Part shown: piece by piece, positions 1-41,431 of the stretch | How the letters are laid out: the number at the start of each line of letters is the position of its first letter | How positions within the stretch are numbered: the stretch's first letter is position 1 | NCBI GenBank assembly: GCA_035719525.1 | Contig: DASTFY010000247.1 | Location: forward strand, 1 to 41,431 | Reading direction: 5' to 3' | DNA: 41,431 bases | Source of the DNA: Acidimicrobiales bacterium | GTDB taxonomy: Bacteria > Actinomycetota > Acidimicrobiia > Acidimicrobiales > Ilumatobacteraceae | Notes under the pieces: generated by a model | Databases searched by the model: none | Seen by the model: the letters and a program-made list of their open reading frames with translations, nothing else | Told to the model about the DNA's origin: nothing | Made by a program: the position numbers and the translations under genes

Positions 1-15
1 ATCCTCCACGTCTAG

Positions 16-125
16 ATCTTCGTCGCCGCTCTCCGCTGCGCTTTGATCGGCTCCTACTCGCTTCGCTCGGCAATGCGTCGGGTCGCGTTGCGGTGCGCCG
101 GCCAAGCCGGACGCACCGGGTCCGG
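16..125. repeat. copy A of an intergenic repeat of about 110 bp
   Basis: Aligns with 4802..4910. Identical runs include the 29-mer cggctcctactcgcttcgctcggcaatgc and tgcggtgcgccggcc / agccggacgcaccgg. Confidence 0.8.
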
Positions 126-217
126 AGGTGCGGCGGCCACGCCGGTCGCATCTCTCGTTCATGGCCGGTTTGGTTGCCACTGACGCGTTGGGATCGGCCA
201 TGAACGCGGTGGACGGG

Positions 218-1525
218 TCAGCGGCGGTTCTCGCGCTGCTCCGGCACCAGCCGTTCGGTGACTCCGGCGGCGCGCTCCAGCGTTGAAGAGATGGCGTCGG
301 GGAACGGCAGGCTGAGGAACAGCGGGCGGTACCGCTCGGGATGGGGATAGGAGTCCCTGAGCATGTCGCGCGAATTCTGCGACAGGGACACGACGAGCTC
401 GCCCGCCGGCCCTCGCCACGGAGTGGCATGGGCGTGGTAGGTGTTCAGCAGCGGGTCGCTCTGGCGGCCCGTCACCACGTCCTCGGACACCGTCGTCCAT
501 GGTCCCCACGGGTCGGGGGCGACGTCGAGGGCCAGTCGGTCGCCCCAGAAGCCGTTCTCCTTGGTGACGGCCACCCACCGGCCGTCGAGGAAGCGGGGCT
601 GCATGGGGTTCTCGGTCCAGTAGCGGTCCTGGATGGGCGCGGCCCGCGTGGGATCGAGCACCCAATCCGTGCCGTCCCAGTACCGCGGCCGCAGATCGAG
701 CCGGCCCTTCGGAACCCGCGCCAGCCACATCGCCGTGGCCGAGTGCGGCCCGCCCCAGAACCCTCCCTCGAGGGTGAGGTTCTGCTGGTAGGTGTTGCCG
801 AACAGGTAGGTGTGCGCGTCGTCTGAGGCCACTGCGTAGCCGTAGAGGCGGACGGCCCCGTTGCCCTCAGGTGCTGCACCAGGGGCGGGCCGGAACTCGA
901 GCCGGTCGAGGTCGTTCGTGGAGTAGGTGGCGAGCCACGTGCGCACCGGGTGCCAGGGCAGGCCGTCGCCCACCGCGGGCTCGATCCGGTCGTGCACCAT
1001 CTCGGCCCAGAACACCCGCAGCACCCCACCGTCGAGCTCGCCGCCGAGCGGCCACCACCAACGGCTGAGGGTCTGCTCACCCGCGCCAGGCTCGAAGGCC
1101 GACGGCCGGCTGGCCGTGCCGCCGTGGAGGAGAGTGAAGCAGTCGCCGGTCTGCACCATCGCGGCGTTGTGGGCGAAGCCGCTGTTGTGCAGGTTGGAGG
1201 CCAGCCCGGAATGGTCGATGAAGGCGTCCTGGAACAGCCACAGCCACCGGTCCTGGCCGAGGGGGTAGACGTGCTGGTAGTCCCACCCCAGCACCGGCCC
1301 CACCCGCTGGCTGAACATCGCCTCCAGCCCGGCCGCGTCCCTCGAGTTGGCGCAGCCGACATCGGTCGCCACATGGCCCGCGGACGTGGTGTGGGTGCTC
1401 GCCGCCCACGGTGGTGGAGGAGGAGGAGGCGGCGGCGGGGGAGGTGGAGCGCAAGCCGCGACGAGGCCCACGATCACCAGGCACGCCGCCGCAGCGGAGC
1501 CTCGTTTCGTCGGCCGTCGGCTCAT
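218..1525 (-). CDS. secreted lipoprotein with poly-proline linker and a domain of uncertain family (possibly DUF4185-like glycosidase/beta-propeller)
   Basis: Track ORF 218..1633(-). The internal ATG at 1525 gives MSRRPTKRGSAAAACLVIVGLVAAC, a lipobox-type signal, followed by 14 consecutive Pro. The longer N-terminal extension looks non-coding. Family assignment is a guess. Confidence 0.6.
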   Translation of the reverse strand: MSRRPTKRGSAAAACLVIVGLVAACAPPPPPPPPPPPPPWAASTHTTSAGHVATDVGCANSRDAAGLEAMFSQRVGPVLGWDYQHVYPLGQDRWLWLFQDAFIDHSGLASNLHNSGFAHNAAMVQTGDCFTLLHGGTASRPSAFEPGAGEQTLSRWWWPLGGELDGGVLRVFWAEMVHDRIEPAVGDGLPWHPVRTWLATYSTNDLDRLEFRPAPGAAPEGNGAVRLYGYAVASDDAHTYLFGNTYQQNLTLEGGFWGGPHSATAMWLARVPKGRLDLRPRYWDGTDWVLDPTRAAPIQDRYWTENPMQPRFLDGRWVAVTKENGFWGDRLALDVAPDPWGPWTTVSEDVVTGRQSDPLLNTYHAHATPWRGPAGELVVSLSQNSRDMLRDSYPHPERYRPLFLSLPFPDAISSTLERAAGVTERLVPEQRENRR

Positions 1526-1653
1526 TCCGTCCGTGTCATTCTCCCGGTGGCTCCGGGACGGCCCCAAGGCCGCCGCTCCATCCGTCCACCGCCCGCAGCC
1601 TCCATGATGGCACCAAGCGCTCCGCCGGGTCACGGCAGTAGGGTCCGCGGCCC

Positions 1654-2304
1654 GTGACGGTGGTGGCGTTCGTGGCGGCCGCCGCCTTCGCGCTCGTCGA
1701 CTGGGTCGGCGTGGTGCGGGACGATCGGCGACTTCGTTGGATCGGCAAACCGGGCGTGATGGTGGCCCTCATCGCGGCGGCGCTCCTGGCCGACGACGCC
1801 CCGGCCGCGGTGCGGACGTGGTTCGTCATCGCCCTCGTGCTGTCCCTCGTCGGCGACGTGGCCCTCCTGCTCAGGGATCGGTGGTTCCCGCTCGGGCTGG
1901 CCGCGTTCCTGCTGGCGCATCTGGCCTACATCGCCGGCATGGCCCAGCTCGACCTGGAACTGACGCCGTGGATTCTCACCGTGGTGGTGGCGGCGGCCGT
2001 CGTCGGGCCCCCGCTGCTGGGCGCGGTCAGGACCGGCCATCCGAACCTGTTGGGCCCGGTGGTGGCCTACCTCGTGGTGATCTTGGCTATGGCGATCACC
2101 GCCTGGTGCACGGGCGAACCGTGGTTGATCGTGGCGGCGGCGCTGTTCTTCGCCTCCGACGCCATGCTCGGATGGGGCCGCTTCGTGGTGCCGACTCGGT
2201 CAACCCGGCGCGGTCCCGGCGTCGAGCGGCTGGGTGCACTGGCCGTGATGATGACCTATCACGGCGCGCAGGCCTGCTTCGTCGCCTGGCTCGCCACCCG
2301 CTGA
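1654..2304 (+). CDS. YhhN-family (lysoplasmalogenase-like) integral membrane protein
   Basis: 216 aa, multi-TM, GTG start. Motifs LLAHLAYI and FFASDAMLGW are typical of the YhhN/TMEM86 family. Confidence 0.7.
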   Translation: MTVVAFVAAAAFALVDWVGVVRDDRRLRWIGKPGVMVALIAAALLADDAPAAVRTWFVIALVLSLVGDVALLLRDRWFPLGLAAFLLAHLAYIAGMAQLDLELTPWILTVVVAAAVVGPPLLGAVRTGHPNLLGPVVAYLVVILAMAITAWCTGEPWLIVAAALFFASDAMLGWGRFVVPTRSTRRGPGVERLGALAVMMTYHGAQACFVAWLATR

Positions 2305-2330
2305 CCTGGTGTCCTGGACACCAGCCTCGC

Positions 2331-2855
2331 TCAGGGCGGCGTCGGGTAGTCGCTGTCGTCTGGAGCGGGCGGCGGTGGTGGCGCCACTGGTTCGGTCGGC
2401 GGCCCTGCCCACGGTGAGGGCGGGGCGGCGGACGGCTCGGCGGTGATTCCGAGCGCGGAGCGGGCGATGCGATCCTGCTGCGCCTCCGCCGCGGCCAGCT
2501 GGCGTTCCCGCTCCTCCGCACGATCGATCCCGGCGATGTGCCGGGTGAGCCAGTCGATGATGCCGTGCAGGATTATGGCGAGGACGAGGTAGATCATCAG
2601 GGCGAAGAGCAGCGAGGCGTTGAATGTCGACTGATCGCTGATCTCCGTGGCGGGGAAGATGCCCCGGAAGGGCTCGGCGATGTTGGCGGCGGCCCGGTAG
2701 ACCCAGTCTGCGAAATCGGACTGGGGGTTCGCGCCCAGCAACTGCAGCACGAAGGCCATGCCCACGATCACCGCGTAGGCCAGCAGCACCGCATAGATCA
2801 CCAGCACGAAGACCTTGCCGACCCACAGGATCCAACGCTTCGTCCCTCGACGCAT
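2331..2855 (-). CDS. YggT-like membrane protein with Pro-rich C-terminal tail
   Basis: ATG at 2855 (MRRGTKRWILWVG...). Two hydrophobic segments flank a WVYRAAANIAEPFRGIFP motif, and the C-terminus is PPPPPAPDDSDYPTPP. The longer track ORF (to 3083) would overlap the FGE gene. Confidence 0.5.
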   Translation of the reverse strand: MRRGTKRWILWVGKVFVLVIYAVLLAYAVIVGMAFVLQLLGANPQSDFADWVYRAAANIAEPFRGIFPATEISDQSTFNASLLFALMIYLVLAIILHGIIDWLTRHIAGIDRAEERERQLAAAEAQQDRIARSALGITAEPSAAPPSPWAGPPTEPVAPPPPPAPDDSDYPTPP

Positions 2856-2928
2856 CAGGTCTCTCCTCACATGTGGCCCGTGGCAGCATCGTAACGAGGG
2901 CCGAACCTGGGCTCGGGGATCACGCGGC

Positions 2929-3858
2929 CTACGCCCGGACGATGCAGCGAAGCCCGATGTGCGAGGTCGAGGTGTCGGGCGTTTCCGCCTGGCGGGCGGC
3001 GGGGCGGTACCGGAGGCAGTAGTTGGGCGCGCAGAGGTGGGAGCCGCCCTTGATGACGAGGCGGGGGAGCGCTTCGCCGTCAAGGCGGCTCGGGGGTGGA
3101 CCGCAGCAGGGACGGGTGCGGTCGACGCCGGAGTGGGGCGAGAACGGCGATTCGGTCCACTCCCACACGTTCCCCGTGATGTCGTACAGCCCGTAGCCGT
3201 TGGGCGGGAAGCTCTTCACCGGCGAGGTGCCGGCGAACCCGTCGTCGCAGCGGTTCTCCCATGGGAACTGGCCCTGCCAGGTGTTGGCCATCATGCGACC
3301 CTTGGGAGCGAACTCGTCGCCCCAGGCGAAGACTGCTCCGTCGAGACCGCCGCGTGCCGCCCGTTCCCATTCCGGCTCTGTCGGCAGTGCCTTGCCGGCC
3401 CAGGCCGCGTAGGCCAGCGCGTCGTCGTAGCTGACATGGGTGACCGGGTGCCGGTCGCGCCCGTCGAGCGTGCTGCCCGGTCCCTCCGGGTGCCGCCAGT
3501 CCGCGCCGGGCACCCAGTGCCACCAGCCGGTCACGTCGTCGAGCGAGACCGGTCCGGGTGGCATGCGGAACACGCCCGAGCCTGGGACCATGAGGGCCGG
3601 ATCGGCGTCCGGGTAGTCGGCGGGGTCCGGTGGCTCCTCCGCTGTCGTCACGTGGCCCGTGGCCTTCACGAAACGCCGGAACGCCGCGACCGTGACCGGA
3701 AGCTCGTCCATCCAGAAGCCCTCGACCGTCACGTCATGCACCGGCCGCTCCTCGGGATAGAAGGCCGCCGACCCCATGCGGAAGCTCCCTCCGGGGATCC
3801 ACACCATGCCCTTGGCCGGGGGCGGGCCTGGTGCCGTGGGGGGCGGGTCCGTGGACAT
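2929..3858 (-). CDS. formylglycine-generating enzyme (FGE-sulfatase/SUMF1 domain protein)
   Basis: ATG at 3858 (MSTDPPP...). [13 protein letters not shown]...[19 protein letters not shown]...[14 protein letters not shown]...GLRC are classic FGE-sulfatase domain motifs. Confidence 0.85.
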
Positions 3859-3967
3859 GCGTCCCAGCCTCGCGCTCGGTCGGCTGGCGCACCGACCCGC
3901 TGGCACAGCCGAACTGCCACCGGACGCCCTACCATCGTCCCGCCGTGCGAACGAGAGGGGAACAGCG

Positions 3968-4771
3968 ATGGCCAAGCGTCGGGGTCGGATCGGGCTCGCG
4001 GTCGCCGGAGTCGCGCTCGTGATCGCGGGTGGGTGCGGATCGGACGAGGGGGCGGACACGGCGGATACGAGCGACTCGGGCGCGTCCACCACTCCGCTCG
4101 AGGGAACCAACTGGGTGCTGGCGGGCGACGAGCTGGGCGAGCCGCTCGGTGATATCGCGGTGTCGGCCCTGTTCAGCGAAGGCACTGTGGCCGGACAGGG
4201 TGGGTGCAACCGGTACACCGGCCCATACGACGTGGAGGGCGACGCGCTGACCATCGGCCCGGAGATCGCCTCCACGCAGATCGCCTGTGGTCCGGCGGAA
4301 ACCGCAGTGGAGAGGGCCTACCTCGATCGGCTACCGAGGGTGGCCTCGTATGCGATCGAGGGGACGGCGCTCACCCTCTCGGACGGTGACGGAGAGGTGC
4401 TCCTGGCCTACGAGGCATCGATCGGAGCCGAGGCCATCATCGGCGATTGGACGGTGACCAGCTACTACTCCGGCGACGCCGTCACGTCGGTCCTGGGTGA
4501 TGTCACGCTCACGGCGAACTTCACCGAGACCGAGGTGAGCGGCAATGCCGGGTGCAACAACTTCACGGGGCCCTACTCGGTCGACGGCGACAGCATCACG
4601 ATCGGCCCGTTGGCCACGACCAGGAAGGCCTGCGAGAGCGAGGAGATCTCCAAGCAGGAGGCTGACTACCTCGCGGCGCTGGACCTGGCCACCACGTTCA
4701 TGGTGACCGGCACCCGCCTCGACCTCTTGCGCGATGGCGGCACGATCGCCGTGACGCTGGAGAAGGCCTGA
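3968..4771 (+). CDS. lipoprotein with two META (HslJ-like) domains
   Basis: ATG at 3968 gives [23 protein letters not shown] (lipobox). GCNRYTGPY...LTIGP...STQIAC and GCNNFTGPY...ITIGP...TRKAC are repeated META signatures. Confidence 0.8.
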
Positions 4772-4783
4772 CGCCGGCCGAGC

Positions 4784-4806
4784 CGGACGCGCCGGGTCCG
4801 TTTCTT
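4784..4806 (+). terminator. candidate intrinsic terminator after the META gene
   Basis: CGGAC-GCGCCGG-GTCCG hairpin (5-bp stem) followed directly by TTTCTTCG, 13 nt after the TGA at 4769-4771. Confidence 0.35.
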
Positions 4807-4910
4807 CGTCGCCGGCCTCCGCTGCGCTTCGGCCGGCTCCTACTCGCTTCGCTCGGCAATGCCGACAGCTGCGCTGCGGTGCGCCGGCCGAGCCGGACGC
4901 ACCGGATCGG
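4802..4910. repeat. copy B of the same intergenic repeat
   Basis: See copy A. In copy B the terminal segment gccggccgagccggacgc(a/g)ccgg occurs at both ends (4774-4797 and 4884-4907). Confidence 0.8.
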
Positions 4911-4953
4911 GCATCATGGGGCCACATCCGATCCGTTCACTGCCGAGGTGCAC

Positions 4954-6941
<1,988 letters not shown>

Positions 6942-6949
<8 letters not shown>

Positions 6950-8258
6950 CGTCGGGATCGCCGGTGCGGGCCTGAGCGGCCCACTGCTCGCCGTGTTCCT
7001 CTCCCGCCGCGGCCACGACGTCACGTTGTACGAGCGCCGGGCCGACCCCAGGGCGGCCGGGGCGGCCGGGCGTTCGATCAACCTGGCGTTGTCGGCGCGG
7101 GGGATCGACGCGCTGGAGCGGGTGGGGCTGGCCGACGCGGTGTTGGCCCACGGTCTCGCCATGCGGGGCCGCATGATGCACGACAGGACGGGTGAACTGG
7201 CGTTCCAGGCCTACAGCGCCGACGGATCGAAGGCCATCAACTCCATCTCGCGCCACGGCTTGAACGGCCTGTTGCTCGACGCGGCCGAGGACGAGAAGCG
7301 GGTGGCGATCTGCTTCGACCACCGTGCCATCGGCGCCGATGCGGAGACGGGCGAGCTCAGGCTCGATGGGCCCTCCGGGCAGCGCAGCGCGACCCACGAC
7401 GTCCTGATCGGCGCCGACGGCGCCTACAGCGCCCTGAGGGACGCCATCGTGAAGTCTGAGCGGGCCGACTACCGCCAGGACCACCTCCCCTGGGGCTACA
7501 AGGAGCTCACGATCGCCCCCGACCGGTCGGGCGGTTTTGCTCTCGATCCCGGCGCGCTGCACATCTGGCCGCGGGGCGACTCGATGATGATCGCTCTGCC
7601 CAACCCCGACCAGTCCTTCACCGCCACCCTCTTCTGGCCCTACGACGGTCCTGCCGGCTTCTCAGGGCTGGACACCGCGGACGCCGTCCGCCGGCGGTTC
7701 GAGCGCGACTACCCCGATGCCACGGGCCTGTTCGAGGACCTCGACGGAGAGTTCCTGCGCAACCCGGTCGGCACGCTGGTGACGGTGCGCATGTGGCCAT
7801 GGACGCGTGGGCGTCTGGCCCTCCTCGGGGACGCCGCGCACGCCATCGTCCCCTTCTTCGGGCAGGGGATGAACTGCGCCTTCGAGGACGTGGTCGAGCT
7901 CGGTCGTTGCCTGGAGGAGACCGGGGACGAGTGGGATCAGGCGCTGCCGCGCTACGCCGAGCGGCGCAAGCCCAACGCCGACGCCATCGCGGAGCTCGCC
8001 CTCGAGAACTTCGTCGAGATGCGCGACCGGGTCGGCTCGCCGGTGTTCCGGTTCGGCAAGCGGATCGAGCACGCCATGGAGCGCCTCGCCCCCGACCGGT
8101 TCGAGTCGCTCTACGAGCTGGTCAGCTTCACGACCGTCCCGTACGCGGAGGCGCGCCGCCGGGCCGCCTCCCAGCGGCGCTTCCTCTCCAACGCCGCGGC
8201 GGTGGGAGCGGCCGGGGCCGCCCTCCTGGCCAGCGCGGCGCGCAAGGTGGTGCCATGA
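6942..8258 (+). CDS. kmo: kynurenine 3-monooxygenase
   Basis: GTG at 6942 (8-nt overlap with ACMSD). GIAGAGLSGPLLAVFLSRRGHDVTLYERR is the FAD fold motif; also GRSINLALSARG and LLGDAAHAIVPFFGQGMNCAFED. Confidence 0.9.
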
Positions 8259-9103
8259 GCGACGACCGACCCGAGGACTCCTTCGCCGGAGCGGCCGACG
8301 CCCACCTCGACCTGCGGGACCGCCTGAGCTACGGGCAGTACCTGGGGCTCGACGCCGTGCTGTCCTCCCAGCATCCTCGCACCGACGCCCACGACGAGCT
8401 GCTGTTCATCATCCAGCACCAGGCCACCGAGCTGTGGGCGAAGCTCGTGCTGCACGAGCTGCACACGGTCGCCGCGTTGGTCGACGCCGACGACCTGGGG
8501 CCCGCCTTCAAGAGCATGGCCCGGGTCGAGCGGGTGCTGCAGGGCCTGGTCTCATCGTGGGACGTGCTCACCACCATGACGCCGGCCGACTACATGGCCT
8601 TCCGGGCGGCCCTCGACACCTCCAGCGGGTTCCAGTCCTTCCAGTTCCGGGAGCTGGAGTTCGTGCTCGGGAATCGCGATGCGGTGTACCTGGAGCCGTT
8701 CCGGCACGAACCAGAGCGCTTCGCCCGCCTGGAGACCGTCTTGCACCAACCGTCGCTGTACGACCGAGTCGTGCGGCTGCTGGCCCGCCGCGGGCTCCCG
8801 ATCGATGCCTCGCTGCTCGAGCGGGACTGGTCGCAGAGCTACCAGCCCCACCGCAGCGTGGTCGAGGCCTGGCTCGTCGTGTACCGGGAGCCGGAGACGC
8901 ACTGGGACTTGTACGAGCTGGCCGAGGATCTGCTCGATCTGGAGGACACCATGCGGCAATGGCGGCTCCGGCACGTGACGACCGTCGAGCGCATCATCGG
9001 CTTGAAGGTCGGCACCGGTGGAACGGCGGGCGTGCCCTACCTCCGGGGGCGGTTGCAGCTGGTGCTGTTCCCCGAGCTGTGGGACGTCAGGACCGAACTC
9101 TGA
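8255..9103 (+). CDS. kynA: tryptophan 2,3-dioxygenase
   Basis: ATG at 8255 (ATGA overlap with kmo). LSYGQYLGLD..LSSQHP...HDELLFIIQHQATELW...SGFQSFQFRELEF...GTGGTAGVPYL. Confidence 0.9.
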   Translation: MSDDRPEDSFAGAADAHLDLRDRLSYGQYLGLDAVLSSQHPRTDAHDELLFIIQHQATELWAKLVLHELHTVAALVDADDLGPAFKSMARVERVLQGLVSSWDVLTTMTPADYMAFRAALDTSSGFQSFQFRELEFVLGNRDAVYLEPFRHEPERFARLETVLHQPSLYDRVVRLLARRGLPIDASLLERDWSQSYQPHRSVVEAWLVVYREPETHWDLYELAEDLLDLEDTMRQWRLRHVTTVERIIGLKVGTGGTAGVPYLRGRLQLVLFPELWDVRTEL

Positions 9104-10389
9104 TGGGCGAGCCCCGGCCGGACGAGCTTCTCGGCCCGGCCGGCGAGGCGTTGGCCGCCGAGCTGGAGGCGCAGGACCCGCTCGGGAGCCATCGGGACCA
9201 CTTCCTCGTCCCCGACGGTGTGGCCTACCTGGCCGGCAACTCCCTCGGCCTCCAACCTCGCGCCGTGAGGGACGCCGTCGACGACGTGCTGTCGGCCTGG
9301 GCCGAGCGGGGCGTCGACGGGCACATGGAGGGTGCCTACCCGTGGGCGCCCTATCACGAGACCATGCGAGAGACGGTGGCCCGCCTGGTCGGCGCCCGCG
9401 TCGGCGAGGCCGTCGTGATGAACAGCCTCACGGTCAACCTCCACCTGATGATGCGGAGCTTCTACCGGCCGAGCGCGACGCGGTACCGCATCGTCATCGA
9501 GGCGGACGTGTTCCCCTCCGACCGGTATGCGGTCATGGGCGTGGCGCGGGCACACGGCTTCGACCCCGACGAGGCGGTGGTGGTCCTGGCCCCCCGGTCG
9601 GGCGAGCGCCACCTGCGCACCGAGGACGTCGCCGAGCGGCTCGATGGACAGGGCGACTCGGTGGCGGTGGTGGTTCTCAGCGCGGTCGACTTCCGCACCG
9701 GCGCGCTGCTCGACGTCCCGGGCATCACCGAGGCAGCGCACCGGGCCGGAGCGCTGATGGGGTGGGATCTGGCGCATGCGGCTGGCAACGTGCCACTGCG
9801 CCTCCACGACTGGGACGTCGACTTCGCCGTGTGGTGCCATTACAAGTCCCTCAACGCCGGGCCCGGCGCCGTCGGCGGGTGTTTCGTGCACGAGCGCCAC
9901 GGCCGCGATCCCGCCCTGGTCCGCCCGGGCGGCTGGTGGGGCCACGACTACACCTCGCGCTTCGACATGCCCTTCGCCTTCGACCCGCAGCCCGGCGCCG
10001 AGGGTTGGCAGGTGTCCAACCCGCCCATCCTCTCGATGGCCCCGGTCCGGGTGTCGCTGGAGCTGTTCGACCGGGTGGGCATGGACGCACTGCGGGCCCG
10101 CAGCGTGCGCCTCACCGGGTTCCTGGAGAAGGTCCTCGACGCGGTGGCCACCCGCCGGCCCCTGGAGGTGGTGACGCCCCGCGATCCGGAGCGGCGCGGC
10201 GCGCAGCTGAGCGTCGTCGTGGACGACGCGGTCTCGCTGTGCGAGTCGCTGTTCGACCGCCATCGGGTGCGCTGCGACGACCGCCCGCCGAACATCATCC
10301 GCATCGCCCCCGCCCCGCTCTACAACACCTACCACGACTGCTGGCGCGCCGCCGTAGCACTGGACACCGAGCTGGCACGAGACGCCTGA
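9103..10389 (+). CDS. kynU: kynureninase
   Basis: ATG at 9103 (1-nt overlap with the kynA stop). YLAGNSLGLQP, GWDLAHAAGNVPL.LHDW.VDFAVWCHYKSLNAGPG (PLP-Lys region) and IIRIAPAPLYNTYHD. Confidence 0.9.
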   Translation: MGEPRPDELLGPAGEALAAELEAQDPLGSHRDHFLVPDGVAYLAGNSLGLQPRAVRDAVDDVLSAWAERGVDGHMEGAYPWAPYHETMRETVARLVGARVGEAVVMNSLTVNLHLMMRSFYRPSATRYRIVIEADVFPSDRYAVMGVARAHGFDPDEAVVVLAPRSGERHLRTEDVAERLDGQGDSVAVVVLSAVDFRTGALLDVPGITEAAHRAGALMGWDLAHAAGNVPLRLHDWDVDFAVWCHYKSLNAGPGAVGGCFVHERHGRDPALVRPGGWWGHDYTSRFDMPFAFDPQPGAEGWQVSNPPILSMAPVRVSLELFDRVGMDALRARSVRLTGFLEKVLDAVATRRPLEVVTPRDPERRGAQLSVVVDDAVSLCESLFDRHRVRCDDRPPNIIRIAPAPLYNTYHDCWRAAVALDTELARDA

Positions 10390-10395
10390 CGGAGT

Positions 10396-10440
10396 TTGTG
10401 TCGGGCAGAACCGCGCCGGGCGCGGAGTTCACCGACACAA
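10396..10440. repeat. nested palindromic element (TTGTGTCGG ... CCGACACAA with inner GC hairpin), copy 1
   Basis: Outer 9-bp arms at 10396-10404 and 10432-10440; inner CCGCGCC-G-GGCGCGG. It starts 7 nt after the kynU stop. A second copy lies at 15594..15638. Confidence 0.7.
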
Positions 10441-10531
10441 GCGGGATCAACCCGGGCGGGCCGACCGATGCGCTTCACCTATACGACACGGCGGATCTAC
10501 CATCAGCAACGGTCACGGGAAGGGAGGTCGG

Positions 10532-11191
10532 GTGGACGGGATCCACGACATGGGCGGTACGCAGGGCTGGGGCTCGGTTGGCATCGACCCGGACGAGCCC
10601 GTCTTCCAGGAACCGTGGGAGGCCAAGGCCTTCGCGTTCGGGGCGCTCTCGGCCCGCCTGTCCGGTACCAACCTGGACACGATGCGACACGCCATCGACC
10701 GCCAGCATCCCTACGACTATCTGGTCGACGGCTACTACGGGCGCTGGCTGGGCGCGGTCGAGACGATGCTGGTGGACAGCGGCGTCCTCGCGCCCGGCGC
10801 GGTCGAAGCACGGGCCCGCCGTCTCAGGGGCGAGGACGTGGACGAGCCGCCGGAACCGGTCCTGAACAAGCCGGACTACCAGCCGACGGCGGCGGGGTCG
10901 CTGCGCACGATCGACGTGGAGCCCGCGTACTCCGTCGGCCAACAGGTACGGGCCCGGTCGACGGGCCCCGCCGGCCACACCCGCCTTCCCCGTTACGTCC
11001 GGGGGCGCGTCGGCACGGTCACCGCCGTCCAACCCAGCCAGGTCCTGCCGGACACGAACGCCCACTTCGAGGGTGAGAACGCGCAGCCGGTCTACGCGGT
11101 CGCGTTCGACTCGACGGAGCTGTGGGGCCCTGATGCCGAGCCCTTCGTGCTGACCATCGACCTCTACGAGAGCTATCTGGAGACCACATGA
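10532..11191 (+). CDS. nthB: nitrile hydratase beta subunit
   Basis: MDGIHDMGG...[14 protein letters not shown]...YYGRWL is a typical NHase beta N-terminus. ATGA overlap with the alpha subunit gene. Confidence 0.9.
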
Positions 11192-11787
11192 CCGCCGAGC
11201 CCCGGGCCGAGGAGTTCCCTGGCCCCGCCCTTCGCGCCGAGGCCCTGGAGTCCCTCCTGCTGGAGAAGGGGCTCATCGATCCCAAGGTGGTCGATGGGGT
11301 CATCAACCGCTACGTCAACGACGTCGGCCCGATGAACGGTGCCAAGGTCGTGGCCAAGGCCTGGACCGACCCCGAGTACAAGGCGCGGCTCCTCGAGGAC
11401 GGGACGGGATCCATCGCCGAGCTCGGCTTCAGCGGGCCGCAGGGCGAACACGTCATCGTCGTGGAGAACACGCCCGAGGTGCACAACGTGGTGGTGTGCA
11501 CGCTGTGCTCGTGCTACCCGTGGCCGGTGCTGGGCCTCCCGCCAGCGTGGTACAAGGACCCGGCCTACCGGGCCCGCATGGTCCGGGAGCCGAGGGCACT
11601 GCTGGCCGAGATGGGCCTGCCACTGGCCGAAGACGTCGAGATCCGCGTCTGGGACAGCAGCTCCGAAGTCCGCTACTTCGTGCTCCCCGAGCGGCCCGAG
11701 GGCACCGACGGGGCGTCCGAAGAGGACCTGCAGGCGCTGGTGACCCGCGATGCGATGGTCGGCGTCGGGCGGGTACCGGCCCTGTGA
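11188..11787 (+). CDS. nthA: nitrile hydratase alpha subunit, cobalt type
   Basis: Metal-binding claw [10 protein letters not shown]. Thr in CTLCSC and the following Tyr are the Co-type signature (Fe-type is CSLCSCT). Confidence 0.92.
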
Positions 11788-12253
11788 TGTTCGCCTCGCA
11801 ACCGGAGGTGCGGCGACGGCGCGGCCCTGTGACCGGACGACACGCTTGAGCGTCGTGGGCGAGGGCGACCTGCCCGTGGGGCTGGACCTGGACGGCCCGT
11901 CCGCGCCACCGCGGAGCAACGGCGAGCTGGTGTTCAGCCAGCCGTGGGAGAGCCGGGTGTTCGGGATGACCATCGCCCTCCACCAGGCCGGACTGTTCCC
12001 CTGGGACGACTTCAAGGACCAGCTCATCGCCGCCGTCGGCCGCTGGGAGGCGGCGCATCCCGGCGGCGAGGGCTACCGCTACTACGACTGCTGGTTCGAG
12101 GCGCTGCAAGCCCTGCTGGACGAGCGCGCCGTGGTCGCACCGTCGGAGCTGGACGCCCGGGCGCTGACCTTCGCGGGCCGCCCCGCCGGCCACGACCACC
12201 GGCATGACCACGACCATCACGACCACGAGCATCACGACGACGCGCACCGTTGA
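11750..12253 (+). CDS. nitrile hydratase accessory (activator) protein with His-rich C-terminal tail
   Basis: The core, [21 protein letters not shown]...W.DFKDQLI...YYDCWFEAL, resembles the NHase beta N-terminus, as NHase accessory proteins do. Tail is [21 protein letters not shown]. The start is uncertain (11750 overlaps alpha by 38 nt; alternatives are TTG 11846 and GTG 11855). Confidence 0.7.
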
Positions 12254-12268
12254 CCGCGAGCGCCTGAG

Positions 12269-12679
12269 GTGAGCGCGGCGCGCACCAGCGCCACCGTCGA
12301 GGCCCAGGTGATCGACGGCTACCACGCCAAGGTTCGGGTGCGCCAGTTCGAGGCCGAGGTCGACGAGCCGCCGGTTGTCGGCGGCACCGACATGGGCCCG
12401 ATGCCGACGGAATACCTGCTGATGGGGCTGGCGTCGTGCTTCGCGCTGGCCGTGGCGCACGTTGCTCGGCGCGACAGCGTGGAGGTCGGCCCGGTGCGCG
12501 TGAAGGTGGTGGCCACCTACGACGGACCGTCGTTCTCGTCTGTGACCGTCACCGTGCACCTGGAGGAGACGAGTGGGATCGACACCGATGCCCTACTCCA
12601 GAAGGCGCGCCGCGTCTGCTACGTATCGAACACCCTGGCCCGCCGGCCCGAGATCGTCACCCGCCTCGAGCCGGCGTGA
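12269..12679 (+). CDS. OsmC/Ohr-family protein
   Basis: 136 aa. P.EYLLMGLASCF... and ...ARRVCYVSNTL carry the two conserved OsmC cysteines. Confidence 0.8.
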   Translation: MSAARTSATVEAQVIDGYHAKVRVRQFEAEVDEPPVVGGTDMGPMPTEYLLMGLASCFALAVAHVARRDSVEVGPVRVKVVATYDGPSFSSVTVTVHLEETSGIDTDALLQKARRVCYVSNTLARRPEIVTRLEPA

Positions 12680-12697
12680 CCACGTGGGTGACCGTGC

Positions 12698-13186
12698 TCA
12701 GACGGTCCAGGTGTTGATCTGGAACGCGCCGGCCCGCCACGCGGTGAGGGCGGAGTCGAGCACGTCGAGCGGGTGGAAGGCCTTCACACCGGGGATCAGG
12801 TCATCCTCGCGGAAGCCGTAGAGGGCGCCCATGGCGAACCGGCAGGCATAGATCGTCGCGCCCTCCTTCAGCAGGGTCTTGATCTGGTTGTTGATGGCCA
12901 TGTGGCCCGGGAAGGCCTCCGCCCCCACGGCGGGGAAGCCGCGGGTGCCCGAGGCCAGCAGTACGCCCGGCCCGTACAGGACGATGCTGACGTCGAAGCC
13001 CTTGCGCACCAGGCGGGTCGAGGTGAGCAGGTTCACCAGCGCCACCGACCCCTCGTAGGGCACGGTGTGGATGAAGACGAAGGCCTTCTCGCCCGGATTG
13101 GCCTGGATGTCCTCGAAGATCTTCTCTTCGACGTTGAACAGGACTTCGCCTTCGGCCGGGATGGGATTGTTGACGGTTTTCGGCAT
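12698..13186 (-). CDS. DsrE-fold protein, probable MSMEG_0572/Sll0783-family nitrogen-starvation-response protein (Nit1C P1)
   Basis: ATG at 13186 with AAGGAGA RBS. FVFIHTVPYEGSVALVNLLTSTRLVRKGFDVSIVLYGPG...FPGH...IYACRFAMGALYG...PLDVLD. The family call is from remembered sequence similarity plus gene context. Confidence 0.6.
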   Translation of the reverse strand: MPKTVNNPIPAEGEVLFNVEEKIFEDIQANPGEKAFVFIHTVPYEGSVALVNLLTSTRLVRKGFDVSIVLYGPGVLLASGTRGFPAVGAEAFPGHMAINNQIKTLLKEGATIYACRFAMGALYGFREDDLIPGVKAFHPLDVLDSALTAWRAGAFQINTWTV

Positions 13187-13245
13187 GGGTCTCCTTTGCT
13201 GCTCCTTGGTGGTCTGGTGATGTTGGTCGATCTGGTCCTCGCGCC

Positions 13246-13515
13246 TCACACGGCCGGGCCCAGAGGCTTGCGCTCCCTCGGCACCCACGTGCGGCGATGG
13301 CTTCCCGGCATGAGTTGCAGCACCGTCCGGCGCAGACCCCAGGGCAGCCGGCGGTAGATGGGGACGAAGAAGGTGAGGAAGCCGCGGTCCTTGAGCGTCA
13401 CGGGAGGGCTGGGCGCCGGCATGCCGTGCCGGCGGGCAACCCGTTGCTGGGCGGCCACGAGGAGGTAGTGCTCGGCGTTGGCCCGCAGCCAGGCCGGGAA
13501 GCGCACGGCGTTCAC
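13246..13515 (-). CDS. small basic hypothetical protein in the position of MSMEG_0570
   Basis: 89 aa. The GTG start overlaps the stop of the upstream flavoprotein gene (GTGA). Strong GC3 bias in this frame supports coding. Confidence 0.5.
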   Translation of the reverse strand: MNAVRFPAWLRANAEHYLLVAAQQRVARRHGMPAPSPPVTLKDRGFLTFFVPIYRRLPWGLRRTVLQLMPGSHRRTWVPRERKPLGPAV

Positions 13516-14846
13516 TTCGCCAGCCGACCGAGTGCGTTCTGGGCCGCCAAGGCGATGGGCTCGTTGAGCGCGCCGATGGGAGGCGAGTAGACGTTCTCCA
13601 TGAAAGCCAGGTCCTCCAGCGTGATCCCGGTCTTCACCGCCATGGCCAGGAAGTCGGCCCGCTCCTTGATCCCCTCACCGCCGATCATCTGCGCGCCGAT
13701 GAGGCGCAGCGTGCCGGGCTCGGCCAGCAGCTTCACCTTCAGCTTCATGACGCCGGGGAAGTACCGGGCCCGCGAGATGCCCTCGGCCACGCCCAGCACG
13801 TACGGGATGCCGAGCGCGTCGGCGGCCGTCTCGCCGAAGGCCACGCCTCCGATCATGAGGGCGCCGGTCATCAGGCCCCAGGGGATGTAGACCGGCTGGT
13901 AGGTGCGCGATCCCCCTCCGGCGTTGGTGCCCGCCACCTTGCCCTGGGAGTAGGCGTGCGATCCGGTGAGCCCCTGCACGCCGACGTTGGTCACGCCGAG
14001 GGGGATCTCGGTGCAGTCGCCGGCCGCGAAGACCCCCTCCCTGGAGGTGGCCATCCGGTTGTCGACCACCACGCCGCCGGTCGGGCCGAGCACCAGCCCG
14101 GCGGCCTTCGCCAGCGTGTTGTTTGGCACCTTCTTCGTGCACACCACGGCGAGGTCGGCGGCGATGGTGCCGGCCGAGGTCTCCACGGCGCTGATGGCCC
14201 CCTCGCCGGTGAAGGCCGCCAGGCTCACCCCGAAGTGCATGTGGACGCCGGCGTCGGCCCAGGCCTGCTGCACCGGCTCGACGATGTCCGGGTCGGCCAG
14301 GTCGGAAAGGGGCCAGGGGCGGTGATCGATCACGTGGGTCTCGATGCCGCGATGGGCGAGCGCGGTGACCATCTCCAGGCCGAGCGGTGTCGCTTCGACC
14401 ACCACGGCCGTCTTGACGGAGTCGAGCACCGTGTCCCACTCCATGGCCCGGCGGATGTTCTTGACGTAGTAGAGACCTTCCAGGTCACCGCCCGGCACGC
14501 CCGGGTCGGCGTAGTCGAACCCGGTGGCCACGATGAGGCGGTCGAAGCCCACGTCAGCCTGGCCTTCGACGCCGACCTTCCCGGCATCGAGGTCGATCCC
14601 GGTGACCATGGTCTCGTAGCGGATGTCGATCCCCTGGTTGGCGTACTGCTCCTTCGTAGCCAGGAACAGCGACTCGAAGTTGGGGATCTCCTTGCCGTGG
14701 ACGTACGGGATGCCACAGGGGCTGTAGGCCGCGTCCTCGAACTCGGTGAACACGACGACCTCGCCGGCGGGCATGGTCCCCTTGAACGCGCCGGCGGCGC
14801 CGATGCCGGCGGCTCCACCCCCGACGATGACGGTCCTCGTTGCCAC
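13512..14846 (-). CDS. FAD-dependent pyridine nucleotide-disulfide oxidoreductase (NADH oxidase / CoA-disulfide reductase type)
   Basis: VIVGGGAAGIGAAGA dinucleotide fold, and a single redox Cys in YSPCGIPY as in Nox/CoADR enzymes. The likely start is GTG 14846, preceded by GGGGGA; the track ORF extends to 14903. Confidence 0.85.
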   Translation of the reverse strand: MATRTVIVGGGAAGIGAAGAFKGTMPAGEVVVFTEFEDAAYSPCGIPYVHGKEIPNFESLFLATKEQYANQGIDIRYETMVTGIDLDAGKVGVEGQADVGFDRLIVATGFDYADPGVPGGDLEGLYYVKNIRRAMEWDTVLDSVKTAVVVEATPLGLEMVTALAHRGIETHVIDHRPWPLSDLADPDIVEPVQQAWADAGVHMHFGVSLAAFTGEGAISAVETSAGTIAADLAVVCTKKVPNNTLAKAAGLVLGPTGGVVVDNRMATSREGVFAAGDCTEIPLGVTNVGVQGLTGSHAYSQGKVAGTNAGGGSRTYQPVYIPWGLMTGALMIGGVAFGETAADALGIPYVLGVAEGISRARYFPGVMKLKVKLLAEPGTLRLIGAQMIGGEGIKERADFLAMAVKTGITLEDLAFMENVYSPPIGALNEPIALAAQNALGRLAK

Positions 14847-14929
14847 TTGTGATCCCCCGGTGCGATCGAATCGGCGTCGTGTGGAGCCCTTCGGGCCGTT
14901 CACTATCGGCTACATCGTAGACACTTTCC

Positions 14930-14935
14930 TATGAT
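14930..14935 (+). promoter_or_regulatory. candidate -10 hexamer TATGAT for the XRE-cupin regulator (near-leaderless)
   Basis: TATGAT ends 8 nt before the ATG at 14944, within an AT-enriched divergent intergenic region. Confidence 0.3.
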
Positions 14936-14943
14936 GGGTTTTC

Positions 14944-15576
14944 ATGGCCAGGCAGCCGTCCGGCGACGGGGCGGAACCCGCGGAACGCCTCGAGGGTGAG
15001 GGCGCTGGCGGCCTGCAGCAGATCGTCAGCTCAATCGGGCCGAAACTGCGCGAGCTGCGGGTGCAGCGCGGCCTGTCACTCCAACAACTCGCGGACCGGG
15101 CCGACGTCTCGGCCGCCGCCATCCACAAGATCGAGCGATCGGGCATGGTGCCGACCATCACGACGCTGCTGAAGATCGCCGGGGCGCTCAACCGTCCAGT
15201 TTCGTACTTCGTCAACGAGGACCAGACGGAGAACCGGCCAGTGGCCTTCATCCCGGCCGACGCTCGCCGGCCGGTCTTCACCGCCCACCAGGGCATCGAT
15301 CTGGCCGGGATCTCGGGGCCCTACGGCCGGTTCTTCATGGCCGGAGCCGTGTCCGAAGTGCAACCCGGCGCCAACAGCGGCCACCGGCCCATGGAGCACC
15401 CCGGTGAGGAGCTGGTGCTCGTAGTGGAAGGGGTGTTCGAGCTCGACGTGGACGGGGAGCGGTTCACCCTCGGGGAGGGCGACGCCCTCCACTTCCGCAC
15501 GGACCGACCACATCGGTGGCGCAACCCCGGCGAGCTACCCATGAAGGCGATCTGGCTCGCGCTCCGGCCGTTCTGA
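14944..15576 (+). CDS. XRE-family transcriptional regulator with C-terminal cupin sensor domain
   Basis: HTH_3 motif IGPKLRELRVQRGLSLQQLADRADVSAAAIHKIERSGMVP. Cupin motif HPGEELVLVVEGVFEL...GDALHF....PHRW.N. Confidence 0.85.
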   Translation: MARQPSGDGAEPAERLEGEGAGGLQQIVSSIGPKLRELRVQRGLSLQQLADRADVSAAAIHKIERSGMVPTITTLLKIAGALNRPVSYFVNEDQTENRPVAFIPADARRPVFTAHQGIDLAGISGPYGRFFMAGAVSEVQPGANSGHRPMEHPGEELVLVVEGVFELDVDGERFTLGEGDALHFRTDRPHRWRNPGELPMKAIWLALRPF

Positions 15577-15593
15577 CCGACGTCACCACGTGC

Positions 15594-15638
15594 TTGTGTC
15601 GACGATGGCCGCGCTGAGCGCGGCGTGCTCCGACACAA
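15594..15638. repeat. nested palindromic element (TTGTGTCG ... CGACACAA with inner GC hairpin), copy 2
   Basis: Outer arms at 15594-15601 and 15631-15638; inner GCCGCGC-TGA-GCGCGGC. It starts 18 nt after the regulator stop. Confidence 0.7.
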
Positions 15639-15715
15639 ACGACTCCGCCGGCGACGACGGTGGGCAACTCGGCGAGGCGGTGACGGCCGAGGGCTGCGAG
15701 CGCGATCCTTTGTGC

Positions 15716-16123
15716 ATGCGCATCGCCTTTGGCACGGATGAGCGCACCGAGCTGAGCGACCACGTCCGGCGGCTGCTGCTGGAGGGCGGTCACGAGGTAG
15801 AGGAGGCCGGCGACGGTGACCCCTGGCCTGATGTCGGCCGCCGGGTGGGTGAGCTGGTGGCCTCGCAGCGTTGCCAGCGGGGCGTGGTGTGCTGCTGGAC
15901 CGGGACCGGCGTCTCGATGGCGGCCAACAAGGTGCCCGGCGTGCGGGCCGCGCTGTGCACCGACGCCGAGACAGCACGGGGGGCCCGTCGGTGGAACGAC
16001 GCCAACGTGCTGGCCTTCGGTCTGCGACTCACCAGCCCGACCGTGGCGGGCGAGATGATCGAGGCCTTCCTGAAGACGGGGCCCGACGCCGCCGAGGCGG
16101 CCAACATCGCCAAGCTCACCTGA
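15716..16123 (+). CDS. RpiB/LacA/LacB-family sugar-phosphate isomerase
   Basis: ATG at 15716. MRIAFGTDE......CCWTGTGVSMAANKVPGVRAALC.D...A...R.WNDANVLAFG matches the RpiB pattern. Confidence 0.8.
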   Translation: MRIAFGTDERTELSDHVRRLLLEGGHEVEEAGDGDPWPDVGRRVGELVASQRCQRGVVCCWTGTGVSMAANKVPGVRAALCTDAETARGARRWNDANVLAFGLRLTSPTVAGEMIEAFLKTGPDAAEAANIAKLT

Positions 16124-16322
16124 CCCCTGCGACGACGGCCTGCCACACTGCCCGGCGTGGTCGCCGGCGAGCTGCTCCCACACCTACGCCGGGCGCGCCG
16201 CCTTACGGTAAGGGAACTGGTCACGCCGATCGCGCTGAGCACGATCTGGCGTGACCGCTTCAGCCGCTGAGCTGTTGCGGCCGCAAGCCTCCCCCCGAGG
16301 AATCGGCGGCCACAACAGATGG

Positions 16323-17072
16323 TCACGCCATCGGGAGGCGAGCGTGGGTGATGCGGGTCGAGCCGGCGGTGATGTGTCGGAGGCCGAGCCACACTCCGAG
16401 GAGGAGGTCGGCTCCCGAGGTGTGGCCGAGCGCGGCTACCGCCGCCTCGTGTCGCCGGACCGAGGCGCGGTCGCCATCGACGACCGCGGCGAGCAGGCGA
16501 TGAACCGGTTCCACTGCCTGACCGCGAGCCGCCCAGCGGAGGAAGGCCAGCGAGATCGGATGGGTGCGCGCGTGCTCGACACCCCGCAGCTCCTCGCGTG
16601 AGGCCCCGGCCAATGCGAGGACCAGCACCATGCCGGCCAGGACGTCGTCGCCTGATGGGGTGAGCCCAGGCCCCCGACCGCCGAGGCGATCCACGACGGT
16701 CGCCAGCCCGCCCGCCGCGTGCGCAGCCTCTATCTCGTCGACCATCGCGGCCAGCGGGGACGCCGTCCAGCCGTCCAACAGTGCGAACCCGGTCGGGGCG
16801 GCGTGGGCCAGCGCCTCCGCATCGAGGCCCAGCGGGCGCCAGTGCGCCGCGCCGGTCCAGTCCAGGTGGAGCTGCTGGCCCGGCGCCGCCGCTGGTAGCT
16901 CGGCCAGGCGGAGGTGCAGCGGACCCGGCGGCACCGAGGGTCCCACGAGAGCCAGGGTCCCTGCGACGACGTCCACGTAGACGGCCCGGTCGAACGCCGC
17001 CAGCACCCGCCCTTCGGCCCGCGTCGAGCCGAGCGCGAACCAGCCCTCCCCGGCGTCAAGGATCAACGTCAC
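16323..17072 (-). CDS. DUF2877-family protein (YlbF/AllH-like)
   Basis: GRGPGLTPSGDDVLAGMVLV motif. The GTG start at 17072 overlaps the DUF1116 gene by 17 nt. Confidence 0.65.
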   Translation of the reverse strand: MTLILDAGEGWFALGSTRAEGRVLAAFDRAVYVDVVAGTLALVGPSVPPGPLHLRLAELPAAAPGQQLHLDWTGAAHWRPLGLDAEALAHAAPTGFALLDGWTASPLAAMVDEIEAAHAAGGLATVVDRLGGRGPGLTPSGDDVLAGMVLVLALAGASREELRGVEHARTHPISLAFLRWAARGQAVEPVHRLLAAVVDGDRASVRRHEAAVAALGHTSGADLLLGVWLGLRHITAGSTRITHARLPMA

Positions 17073-18489
17073 GGTCCAGCGCCAACAGCGCGGCCCGGAA
17101 GCACTCGACGGGTGCGGTGGCGACGCCGGCGCCCACCTGTCCGGAGCCGTCCGACGCGTGCAGGATGCCCGTCGTCACCCTCGGCGTGATGCCAAGCTCC
17201 ACCACCTTGCGCACGTCGACGCCGAGGGGGGTGCCGCGCCAGCCCAGCGTCGGCAGCGTGAAGCGGCTGCTCCGCCCGGCGCAAATCTGATCGAGTTGTC
17301 CCGTCATCGCGGCGGCGTCGGCCATCGTGCCGCCCACGAACGCCGCCACCGAAGGGGACCCGGCCGCCGCGGACCCGCCGAGGCCGACCAGCTCCAGCAC
17401 CGCGCTGTCCCCGACGTCCCGAGCACTGGTCTCCGGGCCCTGACCGGCGTAGTAGAGCGCCTGGCCGATGGGCGGAGCGGCACACAGGTGCCACTCGTTC
17501 GAGCCCGCCAGCCGGATCCCCAACTCGGTGCCGTTGCGGGCCAGGGCCGTCACGATGGACGAGCCCGGCACAAGGGCCGCCCAGTCGGTGAGCGCGCGGG
17601 CTGCGGCCATGGCCACCGTGAGGAAGAACAGGTGGTTGGCCGACAGGAATCGCGCCACGTCCACCCGAGCGGGGTGGTCCGAGGCCACCAGATGCGGTAG
17701 GAGGTTGCGGAGAAAGAGGTTGGTGGTGGCCTGCACCCGGATGTGGACGTCGTCGCCCATCTGCACCCCCTGGGCGGCCAGGCCGAGGACGTCGACGGGG
17801 CCGTGGCCGGCGACGGCATCGGCCAGCACGGGGCCGACGGCGTCGGCGAGGAAGCGCAGGCGCTCGACGGCGGCCGGCGTCTCGCGCCCGAACCATGGCG
17901 TTTCGCCTGGTCCCTGGTTGACCGGCGCGAACGCAGGCGGCGTCTCCGGGCTCTCGACGACCCAGACCGGCTGTGAGGGGCCGAGCGCGGTCACCATCGG
18001 GACCACGGTCTGGTGGCGGTGCGCGGCGTCGAGTACCACCTCACCGTCGGCGAGCTGTCGGCCCGCCTCCTCGACTGTGGCGGCCCAGCCCTCGGCGACC
18101 ACCGTGGCCCGCATCGAGCGGCGGAGTGGATCGCAGGCCTCCGCGTAGTCGACGGGCGGGCCGCAGTGGAGGAGCATGCGGCCTTCCAGGCCGGGCACGG
18201 TCTCCCCGGCGGGCGCGACGGCGACGGCGCGAGGATGGCCCTCGTCGAGCCGGCGGAGCACCTCGGCGTTGGCCGCGTCGATGGCGGCGGTCCGGGGGCC
18301 GTAGAGGCGGCGCAGCGCGGCGACGAGCTGCGGGTCGCCCTCGGCCGGGATCCGCCAGTCGACCGTGGCCAGCGGGTAGCCCTGCGCGGCGACGGCGTCG
18401 GCGAAGCGGGACAGCCCCACGTTCACCACGGCGGCCGACTCCGGCAGCGCGGGGACGACACGTCCGGGACCGTCGGTGGTGGAGCTCAC
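17056..18489 (-). CDS. DUF1116-family protein (YlbE/AllG-like)
   Basis: 477 aa with overall YlbE-like layout (NVGL..FA.....QG......DWRPPA.GD N-terminus; C-terminal GxxHA..G.GxxGAG). GTGA overlap with the upstream lyase gene. Confidence 0.7.
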   Translation of the reverse strand: MSSTTDGPGRVVPALPESAAVVNVGLSRFADAVAAQGYPLATVDWRIPAEGDPQLVAALRRLYGPRTAAIDAANAEVLRRLDEGHPRAVAVAPAGETVPGLEGRMLLHCGPPVDYAEACDPLRRSMRATVVAEGWAATVEEAGRQLADGEVVLDAAHRHQTVVPMVTALGPSQPVWVVESPETPPAFAPVNQGPGETPWFGRETPAAVERLRFLADAVGPVLADAVAGHGPVDVLGLAAQGVQMGDDVHIRVQATTNLFLRNLLPHLVASDHPARVDVARFLSANHLFFLTVAMAAARALTDWAALVPGSSIVTALARNGTELGIRLAGSNEWHLCAAPPIGQALYYAGQGPETSARDVGDSAVLELVGLGGSAAAGSPSVAAFVGGTMADAAAMTGQLDQICAGRSSRFTLPTLGWRGTPLGVDVRKVVELGITPRVTTGILHASDGSGQVGAGVATAPVECFRAALLALDRDVDP

Positions 18490-19970
18490 GGTCCCCGCCG
18501 CCCACCGGCCAGCCGGCGGGTGCGCGCCCTCACCTCGGCCTCGGCGCCGTCGAAACGCGAGAGCAGCCCGTCGGCCGCCACCTGGAGCCGCTCGGCCGTG
18601 GCGCGGATCTCGGACACCATCGCATCGACCGCGCCCGGCGCCGCGCCGCCCGTCCCGGTGCGGGAGGCCACCACCGCAGCGGGATCGAGCACCACAGCCA
18701 GGTCGGCGGCGGTGATCTCCAGGGGGTGTCCCAGCACCGAGCGGGCGGCCGCATCGAGGTCGGAGGGCGTCAGGTCAGCGGCGACGCGCCCGTCGGCGGC
18801 GAGGTCACGCACCGCCTGCCCCACCACCTGGTACGCGCGCCGGTAGTCGAGCCCGGTGCGCAGCATGACCTCCTCGGCGACATCGGTGGCCTGGCTGAAA
18901 CCGTGCTCCAGCCGGTCGAGCATCCGGGCCTCGTTGATGACGAGCGTCTCCACCACGCCGGCGGTCAGATCGGTCATCCGGTGGGTGTGCGCCACCAGGG
19001 TGGGGAGCTCGCCGTAGACGAAGATGAGTGAGTCGCTTCGCGCCGACGGGCTCTTCTGGATCGCCAGCAATCCGGTGAGCCCTCCGATGACCAGCCCGGC
19101 GGTTCCGCGGATCATCGACAGCGCGTAGGGATTGCGCTTCTGGGGCATGAGCACGCTGGAGCGGCTGAACCCGTCGGCCAGGTCGACGTAGTCGAACTCG
19201 GAACTGGCCCAGATCTCGAGGTCCTCGGCCAGCGAGGTCTGCGTACAGGCGAGGCTGGACGCGGTCGCCGCGAGCTGCACCAGCCCGTCGACCTGCCACA
19301 TGGCGTCGCGGGTGTTGACGATGACCTCGCTGAAGCCCAGCGACGCGGCGAACGATGTCCGTTCGGTCACCAGCCGGCTGCCGTTGACGCAACCGGCACC
19401 GCCGGGGCTGCCGTTGATCCAGGTGACGATCTCGAGCAGCCGGGCGGCGTCCCGCTGCACGGGGTAGGCGAACGAAGTGAGGTAGTGCCCGATCGTGGAC
19501 GGCTGCGCCTGCTGCAGGTACGTGTGGTCGGCGAAGAGGGTGTCTCGATGCTCGTGCGCACGCTCGGCCAGGGCCCGGGCCAGCCGCGCCGCGGACAGGA
19601 CGAGGTTGCACACCTGGCGCCGGAGATGGAGGCGGAAGGCGACACGCGTCGCCTCCCGTCGGGGCCGGCCGGCGTGCAGCCATCCCGCGGTGTCCCCCAG
19701 ACGACCGGTGAAGACCCGTTCCCGCGAGTTGTACGGCTCCCCGGCGGCGGCGTCATAGCCGAACCCGTCGGCCTCGACCGAGTCGGCCTCGAGTAGCACC
19801 GCGGCCAGCGCTTCCGCGTCATCGTCCGGCACGATCCCGTGGCCGTGCTGCTGCAGCAGGTGCGCCATGTCGGCCAGGTTGAGACCATCGTGAAGGATGC
19901 CCGCCCAGGCGATCTCGTACGCGAAGCCGGCCTCGACCAGCTCGGGAGCCGGCGCGCCGGCGGCGTTCAT
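18486..19970 (-). CDS. argininosuccinate-lyase-like enzyme (fumarate lyase superfamily)
   Basis: ATG at 19970 (ATGA overlap with the upstream gene). HTYLQQAQP and the signature SRSSVLMPQKRNPYAL. Confidence 0.8.
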   Translation of the reverse strand: MNAAGAPAPELVEAGFAYEIAWAGILHDGLNLADMAHLLQQHGHGIVPDDDAEALAAVLLEADSVEADGFGYDAAAGEPYNSRERVFTGRLGDTAGWLHAGRPRREATRVAFRLHLRRQVCNLVLSAARLARALAERAHEHRDTLFADHTYLQQAQPSTIGHYLTSFAYPVQRDAARLLEIVTWINGSPGGAGCVNGSRLVTERTSFAASLGFSEVIVNTRDAMWQVDGLVQLAATASSLACTQTSLAEDLEIWASSEFDYVDLADGFSRSSVLMPQKRNPYALSMIRGTAGLVIGGLTGLLAIQKSPSARSDSLIFVYGELPTLVAHTHRMTDLTAGVVETLVINEARMLDRLEHGFSQATDVAEEVMLRTGLDYRRAYQVVGQAVRDLAADGRVAADLTPSDLDAAARSVLGHPLEITAADLAVVLDPAAVVASRTGTGGAAPGAVDAMVSEIRATAERLQVAADGLLSRFDGAEAEVRARTRRLAGGRRGP

Positions 19971-21325
19971 GGCCACTGGTCCGGAGTGGCGGCGAGATAG
20001 GCCCGGACCCGCGCCGCGACGACGTCGGCATCGTGCTCGGCGGTGGGAATCCGGACATCGGTCACCAGCGTCTGCAACTCCTCGCCGGAGATGATCCCCG
20101 CCGCGGTCACCGCGCCCACCAGATCGTCGGCCACGGCGCCGGCCAGCATCGTTTGCAGTTCGGCCTGGGCCCGGTGCTTTCCCACTCGCTGGGCGTAGGC
20201 ACCCAGGACCCGCTCCGAGGACAACCGGCCCCGGCCGGTCTCCACATTGGCCCGCATCCGCTCGGCATCCACCTCGAGGCCGGCCACCAGGTCCAGGGCC
20301 AGCGCCAGCGCGCTCGAGGTCAGCAGGCAGACCTCGGGCACGGCCAACCATTCCGCCTTCCAGGCCCGGCCGTCGCGTTCGTGGATCTGCACCACGCCCT
20401 CCAGCAGCACCGCGGTCTGCGCTCTGACCAGTCGGGCGATCGTGTCGAGATGCTCGCTGCGCTCGGGGTTGCGCTTGTGGGGCATGGTGATGCTGCCGAC
20501 GACGCCCTCCCGGGTGGGCTCCCGCAGCTCGGCGATCTCATCGCGCTGGAGCTCCATGACCTCATTGCCGATGCGGGCCAGGGTGCCGGTGACGAGGGCC
20601 AGCAGCCCGGCCTGCTCCGCCCACCGGTCCCGGCTCGTGAGCCAGCTGATGCCGGGGTCGGCCAGGCCGAGGCGGTGGCAGAACCGGGAGCGCAGCTCGG
20701 GCCCGACCTCACCGAAGAAGCCGAGGGTGCCGACCGCACCGCCGAGCTGGCCGACCAGCCAACGCCTTCGACCGTCCTCCAGCCGCTGGAGGTGGCGGAC
20801 GATCTCGTCGGCCCATGACGCCACCTTCCACCCGAAGGTCACCGGCGCTCCGGGCTGGGCGTGGGTGCGCCCGGGCATCACGGTGCTCCGGTGGCGCTCG
20901 GTCAGGTCCACCAGCAGCGCGGCGAGCGCGCGGAGGTCCCGCCACACCAGCCCCATCACGCGCCGGGCGGCGAGCACCGTCCAGGTGTCGGTCAGGTCCT
21001 GAACGGTGGCGCCGTAGTAGACGAACTCCGCGGCGTCGTCGGGGAGCACTCGTTGGAGCGCGTGGATCAGGCCCAGTGTCGAGTGCGAGGTCCGGCGCGT
21101 CTCGGCCGCCAGGAAGTCGACGTCCAGCTTCTCGATCCGTGCCTCCCTGGCGATGCCCGCCGCCGCCGGGGCCGGGATGATGCCCAACTCGGCCTGGGCC
21201 TGGGCGAGTGCCACCAGGATGTCGAGCCAGGCTTGCCGGCGGGCGTCGTCGTCGAAGACCGCCCTCGCCTCGTCCGTGCCCCAGAGGTGCGCGTACTCCG
21301 CGCTGTCGCTCAGGCGGGCGCCCAC
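19967..21325 (-). CDS. adenylosuccinate lyase / 3-carboxymuconate cycloisomerase-like enzyme (fumarate lyase superfamily)
   Basis: Probable GTG start at 21325. YGATVQDLTDT, GRTHAQPG.P.TFG and the signature GSITMPHKRNPERSE. The 708-aa track ORF is an artefactual extension. Confidence 0.8.
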   Translation of the reverse strand: MGARLSDSAEYAHLWGTDEARAVFDDDARRQAWLDILVALAQAQAELGIIPAPAAAGIAREARIEKLDVDFLAAETRRTSHSTLGLIHALQRVLPDDAAEFVYYGATVQDLTDTWTVLAARRVMGLVWRDLRALAALLVDLTERHRSTVMPGRTHAQPGAPVTFGWKVASWADEIVRHLQRLEDGRRRWLVGQLGGAVGTLGFFGEVGPELRSRFCHRLGLADPGISWLTSRDRWAEQAGLLALVTGTLARIGNEVMELQRDEIAELREPTREGVVGSITMPHKRNPERSEHLDTIARLVRAQTAVLLEGVVQIHERDGRAWKAEWLAVPEVCLLTSSALALALDLVAGLEVDAERMRANVETGRGRLSSERVLGAYAQRVGKHRAQAELQTMLAGAVADDLVGAVTAAGIISGEELQTLVTDVRIPTAEHDADVVAARVRAYLAATPDQWP

Positions 21326-22194
21326 GCCGGCACCGCCTGGTGGGCGAGCGCGCGCAGAGCCTCCCGCACCTGTTCCAATGTGGCCCCCCAGGGCACGACG
21401 GCCCGCTGGTCCCGGCCGCTGCCCTCCAGCTCGATGCGGTCCTCCAGGAGGCAGCACTTGGTGAGCACGGGGCCCTGTCCCGCGTCGGGCCGGGCGCGGG
21501 GACAGAAGTCGATCGTCGGCGGGCGCTCTCCGTAGAACCACCGGTGGATCTCCTGCGACCGGGCACAGCCGAGCAGCGTCCACTCCTGCGGCGGCGGGCG
21601 CTGATCGAGGTACCAGGTGGCACCGCTCGGCACCGTGATGCCGGAGCCGCGGCAGGGCAGCAGCACGTCGCCCTGGGGCGGGGCCAGCGCGGCGAGATCG
21701 ACGAGCTCCGGCTGGAGCAGCACGGGCGGGAGCTCCTCGGCCACGTCCAGGACTCGCTGGGCCTGGTCCACGAGCTTGGCCGGGATGGGCGGTACCACCT
21801 CCCGTACCCTGACCACCACGGGCTCCGGGTCGAGCAGGAAGTTCACGTGGTGGTATCGGCCCTCCACCACCACGCAGCGGGCCGACGGATGCTCGGCGGC
21901 GACGCGGGCGAGCTGTGAGGGGACGCCGGTGTCGGTGTCGGGACGGCGGACGAGCACCGTCTCGTCCGGACCGGCCAGCACGGTCACCCGGCGAGCAGGG
22001 GAGAACAACGGGCCGGTGTCGTCGAGCTCCACCTCGACCAGCGCGTGGCCGCCAGCGCCGACCGCCACGACGTAGCGCGTCCTGCGGTAGCACTCCCGAC
22101 CCAGGAAGTGCGCCACCAGCGCGTCCTCGGTGAGGGGCACGTCGACATCGCTGACCGAGACCTGCCGGTAGGCGCCGGGAACGAGGTTGCCCAC
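21310..22194 (-). CDS. hypothetical protein, no recognisable family
   Basis: GTG at 22194 with a GAGGG RBS, 9 nt after the ComA stop. Strong GC3 bias. Its 3' end overlaps the next gene. Cys-containing motifs: LLPCRGSG, LLGCARSQEIH, DFCPRAR, TKCCLLED. Confidence 0.55.
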   Translation of the reverse strand: MGNLVPGAYRQVSVSDVDVPLTEDALVAHFLGRECYRRTRYVVAVGAGGHALVEVELDDTGPLFSPARRVTVLAGPDETVLVRRPDTDTGVPSQLARVAAEHPSARCVVVEGRYHHVNFLLDPEPVVVRVREVVPPIPAKLVDQAQRVLDVAEELPPVLLQPELVDLAALAPPQGDVLLPCRGSGITVPSGATWYLDQRPPPQEWTLLGCARSQEIHRWFYGERPPTIDFCPRARPDAGQGPVLTKCCLLEDRIELEGSGRDQRAVVPWGATLEQVREALRALAHQAVPAWAPA

Positions 22195-22202
22195 GCCCGC
22201 CC

Positions 22203-22985
22203 TCAGGATCGGACCGGGATCTGCCGTAGCAGGGCGGACGCCGTGGTGTCGGCCCGCAGCCCGAGGCGGAGCGCCTCCAGCCCCATCGCGTCCCGCGGGG
22301 CCACGTTCGAGAGGTTGACCTGCGATCCGACGTGGTTGACGAACCATGCCTGCTGGTCCTTGCGCGGCGCCTCGAACATCAGCCGCTCCGTCCCGACGCG
22401 CTCCACCAGAGCCTCGACCACGTCCGTTCGGACTCGGCCGTCCGGCCCGTAGATGCCCACGGTGCCGCTCTCGCGTCCCTCCGTGATCACCCAGGTCGCC
22501 CCGGCGTCCAGGTCGGCGAGGGCGAGCTCGACCCAGGCGCCGGCGGTCAGCGCCGGTTGCGGATCCTTGGTGCCGACCTCGGCGATGACGGGCACGCAGC
22601 TTCCGACGCGCCGGATGAGCGCCGCCTTGCGCTCGGCGCCGAGCAGGTCGAGGCCGTCACTCACCTCGAGGAACGGGAACCCGCACTCCAACGCCCATTC
22701 CAAGAACGCGTCGACTCGGTCCTGGAGGGCGGCGATCTCGAGCAGGGTGCCTCCGGGGCAGGGGGCCACGCCATGGCGGCGCAACACCGCGAGCTTGGCC
22801 GCCAGCCGGGGATCGAGGTAGGAGCTGCCCCAGCCGAGCTTCCAGAGATCGATGAAGCCGGCGTTGGTGTCCAGGACGGCGTCCACGTCCTCCACCGGCA
22901 GCCCGCCGTCGATCACGGCGGTGATGCCGTGTGAGCGTGGCTTGGCCGGGCGTTGCTCCAGGTCGAGGAACGTCGGCCGGCCCAT
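22203..22985 (-). CDS. phosphosulfolactate synthase (ComA) family protein
   Basis: 260 aa. KPR..G.T.V.D.G........D.L......IDL.K.GWG.S resembles ComA/(2R)-phospho-3-sulfolactate synthase. First gene of a six-gene coupled operon. Confidence 0.75.
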   Translation of the reverse strand: MGRPTFLDLEQRPAKPRSHGITAVIDGGLPVEDVDAVLDTNAGFIDLWKLGWGSSYLDPRLAAKLAVLRRHGVAPCPGGTLLEIAALQDRVDAFLEWALECGFPFLEVSDGLDLLGAERKAALIRRVGSCVPVIAEVGTKDPQPALTAGAWVELALADLDAGATWVITEGRESGTVGIYGPDGRVRTDVVEALVERVGTERLMFEAPRKDQQAWFVNHVGSQVNLSNVAPRDAMGLEALRLGLRADTTASALLRQIPVRS

Positions 22986-22992
22986 GTCTCTT

Positions 22993-23021
22993 ATGGTAAA
23001 CGGTCACCTACTATCGTTCAA
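22993..23021 (-). promoter_or_regulatory. candidate sigma-70-like promoter for the ComA operon (leaderless)
   Basis: On the minus strand: TTGAAC, 17 nt, TACCAT, 7 nt, then the ATG (22985). The whole divergent intergenic region is only 38 bp. Confidence 0.45.
23009..23014 (+). promoter_or_regulatory. candidate -10 TACTAT for the AIR-synthase-related gene (leaderless)
   Basis: TACTAT ends 9 nt before the ATG at 23024. No clear -35 element. Confidence 0.3.
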
Positions 23022-23023
23022 CC

Positions 23024-24031
23024 ATGCAGGACCACGGCAGCGGCGACCGTGACGACCTGCGCACCATCATCGCCGCCGTGCGCTCCAGCGGGGGCTGGAC
23101 GTCCAAGGCCAGCATCGGCCAGGTCGGCGAGGTGCTCGGTCGCCCGGACTGGTTGACCGGACCGGGGGACGACGGTGCCGTCGTGCGGGCCGGCGACGAC
23201 TCGCTGGTCGTCTGCGGTGAGGCCATCCTGCCCGCGTTCGTCGAGCGGGACCCGTACGGCGCCGGCGTCGCCGCCGTGCTGGCCAACGTCAACGACGTCG
23301 CCGCCATGGGCGCCGTTCCCCTCGCCGTGGTCGACACCCTGGTCGGGGACGACGCCACTTGCCGGGCGGCGCTGGAGGGCATGCGCTTCGCGTCGGCCCT
23401 GTACGACGTGCCGGTGGTGGGCGGGCACCTGACCCGCAGCCCTGACCGCACCGCGCTCTCCGCGTTCGCGCTGGGCCGCTGCCCCGGCCCCGTGCTCTCG
23501 GCCACTCATGTCCGGCCCGGTCACCAACTCGGCCTGCTCGGCTGCCTGGAAGGCACCATGCGGTCCGACTTCCCGTTCTTCCCCTCCTTCGACGAGCGGG
23601 GCGACCGCCTCGCCGGGGACGTCCGCCTGCTGGCGGCGCTGGCCGGGGACGGATCGTGCGTGGCGGCCAAGGACGTGAGCATGGCGGGGCTGCTCGGCAG
23701 CCTGGCGATGCTGCTGGAGCCCACCCGAACCGGTGTCGTCCTCGACCTCGACGACGTTCCCGTTCCCGCTGGAGTCGGGTTGCTCGAGTGGCTGGTGTGC
23801 TTCCCGTGTCTGGTGTTCCTCGTGTGCGGCCCGCCGGCCGAAGCAGCGACGATCGCGACGGCAGCCGAGGACCGCGGCCTGACGTACGCGCCACTCGGCA
23901 CCATCGACGGCAGTGGGGTGGTCGCCCTCCGGCGGGGGGACGAGTCGTCCGAGCTGATCGATCTCCGCTCCGAGGGGATCACCCGGCTGCCACCCCCAAA
24001 CGGGGCCGTCCCCCTCGCTACAGATCGATGA
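23024..24031 (+). CDS. AIR-synthase-related protein, sll0787 family (Nit1C component)
   Basis: PurM-like motifs DDGAVV, AVLANVNDVAAMGA.P, GGH. The size and context match the sll0787/MSMEG_0566 type. Confidence 0.75.
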   Translation: MQDHGSGDRDDLRTIIAAVRSSGGWTSKASIGQVGEVLGRPDWLTGPGDDGAVVRAGDDSLVVCGEAILPAFVERDPYGAGVAAVLANVNDVAAMGAVPLAVVDTLVGDDATCRAALEGMRFASALYDVPVVGGHLTRSPDRTALSAFALGRCPGPVLSATHVRPGHQLGLLGCLEGTMRSDFPFFPSFDERGDRLAGDVRLLAALAGDGSCVAAKDVSMAGLLGSLAMLLEPTRTGVVLDLDDVPVPAGVGLLEWLVCFPCLVFLVCGPPAEAATIATAAEDRGLTYAPLGTIDGSGVVALRRGDESSELIDLRSEGITRLPPPNGAVPLATDR

Positions 24032-24488
24032 CCATCGGCTGGTGCTCCACACCGACGTAGATCTCCCTCGGCCCGTCCGTTCGCCATCCCAGACGTCGGA
24101 AGAAGCCGACGTTGGCCGGCTGGATGTGCGCGACCATGCGCTGCCCGCCCAGGCGGCCCGCCGTGGCGACCGCGAAGCGCACGAGCGGTGCGCCCGTGCT
24201 GTGCCGCCGGTACGCGTGGGCGACGGCCAGGCGATCGCCCTGCCACAGCAGGCTGCTCGGCTCCAGCGGGTAGAGGCGCACTGTCCCGGCCGGTTGGCCG
24301 TCCCACAGGGCCAGCACCTTGAGCGTGGACGGATCGTCGTCATGCCCGTCCCGGTCGTCGGGGTCGAACAGCCCCTGCTCCTCGACGAAGACCTCCGCGC
24401 GGATCCGATGGTGGTGGTGGAGGCTCCATGCGTCGTCAACGAGGCGGCACTCGGCGGCCGGGGCGGCGATCGCCGTCGGCTCAGCCAC
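24018..24488 (-). CDS. GNAT N-acetyltransferase, MSMEG_0567/Sll0786 family (Nit1C component)
   Basis: GTG at 24488 (8-nt overlap with the radical SAM gene). R.EVFVEEQGLF..DDRD..DD, GTVRLYP and ...W.GDRLAV...R....G..LVRFAV..A...G...M.A.IQ..N..FF.RLGW match the family pattern. Confidence 0.75.
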   Translation of the reverse strand: MAEPTAIAAPAAECRLVDDAWSLHHHHRIRAEVFVEEQGLFDPDDRDGHDDDPSTLKVLALWDGQPAGTVRLYPLEPSSLLWQGDRLAVAHAYRRHSTGAPLVRFAVATAGRLGGQRMVAHIQPANVGFFRRLGWRTDGPREIYVGVEHQPMVIDL

Positions 24489-25653
24489 CGGCGACGGCGA
24501 CCGTGGGCTTGCGGCCGATCTGGAGGTGGCGTTCCACCGCGGCCATGGGGGAGCAGGCGTTGCAGCGCGAGCACCCGGCCTTCGCCGTGCCCGAGCCGAT
24601 GCCGCCGCCCTCGAGGTGGGCGGCCACGCGACGGGCGATGCGCTCGACGTCGATCGGGTCGGGGGGCGACCAGTCGGCCATGAGGCTCCCGGCCACCGGC
24701 CGCAGCGGCACGACGAAGGGGTAGACCCCGGCGTCGATGGCGCGCCGGCATCCCTCGACGACGAGGTCGGGATCCTCACCCATGCCAATGATGACGTAGG
24801 TGGTCACCTGGCCCCGGCCGAAGAGCGCCACCGCCCGCTCCCAGGCCTCGAAGTAGCGCGCGATGCCGGTTCGGGCCTTGGCCGGAGCGACCCTTTCCAG
24901 CACGGTCGGGTCGAACGTCTCGACGTGGATGCCGACAGTGTCGGCGCCCAGCGCGTGGACGCGGTCGATGACGTCGAGATCCTCTGGCGGTTCGAACTGC
25001 ACCTCGACCGGCAGACCGCTGGCCTCCTTGACCGCCTGGGCGCACTGCCCGACGTACAGGGCGCCTCGGTCGGGTGCGCGTGTGCTCCCGGTCGTCAGGG
25101 TGACGTCCACGGCGCCATCGAGGTCCCGCGCCGCCACCGCCACCTCGGCGAGTTGGGACGGCGTCTTCTTGGCGATCGTGCGGCCGGAGGCGAGCGACAC
25201 GCCGATACCGCAGAAGGTGCACTGGTCGTCGTTCCCCCAGTAGGCGCAGGTCTGGAGGACGGTGCTGGCCAGCGAGTCGAGGTGGAGGAGCGCGATCTTC
25301 CAGTACGGGACGCCCTCGGCCGTCTCCAGGTCGTAGAAGCGCGGGCGGGGCTGGGTCCGGGCGCCGGCCACCCGGCGGCCGTGCTCGTAGATGGCGACAC
25401 CGCCGACGGGACCATCGCCTCGCGTCTCGTCCCCGCGGAGCTCGAAGGGCGAGTGCAGCGTCCGCTCCGGGTCGGTGTCGAGCGTCAGCGCGAGGTCCTC
25501 CACCCAGATCATGCCGACATCGGACGGCCCGGCTCCACCGCGACGACCCTCGGTGGCCACCGCCACCCTCAGCCCTTCCGACTGCAGCCGGAGGACCACC
25601 GCCGCCAGATCGTCGTGTGCGGGATCCTCGTGTCGGATCATGACCAGCGACAT
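24481..25653 (-). CDS. radical SAM protein, MSMEG_0568 family (Nit1C component)
   Basis: 390 aa. Cys triad C136-x8-C145-x2-C148 (CAYWGNDDQCTFCG), a TIM-barrel-like core and a C-terminal CSRCNAC. ATG lies 3 nt after the upstream stop. Confidence 0.8.
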   Translation of the reverse strand: MSLVMIRHEDPAHDDLAAVVLRLQSEGLRVAVATEGRRGGAGPSDVGMIWVEDLALTLDTDPERTLHSPFELRGDETRGDGPVGGVAIYEHGRRVAGARTQPRPRFYDLETAEGVPYWKIALLHLDSLASTVLQTCAYWGNDDQCTFCGIGVSLASGRTIAKKTPSQLAEVAVAARDLDGAVDVTLTTGSTRAPDRGALYVGQCAQAVKEASGLPVEVQFEPPEDLDVIDRVHALGADTVGIHVETFDPTVLERVAPAKARTGIARYFEAWERAVALFGRGQVTTYVIIGMGEDPDLVVEGCRRAIDAGVYPFVVPLRPVAGSLMADWSPPDPIDVERIARRVAAHLEGGGIGSGTAKAGCSRCNACSPMAAVERHLQIGRKPTVAVAGG

Positions 25654-25656
25654 TTA

Positions 25657-26319
25657 CTATGGGTGATGGCGAGCGTCAACCTCCACACCCCACTCGCCAG
25701 CCAATCGCCGGAGGATCTCGTCCCACCCGCTCCTGTCCCGAGCCACCAACTCGTCGGTCTCCGAGCCCTCGTGGGAGGTCACCTCGCCGGTGTCCAGGTC
25801 GACGTCGACAGGCACCAACCGCCACTGTGGTTCTCCGGTGTCGAGGTCGGGCTCCAGCGTCGTGCGGACCCCACGGGCCAGGCCGAGGTGAACGCGGAGC
25901 TCGGGCACGGTGGACAGGAGTCCGATGGTCGCCGGAGACGCCACATCCACCCACGAGGCACCCGACTCCCGCGCCGCTCCGAACGCCTCGACGCGGCGCT
26001 GCTGGTCCTCTGCCTGGGTGATCTCGCGGTCGCGGGTGGCGCAGGCGGCGGCGACCAGGTCGTCGGGGGCCAGCCCGACGAGCTGCAGGGCACCGAGATC
26101 GAGGCGGGTGAGCGCCTCGGTCGGGTCACGACTGAAGGCCAGCAGGCCCTGGTGATCATGGACGTCCTCGCGCAAGAAGGCCAGCAATCCGCCCACCGCC
26201 TCGATGGCCTGCTGATAGGCCGGCACGCTGATCATGGCCAGGGGGTAGACGCGGGCTTCCGCCGCGCTCCACCGGCCGCGGGCGGCCCCCAGCTCGTGGT
26301 CGGCGGGTGCGGGCGTCAC
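25657..26319 (-). CDS. hypothetical protein, no recognisable family
   Basis: GTG at 26319 with a strong AAGGAGG RBS 5 nt upstream. GC3-biased. First gene of the hyp-rSAM-GNAT operon. Confidence 0.6.
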   Translation of the reverse strand: MTPAPADHELGAARGRWSAAEARVYPLAMISVPAYQQAIEAVGGLLAFLREDVHDHQGLLAFSRDPTEALTRLDLGALQLVGLAPDDLVAAACATRDREITQAEDQQRRVEAFGAARESGASWVDVASPATIGLLSTVPELRVHLGLARGVRTTLEPDLDTGEPQWRLVPVDVDLDTGEVTSHEGSETDELVARDRSGWDEILRRLAGEWGVEVDARHHP

Positions 26320-26351
26320 CGTCCTCCTTCTGCGGAAGTTCCCTCCGGCTG

Positions 26352-26380
26352 TTGACGATCCTACGTTTCATTTCCACTAT
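26352..26380 (+). promoter_or_regulatory. candidate promoter for the carbamate kinase-FdrA-glycosyltransferase operon
   Basis: TTGACG (26352-26357), 17 nt, CACTAT (26375-26380). The GTG start is 11 nt downstream, so the leader is very short or absent. Confidence 0.4.
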
Positions 26381-26391
26381 CCTCAACAAGC

Positions 26392-27360
26392 GTGGGAGGA
26401 CGCGCCGTTGTCGCCCTCGGTGGCAACGCCCTCGTCGGGTCGGGCGAGGCGGGTACGTACCGGGAGCAATGTGCGCGCGCCCGCGCCATGGCCGAGCCCG
26501 TCGCCGGGCTCGTGTCATCGGGCTGGCAGGTGGTCCTCGTCCACGGCAACGGGCCCCAGGTCGGCGCGCTCGCCCTCCAGCAGGAATCGGCTCGCGCCGT
26601 GGTGCCCGGCCAGCCGCTCTTCTCGCTGGTGGCCATGACGCAGGGCGCCACCGGGAGCCTGCTGACCCTCGCGCTGAGGGAGCGGCTCGGCCCGCGGCCA
26701 CCCGTCGTATCCATGGTCACCCATACCATCGTCCACGGCGACGACCCGGCCTTCACGGCGCCGACGAAGCCGATCGGGCCCTTCCTAGACGAGGCAGAGG
26801 CGCGGCAACTCGCGCTCGAACGGGGCTGGACGGTGGTCGACGACTCCGGCCGGGGCTGGCGACGGGTCGTGCCGTCGCCCGAGCCGCTGGGGCTGCTGGA
26901 GTTGGCGACGGTGAGGGCGCTGGTGGAGATCGGCGCGGTCGTCATCGCCAGCGGCGGTGGTGGCATCCCCGTCGTCATGACCGGGCGGGGCTACCGCGGC
27001 ATCGAAGCGGTGGTCGACAAGGATCTGGCCGCGGGACGACTCGCCTCCGATCTCGGCGTCGACGCGCTGGCCATCGTCACCGAGGTGCCCGCCGCCGCCG
27101 TCGACTTCGGCACGCCGGCCGAGCGGCCCCTCGGGGACGTGCCCGTCGGGGAGGCCGAACGGCTTCTGGCGGCCGGGCAGTTCGCCGCCGGGAGCATGGG
27201 CCCGAAGGTCGAGGCGGCCGCCCGGTTCGTCCGCCAAGGCGGCTCGATGGCCGTGATCACCTCCGTCGACCGGCTGCTGGCCACCCTGTCGCCAGGTGCC
27301 GGGCGAGCGCCGACCGGCACCCGGATCCGGCCGGAGGGCCAGCCGGCCCCCGCCGGATGA
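26392..27360 (+). CDS. arcC: carbamate kinase
   Basis: RAVVALGGNAL, VLVHGNGPQVG, KPIGPF, GGGGIPV and VVDKDL are classic carbamate kinase / amino-acid-kinase motifs. Confidence 0.85.
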   Translation: MGGRAVVALGGNALVGSGEAGTYREQCARARAMAEPVAGLVSSGWQVVLVHGNGPQVGALALQQESARAVVPGQPLFSLVAMTQGATGSLLTLALRERLGPRPPVVSMVTHTIVHGDDPAFTAPTKPIGPFLDEAEARQLALERGWTVVDDSGRGWRRVVPSPEPLGLLELATVRALVEIGAVVIASGGGGIPVVMTGRGYRGIEAVVDKDLAAGRLASDLGVDALAIVTEVPAAAVDFGTPAERPLGDVPVGEAERLLAAGQFAAGSMGPKVEAAARFVRQGGSMAVITSVDRLLATLSPGAGRAPTGTRIRPEGQPAPAG

Positions 27361-28910
27361 GCAGCGCGGTGGCCGCCGTCCTCCGCCGCCTCGCCGACAC
27401 CTACGTCGACTCCGTGCTGCTGCTGGCTGCCACCCGCGCCATGCAAGAGGTCGAAGGAGTCACCTGGGCGACGGCGGTCATGGCCACGCCGGCGAACCTC
27501 GAGGCACTCGAAGACCAGGGTGTCACTGGACCAGAGCTCTCAGGCGCCGCCGCCAACGACCTGGTGCTGGCCGTTCGAGCCGGCGACGCGGCCGCGGCCG
27601 ACCGGGCCCTGGATGGCGGGACCTCGGCGGTGCGGGGCCAGCGGTCGGGCGCAGGAGAACCCGGGCCGGTACCAGCGGCGCGGGACCTAGCCTTGGCGGC
27701 TCGGGAGCTGCCGGGGGCCAACATCGCCATCGTCTCGGTGCCGGGCGCCTATGCCGCCCTCGAGGCCCACAAGGCGCTCTCGGCCGGGTTGGACGTATTG
27801 CTGTTCAGCGACAACGTTCCCGTCGATGAGGAAGTCGAGCTGAAGCGGCGCGCCGCCGAGGTCGGCCACCTGGTGATGGGCCCGGGGGCCGGCACGGCCG
27901 TGCTCGGCGGCTGCGGCCTGGGCTTCGCCAACCGCGTGCGGCCCGGCCGAGTCGGGGTGGTGGCGGCCGCCGGCACCGGTGCCCAGGAGGTCATGAGCCT
28001 CCTCGACCAGTGGGGAGAGGGGATCAGTCAGGTCATCGGGGTGGGCGGCCGCGACCTGTCGAGCGCCGTCGGCGGGGCCATGGCGACGTTGGCTGTCCAG
28101 GCGCTCGACGCCGATCCGGCCACCGAGGTCATACTGCTGGTCTCCAAGCCGCCGGCGCCGGACGTGGCCCGACGGGTGGCTTCCGCGGCGGTGGCGACAC
28201 CGCTGGTCGCGGGGATGGTCGGGTGGCCGGCCGGCACCGCCCTGGCCGGCGCGGCCGCCGTCCGCTCGACGCTGGAAGGTGCGGCGCTCAGCACCCTGGA
28301 GGTGCTCGGGCAACCACCACCGCGCCCCGACAGCGCGTTGGCGGCCTCGGTCCGTCGCGCCATCGAACACCTCCCGCCCTCCCGCACGCTGGTACGGGGC
28401 CTCTACTCGGGTGGCACGCTCTGCTACGAGGCGCTGAGCCTGCTCGAGCCGGCGCTGGGACCGGTCTGGTCGAACACGCCGCTCGACCCCCGCTACCGCG
28501 TGCCCGCACCTGCCGATGCGCACGTCTGCCTCGACCTGGGCGAGGAGGAGTACACGCAGGGCCGCCCCCACCCGATGATCGACCCGGAAGCGCGACTCGA
28601 CGAGCTGGAGGCGCTGCGAACGGCCGGGGACGTCGCGGCCGTCGTGCTGGACGTGGTGCTCGGCTACGGGGCCCATCCCGATCCTGCGGCCGTCCTGGCG
28701 CCGGTCTGTGCGGAGCTGACCGGCCCCGGTGGCCCGTGCGTCGTCGTGTACGTGCTGGGCACCGAAGGCGATCCCCAGGGCCTGGCCCGGCAGCGGGCCG
28801 CGTTGGTGGAAGCCGGCTGCATCGTGGCCCCCACCGGCGCACGGGCCGCGCTCGCCGCGGCGGCGATCGCAACCCGGGACCCGATGCTGGTGGAGCAGAC
28901 CGTTCCGTGA
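27357..28910 (+). CDS. FdrA-family protein (AllF-like, succinyl-CoA-synthetase-like fold)
   Basis: ATG at 27357 (ATGA overlap with arcC). YVDSV.LL..............A.MATP.N. at the N-terminus, then NIAIVSVPG.YA and GPG.GTA...........VG.V.A.GTG.QE. Confidence 0.75.
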   Translation: MSSAVAAVLRRLADTYVDSVLLLAATRAMQEVEGVTWATAVMATPANLEALEDQGVTGPELSGAAANDLVLAVRAGDAAAADRALDGGTSAVRGQRSGAGEPGPVPAARDLALAARELPGANIAIVSVPGAYAALEAHKALSAGLDVLLFSDNVPVDEEVELKRRAAEVGHLVMGPGAGTAVLGGCGLGFANRVRPGRVGVVAAAGTGAQEVMSLLDQWGEGISQVIGVGGRDLSSAVGGAMATLAVQALDADPATEVILLVSKPPAPDVARRVASAAVATPLVAGMVGWPAGTALAGAAAVRSTLEGAALSTLEVLGQPPPRPDSALAASVRRAIEHLPPSRTLVRGLYSGGTLCYEALSLLEPALGPVWSNTPLDPRYRVPAPADAHVCLDLGEEEYTQGRPHPMIDPEARLDELEALRTAGDVAAVVLDVVLGYGAHPDPAAVLAPVCAELTGPGGPCVVVYVLGTEGDPQGLARQRAALVEAGCIVAPTGARAALAAAAIATRDPMLVEQTVP

Positions 28911-30070
28911 CGGCGGTCGCGCTCGTCACCTACTCGACCAAGCCGCGGGGCGGCGTCGTGCACACCGTGTGCCTGGGCGAGGCGCTGGTCCGGGAGGGCC
29001 TCGACGTGGAGGTCATCGCGCTCGGGGATCCCGCCGCCGGCTTCTTCCGGCCCGTCGCGGTGCCGCACCGCTTCCTTCCCGCGCCGGCACATCTGGACAC
29101 ACTCGAGGAGCGGGTGATGGCCTCGGTCGACGCGCTGGCCGACGGGCTACGGCGCATGGCCGACGCGGGAGACCTGCCGCCGATCCTCCACACCCAGGAC
29201 TGCATCTCCGCCCGGGCCGCGGTGCGCGTACGCGACGAAGGGATGCCGGTGCGCGTGTTGCGCACCGTGCACCACGTCGACGACTTCACCACACCGGCCC
29301 TGATCGAGTGCCAGCTCCGATCGATCCTCGACCCCGACCGATGCTTCGTGGTCAGCCGGATGTGGCAGCAGCGGTTGTTCGACGAGTACGGCGTCGTCGC
29401 GGAGGTGGTGGGCAACGGGGTGGACGTCGACCGCTTCGCCGCCGCTCCCTCACGCGCTCGCCTGGCGGCCCGGCGCGCCGAGGTCGGGGCGACCGGTCGG
29501 TTCCTCGTCCTGTCCGTCGGCGGCATCGAACCCCGCAAGGGCAGTGACCATCTGGTGCGCTCCTTGGCGCTCCTGGCGGATCGGCTGGACCACCGACCCG
29601 TCCTGGCCGTGGTCGGTGGCCACTCGTTCCAGGATCACCGCGCCTATCGGGAGAACGTGCTGGCGTCACTGCCCGCCCTCGGCTTGGAGCTCGGGCGCGA
29701 TGTCGTGCTCCTCGGTACGGTGCCGGACGGCGACCTGCCGTGCTGGTACCACGCGGCCGACGTCTTCGCCTTCCCGTCCGTGAACGAGGGCTTCGGGCTG
29801 GCGGTGCTGGAAGCGCTGGCCGCCGGAACGCCCACCGTCGTGGCCGATCTGCCCGTCTTCCGGGAGTACCTGACCTACGGGCGCGATGTGCTGGCGGTCC
29901 CGCCCGGCGATGACACCGCCCTCGCCGACGCGCTGCACTGCATCGCCACCGACCCTTCCCTGCGAGGCCGCCTGGCCGGTGCCGGGCGCCAGGTCGCCGC
30001 TCGCTTCACCTGGACCCGCGCCGCCGAACAACACCTGGCCGTCTACCGCTCGCTACCCCCGCTGCCGTAG
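28907..30070 (+). CDS. glycosyltransferase, MSMEG_0565 family (Nit1C component; GT-B/GT4-like)
   Basis: GTG at 28907 (GTGA overlap with fdrA-like). ALVTYSTKPRGGVVHT N-terminus and the C-terminal FPS..EGFGL..LEALA.G.P. Confidence 0.75.
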   Translation: MTAVALVTYSTKPRGGVVHTVCLGEALVREGLDVEVIALGDPAAGFFRPVAVPHRFLPAPAHLDTLEERVMASVDALADGLRRMADAGDLPPILHTQDCISARAAVRVRDEGMPVRVLRTVHHVDDFTTPALIECQLRSILDPDRCFVVSRMWQQRLFDEYGVVAEVVGNGVDVDRFAAAPSRARLAARRAEVGATGRFLVLSVGGIEPRKGSDHLVRSLALLADRLDHRPVLAVVGGHSFQDHRAYRENVLASLPALGLELGRDVVLLGTVPDGDLPCWYHAADVFAFPSVNEGFGLAVLEALAAGTPTVVADLPVFREYLTYGRDVLAVPPGDDTALADALHCIATDPSLRGRLAGAGRQVAARFTWTRAAEQHLAVYRSLPPLP

Positions 30071-30085
30071 CGGACGCCGAGGTCG

Positions 30086-30850
30086 TCAGCCGAGGTGGTG
30101 GCCGAAGAACTCGATGGTCCGGCCCCACGCCGCGCCGGCGGCGCTGTCGGTGTCATCGATGTCGCCCCGGGCCAGGAAGCCGTGCCCGACGCCCGGGTAG
30201 ATGGTGTGGGTGAAGTCCACGCCCGCGTCGCGCGCCGCGGCGGCGAACTTCTCCACGTCGGCGATCGAGACGCCCTCGTCACCATCGCCCCAGAACCCGA
30301 CGATGGGCCCCTCCATGTCACCGACCACATCGAGGGGGACGGGCGGGCTGGTGGCGGTGGGCCCGTGAGGGCTGCCGACCGGGAAGCCGTAGAAGCAGAC
30401 TGTGGCCAGGTGGTCGTGGATGGCGGCGAGGTCGAGCACCAGCGTCCCGCCCATGCAGAACCCGACCGTGCCGACCCGACCGTCGGCGGTGGAAGGCTGG
30501 TCGCTCAGCCAGGCGAGGGCGGCCGTCAGGTCGGCGAGAGTCTGGTTCTCGTCGAGGCGACCTCGGCGGGCGAAGGCCGCCTCACGGGTGTGCTCCGCGA
30601 GAGGGCCCTGGCGGAAGAAGTAGTCGGGTAGCAGCGCGTGATAGCCGGTGGCGGCCAGGCGCGCCGCGAGGTCCTCGTAGAACGGACTGCGCCCGAAGAT
30701 GTCGGACACGACGAGCACGGCCGGGGCCGCCTCGCTGCCGGCCCGGGCCATGAGCGCGGTCATGCGCTCCCCGCTCGGCAACTCGATGGACACCTCGGCC
30801 TGCTGGACCTGCGGAGTGTCGCGGCCATCAGGGACGTCAGGGTGGCACAT
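30086..30850 (-). CDS. dienelactone hydrolase family protein
   Basis: ATG at 30850. GFCMGG nucleophile motif and the C-terminal Y.GVGHGF. Confidence 0.85.
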   Translation of the reverse strand: MCHPDVPDGRDTPQVQQAEVSIELPSGERMTALMARAGSEAAPAVLVVSDIFGRSPFYEDLAARLAATGYHALLPDYFFRQGPLAEHTREAAFARRGRLDENQTLADLTAALAWLSDQPSTADGRVGTVGFCMGGTLVLDLAAIHDHLATVCFYGFPVGSPHGPTATSPPVPLDVVGDMEGPIVGFWGDGDEGVSIADVEKFAAAARDAGVDFTHTIYPGVGHGFLARGDIDDTDSAAGAAWGRTIEFFGHHLG

Positions 30851-30895
30851 GGGCGGACGATAGCGCCGGGCCACCGGTGAGACGATGGGAAGACG

Positions 30896-31939
30896 ATGAA
30901 GGTCGACGTGATGACACCGGCTCGGCCGCTGGCCGAGATCCAGCGGCTGGCCCACGATGCGCTGGCGGCTGGCTTCGACGGCGTCGTCCTGACCGAAGGT
31001 GGGCGCACCGCGTACCTCTCCTGCGCCGCGGCGATCCTGGCCGCGCCGGAACTGGATGTGCTGACCGGAGTGGCCGTGGCGTTCCCCCGCAGCCCGATGG
31101 TGACCGCGCAGGTGGCCTGGGAGCTGGCCGACGCCAGCGGCGGCCGCTTTCGACTCGGGTTGGGGACGCAGGTGCGCACCCACGTCGAGCGCCGGTACGG
31201 CGTCAGCTTCGATCCTCCCGGTCCTCGGCTGGAGGAATACGTCCGAGCCGTTCGCGCCTGCTTCGCGGCCTTCCGGGGCGAGGCACCGCTCGACTTCCAC
31301 GGTCGCTTCCACGAGCTGACCTTCCTCAACGCCCAGTGGTCACCCGGGCGGTTGGCCGTGGGCGACCCGCCGGTGGACGTGGCCGCCGTGAACCCGTGGA
31401 TGTTGCGCATGGCGGGACGAGTGGCCGACGGGCTGCACGTGCACCCCCTCGGTCACGCGGGCTACCTCCGCGACGTCGCCCGGCCCGCGGTCCTCGCCGG
31501 CGCCCGGGCTGTCGGTCGCGACCCAGCGGAGGTGCAGGTGATCGTGCCGGTGCTCACCGTCGCGGGTGACACGGAGGAGGAGCGGGCTTGGAGCCGCTCG
31601 CTCGTGCGGGCGCAGCTCTCGTTCTACGCCTCGACGCCGACCTACCGGTTCATTCTCGAAGCGGCGGGTTTCTCTGGCCTCAATGAGCAGTTGCGGGCGC
31701 AACAGAAGGCCGGTGATGTGGCCGGCATGGCCGATCTCATCAGCGACGACGTGCTGGCCGTGTTCGCCACCGAGGCGATCTGGGACGACCTGGCCGCTGC
31801 GTTGGTCGCCCGTTACCGCGGACTGGCCGATCGGCTGGTGCTGTACGTCGCCGGCTTCTCCTGGGGTCGCGGCGACGGCGCGTTCGCCCGCCTTGGTGAG
31901 GTGGCCCGAGGCGTACGGGAGTTGACGACCGCGGCCTGA
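30896..31939 (+). CDS. LLM-class (luciferase-like) F420-dependent oxidoreductase
   Basis: 347 aa. GRF.LGLG.Q and overall LLM layout. F420 dependence is inferred from family resemblance only. Confidence 0.7.
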   Translation: MKVDVMTPARPLAEIQRLAHDALAAGFDGVVLTEGGRTAYLSCAAAILAAPELDVLTGVAVAFPRSPMVTAQVAWELADASGGRFRLGLGTQVRTHVERRYGVSFDPPGPRLEEYVRAVRACFAAFRGEAPLDFHGRFHELTFLNAQWSPGRLAVGDPPVDVAAVNPWMLRMAGRVADGLHVHPLGHAGYLRDVARPAVLAGARAVGRDPAEVQVIVPVLTVAGDTEEERAWSRSLVRAQLSFYASTPTYRFILEAAGFSGLNEQLRAQQKAGDVAGMADLISDDVLAVFATEAIWDDLAAALVARYRGLADRLVLYVAGFSWGRGDGAFARLGEVARGVRELTTAA

Positions 31940-31976
31940 GCGATGAGGTCTCGGGGTCCATGGGTACCGTGCCCAC

Positions 31977-32357
31977 GTGGACCCTGCGATCCAGCACGCC
32001 CTCGATCACGACCTCACGGTGGACATCACCACCACCGGCCGCCGCAGCGGTCAGCCCCGGCGGCTGGAGATCTGGATGCTGCAGGTCGAGGGTCGGTGGT
32101 TCATCACCGGGACACCAGGGCCGCGGGACTGGCTGGCCAACCTGCGCGCCGATCCTCGTCTCACGCTGCACCTGAAGGAGTCCGCCACCGCCGACCTCCC
32201 GGCCCGCGCCGTGGAGGTGACCGATGGTTCGACCCGCCGCCGTGTCCTCACCCACGCGGTGGCCCGCTGGTACCGCAGCCAGCATGACGTGGAGGGGCTG
32301 GTGGCCGACGCCCCGATGGTCGAGCTGTTCTTCGAGCAGGGCGCCGGGGCAGAGTGA
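31977..32357 (+). CDS. deazaflavin-dependent nitroreductase-like protein (DUF385/Ddn family)
   Basis: ITTTGRRSGQPRR.EI......G.....G..G.RDW..NL.A.P is characteristic of the DUF385 family. Confidence 0.7.
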   Translation: MDPAIQHALDHDLTVDITTTGRRSGQPRRLEIWMLQVEGRWFITGTPGPRDWLANLRADPRLTLHLKESATADLPARAVEVTDGSTRRRVLTHAVARWYRSQHDVEGLVADAPMVELFFEQGAGAE

Positions 32358-32377
32358 GGCAGCGCCGTTTGCGTTCA

Positions 32378-32416
32378 TGGCCGATCTGATCGCGCATAGC
32401 GCGCCTGGATCGGCCA
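32378..32416 (+). terminator. nested hairpin downstream of the DUF385 gene
   Basis: Outer arms TGGCCGATC / GATCGGCCA, inner CGCGC-ATA-GCGCG. No T-tract follows. Confidence 0.3.
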
Positions 32417-32493
32417 CGAACCACCGGCGGTAGGTTCTCCGCGCCGCTGGAGTGGCGGCGCCCCGCGGGCCTCGCCTACACGAGGGCAGAGGC

Positions 32494-32577
32494 ACTTGTA
32501 CGGTTCGATTAGTTCGCCGCTGATCGCGCAACTACTAACTTGTACGGTACGGTTCCGATACGCCTCTGCGTACAAGT
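32494..32577. promoter_or_regulatory. three copies of ACTTGTACG (two direct, one inverted) upstream of fic; candidate operator
   Basis: ACTTGTACG at 32494-32502 and 32538-32546; the reverse complement CGTACAAGT at 32569-32577, just upstream of the AGGAGA RBS. Confidence 0.4.
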
Positions 32578-32591
32578 TTTCAGGAGAGCCC

Positions 32592-33581
32592 GTGGTCGGA
32601 CGCCCCTCACGACAAGCGATCTACGACCGCCTCGACGCGGCGTTCGCCGAGCTGCGCGACCGGATGGGTGGCCTCCCGAACCCGGTGGAGGCCGAGGGCA
32701 TCTGGACGACGATCTGGTACGAGGAGGCGCATCACTCCACGGCGATCGAGGGCAACACGCTCGTGCTCAAGCAGGTGGAGCGGCTCCTGGCCGACGGCGT
32801 TGCCGTCGGCAACAAGGAGCTCAAGGAGTACATGGAGGTCCAGGGCTACGCCACCGCCGCGAAGTGGGTCTACGGCCAAGCCCTCGAGCCGGGAGCCTGG
32901 AGCGATGGCGAGCTCCTCACCATCACCGAGGTCCGACAGGTCCACGCCACGGCGCTCGGACCCGTCTGGGACGTCGCGCCCCACCCGGACGCGACGGACC
33001 GCGAGGCGCCGGGCAGCTTTCGTGAGCACGACATCCACCCCTTCCCGGGCGGGATGACCCCTCCCCCCTGGACGGAGGTGGCGGTGGCTGTTCGCAAGTG
33101 GCTCGACGAGCTGAGCCACGCGGGCGACGCAGCGCGGCCCATCGAGGCGCTGGCCCACGCCCACAACAGCTTCGAGCGCATCCACCCGTTCCTCGACGGC
33201 AACGGGCGCACCGGACGGCTCTTGCTCAATCTCGTCCTCGTACGACTCGGCTACGCGCCTGCGATCATCTACAAGCGCGATAGGACGAAGTACCTCAACG
33301 CGCTGCGGTCCGCCGACACTGGTGACCCAGGGCCGCTCGGCGAGATGATCGCTCGATCGGTGCTCGACAACCTCTACCGGTTCATCGTGCCGGCCGTTGC
33401 AGGACCGAACCGTCTTGTGCCTCTCGCTGCCCTCAGCACCGACACGCTCACCGAGGGAGCGCTCCGCGTCGCCGCGAACCGCAACCGGCTCCAGGCCCAG
33501 AAAGGCCCGGACGGTCAATGGCGAAGCACCCGAGCATGGGTGGACGACTACGTCGCTTCACGCCACAAGCGCGAACGATGA
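32592..33581 (+). CDS. Fic-family protein (AMPylase type, class II auto-inhibited)
   Basis: GTG at 32592 after AGGAGA. Canonical active site HPFLDGNGRTGR, and an N-terminal inhibitory-helix motif STAIEG ([S/T]xxxE[G/N]). Confidence 0.85.
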   Translation: MVGRPSRQAIYDRLDAAFAELRDRMGGLPNPVEAEGIWTTIWYEEAHHSTAIEGNTLVLKQVERLLADGVAVGNKELKEYMEVQGYATAAKWVYGQALEPGAWSDGELLTITEVRQVHATALGPVWDVAPHPDATDREAPGSFREHDIHPFPGGMTPPPWTEVAVAVRKWLDELSHAGDAARPIEALAHAHNSFERIHPFLDGNGRTGRLLLNLVLVRLGYAPAIIYKRDRTKYLNALRSADTGDPGPLGEMIARSVLDNLYRFIVPAVAGPNRLVPLAALSTDTLTEGALRVAANRNRLQAQKGPDGQWRSTRAWVDDYVASRHKRER

Positions 33582-33721
33582 CGAACGCACGGAACGCGCC
33601 ACGCACGGACGCGCGTCGGCCTTCGGAATGGCACGGGGATGGCACGCCGGGTGCGCTGACCAACTCGAGGCGAGGATCTCAGCGCGAGCGCTGACCGGGT
33701 TGACCTGCGCCGAAAGACTCG

Positions 33722-33792
33722 AGCGGGCGACGGGAATCGAACCCGCGTTCTCAGCTTGGGAAGCTGATGTTCTGCCGCTGAACTACGCCCGC
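33722..33792 (-). tRNA. tRNA-Gly (anticodon CCC)
   Basis: Manual cloverleaf: acceptor GCGGGCG/CGCCCGC, D stem GTTC/GAAC, anticodon stem TCAGC/GCTGA with loop TTCCCAA, T arm GCGGG-TTCGATT-CCCGT. 71 nt; CCA is not encoded. Confidence 0.85.
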
Positions 33793-34013
33793 GGGAACGG
33801 TCGCGAAGGCTACCCGTCGTGTCAGGTGTGGTCATGTCCGAACCGGATCGGGTGCCGTCGGCGTACCCCCGGACATGTTCGATTCCACCGCTTCCCTCTT
33901 CCTCCACGCTCTCGAGCGCGGACGGTACGGGCTCGGTGGCGAGGCGCGCTCGCACACGACCCGCCCGGCGAGGCCGGATCACCCGCTCGAGGGCATCGCT
34001 AGGGTGCCGCTCG

Positions 34014-34583
34014 GTGATCCTGTCCGACCGCAGCATCCGGGAGGCGTTGGCTGAAGGCCGGATCGTCATCGAACCGCTGGACGAGGCCCGCATCCAGCCT
34101 TCCTCGGTGGACCTGAAGCTGGACCGCCTCTTCCGTGTCTTCCGGAACCACACCGCCGGCGTCATCGACGTCAAGGACGACCTGGAGGACCTGACCGAGC
34201 TGGTCCGGGTGCCCGAGGACGGGGTCTTCATGTTGCACCCGGGCGAGTTCGTGCTCGGCTCCACCTATGAGCGTGTGGCCCTCGGGGTCGACGTCGTCGG
34301 CCGCCTCGACGGCAAGTCCAGCCTCGGCCGCCTCGGCCTCCTGATCCACTCCACCGCGGGGTTCATCGATCCCGGTTTCGACGGCCACATCACCCTCGAG
34401 CTCTCCAACGTGGCCAGCCTGCCGATCACCCTCTATCCCGGCATGCGGATCGGGCAGATCTCGTTCCTGGCCATGACCACCGCCGCCGAGCACCCCTACG
34501 GCACCGGTGTGCTCGGTTCGAAGTACCAGGGTCAGCGGGGACCGACGCCGAGCCGCTACCACGAGAACTTCAGGCCGACCTGA
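34014..34583 (+). CDS. dcd: dCTP deaminase (probably bifunctional dCTP deaminase/dUTPase type)
   Basis: GTG at 34014 gives (M)ILSDRSI. Motifs [38 protein letters not shown]. Confidence 0.9.
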
Positions 34584-34594
34584 CCGATCCCGGC

Positions 34595-35500
34595 TCAGCC
34601 CATCTCGTCGATCCAGTCGGAGGCCACATGGGCCCTCGGCGTGACGTCGGCGCCGTCCGACCACTCCGAGAGGTCCCGTCCGATCAGCGCGGCCAGCTCC
34701 CGGTTCGGTGCCGCGAAGCGCTCCTGCAGTCGGCGATGGAGTCTCGGGGTCAGGTCGTCGCCCAGATTGTGCCGGTGTCGGGACAGGATCGGGAAGTCGG
34801 TCGGGTTCCAGAGATCCAGCCCGACGAAGGCCTGCATCTGCCGGAAGGTCTGGCGCGGACGGTGGAAGAGGTCGTCACTCAGTAGGACGAGGAGGCGGTC
34901 GCCGACGGCGTCGCGCCAGTGCCGGATCTGCTCGGCGTACAGCCCCCGGGAGACGTACGAGTAGAGGCGGTGGTTGCGTCCGAACGGATCCGTGTCCAGG
35001 CGGTCCGCCTCGACGGCCAGCGCGCTCTCGAAGTCGAGCGGCTCGAGGCCGTTCACCCGGTTGTGCACATAGTGCGAGATGGCCCGGGTCGAGGGCTCGC
35101 GGAGCAAGGCGATGAACTTCGAGTCAGGAAGTGCAGCGGCGGCCCGCACCGGTGCACTGGGGTGGAACAAGTAGTAGGGCGAGGCTTCGCAGGTCCGCAA
35201 CGACGCGTCGGGGAGCACTGGGAAGTGACGTCGGTACCACGGCAGACCCCGCTCCCAGCGGATGCTGAGGAACTGGATCTCCTTGCGGACAGGAGGCCGC
35301 ACCTGCGGGTGCCCGGCGAGGAGCTCATAGAGCGAGGTCGTTCCCGAACGTTGGGCCCCGATCACGACAATGTGCGGGAGGGGTCGGTGGCGAGGGTCGA
35401 CGACCCGAGCGGTCACCCTCGTCGTCACCCACATCCGGCGCAGGCCGCCGATCACCGCATCCCTCGCCATGTCAGCAGCGTCGCCTGGCTTCGTGCCCAC
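34595..35500 (-). CDS. sulfotransferase family protein
   Basis: PAPS 5'-phosphosulfate-binding loop VVIGAQRSGTTSL, and the later LREP..RA.SHY motif. The start is uncertain (35500, 35470 or further in). Confidence 0.75.
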   Translation of the reverse strand: MGTKPGDAADMARDAVIGGLRRMWVTTRVTARVVDPRHRPLPHIVVIGAQRSGTTSLYELLAGHPQVRPPVRKEIQFLSIRWERGLPWYRRHFPVLPDASLRTCEASPYYLFHPSAPVRAAAALPDSKFIALLREPSTRAISHYVHNRVNGLEPLDFESALAVEADRLDTDPFGRNHRLYSYVSRGLYAEQIRHWRDAVGDRLLVLLSDDLFHRPRQTFRQMQAFVGLDLWNPTDFPILSRHRHNLGDDLTPRLHRRLQERFAAPNRELAALIGRDLSEWSDGADVTPRAHVASDWIDEMG

Positions 35501-35568
35501 GGTCGCAACGCCTGCGGTGCACGTCGCGCTTCAGTACTCGGGTGCGTCCGCTCAGTGCAGGAGGAGAC

Positions 35569-35781
35569 ATGGCAGCCACCGTCGTCGTCGTGAATCCGGC
35601 GCCGCCTGAACGGTTCCGTGCCCGCCAGTTGGCTCCGTACGCTGTGTTTGCCGGAGCAGCGCTGTTCATGTTGCTCTACGTCGTGGGCATCGAGCAAGGC
35701 CCGGTGTCCCTGATCGGCGGCAACTTCGTCCACGAGCTGGTGCACGACGGCCGGCACCTCATCGGCGTTCCCTGCCACTGA
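35569..35781 (+). CDS. cbtB: CbtB-family putative cobalt transporter subunit
   Basis: ATG at 35569 after GGAGGAG. One TM helix and the C-terminal HELVHDGRHLIGVPCH motif typical of CbtB. Confidence 0.7.
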   Translation: MAATVVVVNPAPPERFRARQLAPYAVFAGAALFMLLYVVGIEQGPVSLIGGNFVHELVHDGRHLIGVPCH

Positions 35782-35853
35782 ACGCCCCGGCCATGGTGAG
35801 GACCCTGCTGATGCGGGGCCAACTCGTGCGGGTCGCTGAGCCGGCGCAACCGT

Positions 35854-38124
35854 TCAGGGGTTGACGGTGAGGGGAGCGCCCGGGTCCACCGGGGCGCGCT
35901 CGCCAGCCTCGATGGCCTCCAGCAGGTGCATGGCGATGTCAGCCACTCGGACCTGGTCGTCGCCGGCGCCTGCCGCCTTCACCCCGTCGTCCATCATGAT
36001 GTAGCAGAACGGGCAGGCGGTGGCGATCCGGGTGGCGCCGGTGGACAGCGCCTCCTGGGCCCGCTCGTCGTTGACCTTCTTGCCGATCGACTCCTCCATC
36101 CACATGCGGGCTCCCCCAGCGCCGCAGCACATCCCCTTCGTCCCGTTCCGGGGCATCTCCACCACGTCGATGCCCTTCAGCGATCCGATCACCCGCCGCG
36201 GTGCGAGGTACACGTCGTTGTGCCGGCCGAGATAGCACGAGTCGTGATACGTGACACGCTCGGGCAACGTGGCGGCGCTGACGTCGAGCCGGCCGCTGTC
36301 GATGAGCTGCTCGAGTAGCTGGCTGTGGTGGATCACCTCGTAATGGCCACCGAGCTGCGGGTACTCGTTCTTCAACGTGTTGAAGCAATGAGGGCACTGC
36401 GTGATGATCTTCCTCACGCCCATGCCGTTCATCATCTCGATGTTGGGCAGCGCCATCATCTGGAACAGGTACTCGTTGCCCGATCGGCGCGCCGGGTCGC
36501 CGGTGCACATCTCGCTCGGGCCGAGGATCCCCACATCGAGGCCGGCCCGCCGGAGCAGCTTGGCCATCGCCTGGGTGACCTTCTTGTTCTTGTCGTCGAA
36601 GGATCCTGCGCACCCCACCCAGTACAGGTACTCGTGGCTGATGCTCTCGCCGGGCTCGACGACGGGGACGTCGAGGCCCGCAGCCCAGTCGCCGCGGTCG
36701 CCCTGGCTCATGCCCCACGGGTTCCCTTGGTTCTCGATGGCCCGGTAGGCGTTGCCCAACTCGGCCGGGAAGTCGCTCTCCATCAGGGAGAGGTAGCGAC
36801 GCATGTCGAGGATCTTGTCGAGGATCTCGATGTTGACCGGGCAGATCTCGTCGCATGCTTTGCACGTCGTGCAGGCCCATATCTCCTCGGCCGTGATCCG
36901 TTGGAACAGCGATGCGCCCGAGATCGTGATGTCGCCGTCCACACCGAGGGGAGGCGACACCGACCCCACCGGCGCGGACGCGGCCATGACCTCGCCGACC
37001 TTCAGCACGATCTCGCGGGGATCGAGCGGCTTTCCGGTGGCGTGGGCGGGGCAGACGCTGGTGCAGCGGCCGCACATGGTGCAGGCGTCGGTGTCGAGTA
37101 GTTGTTTCCAGGTCATGTCCTCGACCACGCTCGCCCCGAACGTCTCGAGGGACGTCTCGGTCAGGTTCGGCATCGGCTTCATCGCGCCCTTGGGACGCGA
37201 CCTGTCCCTCAGGTAGATGTTCAGGGGGGAAGTGAACATGTGCCTCAACATGGTCACGGGCAGGATCAGCAAGAACGCGAAGAAGGCCAGGACGTGGGTG
37301 ATCCACATCGCCTGGTGCCAGCCGTCCAGGGTGCGCTCGGCTGACCCGTCGACCAGGGTGGCCAGCGGGTAGCCGACGAAGCTCCAGCGCTCGAAGGCGG
37401 CCGTCCCCTCCTGCGCGATGCGCAACATCTCCGTGGCGAAGCCGGTGAGCCCGATCAGGAGGAACACGCCGAGGATCACGGCGTGCTCCGGCTTGCTCTT
37501 GATGCGGATGCGGTAGGGCCGGTGCAGGTACCGGCGGCCGACGGCCCACACGACGCCGGCCAGGAACACCAACCCGGCCGCGTCGCCGACGAAGGAGTAG
37601 GCCTGGTAGGTGGTGCCGTGGAGGAACTTCAGGTCTTCGGGGAGCTGGTGGTCGATCTCGAGGGTGGCGGTGACGGCGAGGAGGACCAGGAAGCCGAAGT
37701 AGATGAGCGAGTGCATGACACCGGCGGCGGGATCGCGTAGCAGGGTGCGCATGTAGACCCCGGCCCGGTAGTCGGCCATCCGGCGCTTGGCGTTGCCGGC
37801 CGTGGTGCGCCGGTTGTCCGGGCCGCCCCGCTCCCAGTTCCGCACCCGGAGCGAGAACAGGTAGGCGACGAAGATCAGGAGGACGGGCGTGATGGTGTAG
37901 AAGGCCACGACCACCGGGTCGGGAATCGAGCCGAAGACCTCCCTCGAGATCGGGCTCGTCTCGTGCCAGCCGGTCAGCAGCGGCAGCACTCCCGAGGCCA
38001 GCGTGAAGAGGCCGGCGAAGACCCCCAGCCCGAGGACGAACTGGTGCGGGCGTGGTCCCCGCCTCCGGGCGGCGGTAGCCGGTTCCTCCGGCGCGGCCGA
38101 ACTCGGCGCGACGCTGGTGCTCAT
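35854..38124 (-). CDS. membrane-anchored (Fe-S)-binding reductase (NarI-like TM domain + 2x[4Fe-4S] ferredoxin + two CCG domains; HdrD/GlpC-like)
   Basis: CTMCGRCTSVCP and CTTCKACDEICP ferredoxin motifs. CCG-type motifs YWVGCAG and TYHDSCYLGR...CCGAGG. The N-terminal third has multiple TM helices. Confidence 0.85.
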   Translation of the reverse strand: MSTSVAPSSAAPEEPATAARRRGPRPHQFVLGLGVFAGLFTLASGVLPLLTGWHETSPISREVFGSIPDPVVVAFYTITPVLLIFVAYLFSLRVRNWERGGPDNRRTTAGNAKRRMADYRAGVYMRTLLRDPAAGVMHSLIYFGFLVLLAVTATLEIDHQLPEDLKFLHGTTYQAYSFVGDAAGLVFLAGVVWAVGRRYLHRPYRIRIKSKPEHAVILGVFLLIGLTGFATEMLRIAQEGTAAFERWSFVGYPLATLVDGSAERTLDGWHQAMWITHVLAFFAFLLILPVTMLRHMFTSPLNIYLRDRSRPKGAMKPMPNLTETSLETFGASVVEDMTWKQLLDTDACTMCGRCTSVCPAHATGKPLDPREIVLKVGEVMAASAPVGSVSPPLGVDGDITISGASLFQRITAEEIWACTTCKACDEICPVNIEILDKILDMRRYLSLMESDFPAELGNAYRAIENQGNPWGMSQGDRGDWAAGLDVPVVEPGESISHEYLYWVGCAGSFDDKNKKVTQAMAKLLRRAGLDVGILGPSEMCTGDPARRSGNEYLFQMMALPNIEMMNGMGVRKIITQCPHCFNTLKNEYPQLGGHYEVIHHSQLLEQLIDSGRLDVSAATLPERVTYHDSCYLGRHNDVYLAPRRVIGSLKGIDVVEMPRNGTKGMCCGAGGARMWMEESIGKKVNDERAQEALSTGATRIATACPFCYIMMDDGVKAAGAGDDQVRVADIAMHLLEAIEAGERAPVDPGAPLTVNP

Positions 38125-38215
38125 GGCGGCCGTGAACCTATCCGTCGGTCACCCAGCCGGTGAACCCGTCACGACACGGACGCCGCCGCGTTCGGCCACG
38201 GGCCGGTCTCCGGCT

Positions 38216-38641
38216 TCAGCCGTAGATCTGGCGGTCGAGGTCGCGGATGCGGCTGGCCAGCACGCTCATGATCTTGCGGCCGATGTGGGGCACCTCGTCG
38301 ATCACGCTCGAGAAATGACGCTGGTCGAGCACGAGCACCGTCGACTCGGTGTCGGTCGTGACCGTGGCCGTACGCGGCCCGTGGTCGAGCAGCGAGAGCT
38401 CGCCCACCACCGACCCCTCGCCGAGCACCGCCACCTTCTTCCCGTTGCGCCTGACGGTCGCGGAGCCCTCCATGATGACGAAGGCCTCCCGCCCGGTCTG
38501 GCCCTGATCGGCCAGCGGGTATCCGGCCGGGACCGTGATCTCGTCCGCCGCTCGGGCGATCTTGCTCAGATCTCTGTCGGTGCAGCCCGCAAAGAGCGAC
38601 ACGTTGCGGAGGTGTTGGAGGTGTTGCTTCCTGCCGGCCAT
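38216..38641 (-). CDS. cyclic nucleotide-binding domain protein
   Basis: 141 aa. LF.G........I.......V.AG.....QG..G...F.I..G...V......V..LG.G...GELSLL....RTATV is the canonical cNMP-binding fold. Confidence 0.85.
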   Translation of the reverse strand: MAGRKQHLQHLRNVSLFAGCTDRDLSKIARAADEITVPAGYPLADQGQTGREAFVIMEGSATVRRNGKKVAVLGEGSVVGELSLLDHGPRTATVTTDTESTVLVLDQRHFSSVIDEVPHIGRKIMSVLASRIRDLDRQIYG

Positions 38642-38779
38642 GGCAGCGGACTCTATCCCTGTTCAGCAGGCACGACGCGCAAGCGCGGTGGCGGCGCGGC
38701 CGAGCGTTGCGCGTGGGCCTGGCGGGCCTTCACATGGGCGAAACACGAGCGAAACCTCGGCTGCCTACCGTCGCCATCT

Positions 38780-39642
<863 letters not shown>

Positions 39643-39681
39643 TTTTCGCGCTCGCAAGCGGAGCTTGCTCGGCGAGTTTTG
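39643..39681 (+). repeat. 38-39 nt direct repeat R1 (hairpin plus T-run; possible terminator of the PII gene)
   Basis: TTTTCGCGCTCGCAAGCGGAGCTTGCTCGGCGAGTTTTG begins right after the PII stop. It contains the hairpin GCAAGC-GGA-GCTTGC and ends in TTTT. Confidence 0.7.
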
Positions 39682-39796
39682 GGTGGAGCCGGCCTGGCGG
39701 CCGGCGCCCAGCTTGTGGGCGAGCGACCGGGGGACCCGGATCGCTCGCTGGTGGGGGCTCCGGCGGAGCCTCTGCCCCCATACCCCCGCCGCGGGG

Positions 39797-39834
39797 TTTC
39801 GCGCTTGCAAGCGGAGCTTGCTCGGCGAGTTTTG
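39797..39834 (+). repeat. direct repeat R2
   Basis: TTTCGCGCTTGCAAGCGGAGCTTGCTCGGCGAGTTTTG is near-identical to R1, 115 nt downstream of it. Confidence 0.7.
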
Positions 39835-39918
39835 TGCTTGACCACTGTGCGTGGGCATCGGCGCACTGGGTGCTCAACTGCCAGGTCCGGGCCCGGAGTC
39901 TGATCCAGGTAGCCGGGG

Positions 39919-40722
39919 GTGCCGGACGCCTCTCGGCGAAGTCAGGGGTACCGTCCCCTTCCCGTGACCACGTTCGTCGACGACACCGCGCTGGCCGCGG
40001 ACCTGGCCTCAGGAGCGGGGGAGCTGCTGCTCGCCCTGCGGCGGTCCGAGCTGACCGGTGACGATCTGAAGAAGGCGGGCGACCACCAGTCCAACGAGTA
40101 CCTGCTCGAGCGGCTGTCCGCCGAGCGACCGGACGATCTCGTGCTGTCCGAAGAGAGTGCCGACAGCGGGGCCCGACTCAGCGCCGGCCGCGTCTGGATC
40201 ATCGACCCCCTCGACGGCACCCGGGAGTTCGGCGAGGTTCCACGGACCGATTGGGCCGTCCACGTCGCGCTCTGGGTCGAGGGCCGGCTCGTGGCGGGTG
40301 CCGTCGCGCTGCCCGGCGCCGGCCGGATCCTCGTTTCGGACCCTCCGTCCCCGCTGCCGCCGGCCGCGCCAGGCCCGCCACGGCTCGTGGTCAGCCGTAC
40401 CCGTCCGCCCGCGGTCACCGCCGCCGTGGCCGAGGAGCTGGGAGCCGAGCTCGTGCCGATGGGCTCCGCCGGTGCAAAGGCGATGAGCATCCTGCTCGGC
40501 CAATCGGATGTGTACCTGCACGGTGGAGGTCAGTACGAGTGGGACTCGGCCGCGCCGGTGGCGGTGTGCGCTGGTGCAGGGCTCCACACCTCGCGCGCTG
40601 ACGGTTCGACCCTCCAGTACAACCAGCCGCGGCCGTGGCTGCCGGACCTGCTCATCTGCCGGCCCGAGCTGGCCGAGACCGTGCTGGCGGCCGTGGCTGC
40701 CGTCGGCGGCATCGACGCCTGA
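39919..40722 (+). CDS. cysQ: 3'(2'),5'-bisphosphate nucleotidase CysQ (inositol monophosphatase family)
   Basis: LSEES, WIIDPLDGTREF and WDSAAP motifs. The start is uncertain (GTG 39919 or GTG 39964). Confidence 0.8.
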   Translation: MPDASRRSQGYRPLPVTTFVDDTALAADLASGAGELLLALRRSELTGDDLKKAGDHQSNEYLLERLSAERPDDLVLSEESADSGARLSAGRVWIIDPLDGTREFGEVPRTDWAVHVALWVEGRLVAGAVALPGAGRILVSDPPSPLPPAAPGPPRLVVSRTRPPAVTAAVAEELGAELVPMGSAGAKAMSILLGQSDVYLHGGGQYEWDSAAPVAVCAGAGLHTSRADGSTLQYNQPRPWLPDLLICRPELAETVLAAVAAVGGIDA

Positions 40723-40734
40723 GCCTGCTCGACC

Positions 40735-41431
40735 ATGCGAATCCTGCACGTCAACAAGTTCCTCTACCGCAAGGGCGGCGCCGAGGGGTACATGGAGGAC
40801 CTCGCCGCGCTCCAGCAGCGGTCAGGGGCGACCGTCGCCTTCTGGGGCATGGACCACCCGGAGAACACGCACGTCGAGTTGGCCGGCACCTTCCCGTCCT
40901 ACGTCGACTTCGACAGCCCGCCGTCCGGTGTCGCTGAACGCTCCAGGATGGTCGGGCGAATGGTGTGGTCGTTGCAGGCACAACGAGGAATGGCAGCGGC
41001 CATCGAGCGCTTCCGGCCCGACGTGGCGCACCTCCACAACGTCTACCACCAGCTCTCCCCCTCGATCCTGACCCCGCTGCACAAAGCGGGCGTTCCGGTC
41101 GTGCTCACGCTGCACGACTACAAGCTGGTCTGCCCCACCTATCAGCTGCTCGATCAGGGCGAGGTGTGCACGGCGTGCGTGGGCGGCAAGTTCTGGAACG
41201 CGCCGGTACGCAGGTGCCGGAACGGCTCGCTCCTGGCCAGCGCCACGATGGCTGTGGACCTCAGCATCCACACCCTGTTGCGCTCGTACCGGCACGTGGA
41301 CGCGTTCGTCTGCCCGAGCCGCTTCCTCGCCGATCAGATGGCGCGCGGACGCGTGTACCCGGACCGCATGCACGTGATCCGGCACTTCATCGATCTCGAC
41401 GGGGTGGAGCCGAAGTCGTCCCCCGGCGGCA
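40735..41431 (+). CDS. glycosyltransferase (GT4-like N-terminal domain), 3'-truncated by the window edge
   Basis: Not in the ORF track because no stop is reached. My own translation from ATG 40735 is MRILHVNKFLYRKGGAEGYMEDL...VAHLHNVYHQLSPSIL...VLTLHDYKLVCP...C.AC, open to 41431. Confidence 0.7.
   Translation, partial: MRILHVNKFLYRKGGAEGYMEDLAALQQRSGATVAFWGMDHPENTHVELAGTFPSYVDFDSPPSGVAERSRMVGRMVWSLQAQRGMAAAIERFRPDVAHLHNVYHQLSPSILTPLHKAGVPVVLTLHDYKLVCPTYQLLDQGEVCTACVGGKFWNAPVRRCRNGSLLASATMAVDLSIHTLLRSYRHVDAFVCPSRFLADQMARGRVYPDRMHVIRHFIDLDGVEPKSSPGG

Follow-up and report, generated by a model that had tools for sequence, protein, structure and literature searches.

The window, that is, the whole 41,431-nucleotide stretch analysed here (Acidimicrobiales bacterium, contig DASTFY010000247.1), comes from a soil actinobacterium. 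Gene families were assigned with the curated cut-offs of NCBIfam (in bits), Pfam domains, nearest structures in the PDB, and BLASTP and tblastn searches. The predicted gene coordinates are those of open reading frames whose products are exact entries in a public protein collection, and all of the coordinates given in an earlier note on this DNA agree with them.

Nitrile hydratase, P1 and flavoprotein genes

The left-hand part of the locus contains a nitrile hydratase (NHase) cassette, facing a group of three genes that ends with P1:

10532-11191, forward: nitrile hydratase beta subunit (TIGR03888, 192.3 bits, above the cut-off of 152.2)
11188-11787, forward: Co-type nitrile hydratase alpha subunit (TIGR01323, 303.7 bits, above 249.85; VCTLCSCY motif)
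11750-12253, forward: NHase accessory (activator) protein, start codon uncertain (TIGR03889, 75.7 bits, above 46; PF21006)
12269-12679, forward: OsmC/Ohr-like peroxiredoxin-fold protein, a conserved cluster member (PF02566)
12698-13186, reverse: P1/NitB, MSMEG_0572/Sll0783 family, DsrE-like (TIGR04044, 207.6 bits, above 109.85), ATG at 13186
13246-13515, reverse: 89-aa partner of the flavoprotein, with which it always occurs; not MSMEG_0570 (outside every NCBIfam and Pfam family)
13512-14846, reverse: CoADR/NADH-oxidase-type single-Cys flavoprotein (AYSPCGIPY), not MSMEG_0569 (matches best to CoA-disulfide reductase models of NCBIfam, none of which reaches its cut-off)

The earlier note described a complete Co-type NHase operon, and this description is borne out by the scores of all three proteins and by the Co-type VCTLCSCY motif of the alpha subunit, the nearest solved structures of which are the Co-type NHases 4ob1 and 1ire. 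The OsmC and P1 stops are, as noted before, separated by only 18 bp (12680-12697) in convergent orientation. The P1 start codon is preceded by an AAGGAG ribosome-binding site, and the gap between this codon and the stop of the small ORF is indeed 59 bp (13187-13245), with no nitrilase in it.

The earlier note allowed that P1, the small protein and the flavoprotein might all score below the Nit1C thresholds. P1 belongs to its Nit1C family, well above the cut-off, whereas the other two proteins fall outside the Nit1C families. The small ORF does occupy the MSMEG_0570 position, but membership of that family was rejected (BLASTP E 0.3 against Klebsiella MSMEG_0570, no family match). The flavoprotein was likewise rejected as MSMEG_0569, being dissimilar to the Klebsiella protein; both comparisons were backed by positive controls. 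Its nearest PDB entries are 6ruz, 8a56 and CoADRs, in agreement with the proposal that a second component of the cluster has been swapped.

A nitrilase was sought by tblastn with PDB-validated probes and two real Nit6803-family nitrilases. There was no match in the window (best E 0.13), as the earlier note had claimed of its ORFs, and none in any of 80 related loci. The same probes found no nitrilase on related contigs extending about 10 kb beyond the window's right end, although a canonical nitrilase just outside the locus had been envisaged as an objection.

The remainder of the cluster

The genes to the right of the flavoprotein are as follows:

14847-14943, no strand: divergent promoter region; its operator-like motif ATAGGAAAGTG, at 14922-14932, is the sole site in the window
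14944-15576, forward: PuuR-like regulator of the HTH and cupin type, transcribed away from the flavoprotein operon (PF01381, PF07883)
16323-17072, reverse: AllH-like protein, DUF2877 (PF11392, 82.9 bits)
17056-18489, reverse: AllG-like protein, DUF1116 (PF06545, 199.8 bits)
18486-19970, reverse: XcbC-like aspartase/fumarase-superfamily lyase (NF052535 top match, 403.5 bits, below 575; 35% identity to Xanthobacter Xaut_5068)
19967-21325, reverse: XcbD-like lyase (NF052536, 570.6 bits, below 600; 46% identity to Xaut_5067)
21310-22194, reverse: XcbA-family protein, DUF7714 (NF052538, 326.9 bits, above 150; 43% identity to Xaut_5070)
22203-22985, reverse: phosphosulfolactate synthase, ComA/XcbB-like (TIGR03849, 230.9 bits, below 280; 43% identity to Xaut_5069)
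23024-24031, forward: AIR-synthase-like (PurM superfamily) protein, a divergent sll0787 relative (TIGR04049 top match, 238.5 bits, below 321.3; PF00586, PF02769)
24018-24488, reverse: MSMEG_0567/Sll0786-family GNAT (TIGR04045, 100.8 bits, above 68.45)
24481-25653, reverse: MSMEG_0568-family radical SAM protein (TIGR04043, 366.6 bits, above 303.7)
25657-26319, reverse: conserved 220-aa protein, first gene of the radical SAM operon (no NCBIfam or Pfam match)
26392-27360, forward: carbamate kinase (NF009007, 281.8 bits, above 266; TIGR00746, 338.7 bits, below 358)
27357-28910, forward: FdrA/AllF-like CoA-ligase-fold protein (NF004760, 395.6 bits, below 433; PF00549, PF02629)
28907-30070, forward: MSMEG_0565-family GT4 glycosyltransferase (TIGR04047, 363.3 bits, above 259.85)

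The GNAT, radical SAM protein and glycosyltransferase had been named as Nit1C members, and each lies above its NCBIfam cut-off. The assignment of the AIR-synthase-related protein to the sll0787 type stands as a best match, but the score does not reach the family cut-off. ORFs homologous to the 220-aa protein precede the radical SAM gene in Nonomuraea, in other relatives and in Methylocystis. The AllG-like gene is conserved in relatives, and PF02679 is recorded for the ComA/XcbB-like gene on related contigs. An XcbE-like PLP gene is absent from the window and present in 28 of 33 relatives. The conserved unit, at about 22 genes, is much larger than the earlier note supposed, and includes the coenzyme-M-type genes (xcbA/B/C/D-like), the AllF/G/H-like genes and carbamate kinase.

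Related loci and the hydrolase slot

The survey covered 80 species-level genome loci, selected by P1 similarity only (P1 78-99% identical). The extended cluster is found mainly in Acidimicrobiia, and also in Dormibacterota and several other Actinomycetota (Nonomuraea, Streptosporangium, Nocardioides, Mycolicibacterium, Lapillicoccus). The flavoprotein-small protein-P1 order is retained wherever these genes were detected, which is in nearly all of the loci, with the 89-aa protein 42-76% identical. OsmC is present in most of them. The NHase beta, alpha and accessory genes lie within the cluster in 62 of the 80 (beta copies 55-82% identical): directly downstream of P1 and co-directional with it in 42, the beta alignment starting about 36-121 bp past the P1 match; inverted and convergent with P1, as in the window, in 18; and elsewhere in the cluster in two. 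On the P1 tree, the loci with the convergent arrangement, the window included, group as one derived clade, in which a single inversion turned the NHase-OsmC module towards P1. Pairwise distances between NHase-beta sequences correlate with those between flavoproteins and between P1 proteins (Spearman 0.57 and 0.53) to about the same degree as P1 and flavoprotein distances do with each other (0.55).

It could be argued that the NHase is an incidental neighbour, belonging to a kynurenine-pathway operon or to an independent nitrile-catabolic cassette, and that P1, the small protein and the flavoprotein form a separate DsrE-CoADR sulfur module rather than part of Nit1C. The NHase genes of the window are co-directional with kynurenine genes, start 142 bp past kynureninase and converge on P1; the alpha sequence is unremarkable for the Co type and shares 66-74% identity with plasmid NHases that stand alone, and stand-alone beta-alpha-accessory cassettes occur beside IS elements; and neither the flavoprotein nor the small ORF belongs to a Nit1C family. 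However, the kynurenine operon is missing from all 80 related loci, and the NHase therefore belongs with the cluster. The trio is also syntenic throughout with the radical SAM, GNAT, AIRS-like and glycosyltransferase genes, and in Methylocystis with a true Nit1C nitrilase operon. An incidental NHase is thus extremely improbable and already contradicted by the synteny survey; judging from gene order, the linkage of NHase to P1 is not accidental.

The slot has a third occupant, an Amidohydro_2 gene, in nine NHase-less relatives. NHase, nitrilase (in Methylocystis) and Amidohydro_2 are alternative occupants, and the slot can therefore be described as an exchangeable hydrolase slot. We know of no action of Amidohydro_2 proteins on nitriles, so the slot may not be nitrile-specific, and this occupant weakens a strictly nitrile-centred reading. 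The non-orthologous replacement proposed earlier, with NHase where canonical Nit1C has a nitrilase, is well supported by the survey: the adjacency is conserved, NHase accompanies most of the nitrilase-less clusters, and the Methylocystis sister cluster has a nitrilase and no NHase. Taken together, these comparisons suggest that the window probably holds one copy of a conserved extended Nit1C-type cluster, the exchangeable slot of which is filled by the complete Co-type NHase cassette instead of a Nit6803-type nitrilase, in a putative nitrile-to-amide pathway.

Regulation

A regulator gene pointing away from the flavoprotein gene was detected in 68 of the 80 related loci, and 15 of 19 occurrences of the motif TAG[GC]AAAGT across loci fall in the intergenic region between these two genes. 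The motif lies upstream of both the flavoprotein and NHase operons in loci L017-L019, and in co-directional loci a GC-rich hairpin separates P1 from the NHase beta gene. The NHase genes of the window converge on P1 and have no operator-like motif, the scan of the window giving only the site at 14922-14932, and their transcriptional coupling to the cluster is therefore no more than putative. The PuuR-like HTH-cupin protein probably controls the whole unit.

Possible functions

We infer a nitrile-to-amide chemistry, in which NHase would hydrate a nitrile-bearing intermediate or substrate to the amide; the canonical nitrilase would give acid and ammonia instead. From phosphoenolpyruvate, sulfite and cysteine, the Xcb-like enzymes may provide a sulfonate or thiol of the coenzyme-M type. 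The DsrE-like P1, OsmC and the CoADR-like flavoprotein, together with the small protein that accompanies the latter, may act in the redox chemistry of peroxides and of thiols and their disulfides or persulfides. The AllFGH-like proteins and carbamate kinase could convert a carbamoyl or ureido group, via carbamoyl phosphate, to NH3, CO2 and ATP. The earlier note saw in these last genes the amide or carbamoyl handling that the swap would require, but AllF/AllG-like genes occur with every type of slot, including the nitrilase-bearing Methylocystis cluster, and together with carbamate kinase in NHase-less relatives. They are therefore not NHase-specific amide handling. The conserved genes of the cluster include no amidase to act on the proposed amide, a point against this chemistry. 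By analogy with the canonical cluster, which is GlnR- or NtcA-induced and needed for cyanotrophy, the whole unit may serve nitrogen scavenging and stress protection.

Alternatively, the cluster may primarily make and recycle a low-molecular-weight thiol, either coenzyme M or a sulfonate thiol that is glycosylated or acylated, the hydrolase slot being an accessory maturation or salvage step rather than one of nitrile nitrogen scavenging. The Xcb enzymes would make this thiol, the MshA-like GT4, GNAT, AIRS-like and radical SAM proteins would elaborate it, the flavoprotein would reduce its disulfide or persulfide, and OsmC would use it against peroxides. Several features are consistent with such a system: the conserved XcbA/B/C/D-like genes and OsmC, a glycosyltransferase with mycothiol MshA as second-best NCBIfam family and a match to BshA, a flavoprotein nearest to CoA-disulfide and CoA-persulfide reductases, the DsrE-like nature of P1, and the occurrence of a non-nitrile enzyme family in the slot. 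In M. smegmatis, moreover, the gpr cluster confers peroxide resistance and a higher NADPH/NADP ratio (PMC6039565). Nevertheless, nitrilase and NHase, two of the three occupants of the slot, are enzymes dedicated to nitrile hydrolysis, canonical Nit1C is tied genetically to cyanide assimilation (PMC7815647, PMC11049912), xcb genes are absent from canonical clusters and the window has no XcbE, making a primary thiol system unlikely.

A thiol-carried cyanide route seems more doubtful still. Cyanide would react with a CoM-like disulfide or persulfide to give R-S-CN, which NHase would hydrate to an S-carbamoyl thiol; AllFGH-like phosphorolysis would then yield the thiol and carbamoyl phosphate, and carbamate kinase NH3, CO2 and ATP. 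No other scheme finds a role for the Xcb genes, the disulfide reductase, NHase, AllFGH and carbamate kinase at once. The AIRS-like protein shares the PurM superfamily with HypE, by which S-carbamoyl and S-cyano groups are interconverted. NHase is a homologue of thiocyanate hydrolase, its alpha subunit matching the gamma subunit of that enzyme (195.9 bits; PDB 3vyg, 2dd4), and AllFGH is a transcarbamylase forming carbamoyl phosphate (PMC11326118). However, the route is purely a chemical inference, the alpha subunit lies above the nitrile hydratase but below the thiocyanate hydrolase cut-off, and the Amidohydro_2 and nitrilase variants, like canonical clusters with neither xcb nor allFGH, are left unexplained.

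Comparison with known systems

The Nit1C nitrogen-starvation/cyanide cluster has been a puzzle for 20 years and is still poorly understood; NHase and the coenzyme-M-type genes provide new handles on its function. Its canonical composition, described by Podar 2005 (PMC1199592), was confirmed on a Klebsiella plasmid. Canonical seven-gene clusters have a Nit6803-type nitrilase in the slot and no xcb genes, whereas the window has NHase in the slot and Xcb-like genes. Plasmid NZ_CP143315 of Methylocystis iwaonis carries the same extended gene set as the window, with identities of 60% for the flavoprotein, 49% for the small protein, 67% for P1, 54% for AllG, 53% for the glycosyltransferase, 56% for FdrA, 49% for the regulator, 41% for OsmC, 47% for ComA, 46% for XcbA, 49% for the XcbD-like and 53% for the XcbC-like protein. 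In front of its radical SAM, GNAT and AIRS-like genes lies a nitrilase that truly belongs to the Nit6803 family (573 bits, against a cut-off of 502.6), and it has no NHase; the window has NHase and no nitrilase.

Composition of the Nit1C core

The window has a G+C content of 71%, and its gene models, drawn from codon-position GC and an ORF listing, are exact entries in a public protein collection, in which the contig is the whole 41,431 bp. Set against these entries, the gene coordinates in the earlier note are all correct, and the gaps it had reported between the small ORF and P1 (59 bp) and between OsmC and P1 (18 bp) are as claimed. The genes around this junction, part of a variant of the conserved nitrilase-containing cluster Nit1C (sll0783-0787; MSMEG_0565-0572), are listed below.

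10532-12253, plus strand: Co-type nitrile hydratase (NHase) beta, alpha and accessory genes
12269-12679, plus strand: OsmC, convergent with P1
12698-13186, minus strand: P1 (NitB), ATG start with an AAGGAG site; TIGR04044, 207.6 bits against a cut-off of 109.85
13246-13515, minus strand: small ORF, 89 aa
13512-14846, minus strand: flavoprotein of the CoADR/Nox type
14944-15576, plus strand: PuuR-like HTH-cupin regulator

Four proteins previously assigned to Nit1C score above the curated NCBIfam cut-offs: P1, the radical SAM protein (rSAM; MSMEG_0568 family, TIGR04043, 366.6 bits, cut-off 303.7), the GNAT protein (MSMEG_0567/Sll0786 family, TIGR04045, 100.8 bits, cut-off 68.45) and the glycosyltransferase (GT), which belongs to the lineage-specific MSMEG_0565 family (TIGR04047, 363.3 bits, cut-off 259.85). 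The AIR-synthase-like protein (AIRS) had been called sll0787-type; the sll0787 model TIGR04049 is indeed its top match, but at 238.5 bits it falls below the cut-off of 321.3 (Methylocystis control: 459). The 89-aa ORF had been placed in the MSMEG_0570 position, and this assignment fails: the MSMEG_0570 model (TIGR04042; NitG, about 95 aa) does not match it at E<=0.01 (Klebsiella control: 117.5 bits, above 79.85), and BLASTP against Klebsiella MSMEG_0570 is null (E 0.3). The flavoprotein, by contrast, was rightly separated from MSMEG_0569. The MSMEG_0569 model (TIGR04046; NitH) is not among its best 25 matches listed (control: 640 bits, above 498), BLASTP detects no similarity to Klebsiella MSMEG_0569, and the NCBIfam matches and closest structures agree on a CoADR/NADH-oxidase-like type, although all 25 of these matches score below their own cut-offs. 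The MSMEG_0570, MSMEG_0569 and Nit6803-nitrilase models all recognise the canonical proteins used as positive controls, TIGR04048 (Nit6803 nitrilase) recognising those of both Klebsiella and Methylocystis.

A nitrile hydratase cassette without a nitrilase

The NHase operon is complete and of the cobalt type, as described earlier. The beta (TIGR03888, 192.3 bits, cut-off 152.2), alpha (TIGR01323, 303.7 bits, cut-off 249.85) and accessory/activator (TIGR03889, 75.7 bits, cut-off 46) proteins all exceed the NCBIfam thresholds, the alpha subunit carries the motif VCTLCSCY, corresponding to the cobalt site CTLCSC(Y), and the solved structures nearest to it are Co-type NHases. A dedicated, cluster-specific NHase clade was considered and rejected: the alpha subunit is equally close to cluster copies and to those of stand-alone beta-alpha-accessory cassettes on plasmids of Streptomyces, Pantoea and Klebsiella (66-74% identity), a pattern consistent with the capture of a generic cassette by the cluster. 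No amidase-signature or CN_hydrolase family was found among the window genes scanned, and no amidase adjoins the NHase genes.

The reported absence of a nitrilase from the window is borne out, and extends on related contigs to the stretch just past its right end. Four tblastn probes (a Rhodococcus J1-type nitrilase validated against PDB 8uxu and 3wuy, a second PDB-derived nitrilase, and the Nit6803-family nitrilases of Klebsiella and Methylocystis) gave no match in the window (best E 0.13); they likewise found none in five long metagenomic contigs with an identical P1 or in three contigs extending about 10 kb beyond the right end. The 220-aa protein occupying the nitrilase's place before the rSAM gene was considered as a nitrilase remnant and rejected, since the probes matched nothing in the window and a weak homologue (29% identity) coexists with a nitrilase in Methylocystis. 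A single CN_hydrolase was seen among the related loci, a truncated ORF (PF00795; 18379-18972, minus strand) in the NHase-bearing Nanopelagicales MAG L086; it has a CYD-type active site, is about 26-28% identical to nitrilases and is convergent with the GNAT gene.

Conservation in related loci

A scan for P1 relatives, with one genome per species, yielded 80 loci in which P1 is 78-99% identical to that of the window. Most are Acidimicrobiia MAGs; the other carriers are Nonomuraea, Streptosporangium, Asanoa, Nocardioides, Mycolicibacterium, Lapillicoccus, Nanopelagicales, Dormibacterota and one Chloroflexota MAG. Two further labels likely reflect binning errors rather than a wider taxonomic spread: locus L020, assigned to a Burkholderiales MAG, has an Acidimicrobiia-like P1 93% identical to the window's, and L079, assigned to a Bacillota MAG, has an Amidohydro_2 protein 98% identical to that of the Dormibacterota locus L076. 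The flavoprotein-small ORF-P1 order is preserved wherever these genes were detected, that is, in nearly all 80 loci, and 68 of them have the HTH-cupin regulator in divergent orientation to the flavoprotein gene. Across the loci, the xcb-like, AllG/H, FdrA, carbamate kinase, AIRS, GNAT, rSAM, GT and OsmC genes recur.

The association of NHase with P1 is likewise conserved in relatives, the beta-alpha-accessory genes lying within the cluster in 62 of the 80 loci. They are on the same strand as P1 in 42 of these 62, with the beta alignment beginning about 36-121 bp past the P1 match, convergent with P1 as in the window in 18, and elsewhere in the cluster in two (Dormibacterota). In the P1 tree, the convergent loci group into one derived clade, so the tail-to-tail layout can be traced to a single inversion of what was ancestrally a co-directional arrangement. 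The divergence of NHase beta parallels that of the flavoprotein and of P1 roughly as well as these two parallel each other.

The kynurenine operon upstream of NHase, the RpiB-like gene, a dienelactone hydrolase and F420 enzymes are absent from all 80 loci; they are local neighbours, not cluster members. For the same reason, the possibility that NHase is part of the kynurenine operon was rejected.

Alternative occupants of the hydrolase slot

Canonical plasmid P1 proteins are about 50-57% identical to that of the window. The closest plasmid P1 (67%) is found on the Methylocystis iwaonis plasmids NZ_CP143315 and NZ_AP027143. This locus (NZ_CP143315, about 180.6-200.4 kb) has a true Nit6803 nitrilase before a canonical rSAM-GNAT-AIRS series and no NHase, and it also encodes a CoADR-like flavoprotein, small ORF, P1, AllG, GT, FdrA, regulator and OsmC, together with ComA, XcbA, XcbD-like, XcbE-like PLP enzyme and XcbC-like proteins. 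A third type of hydrolase, a 288-aa Amidohydro_2 protein (PF04909), is present in nine of the 16 actinobacterial/dormibacterial loci without NHase. Its gene is never found together with NHase and often lies directly upstream of the rSAM gene; identity among copies from different phyla is mostly 72-75%, with 51% for L069. Its positions are as follows.

10489-11337: Amidohydro_2 gene in locus L056
11394-12257: Amidohydro_2 gene in locus L076
14087-14932: Amidohydro_2 gene in locus L087
Six further loci: Amidohydro_2 gene

Nitrilase, NHase and Amidohydro_2, three unrelated hydrolase types, thus share one functional slot in an otherwise common gene set. This exchange offers the strongest available support for the non-orthologous replacement proposed earlier. 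Gene content, synteny and the mutual exclusivity of the occupants favour the replacement itself, whereas the conversion of nitrile to amide that was attached to it is something that we only infer. Given the Amidohydro_2 case, the slot may not be strictly nitrile-related.

Coenzyme M-type and AllFGH-like genes

The region between the Nit1C pieces noted earlier encodes AllH- and AllG-like proteins, two lyases of the aspartase/fumarase superfamily, an XcbA-family protein and a phosphosulfolactate synthase. XcbABCDE is the bacterial coenzyme M pathway of Xanthobacter autotrophicus Py2 (PMC9457059). The [2Fe-2S] XcbA-family protein scores 326.9 bits with NF052538, above 150; the lyases have XcbC (403.5 bits, below 575) and XcbD (570.6 bits, below 600) as their best models, and the XcbB/ComA-like phosphosulfolactate synthase has ComA as its top match (230.9 bits, below 280). 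Identities to the Py2 proteins are 43% for XcbA (Xaut_5070), 43% for ComA, 35% for XcbC and 46% for XcbD. An XcbE-like PLP gene is absent from the window, including the XcbD-like/XcbC-like junction at 19967-19970. Such a gene separates the two lyases in 28 of the 33 relatives and, as in the window, is cleanly missing in loci L012, L018 and L019; it belongs to the ACC-deaminase/D-cysteine-desulfhydrase family (top match NF052537, 271 bits, below 450).

Downstream of the rSAM operon are genes for carbamate kinase (NF009007, 281.8 bits, above 266) and an FdrA/AllF-like protein (FdrA model NF004760, 395.6 bits, below 433). With the AllG-like (PF06545, 199.8 bits) and AllH-like (PF11392, 82.9 bits) proteins, the window encodes a full set of AllFGH/AllK-like proteins, AllFGH being the oxamic transcarbamylase of Escherichia coli (PMC11326118). 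The suggestion that this module was recruited to handle the amide made by NHase does not hold: AllF/AllG-like genes occur alongside each of the three slot types, and carbamate kinase is found with an NHase-less type too, so their presence is not explained by amide formation.

Regulation

An operator-like motif, TAG[GC]AAAGT, has 19 sites in 1.34 Mb of related loci, 15 of them, in the window's clade, between the regulator and flavoprotein genes. The window has a single site (14922-14932) and none upstream of its NHase genes, which have a promoter-like region of their own. In three related loci (L017-L019), a site is present upstream of the NHase operon, about 41-44 bp before the beta gene, which hints at co-regulation of NHase with the flavoprotein operon in this sub-lineage. 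Co-directional loci (e.g. L021, L032 and L045, at about 10490-10600) have GC-rich perfect inverted repeats, devoid of T-tracts, that separate the P1 stop codon from the start of the NHase beta gene; these hairpins could act as attenuators or mRNA-stability elements uncoupling the expression levels of P1 and NHase. Neither consensus scans for promoters and terminators nor folding of the 18-bp OsmC/P1 junction rose above shuffled controls, and the motifs common to the window's intergenic regions, considered as candidates, proved to be ordinary -35/-10 elements.

Neighbouring genes

The cluster is flanked or interrupted by several other genes.

4879-10389, plus strand: complete kynurenine/3-hydroxyanthranilate operon (RidA, 3-HAO, ACMSD-like amidohydrolase, KMO-like FAD monooxygenase, TDO, kynureninase)
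15590-16123, plus strand: RpiB/LacAB-family gene, after the regulator
34595-35500, minus strand, and 39919-41430, plus strand: sulfotransferase, inositol-monophosphatase-family protein and GT4 glycosyltransferases
35569-35778, plus strand: CbtB-like cobalt-transporter subunit (PF09489)
35854-38124, minus strand: 756-aa protein with a NarI-like membrane domain, a 4Fe-4S dicluster and two CCG domains (HdrD/DsrK-like heterodisulfide-reductase architecture)
38216-39642: cNMP-binding protein (minus strand), OmpR-type winged-helix regulator (38792-39313, plus strand) and P-II nitrogen-regulatory protein (39301-39642, plus strand)

The kynurenine operon, found only in contigs with an identical P1, leads into the NHase operon across a 142-bp gap. 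The RpiB/LacAB-family gene is specific to the window's closest relatives and, being absent from loci L011-L090, is probably an insertion rather than a cluster member. About 23 kb separate the CbtB-like gene from the Co-type NHase; CbtA and CbtB are both present at that spot in at least one related contig (L094), and the window and contig L095 have CbtB only. The HdrD/DsrK-like protein is notable next to CoM-type biosynthesis genes. The cNMP-binding, OmpR-type and P-II genes, about 9 kb from the cluster, are possible nitrogen-signalling neighbours. On related contigs, the sulfotransferase, inositol-monophosphatase-family and GT4 genes carry on past the right end into a block of sulfotransferases, glycosyltransferases and a Wzy-like polymerase, which is likely a sulfated-glycan locus. 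A DJ-1/PfpI-family gene occurs in seven related loci (L016, L026, L035, L036, L044, L049 and L081); it lies directly after P1 in L081 and, in the two loci inspected (L035 and L044), beside the AllH-like cluster end, where a conserved ORF of about 140 aa adjoins it. Two DJ-1/PfpI genes are also found near the cluster on the plasmid of M. iwaonis, an alphaproteobacterial methanotroph.

Possible function and significance

From the features established here, namely gene content, family membership, conserved synteny and mutually exclusive slot occupants, we infer the remainder. A nitrile in the pathway would be hydrated to an amide by NHase, the Xcb-like enzymes would make a CoM-type sulfonate or thiol, and a carbamoyl group might be passed by the AllFGH-like proteins and carbamate kinase to carbamoyl phosphate and on to NH3, CO2 and ATP. 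Thiol, persulfide and peroxide redox may fall to OsmC, the DsrE-like P1 and the CoADR-like flavoprotein together with its small partner. Canonical Nit1C is induced by nitrogen starvation or cyanide and has a role in cyanotrophy or peroxide resistance (PMC6039565, PMC7815647). The unit described here probably responds to nitrogen limitation as canonical Nit1C does (PMC6039565, PMC7815647, PMC11049912). Nit1C nitrilases favour alpha,beta-unsaturated nitriles, such as fumaronitrile, and sulfoacrylate, which XcbC makes, is an alpha,beta-unsaturated acid (PMC9457059), a suggestive link between the two.

One alternative explanation takes the whole cluster to be a thiol-cofactor/redox system in which the hydrolase slot is accessory. 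Another is a thiol-carried cyanide route, in which an organic thiocyanate would give an S-carbamoyl intermediate. The extended cluster might even form a hitherto unrecognised pathway in which an Xcb-made CoM-type sulfonate thiol carries a C-N group: cyanide, for example, held as an organic thiocyanate, would be converted by NHase to an S-carbamoyl thiol, from which the AllFGH-like proteins and carbamate kinase would release carbamoyl phosphate and then NH3 and ATP. We consider this pathway improbable. If it were true, coenzyme M would gain a role beyond methanogenesis and alkene oxidation, and Nit1C-type function would be explained, nitrilase, NHase and Amidohydro_2 each providing an alternative exit.

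Since 2005 Nit1C has been tied to cyanide assimilation, nitrogen starvation, PHB accumulation and peroxide resistance, yet what it does has stayed an unsolved question. Full-text literature searches yielded no description of a nitrilase-less, NHase-bearing variant or of xcb genes linked to Nit1C. The variant is a natural experiment on this unsolved cluster: the nitrile-hydrolysing position is a swappable slot, the flavoprotein and its small partner can be swapped as a pair and, in many soil Actinomycetota, genes for CoM-type sulfonate/thiol biosynthesis and a carbamoyl-phosphate module are fused to the Nit1C core. Together, these features narrow the chemistry to C-N transformations of the sulfur-linked and carbamoyl-linked kinds. 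They also widen the known distribution of xcb-type genes well past alkene oxidisers, and Nonomuraea, Streptosporangium and M. iwaonis provide cultured, tractable carriers.

Comparison with known systems

The Klebsiella plasmid NZ_CP084804 shows the textbook Nit1C order: P1, nitrilase, rSAM, GNAT, AIRS, MSMEG_0570 and MSMEG_0569 (Podar 2005, PMC1199592). P1, rSAM and GNAT are common to the window and to canonical Nit1C (nitBCDEFGH; sll0783-0787; the M. smegmatis gpr genes MSMEG_0565-0572; Klebsiella NZ_CP084804), as are an AIR-synthase-like protein and an ORF of about 90 aa paired with a flavoprotein; the MSMEG_0565 GT, canonical in some lineages only, is a true family member in the window too. 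The window differs in having a Co-type NHase cassette instead of the Nit6803 nitrilase, a P1 only 53% identical, a CoADR/Nox-type flavoprotein, a small ORF unrelated to MSMEG_0570, an AIRS below the sll0787 cut-off and about 12 extra conserved genes (xcbA-D-like, allFGH-like, carbamate kinase, OsmC, 220-aa and HTH-cupin). Classical Co-type NHase operons (Pseudonocardia thermophila, Rhodococcus and plasmid cassettes) have the same beta-alpha-activator order and CTLCSCY site, but the window's cassette lacks an adjacent amidase and is of a kind that, in two phyla, is fixed next to the P1 gene of a Nit1C-type cluster.

As in Xanthobacter, the XcbA/B/C/D homologues form one operon, but XcbC and XcbD are below the NCBIfam exception cut-offs, XcbE is missing, and the genes sit within a Nit1C-type cluster, without CoM-dependent alkene or epoxide enzymes in the vicinity. 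The FdrA-like, DUF1116 (AllG), DUF2877 (AllH) and carbamate kinase components of the E. coli AllFGH-AllK system are all present; unlike in E. coli, they are split between two operons with no allantoin-pathway genes, and FdrA is below its subfamily cut-off. The M. iwaonis cluster, in which neither carbamate kinase nor AllH was detected and the 220-aa protein has only its weak 29% match, differs in its nitrilase, its canonical-type rSAM, GNAT and AIRS, its XcbE-like PLP gene and its lack of NHase, but it shares with the window the flavoprotein, small ORF, P1, AllG, GT, FdrA, regulator, OsmC, ComA, XcbA, XcbD-like and XcbC-like proteins, at 41-67% identity.

Follow-up and report, generated by a model that had tools for sequence, protein, structure and literature searches.

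The window, by which we mean the whole 41,431-nt stretch of contig DASTFY010000247.1 from an Acidimicrobiales bacterium (GCA_035719525.1), carries homologues of the E. coli genes allF, allG, allH and allK among genes resembling the Nit1C cluster. This raises the question whether the two gene sets belong together and, if so, on which compound the encoded transcarbamoylase-like proteins would act.

AllF, AllG, AllH and carbamate kinase homologues

The four genes are divided over two operons. On the minus strand, the AllG/DUF1116 homologue (17056-18489; PF06545, 199.8 bits, E 5.2e-59; PDB 3clq, E 1.3e-62) and the AllH/DUF2877 homologue (16323-17072; PF11392, 82.9 bits, E 3.3e-23) are the final two genes of an operon headed by comA. 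On the plus strand, the carbamate kinase gene (26392-27360; TIGR00746, 338.7 bits; PRK12352, 281.8 bits against a cut-off of 266) is coupled by an ATGA overlap (27357-27360) to the gene for the FdrA/AllF homologue (27357-28910; NF004760, 395.6 bits, E 3e-118; PDB 3dmy, E 3.6e-71), which is in turn coupled by a GTGA overlap (28907-28910) to a glycosyltransferase gene. Identity to the AllF, AllG, AllH (YlbF) and AllK proteins of E. coli K-12 is 39, 36, 34 and 44%, respectively, the last value being calculated over the fetched N-terminal 187 residues of YbcF/AllK. The family assignments, the split over two operons, the gene order and both couplings given in the preliminary description of this locus were thereby borne out.

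Gene content of the surrounding cluster

The comA gene (ComA/XcbB, phosphosulfolactate synthase; 22203-22985, minus strand; PF02679, 261.5 bits; TIGR03849, 230.9 bits, below the cut-off of 280) is followed on the same strand by genes for an XcbA family/DUF7714 protein (21310-22194; NF052538, 326.9 bits, above 150; PF24830, E 2.5e-90; frame set by GC3), an XcbD-like adenylosuccinate-lyase-family enzyme (19967-21325; best match NF052536, 572.4 bits, just below 600) and an XcbC-like argininosuccinate-lyase-family enzyme (18486-19976; best match NF052535, 404.9 bits, below 575), the last of which shares a GTGA overlap with the start of allG. A 708-aa ORF at 19967-22093, earlier taken as one gene, corresponds to the XcbD-like gene and the XcbA-family gene in another frame; 21310-22194 had been overlooked, and the two "lyases" and ComA had not been recognised as Xcb-like. 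The ComA operon is predicted to be XcbB-A-D-C, the sulfite-dependent sulfoacrylate branch of bacterial coenzyme M synthesis. It resembles XcbABCDE of Xanthobacter autotrophicus Py2, in which XcbC eliminates phosphate from phosphosulfolactate (PMC9457059), in having ComA/XcbB, XcbA-, XcbD- and XcbC-like genes in one operon, but differs in that its XcbC and XcbD score under the curated cut-offs and in that the window-type block has no gene for the PLP enzyme XcbE; the cluster variants of Kribbella, Nocardioides, Piscinibacter and Methylocystis do carry a divergent XcbE-like gene. Coenzyme M genes have been stated to be known only from methanogens and alkene users (PMC11507031); among the window ORFs scanned with Pfam and NCBIfam (218-38124), none carried an epoxyalkane:CoM-transferase-type annotation.

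Five of the eight families of the Nit1C/gpr cluster (Podar 2005, PMC1199592; MSMEG_0565-0572, PMC6039565) are present. These are the single-Cys DsrE-like MSMEG_0572/Sll0783 family protein (Nit1C ORF1; 12698-13186, minus strand; TIGR04044, 208.4 bits, above 109.85; 54% identity to the Methylobacterium extorquens CM4 Nit1C protein), the MSMEG_0568-family radical SAM protein with a CX8CX2C motif (24481-25653, minus strand; TIGR04043, 366.6 bits, above 303.7; 45% identity to the canonical Nit1C protein of the same strain), an MSMEG_0567/Sll0786-type GNAT (24018-24491, minus strand; TIGR04045, 102.9 bits, above 68.45; Pfam Acetyltransf_1), an sll0787-like AIR-synthase-related protein of the PurM/HypE superfamily (23024-24031, plus strand; Pfam AIRS and AIRS_C; best match TIGR04049, 238.5 bits, below 321.3) and the MSMEG_0565-family GT4 glycosyltransferase coupled to FdrA (28907-30070, plus strand; TIGR04047, 365.9 bits, above 259.85). 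The earlier designation "Nit1C-like" thus holds in part: four of the five families exceed their NCBIfam cut-offs and the AIRS-like protein has its family as best match, but three families (nitrilase, MSMEG_0570 and MSMEG_0569) were found neither in the window nor among 108 related loci, and the common proteins are only 37-54% identical to those of M. extorquens CM4 pCMU01. The first gene of the radical SAM operon encodes a conserved 220-aa protein (25657-26319, minus strand; 26-57% identity across loci), for which Pfam and NCBIfam scans gave no match and an AF2 model (pLDDT 88) gave no fold match in the PDB.

Where Nit1C has its nitrilase, the window has a cobalt-type nitrile hydratase, which had been missed. 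Its plus-strand genes encode the beta subunit (10532-11191; Pfam NHase_beta_N/C; TIGR03888, 192.3 bits, above 152.2; in 18 of 28 genome loci, median identity 72%), the alpha subunit (11188-11787; TIGR01323, 303.7 bits, above 249.85; motif CTLCSC at residue 104) and an accessory protein with a His-rich tail and an uncertain start codon (11750-12253; TIGR03889, 75.7 bits, above 46). Thiocyanate hydrolase gamma was rejected as an assignment for 11188-11787 (195.9 bits against a cut-off of 291).

Also overlooked as members of the conserved unit were, besides the DsrE-like gene, an OsmC/Ohr-like peroxiredoxin with two cysteines, Cys57 and Cys117 (12269-12679, plus strand; NCBIfam OsmC-like and Ohr matches; 21 of 28 loci), and a CoA-disulfide-reductase-like single-Cys flavoprotein with a YSPCG motif at Cys63 (13512-14903, minus strand; TIGR03385, 225.1 bits, below 578.8; NADH oxidase and related models; 19 of 28 loci, median identity 74%). 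Between the flavoprotein and DsrE-like genes lies a conserved 89-aa ORF without family (13246-13515, minus strand; tblastn matches in at least 35 loci), whose product shares 49% identity with a hypothetical protein of 92 aa encoded at the corresponding position in Methylocystis iwaonis. A regulator gene with HTH_3 and cupin domains (14944-15576, plus strand; Pfam HTH_3 and Cupin_2; 19 of 28 loci, median identity 66%) is divergent from the flavoprotein gene. Compared with Nit1C/gpr, the window cluster therefore adds the nitrile hydratase, AllFGH with carbamate kinase, XcbB/A/D/C, the CoA-disulfide-reductase-like and OsmC proteins, and the 220-aa and 89-aa proteins.

Conservation of the cluster across phyla

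Comparison of loci delimited the conserved unit to 10532-30070 (about 20 kb, about 21 genes), larger than first stated, and outside these limits the genome-locus comparison revealed no conservation of the flanks. In 28 genome loci from four phyla the allF/allG/allH/allK-like genes are kept together with the MSMEG_0568-type radical SAM, GNAT, AIRS and glycosyltransferase genes, in at least five gene orders but with the gene set retained. Overall the cluster was found in Actinomycetota, Chloroflexota, Dormiibacterota, Bacillota and Pseudomonadota, with cultured hosts including Kribbella, Nocardioides, Hoeflea and Methylocystis. All of the best 80 metagenome relatives of the radical SAM protein (60-79% identity) have a like gene context, and, of the 38 metagenome loci that reach 8 kb, 37 encode at least one of carbamate kinase, FdrA, AllG and AllH. 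In essentially all loci with enough flank, radical SAM, GNAT, AIRS and glycosyltransferase genes lie beside AllG relatives, as do carbamate kinase, FdrA and AllG genes beside radical SAM relatives; carbamate kinase is present in every window-type locus with enough flank. No genes accompany AllG more regularly than the Xcb set across the contexts examined; ComA-XcbA-XcbD-XcbC adjoins AllG in all of them, among others in Kribbella, Nocardioides, Hoeflea, Ruegeria, Paraburkholderia, Piscinibacter and Methylocystis.

The linkage of DUF1116, DUF2877, FdrA and carbamate kinase with the radical SAM gene, on whose conservation the preliminary description had let its proposal depend, thus proved to be conserved. 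This refutes the reading that chance or a recent insertion in one genome brought the two modules together, to which we attach practically no probability. Its sole point in favour is the split over two operons; the same set recurs in 28 genome loci and 80 metagenome loci, where gene order varies and the flanking genes are unrelated, and in cultured Actinomycetota and Pseudomonadota. AllFGH and carbamate kinase are fixed, co-inherited components of the cluster in more than 100 loci of several phyla, and the cluster has five parts: Nit1C/gpr families, a nitrile-hydrolysing enzyme, the Xcb branch, thiol-redox proteins and AllFGH with carbamate kinase.

Possible reactions of the AllFGH-like proteins

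The E. coli system (PMC11326118, PMC9843812) is matched by all four homologues, by the Pfam AllG and AllH families, by the FdrA fold and by direct coupling of the kinase gene to the FdrA gene. An ordinary pair of oxamate carbamoyltransferase and carbamate kinase, serving to break down oxalurate derived from purines or allantoin and lying merely beside the other genes, would account for these homologues, but we consider it highly improbable. Homologues of AllC, AllD, AllE and GlxK were found neither in the window, in line with the earlier statement that the window has no allantoin or ureidoglycolate genes and with the Pfam scans, nor in the 108 related loci (1.26 Mb). AllF, AllG and AllH are just 34-39% identical to the E. 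coli proteins, FdrA scores under its NCBIfam cut-off (433), and the split point between FdrA and AllG is unlike that of E. coli, whose FdrA C-terminal tail sits on AllG in the window. Furthermore, the genes alternate with those for XcbC and the glycosyltransferase and are translationally coupled to them, a linkage that holds across phyla. The four genes are true allF/allG/allH/allK homologues but not an allantoin module, and the substrate is almost certainly not oxalurate, as judged from gene content and sequence.

We tentatively prefer, as the leading candidate, a co-inherited AllFGH-like transcarbamoylase and carbamate kinase acting on a pathway-specific nucleophile other than oxamate. FdrA, AllG and AllH would form one complex despite being encoded in two operons, because residues 13-62 of AllG (its N-terminal tail) match residues 505-554 of E. 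coli FdrA, fusions joining FdrA and AllG into proteins of about 1000 aa are frequent among representatives, and carbamate kinase and FdrA directly adjoin AllG-AllH in other lineages (L023, L028, L120). As in E. coli, the complex would exchange a carbamoyl group between phosphate and a nucleophile. Since the Xcb set adjoins AllG in every context seen and XcbC overlaps AllG, it may be an N- or S-nucleophile that is a product of the Xcb branch or derives from one. The carbamate kinase would couple carbamoyl phosphate to ATP, NH3 and CO2, a role suggested by its cut-off-passing match and its coupling to FdrA. The releasing direction, nitrogen-scavenging and ATP-yielding, is favoured because E. coli AllFGH/AllK are catabolic in vivo (PMC11326118, PMC9843812) and Nit1C is induced by nitrogen starvation or cyanide (PMC6039565, PMC7815647). 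Against this reading stand the sub-threshold FdrA score and the low identities to E. coli, and carbamate kinase is not beside FdrA in Methylocystis, locus L118 and apparently Paraburkholderia. Recovery of ATP would therefore not be obligatory.

HypF and HypE make the CN ligand of hydrogenases from carbamoyl phosphate: the carbamoyl group is passed to a thiol, and an ATPase of the PurM/AIRS superfamily converts between carboxamide and nitrile. The window cluster resembles this in its logic alone. It encodes an enzyme pair for carbamoyl phosphate, an AIRS-like protein and a nitrile-hydrolysing enzyme together with thiol-related functions, but it has no HypF homologue and the AIRS-like protein matches HypE weakly (E 9e-4) and lacks a C-terminal Cys. 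The main rival is anabolic and, in our view, rather unlikely: carbamate kinase or the cell's CPSase would supply carbamoyl phosphate, the AllFGH-like complex would carbamoylate an intermediate, and the AIRS/PurM protein may dehydrate the carbamoyl to a cyano group, the resulting nitrile being the substrate on which nitrilase or nitrile hydratase would act at a later step. The GT4, GNAT, radical SAM and AIRS-like families look biosynthetic (PGAP tag "biosynthetic process") and Pfam and locus comparison placed no transporter within the conserved block, features that fit an anabolic as well as a catabolic role. The coupling of carbamate kinase, FdrA and glycosyltransferase is consistent with it, clusters that lack carbamate kinase retain FdrA and AllG, as expected if CPSase can supply carbamoyl phosphate, and it is in this direction that E. 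coli AllFGH works in vitro (PMC11326118). However, the carbamate kinases of bacteria mostly serve catabolism, and under the nitrogen starvation that induces Nit1C it would be expensive for the cell to consume carbamoyl phosphate. Less probable still is a non-carbamoyl activity, in which FdrA-AllG-AllH would be a succinyl-CoA-synthetase-like acyl-phosphate/acyl-thioester enzyme on a sulfonated acid of the Xcb branch and the kinase homologue would serve another acyl-phosphate or an accessory role. FdrA shares the CoA_binding and Ligase_CoA domains with SCS alpha and bears the NCBIfam name acyl-CoA synthetase, AllG is always beside Xcb genes and carbamate kinase is dispensable in some relatives; but FdrA in the window has no phosphohistidine loop as in SucD, the kinase passes a carbamate-kinase cut-off and is coupled to FdrA in all window-type loci, and transcarbamoylation is the family's only experimental activity. 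It also counts against the preferred reading that the chemistry of the AllFGH family is itself thinly established, because the E. coli enzyme has been assayed only in the reverse direction, with a Km of 36.9 mM for oxamate (PMC11326118).

In the preliminary description, nitrile hydration had been guessed to yield a ureido or carbamoyl compound from which NH3, CO2 and ATP would be released. The nitrile hydratase is indeed co-conserved with the AllFGH/carbamate kinase set, but the idea is weakened because nitrilase-bearing relatives keep the set or parts of it: a Piscinibacter MAG has carbamate kinase, FdrA, AllG and AllH beside a Nit6803-type nitrilase and no hydratase, and Methylocystis keeps FdrA and AllG with a nitrilase and without carbamate kinase. 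In comammox Nitrospira and ammonia-oxidising archaea, allFGHK lie beside biuret/triuret hydrolase genes (PMC12625717); there, too, the set has been taken up outside the allantoin regulon of enterobacteria and presumably acts on another carbamoyl compound, with biuH, atzF and nucleoside transporters as partners in place of the radical SAM, Xcb and nitrile hydratase genes of the window. The supercluster combining AllFGH-carbamate kinase, Nit1C and Xcb genes is undescribed, and its gene content suggests that the target of AllFGH and carbamate kinase is probably a sulfonate- or thiol-derived pathway intermediate.

AllFGH-like genes and a coenzyme M-type, Xcb-like branch

Since the window has a base composition of 71% G+C, open reading frames were picked by third-position GC before being compared with profile libraries. 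The preliminary description had proposed homologues of the three subunits of oxamate carbamoyltransferase (AllF, AllG and AllH) and of carbamate kinase, and all four were confirmed as real genes by matches in Pfam, NCBIfam and the PDB. The AllH gene (DUF2877; 16323-17072, minus strand) matches PF11392 (82.9 bits, Pfam E 3.3e-23) and the AllG gene (DUF1116; 17056-18489, minus strand) matches PF06545 (199.8 bits, Pfam E 5.2e-59). FdrA (AllF; 27357-28910, plus strand) is matched by the NCBIfam FdrA model (E 3e-118; 395.6 bits, short of the curated subfamily cut-off of 433 bits) and by PDB entry 3dmy (E 3.6e-71). The carbamate kinase (26392-27360, plus strand) belongs to PF00696 and scores 338.7 bits with the arcC model TIGR00746, slightly under the cut-off of 358.25, and 281.8 bits with NF009007/PRK12352, over the cut-off of 266. 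Identities to AllF, AllG, AllH and AllK of E. coli K-12 are 39, 36, 34, and 44%, respectively. The possibility that FdrA is a phosphohistidine enzyme like SucD was rejected, as the His246 loop is conserved neither in the window FdrA nor in E. coli FdrA.

The proposed gene arrangement is also present in the sequence. Carbamate kinase, FdrA and a glycosyltransferase are translationally coupled through ATGA and GTGA overlaps, and AllG and AllH are the last genes of a minus-strand operon in which all junctions overlap or almost abut. Whereas allF-allG-allH-allK of E. coli form a contiguous single operon, their homologues are divided here between two operons. At three related loci (L023, L028, and L120 from a Piscinibacter MAG) carbamate kinase-FdrA adjoin AllG-AllH, but divergently. 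Allantoin genes had been described as lacking, and tblastn searches with E. coli AllC, AllD, AllE, and GlxK indeed found no match in the window and 108 related loci (1.26 Mb); the association with allC, allD, allE, and glxK that is found for E. coli-type AllFGH is missing from these sequences.

Residues 13-62 of the window AllG (18306-18453, minus strand) are homologous to the C-terminal 50 residues of E. coli FdrA, a tail that is missing from the window FdrA. A HMMER search with AllG against 1.84 billion representative sequences identified 2536 relatives, including many proteins of ~1000 amino acids in which the AllG region (aligned from query residue ~17) follows ~500 residues, and which represent FdrA-AllG fusions. 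Because of this tail homology and the natural fusions, the split point between FdrA and AllG can be said to vary between lineages. Judging from these alignments, the gene boundary has simply moved, and this is evidence for FdrA and AllG acting together despite being split into two genes and operons.

The upstream part of the minus-strand operon required a corrected gene map. The 708-amino acid lyase previously described at 19967-22093 is an artefact, as its N-terminal third (258 residues) is an out-of-frame, Arg/Pro/Gly-rich translation. The lyase itself is XcbD-like (19967-21325, minus strand), with NF052536 as best hit (572.4 bits, cut-off 600). An overlooked XcbA-family (DUF7714) gene (21310-22194, minus strand; NF052538 326.9 bits, cut-off 150; PF24830 E 2.5e-90) separates ComA from this lyase and is read in another frame than the 708-residue ORF. 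A second lyase (18486-19976, minus strand) has XcbC as best hit (404.9 bits, cut-off 575); the XcbC and XcbD assignments thus both fall below curated cut-offs, yet are best hits. The phosphosulfolactate synthase ComA/XcbB of the same operon matches PF02679 (261.5 bits) and scores 230.9 with the archaeal equivalog TIGR03849, below its cut-off of 280. The corrected map therefore reads ComA/XcbB-XcbA-XcbD-XcbC-AllG-AllH. The bacterial coenzyme M route starts from PEP and sulfite and passes through sulfoacrylate and a cysteine adduct, with XcbB, XcbC, XcbD, XcbE, and XcbA as its enzymes (PMC9457059); the operon encodes counterparts of four of these five, without the PLP enzyme XcbE. According to one recent paper, genes for coenzyme M biosynthesis are known from no organisms other than methanogens and alkene users (PMC11507031). 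Models for XcbE and related PLP enzymes (PALP) found no match among the scanned genes of the conserved block (10532-30070), and the ComA-to-AllH operon has no room for such a gene because its genes overlap or abut. AllG-AllH as a stand-in for XcbE was considered and rejected, since variants from Kribbella, Nocardioides, and Piscinibacter hold both a PALP gene, located between XcbD and XcbC, and AllG-AllH. The Methylocystis variant has a divergent XcbE-like gene (209 bits, cut-off 450).

Nit1C-type genes and other genes of the block

The similarity of the neighbouring genes to Nit1C, the nitrilase cluster MSMEG_0565-0572, reaches curated cut-offs for three of the four families named in the preliminary description. 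The MSMEG_0568-family radical SAM protein (rSAM; TIGR04043, 366.6 over 303.7), the MSMEG_0567/Sll0786 GNAT protein (TIGR04045, 102.9 over 68.45) and the MSMEG_0565-family glycosyltransferase, which occurs in some Nit1C variants (TIGR04047, 365.9 over 259.85), exceed their curated cut-offs, whereas the AIRS-like protein, which shares 37.5% identity with the M. extorquens sll0787-family protein, remains under that of its best hit TIGR04049 (238.5 bits, cut-off 321.3). The DsrE-like ORF1 protein (MSMEG_0572/Sll0783; 12698-13186, minus strand) is present as well (TIGR04044, 208.4 over 109.85). The rSAM protein (24481-25653, minus strand) carries a CX8CX2C motif (C136, C145, C148; residues 136-148) rather than CX3CX2C, and scores 156 bits with the NCBIfam 'variant_rSAM' domain (cut-off 125). 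The AIRS-like and GNAT genes are convergent and their 3' ends overlap by 14 nt (24018-24031). Searches of the window and the 108 loci found no match to the M. extorquens Nit6803-family (subfamily 1) nitrilase, after which Nit1C is named, nor to MSMEG_0570 (~100 amino acids) and the MSMEG_0569 flavoprotein. Instead of the nitrilase the window carries a Co-type nitrile hydratase, and instead of MSMEG_0570 and MSMEG_0569 an unrelated 89-amino acid ORF and a CoA-disulfide-reductase-like (CoADR-like) flavoprotein. In mycobacteria, nitrogen starvation raises the expression of Nit1C (gpr) more than 500-fold, and the cluster makes the cells resistant to peroxide (PMC6039565); no chemistry has been assigned to it (PMC1199592).

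The upstream part of the block consists of the nitrile hydratase beta and alpha (CTLCSC) genes with an accessory gene, an OsmC-like peroxiredoxin, the single-Cys CoADR-like flavoprotein and an HTH-cupin regulator. The conserved 89-residue ORF (13246-13515, minus strand) is flanked by the CoADR-like and DsrE-like genes, its start overlapping the CoADR-like stop (GTGA). It is found at 35 or more loci and is 49% identical to a 92-residue hypothetical protein at the equivalent position in Methylocystis iwaonis; it is neither a member of a known family nor related to MSMEG_0570. The first gene of the rSAM operon (25657-26319, minus strand) encodes a conserved, fast-evolving protein of 220 amino acids (26-57% identity) without a match in Pfam and NCBIfam searches. 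A PDB fold search with its confident AlphaFold model (pLDDT 88, pTM 0.80) returned no structure at E ≤ 0.001. A RpiB/LacAB-family sugar-phosphate isomerase gene (15590-16123, plus strand) between the HTH-cupin regulator and AllH occurs at none of 28 related loci and appears to be a local insertion. The nitrile hydratase is immediately preceded by RidA, amidohydrolase_2, FAD monooxygenase and kynureninase-like genes (4879-10389, plus strand), which look like a kynurenine/aromatic amine set and are not conserved with the cluster.

Divergent spacers in the block are very short (38 nt between ComA and AIRS, 72 nt between the 220-residue protein and carbamate kinase, 40 nt between CoADR and HTH-cupin), suggesting promoters that are leaderless or tightly shared. 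The 9-mer AACGGTCAC has only two copies in the window, one upstream of the nitrile hydratase beta gene (10508-10516) and one inside the 38-bp ComA-AIRS spacer (22999-23007, plus strand). It may be a candidate operator; two matches were reached in 8 of 100 shuffles, only weakly above chance. A scan of 12000-31500 for sigma-70 promoters and terminators was uninformative.

Conservation of linkage and cultured hosts

With the window AllG as query, a survey in which each GTDB species was represented by a single genome identified 28 loci, all from MAGs of Acidimicrobiales, other Actinomycetota, Chloroflexota, Dormiibacterota, and one Bacillota. In tblastn comparisons of all window proteins with these loci the block 10532-30070 is conserved, and the genes outside it have no counterpart (kynureninase, FAD monooxygenase, amidohydrolase, and RidA upstream; DLH, LLM, Fic, and others downstream). 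At least five gene arrangements occur across lineages while the gene set stays together. In the reverse test, a search of metagenomes with an rSAM alignment yielded 544 relatives; the best 80 of these (60-79% identity) all have the same neighbours. At least one of carbamate kinase, FdrA, AllG, and AllH is present at 37 of the 38 metagenome loci of at least 8 kb, and the sole exception extends just 766 nt on the relevant side. The linkage is conserved, and in the metagenome loci the order glycosyltransferase<FdrA<carbamate kinase followed divergently by 220-residue protein>rSAM>GNAT is nearly invariant.

Canonical plasmid-borne Nit1C rSAM proteins are 38-45% identical to that of the window. The cluster of M. 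extorquens CM4 contains the textbook eight genes without AllFGH, carbamate kinase, Xcb or hydratase genes. The cultured methanotroph Methylocystis iwaonis has a plasmid-borne intermediate form, which combines CoADR-like, 92-residue, DsrE-like, AllG (55%), glycosyltransferase, FdrA, HTH-cupin, AIRS, GNAT, and rSAM genes with a Nit6803 nitrilase, OsmC, ComA, XcbA, XcbD, the XcbE-like PLP enzyme and XcbC, and is without carbamate kinase, AllH, and hydratase. The FdrA homologue of this locus (L112:18694-20418, minus strand) matches NF004760 at 390 bits, below cut-off, and is annotated in RefSeq only as 'oxidoreductase', so that the association will escape annotation-based surveys. The canonical CM4 cluster adjoins sulfite:cytochrome c oxidoreductase genes and the Methylocystis hybrid cluster adjoins cytochrome bd oxidase genes, neighbours that may be a sign of connections with sulfite and cyanide; both carry a GntR-type PLP-domain regulator.

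Only the Methylocystis-type AllG query, and not the window AllG, recovered cultured hosts, namely isolates of Kribbella, Nocardioides, Paraburkholderia, Hoeflea, and Ruegeria, together with uncultured Ilumatobacter. Kribbella and Nocardioides have glycosyltransferase<FdrA<carbamate kinase, divergent from 220-residue protein>rSAM>GNAT, with AIRS, AllG>AllH, and ComA>XcbA>XcbD>PALP>XcbC. Hoeflea and Ruegeria have CoADR<XcbC<XcbD<XcbA<ComA, divergent from nitrile hydratase, OsmC, DUF1097, and AllG>AllH. The Piscinibacter MAG has nitrilase and XcbC<PALP<XcbD<XcbA<ComA<FdrA<carbamate kinase, divergent from AllG>AllH, MSMEG_0570-like, AIRS, GNAT, and rSAM. The Xcb set is the constant AllG partner in all contexts examined. 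In Kribbella pittospori and Nocardioides aquiterrae the cluster lies among Calvin-cycle genes, with PRK/FBPase at one end and GAPDH at the opposite end or nearby; CbtA/CbtB cobalt transporter genes adjoin it, and a large SARP/BTAD regulator is inserted after AllH.

The nitrilase accompanies the canonical-type rSAM (66-71% identity to M. extorquens). Kribbella and Nocardioides, with the window-type rSAM (62% identity), show no nitrilase, and any hydratase would fall beyond the flank examined. AllG, FdrA, Xcb, glycosyltransferase, CoADR-like, and DsrE-like proteins are equally similar (~45-67%) in both types. Replacement of the Nit1C nitrilase by nitrile hydratase, AllFGH, and carbamate kinase, converting nitrile via carboxamide to carbamoyl phosphate, fails as a general rule, since a Nit6803-type nitrilase coexists with carbamate kinase, FdrA, AllG, and AllH in Piscinibacter and with FdrA and AllG in Methylocystis.

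Possible chemistry and significance

Full-text literature searches did not turn up AllFGH and carbamate kinase together with Nit1C-type or Xcb-type genes; the nearest report is of allFGHK beside biuret genes in nitrifiers (PMC12625717). The component families are known and their combination, a Nit1C-derived supercluster, is new. E. coli AllFGH interconverts oxamate plus carbamoyl phosphate and oxalurate plus Pi, and was assayed in the synthetic direction only, with a Km of 36.9 mM (PMC11326118); AllK is a catabolic carbamate kinase (PMC9843812). FdrA, AllG, and AllH would together form a transcarbamoylase whose nucleophile is specific to the pathway; the most plausible candidate is a sulfonated amine or thiol out of the Xcb branch, and carbamate kinase would connect carbamoyl phosphate to ATP, NH3, and CO2. 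Both the catabolic precedent and the control of Nit1C by nitrogen starvation favour the releasing direction. The anabolic direction is a strong rival, as the cluster looks biosynthetic and some relatives do without carbamate kinase.

The CoADR-like flavoprotein, OsmC, and the DsrE-like protein may point to thiol or persulfide chemistry. A more specific, and in our estimate improbable, reading is that the supercluster encodes a pathway on a coenzyme M-like sulfonated thiol made by the Xcb-like enzymes, on which carbamoyl phosphate, a (thio)carbamoyl adduct, and a cyano adduct would be interconverted. One-carbon nitrogen units would then be handled by HypF/HypE-type chemistry, here on a small molecule. 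AllFGH and carbamate kinase would form the carbamoyl-phosphate end, the AIRS-like ATPase and nitrile hydratase or nitrilase the cyano end, with the CoADR-like protein and OsmC holding the thiol in its reduced form. Such a sulfonated-thiol pathway, if real, would be the first function for Nit1C, would account for its induction by cyanide and nitrogen starvation, and would mean that common soil bacteria also have coenzyme M-type cofactors.

The conserved Nit1C cluster has lacked a function since 2005, the identification of AllFGH, with a single known substrate, dates only from 2024, and bacterial coenzyme M genes have been regarded as limited to alkene oxidisers. All three belong to a single gene set that is widespread and co-inherited; it is frequent in soil metagenomes, occurs in culturable Kribbella, Nocardioides, Hoeflea, Ruegeria, and Methylocystis, and is therefore of real interest. 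FdrA/DUF1116/DUF2877 sets should accordingly not all be annotated as oxalurate catabolism. Three poorly understood modules become a single testable pathway with candidate substrates (sulfonated thiols or amines, carbamoyl phosphate, and nitriles) in cultured hosts that are open to genetics.

Follow-up and report, generated by a model that had tools for sequence, protein, structure and literature searches.

Four minus-strand genes at positions 22985 to 18486 of the window (the whole 41,431-nucleotide stretch analysed here) are likely to form a bacterial-type coenzyme M (CoM) module in the order xcbB(comA)-xcbA-xcbD-xcbC. From homology, diagnostic motifs, gene order and conservation, we infer the reactions of the module, its end product and its links to neighbouring genes. 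Modules of the xcb type are known; what is new is the context, which is without XcbE and without alkene degradation and in which the module is coupled to AllG and AllH. In the literature searched, we found no paper describing an xcb module in an AllFGH/Nit1C-type supercluster.

The module heads a run of six minus-strand genes from 22985 to 16323. Direct reading of the strand and comparison with the ORF list showed that four of the five junctions are start/stop overlaps and the fifth is an 8-nt gap, in line with the tightly coupled operon proposed in an earlier, sequence-only reading of this DNA. The ComA-like gene comes first (ATG 22985 to TGA 22205-22203) and is followed, after the 8-nt gap, by gene 2 (GTG 22194 to stop 21310), which has GAGGG 7-8 nt upstream of its GTG. 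Lyase 1 (GTG 21325 to 19967) overlaps gene 2 by 16 nt (21310-21325), and lyase 2 (ATG 19970 to 18486) overlaps lyase 1 as ATGA (19967-19970). The AllG-like gene (GTG 18489 to 17056) overlaps the xcbC stop as GTGA (18486-18489) and is itself overlapped by 17 nt by the last gene, AllH-like (GTG 17072 to 16323). All six ORFs are intact with a strong coding signal, and homologues support the N-termini chosen. The same six genes came out of an independent GC3-based call, which differed only in starting lyase 2 at GTG 19976, 6 nt before our ATG 19970.

A consensus scan, which is weak at >70% G+C, detected neither an intrinsic terminator nor a sigma-70-like promoter within the operon. The PurM-like gene is divergent, as had been described, with its start at 23024 (+) exactly 38 bp from the ComA-like start. 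The predicted operon promoter (22993..23021, minus strand) has a −35 TTGAAC at 23021-23016, a 17-nt spacer and a −10 TACCAT at 22998-22993 that ends 7 nt before ATG 22985. Most related loci show this layout ahead of ComA (TTGMAC or TGTCGG, N17, TAnnnT, N7, start codon), and the transcript from this conserved promoter is probably leaderless. The module would be transcribed from it with translational coupling to AllG/AllH.

ComA/XcbB (22203..22985, minus strand), a predicted (2R)-phospho-3-sulfolactate synthase, matches Pfam PF02679 over its full length (261.5 bits) and hits phosphosulfolactate synthases in the PDB (1u83, E 3e-44; 1qwg, E 3e-41). It is 43% identical to XcbB of Xanthobacter autotrophicus Py2 and 47% identical to ComA of NBB4/JS614. 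Such an enzyme had been called unexpected here; because the surroundings are a bacterial CoM context, it is in fact expected at the head of the operon. The gene after it (21310..22194, minus strand), previously listed as an unknown protein, can now be placed in the XcbA family (DUF7714; NCBIfam NF052538, 326.9 bits against a cut-off of 150; Pfam PF24830, 302.8 bits) and is 42% identical to Py2 XcbA. Five cysteines (C181, C210, C231, C247, C248) are invariant across all sequences aligned, including Py2. The AF2 model (pLDDT 85.5) had no fold match in the PDB. In Xanthobacter, XcbA is a [2Fe-2S] protein that reduces sulfoethanethioaldehyde to CoM (PMC9457059).

The two lyases are different members of the aspartase/fumarase superfamily, the first of adenylosuccinate-lyase/CMLE type and the second of argininosuccinate-lyase type, as the first reading had recognised; the motifs it quoted, GSITMPHKRNPERSE and SSVLMPQKRNPYAL, are both present. 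For the XcbD-like enzyme (19967..21325, minus strand), the top NCBIfam match is NF052536 XcbD at 572 bits, under the cut-off of 600. It is 48% identical to Py2 XcbD and 50-53% to those of NBB4/JS614, and a plasmid tblastn search with it returned known CoM/alkene plasmids as its top five hits (NBB4, JS614, two from Methylocystis, and Py2). It shares the loop GSITMPHK with all reference XcbD sequences, in contrast to GSSxMPHK in CMLE/ADL. The XcbC-like enzyme (18486..19970, minus strand) has NF052535 XcbC as its top match at 405 bits, under the cut-off of 575; accepted XcbC proteins from ethene/vinyl-chloride degraders score 399 (NBB4) and 332 (JS614). It is 38% identical to Py2 XcbC, and in common with Py2, NBB4 and JS614 XcbC it carries TYLQxAQP instead of the ASL THLQxAQP and R-S-S-V-L-M-PQKRNPYA instead of T-G-S-S-x-M-PQKKNPD, giving the diagnostic pattern RxS[VK]..PQKRNPYA across window and references. 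Both lyases have lost the second Ser of the signature loop, and Tyr stands in place of the catalytic His found in the THLQ motif of ASL, as in characterised XcbC and XcbD. The earlier reading had treated loss of the catalytic Ser/His as a mark of pseudoenzymes. The residues are indeed gone, but their loss is common to active enzymes and indicates neofunctionalisation instead. Characterised XcbD adds cysteine to sulfoacrylate and XcbC eliminates phosphate from phosphosulfolactate (PMC9457059).

Modelled on the Xanthobacter CoM route (PMC9457059), the pathway would start with ComA condensing PEP and sulfite to phosphosulfolactate, from which XcbC would remove phosphate to leave sulfoacrylate. 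XcbD would add the cysteine thiol across the sulfoacrylate double bond, yielding 3-sulfopropionyl-cysteine. XcbE, a PLP C-S lyase/decarboxylase, would convert this to sulfoethanethioaldehyde, and the iron-sulfur protein XcbA would reduce the aldehyde to 2-mercaptoethanesulfonate (CoM). The Xcb proteins of the window are 38-48% identical to those of Py2, which is at or above the 36-44% of the NBB4 proteins against Py2. A midpoint-rooted NJ tree without bootstrap places the chromosomal sequences in a clade apart from those of the alkene plasmids, which leaves room for a drift in specificity. The literature searched contained no CoM measurement in any carrier of the supercluster.

A search of all frames of the window found no XcbE-like sequence even at E<=10, and we found no other PALP-fold gene there; the window alone therefore cannot complete CoM synthesis. 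The absence is clean, with the ATGA overlap of XcbD stop and XcbC start leaving no remnant. Several lineages have dropped XcbE from the operon (the window, L005/L007, L002/L010 and L031/L033). Operons without it persist in four or more distinct lineages whose proteins are 64-67% identical to those of the window, which implies long-term purifying selection. A gene elsewhere in the genome probably provides the XcbE step, given that xcbA has stayed intact and conserved in this operon. Enzymes that use CoM are also missing: neither the window nor 83 related loci contain an EaCoMT/XecA or XecD homologue, and similarity to 2-KPCC in both is limited to that of generic flavoproteins. The window has no epoxyalkane:CoM transferase or alkene genes, and genes for alkene or epoxide metabolism are absent from the supercluster. 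The sulfonated thiol most likely serves other enzymes of the supercluster, namely the AllFGH-type transcarbamoylase and carbamate kinase, the Nit1C-type proteins, nitrile hydratase and thiol-redox proteins.

This supercluster comprises ~20 genes at about 10.5-30.1 kb of the window. Behind xcbC lie the AllG-like (DUF1116) subunit of the AllFGH-type transcarbamoylase (17056..18489, minus; PF06545, 199.8 bits) and the AllH-like (DUF2877) subunit (16323..17072, minus; PF11392, 82.9 bits). The divergent PurM-fold protein (23024..24031, plus) matches Pfam AIRS and AIRS_C and is closest to the sll0787 (Nit1C NitF) type (TIGR04049, 238.5 bits; cut-off 321.3), followed by methanogenesis marker 2 (152.8). 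It had been named as the only ATP-using candidate nearby; it is a Nit1C-type relative, not a synthetase that would work with the lyases. On the minus strand, a 220-aa protein with no Pfam or NCBIfam match (25657..26319; homologue in 18/40 loci) is the first gene of an operon with the MSMEG_0568 radical SAM protein (Nit1C NitD type; 24481-25653, TIGR04043, 366.6 bits against 303.7); the MSMEG_0567 GNAT protein (NitE type; 24018-24488, TIGR04045, 100.8 against 68.45) is also on this strand. Carbamate kinase (26392-27360; NF009007, 281.8 against 266), FdrA/AllF (27357-28910; NF004760, 395.6, cut-off 433) and the MSMEG_0565 GT4 glycosyltransferase (28907-30070; TIGR04047, 365.9 against 259.85) are on the plus strand with overlapping junctions. 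Downstream of allH are an HTH-cupin (PuuR-like) protein (14944..15576, plus; HTH_3 and Cupin_2), a candidate regulator of the supercluster, and three minus-strand genes: a CoA-disulfide-reductase (CoADR)-like flavoprotein with the single-Cys motif YSPCGIPY (13512-14846; TIGR03385, 225 bits, under the cut-off), an 89-aa protein (13246-13515) and the MSMEG_0572/Sll0783 DsrE-like protein (12698-13249; TIGR04044, 207.9 against 109.85). One edge (10532..12679) is made up of plus-strand genes for nitrile hydratase beta (10532-11191; NHase_beta_N/C), alpha (11188-11787; NHase_alpha) and accessory protein (11846-12253) and OsmC (12269-12679; Pfam OsmC).

The XcbA marker is present in 252 species genomes, and carriers of the supercluster include many soil Actinomycetota. 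We counted recurrence over 40 fully covered loci, each from a different Actinomycetota species. ComA, XcbA, XcbD, XcbC and AllG were found in all forty, with AllG always after XcbC, and the order ComA-XcbA-XcbD-(PLP)-XcbC-AllG holds in every locus long enough to show it. AllH was detected after AllG in 17/40 by tblastn, an underestimate for this poorly conserved family. The PurM-like gene (38/40) is divergent from ComA; also frequent are carbamate kinase (34/40), AllF (35/40), GT4 (35/40), GNAT (34/40), radical SAM (33/40), the 89-aa and DsrE-like proteins and OsmC (31/40 each) and the CoADR-like flavoprotein (30/40). The HTH-cupin regulator occurs in 22/40 (90-92% identical in the closest loci) and adjacent nitrile hydratase in 15-17/40. 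The DLH, F420-LLM and RpiB-like genes, which lie in the window but beyond the supercluster, recur in 0/40; together with the conserved gene order, this argues against a chance arrangement.

The sequence-only reading had interpreted the lyases as PurB/ArgH-type C-N lyases that install nitrogen through aspartate adducts and release fumarate. Both do belong to Pfam Lyase_1, and their nearest solved structures are CMLE/ADL and ASL. This interpretation is nonetheless hardly credible: lyase 1 scores 242 on purB (cut-off 326) and 288 on pcaB (356), lyase 2 scores 254 on argH (279.5), and both do far better on the XcbD and XcbC models. Because both enzymes carry XcbC/XcbD-specific active-site substitutions, fumarate-releasing chemistry is not expected; the neighbouring ComA and XcbA genes make up the rest of a known non-nitrogen pathway, and a SAICAR or argininosuccinate synthetase is absent, as first reported. 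It is also very unlikely that the operon is the degenerating, non-functional remnant of a CoM cluster. The traceless loss of xcbE would fit decay, but the ORFs are intact, the catalytic motifs and the promoter are conserved, and XcbE-less operons have persisted under apparent selection.

A product other than CoM deserves more weight, though we consider it unlikely. The module could make sulfoacrylate, 3-sulfopropionyl-cysteine or a derivative, as a new low-molecular-weight thiol, cofactor or natural product that AllFGH/carbamate kinase, GT4 or GNAT would carbamoylate, glycosylate or acetylate. The repeated loss of XcbE, the lack of CoM-using enzymes and the sub-threshold XcbC and XcbD scores fit this idea, as do the invariable coupling to AllG and the co-occurrence of GNAT and a GT4 that resembles MshA/BshA. 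In superclusters that do have a PLP enzyme, this protein reaches only 215 bits on the XcbE model (cut-off 450), with CuyA next at 175. However, bona fide actinobacterial CoM clusters score equally low on the XcbC model, and 36/40 related loci have a PLP gene at the XcbE position. Moreover, XcbA, known only for the final reduction to CoM, is kept with all its conserved cysteines in every locus, XcbE-less ones included.

Compared with xcbABCDE of Py2 (pXAUT01; Partovi 2018, Wu 2022, PMC9457059), the window has the same XcbC/XcbD substitutions and XcbA cysteines. The Py2 order is A-B-C-D-E, and unlike the Py2 cluster the window locus is not on an alkene plasmid, is not beside xec/aam epoxide and alkene genes, and is coupled to AllG/AllH. 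Mycolicibacterium chubuense NBB4 (pMYCCH.02) and Nocardioides sp. JS614 (pNOCA01; PMC8727900) share the order ComA-XcbA('xcbF1')-XcbD-PLP-XcbC with the supercluster loci, and their CoM-cluster proteins are 44-53% identical to those of the window. A CoA-disulfide-reductase-family flavoprotein lies near both modules, though at only 32-34% mutual identity. The NBB4/JS614 clusters are plasmid-borne, beside MEDS regulators and genes for etn and CoA-transferase, and none of them lacks the PLP gene; in contrast, the window clade is a separate chromosomal branch with AllFGH, carbamate kinase and Nit1C-type neighbours.

Escherichia coli allFGHK encodes an oxamic transcarbamylase and a catabolic carbamate kinase (PMC11326118, PMC9843812). 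All four components are found in the window, split between two operons, with allGH behind xcbC and the kinase and allF ahead of GT4. Since no allantoin-pathway genes are nearby, oxalurate is probably not the substrate. The Nit1C cluster (nitB-H; MSMEG_0565-0572; sll0783-0787) is tied to nitrogen starvation and cyanide assimilation, with an obscure function (PMC7815647, PMC1199592). It has the sll0787-like PurM-fold protein in common with the window, along with the MSMEG_0568, MSMEG_0567, MSMEG_0572/Sll0783 and MSMEG_0565 families, these four all above cut-off. Unlike Nit1C, the window has no NitC nitrilase, MSMEG_0569 or MSMEG_0570 members; comparable places are taken by nitrile hydratase, the CoADR-like flavoprotein and the 89-aa protein. 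Its Nit1C-type genes are spread over several divergent operons, interleaved with the xcb and allFGH-carbamate kinase genes.

The ComA-like gene heads an operon of six minus-strand genes, which we examined by reading the minus strand from 16250 to 23100 against the list of open reading frames. Every gene and junction described in the sequence-only reading was confirmed. The ComA-like gene (ATG 22985 to stop 22203) is separated by 8 nt from gene 2, a member of the XcbA family (GTG 22194 to 21310, with GAGGG upstream). Lyase 1, which is XcbD-like (GTG 21325 to 19967), overlaps gene 2 by 16 nt, and lyase 2, which is XcbC-like (ATG 19970 to 18486), begins at an ATGA overlap. AllG-like (GTG 18489 to 17056, a GTGA overlap) and AllH-like (GTG 17072 to 16323, a 17-nt overlap) genes continue the xcb (coenzyme M, CoM, biosynthesis) operon through overlapping junctions. 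A gene caller using codon-position G+C returned the same six genes, the sole difference being a GTG start for lyase 2 at 19976, which adds two codons ahead of ATG 19970. In alignments, the N-termini of the operon proteins agree with those of their homologues.

The divergent PurM-like gene starts at 23024, leaving 38 bp to the ComA start, as had also been noted. No internal promoters or terminators were found in the operon by consensus scan, which is weak in DNA of 70-76% G+C; across 15500-24200 the scan returned no promoters and one terminator-like site outside the operon, and is uninformative at this composition (>70% G+C). A conserved ComA promoter was detected solely by comparing loci. On the minus strand of the divergent region (22986-23023), a -35 element (TTGAAC, 23021-23016) is followed by N17, a -10 element (TACCAT, 22998-22993), N7 and the ATG. 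The same geometry (TTGMAC or TGTCGG, N17, TAnnnT, N7, start codon) recurs in most loci, including those of distant Actinomycetota; the Nocardioidaceae version reads TGTCGG, N17, TAGTAT, N7, GTG. The ComA mRNA is predicted to be leaderless, with the transcript beginning at the ComA start codon. The spacer is also conserved (..GATAGTAGGTGACCG.. in the window and ..CTAAAGTAGAC.. or ..GAAAGTGAAC.. elsewhere) and could serve the HTH-cupin regulator as an operator.

The ComA/XcbB protein belongs to the phosphosulfolactate synthase family (PF02679, 261.5 bits), aligns over its full length with phosphosulfolactate synthases of known structure (PDB 1u83, 1qwg), and is 43-47% identical to reference XcbB proteins (43% to that of Xanthobacter autotrophicus Py2). 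Its score on the archaeal equivalog TIGR03849 is below the cut-off (230.9 vs 280), as expected for a bacterial member. Gene 2 scores 326.9 bits on the XcbA model NF052538 (cut-off 150; Pfam DUF7714) and is 42% identical to Py2 XcbA, and five cysteines are invariant in an alignment of 14 homologues with the Py2 protein. A ComA-type enzyme in this position had been called unexpected, and it finds an ordinary explanation in the genes of the bacterial CoM pathway. The AlphaFold model of XcbA (21310-22194, minus strand) is confident (pLDDT 85.5, pTM 0.80), but no significant match to the PDB came from sequence or fold searches (best Foldseek E 7e-3, TM <0.25), so the model adds nothing on mechanism. 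As modelled, the fold of XcbA, the CoM-forming reductase, is apparently uncharacterised.

Both lyases have xcb models as their best NCBIfam matches. Lyase 1 narrowly misses the cut-off of the XcbD model NF052536 (572 vs 600 bits), on which the proteins of Py2, Mycolicibacterium chubuense NBB4 and Nocardioides JS614 score 643, 711 and 688. Lyase 2 scores 405 bits on the XcbC model NF052535 (cut-off 575). Py2 XcbC reaches 742 on this model, while the accepted proteins of NBB4 and JS614 score 399 and 332; the cut-off therefore leaves out bona fide actinobacterial XcbC as well. Identities to Py2 are 48% for XcbD and 38% for XcbC, compared to 36-44% for the CoM proteins of NBB4, and the window is thus as near to the characterised enzymes as the accepted actinobacterial CoM clusters are. 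When lyase 1 was searched by tblastn against 72,556 plasmids, the known CoM/alkene plasmids came out on top (M. chubuense NBB4 54%, Nocardioides JS614 52%, two Methylocystis 51%, Py2 48%), before PcaB and PurB genes.

The sequence-only reading had placed the pair among C-N lyases that act on aspartate adducts and release fumarate. Canonical assignments to ADL, CMLE or ASL fall short on the corresponding models (purB 242 vs 326, pcaB 288 vs 356, argH 254 vs 279.5), and neither an intact GSS loop nor the catalytic His is present: the loops read GSI and SSV, and THLQ reads TYLQ. The XcbD loop is GSITMPHK in the window and in all references, as against GSSxMPHK in the structures of CMLE and ADL. 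In XcbC, TYLQxAQP stands in place of the THLQxAQP of ASL, whose His is the catalytic one (ASL, delta-crystallin), and R-[AS]-S-[VK]-x-x-PQKRNPYA in place of T-G-S-S-x-M-PQKKNPD. In the alignments these changes are common to the window, the related locus L001, Py2, NBB4 and JS614. Together with the below-cut-off scores, they argue against aspartate-adduct chemistry with fumarate release. Loss of the catalytic Ser/His had been proposed as the mark of pseudoenzymes; the loss does occur, but in exactly the pattern of active XcbC and XcbD, and is therefore a sign of changed chemistry rather than of dead enzymes. A complete-looking kynurenine/3-hydroxyanthranilate operon (4948-10389, plus strand; RidA-like, 3-HAO, amidohydrolase_2, FAD monooxygenase, tryptophan 2,3-dioxygenase, kynureninase) immediately precedes the nitrile hydratase genes. 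It raised a role for PcaB in aromatic catabolism, which we rejected because the pcaB score is below its cut-off, pcaC and pcaD do not accompany the gene, and the XcbD loop is present.

In Py2, the pathway starts with XcbB, which adds sulfite to PEP. Elimination of phosphate from phosphosulfolactate by XcbC yields sulfoacrylate, to which XcbD adds cysteine, forming 3-sulfopropionyl-cysteine. Sulfoethanethioaldehyde is then released by XcbE, a PLP enzyme, and XcbA, a [2Fe-2S] protein, reduces this to CoM (PMC9457059). Conversion of PEP, sulfite and cysteine to 3-sulfopropionyl-cysteine by the window's ComA, XcbC and XcbD would follow the same steps and is well supported by homology. CoM is the likely end product, since XcbA is universally kept and XcbE is present in most relatives.

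The XcbE step would need to be supplied in trans in this organism. No PALP-fold gene occurs among all predicted genes of the window, a tblastn search with XcbE over all its frames gave nothing even at E<=10, and the stop of XcbD runs into the start of XcbC in a clean overlap, with no xcbE remnant. An XcbE-like gene is found in 36 of the 40 fully covered related loci, as in L001, where it lies between XcbD and XcbC (12240-13238). The gene is absent from the window and from loci L002/L003/L008, L005, L007, L010, L031 and L033, all of which keep XcbA. We built an NJ tree from concatenated XcbA, XcbD and XcbC; because it is midpoint-rooted and without bootstrap, its placements are indicative only. 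The XcbE-less operons fall at separate positions in this tree (the window, L005/L007, L002/L010 and L031/L033), which tentatively suggests that several branches separately lost xcbE from the operon, without remnant. The alkene-plasmid sequences fall outside a single chromosomal clade, again as an indicative placement.

Enzymes that use CoM were sought in the window and 83 related loci. Py2 XecA (EaCoMT) and XecD have no homologue there, XecC (2-KPCC) gave only weak, generic flavoprotein matches, and no association with CoM-dependent epoxide or alkene enzymes (EaCoMT, 2-KPCC, SDRs) was found in this set.

By annotation, the operon sits within a supercluster that extends from about 10.5 to 30.1 kb of the window. 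One edge of the block is formed by genes for nitrile hydratase (NHase) beta and alpha and a beta-like accessory protein (10532-12253, plus strand). The block also holds OsmC, an MSMEG_0572/Sll0783 DsrE-like protein, an 89-aa protein, a CoA-disulfide-reductase (CoADR)-like flavoprotein and the HTH-cupin regulator; AllH, AllG, XcbC, XcbD, XcbA and ComA with the divergent sll0787-type PurM-like gene; an MSMEG_0567 GNAT, an MSMEG_0568 radical SAM enzyme and a 220-aa protein; and carbamate kinase, FdrA/AllF and an MSMEG_0565 GT4. Neither the 220-aa nor the 89-aa protein belongs to a Pfam or NCBIfam family. Between the HTH-cupin regulator and AllH lies an RpiB/LacAB-family gene (15590-16123, plus strand) with a 40-aa N-terminal extension.

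Judged by these family assignments, the window unites three parts: the xcb module, a complete AllFGH and carbamate kinase set, and most of a Nit1C cluster. The AllFGH and carbamate kinase set scores 199.8 on PF06545, 82.9 on PF11392 and 281.8 on NF009007 (cut-off 266), with FdrA/AllF just below the cut-off of NF004760 (395.6 vs 433). In E. coli these genes form the oxamic transcarbamylase system (PMC11326118). The allantoin-degradation genes allB/C/D/E, the context that defines oxalurate as the substrate, are missing from the window's annotated genes. From Nit1C, a cluster whose function has been described as obscure since 2005 (PMC7815647), we identified the radical SAM enzyme NitD (TIGR04043, 366.6 vs 303.7), the GNAT NitE (TIGR04045, 100.8 vs 68.45), NitB (MSMEG_0572; TIGR04044, 207.9 vs 109.85) and the MSMEG_0565 glycosyltransferase (TIGR04047, 365.9 vs 259.85). 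The NitF candidate, the sll0787 AIR-synthase-like protein, is below its cut-off (TIGR04049, 238.5 vs 321.3); the flavoprotein matches CoA-disulfide reductase models, not NitH (MSMEG_0569), and the 89-aa protein gives no model match as NitG (MSMEG_0570). Canonical Nit1C includes a nitrilase (NitC, sll0784 family), whereas no predicted gene of the window has a carbon-nitrogen hydrolase domain and the supercluster has nitrile hydratase in that place.

With the XcbA-like protein as query, over 2,900 homologues were retrieved, the majority of them from metagenomes of soil. When representatives of 50%-identity clusters were searched exhaustively, 470 matched at E<=1e-3, and the family is therefore compact. 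Scanning one genome per species identified XcbA relatives in at least 252 genomes, of which the best 80 are all Actinomycetota. Carriers include Acidimicrobiales MAGs (the closest, at 71%), Nocardioidaceae, Streptosporangiaceae, Jiangellaceae and Nanopelagicales, with Planosporangium flavigriseum, Nonomuraea, Streptosporangium and Nocardioides guangzhouensis among cultured organisms. The best match among GTDB representatives is 71% identical, and the window's exact XcbA protein is known solely from metagenome contigs of 2-3 kb. Two neighbourhoods, at 71% and 64% identity, both contain this supercluster; in one, XcbD and XcbC are separated by a 332-aa PALP gene that is missing from the other.

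Every window protein was also searched by tblastn, and presence was counted in 40 distinct loci with full 10-kb flanks; these calls depend on the tblastn thresholds, and AllH is under-detected. ComA, XcbA, XcbD, XcbC and AllG occur in all 40, followed by the AIRS-like protein (38), AllF and GT0565 (35 each), carbamate kinase and GNAT (34 each), the radical SAM enzyme (33), the DsrE-like, 89-aa and OsmC proteins (31 each) and the CoADR-like protein (30). NHase subunits are found in 15-17 of the 40 (about 40%), while DLH and F420-LLM, which lie outside the block, are found in none. The RpiB-like gene has no counterpart in the 40 loci and is therefore a window-specific insertion. Even in loci where other modules are rearranged, the core keeps its order: divergent AIRS-like, ComA, XcbA, XcbD, optional XcbE, XcbC, AllG. 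In the Acidimicrobiales MAG locus L002 (12279-15251), XcbC and AllG are called as one 990-aa fusion protein, which may reflect either a genuine fusion or a frameshift in the assembly; a second contig (L003) encodes the two proteins separately.

The alkene plasmids pMYCCH.02 of NBB4 and pNOCA01 of JS614 have the order ComA-XcbA-XcbD-PLP-XcbC, the same as the chromosomal supercluster, and in both settings a CoADR-family flavoprotein is found beside the CoM genes. Because of this shared order and neighbour, we suggest that this actinobacterial pool may be the source from which the alkene plasmids of Mycolicibacterium and Nocardioides recruited their CoM genes.

The four-gene core belongs to a known pathway family, and models for XcbA and DUF7714 already exist in NCBIfam and Pfam. 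No description of the context was found in the open-access literature: chromosomal and widespread in non-alkene Actinomycetota, with AllGH in the same operon, Nit1C-type surroundings, and an XcbE apparently lost more than once. Open-access text yielded nothing on Nit1C and coenzyme M together, and this context was not described in what it offered on DUF7714/XcbA combined with AllG/DUF1116 or on xcb genes of Acidimicrobiia, Streptosporangiales or Nocardioidaceae. According to a 2024 comparative study, only methanogenic archaea and aerobic bacteria that use alkenes are known to have CoM biosynthesis genes (PMC11507031). Here the xcb module is chromosomal, has diversified vertically and forms part of a conserved supercluster, and no epoxide genes are present in the loci examined. 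If the module makes CoM, this would be a second, unrecognised physiological role of the cofactor in bacteria. The supercluster also ties a defined small-molecule pathway to the obscure Nit1C-type genes and to the recently defined AllFGH transcarbamoylase, and makes questions about both testable in culturable strains.

From synteny only, the product may serve the AllFGH/carbamate kinase, Nit1C-type, NHase and thiol-redox modules. One hypothesis, which we give somewhat less than an even chance, is that in many non-alkene-oxidising Actinomycetota, CoM, or a sulfonated thiol closely related to it, acts as carrier or building block in this supercluster of about 20 genes, for a purpose not yet described. 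Specific schemes are speculation. A thiol-carried cyanide/nitrile assimilation cycle would have NHase hydrate a thiol-bound cyanide or nitrile to an S- or N-carboxamide, AllFGH turn the carboxamide into carbamoyl phosphate and free thiol, and carbamate kinase yield NH3, CO2 and ATP. In the reverse, HypF/HypE-like direction, a nitrile or thiocyanate would be made with the PurM-like protein. Alternatively, the product could be a sulfonated thiol of a new, glycosylated type.

In methanogens, heterodisulfides that contain CoM are reduced by CCG domains, and for this reason a 756-aa membrane protein elsewhere in the window (35854-38124, minus strand) is of interest and was considered as a possible CoM-heterodisulfide link. 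Besides a NarI-like domain and 4Fe-4S motifs, it has two CCG domains (HdrD/DsrK-like). The gene is 6 kb past the supercluster, beyond the conserved block, and probably belongs to the general gene stock of actinobacteria. Scattered sulfur and nitrogen genes encode an FGE-sulfatase-type protein (2929-3858, minus strand), a sulfotransferase (34595-35455, minus strand) and a PII nitrogen regulator (39301-39642, plus strand).
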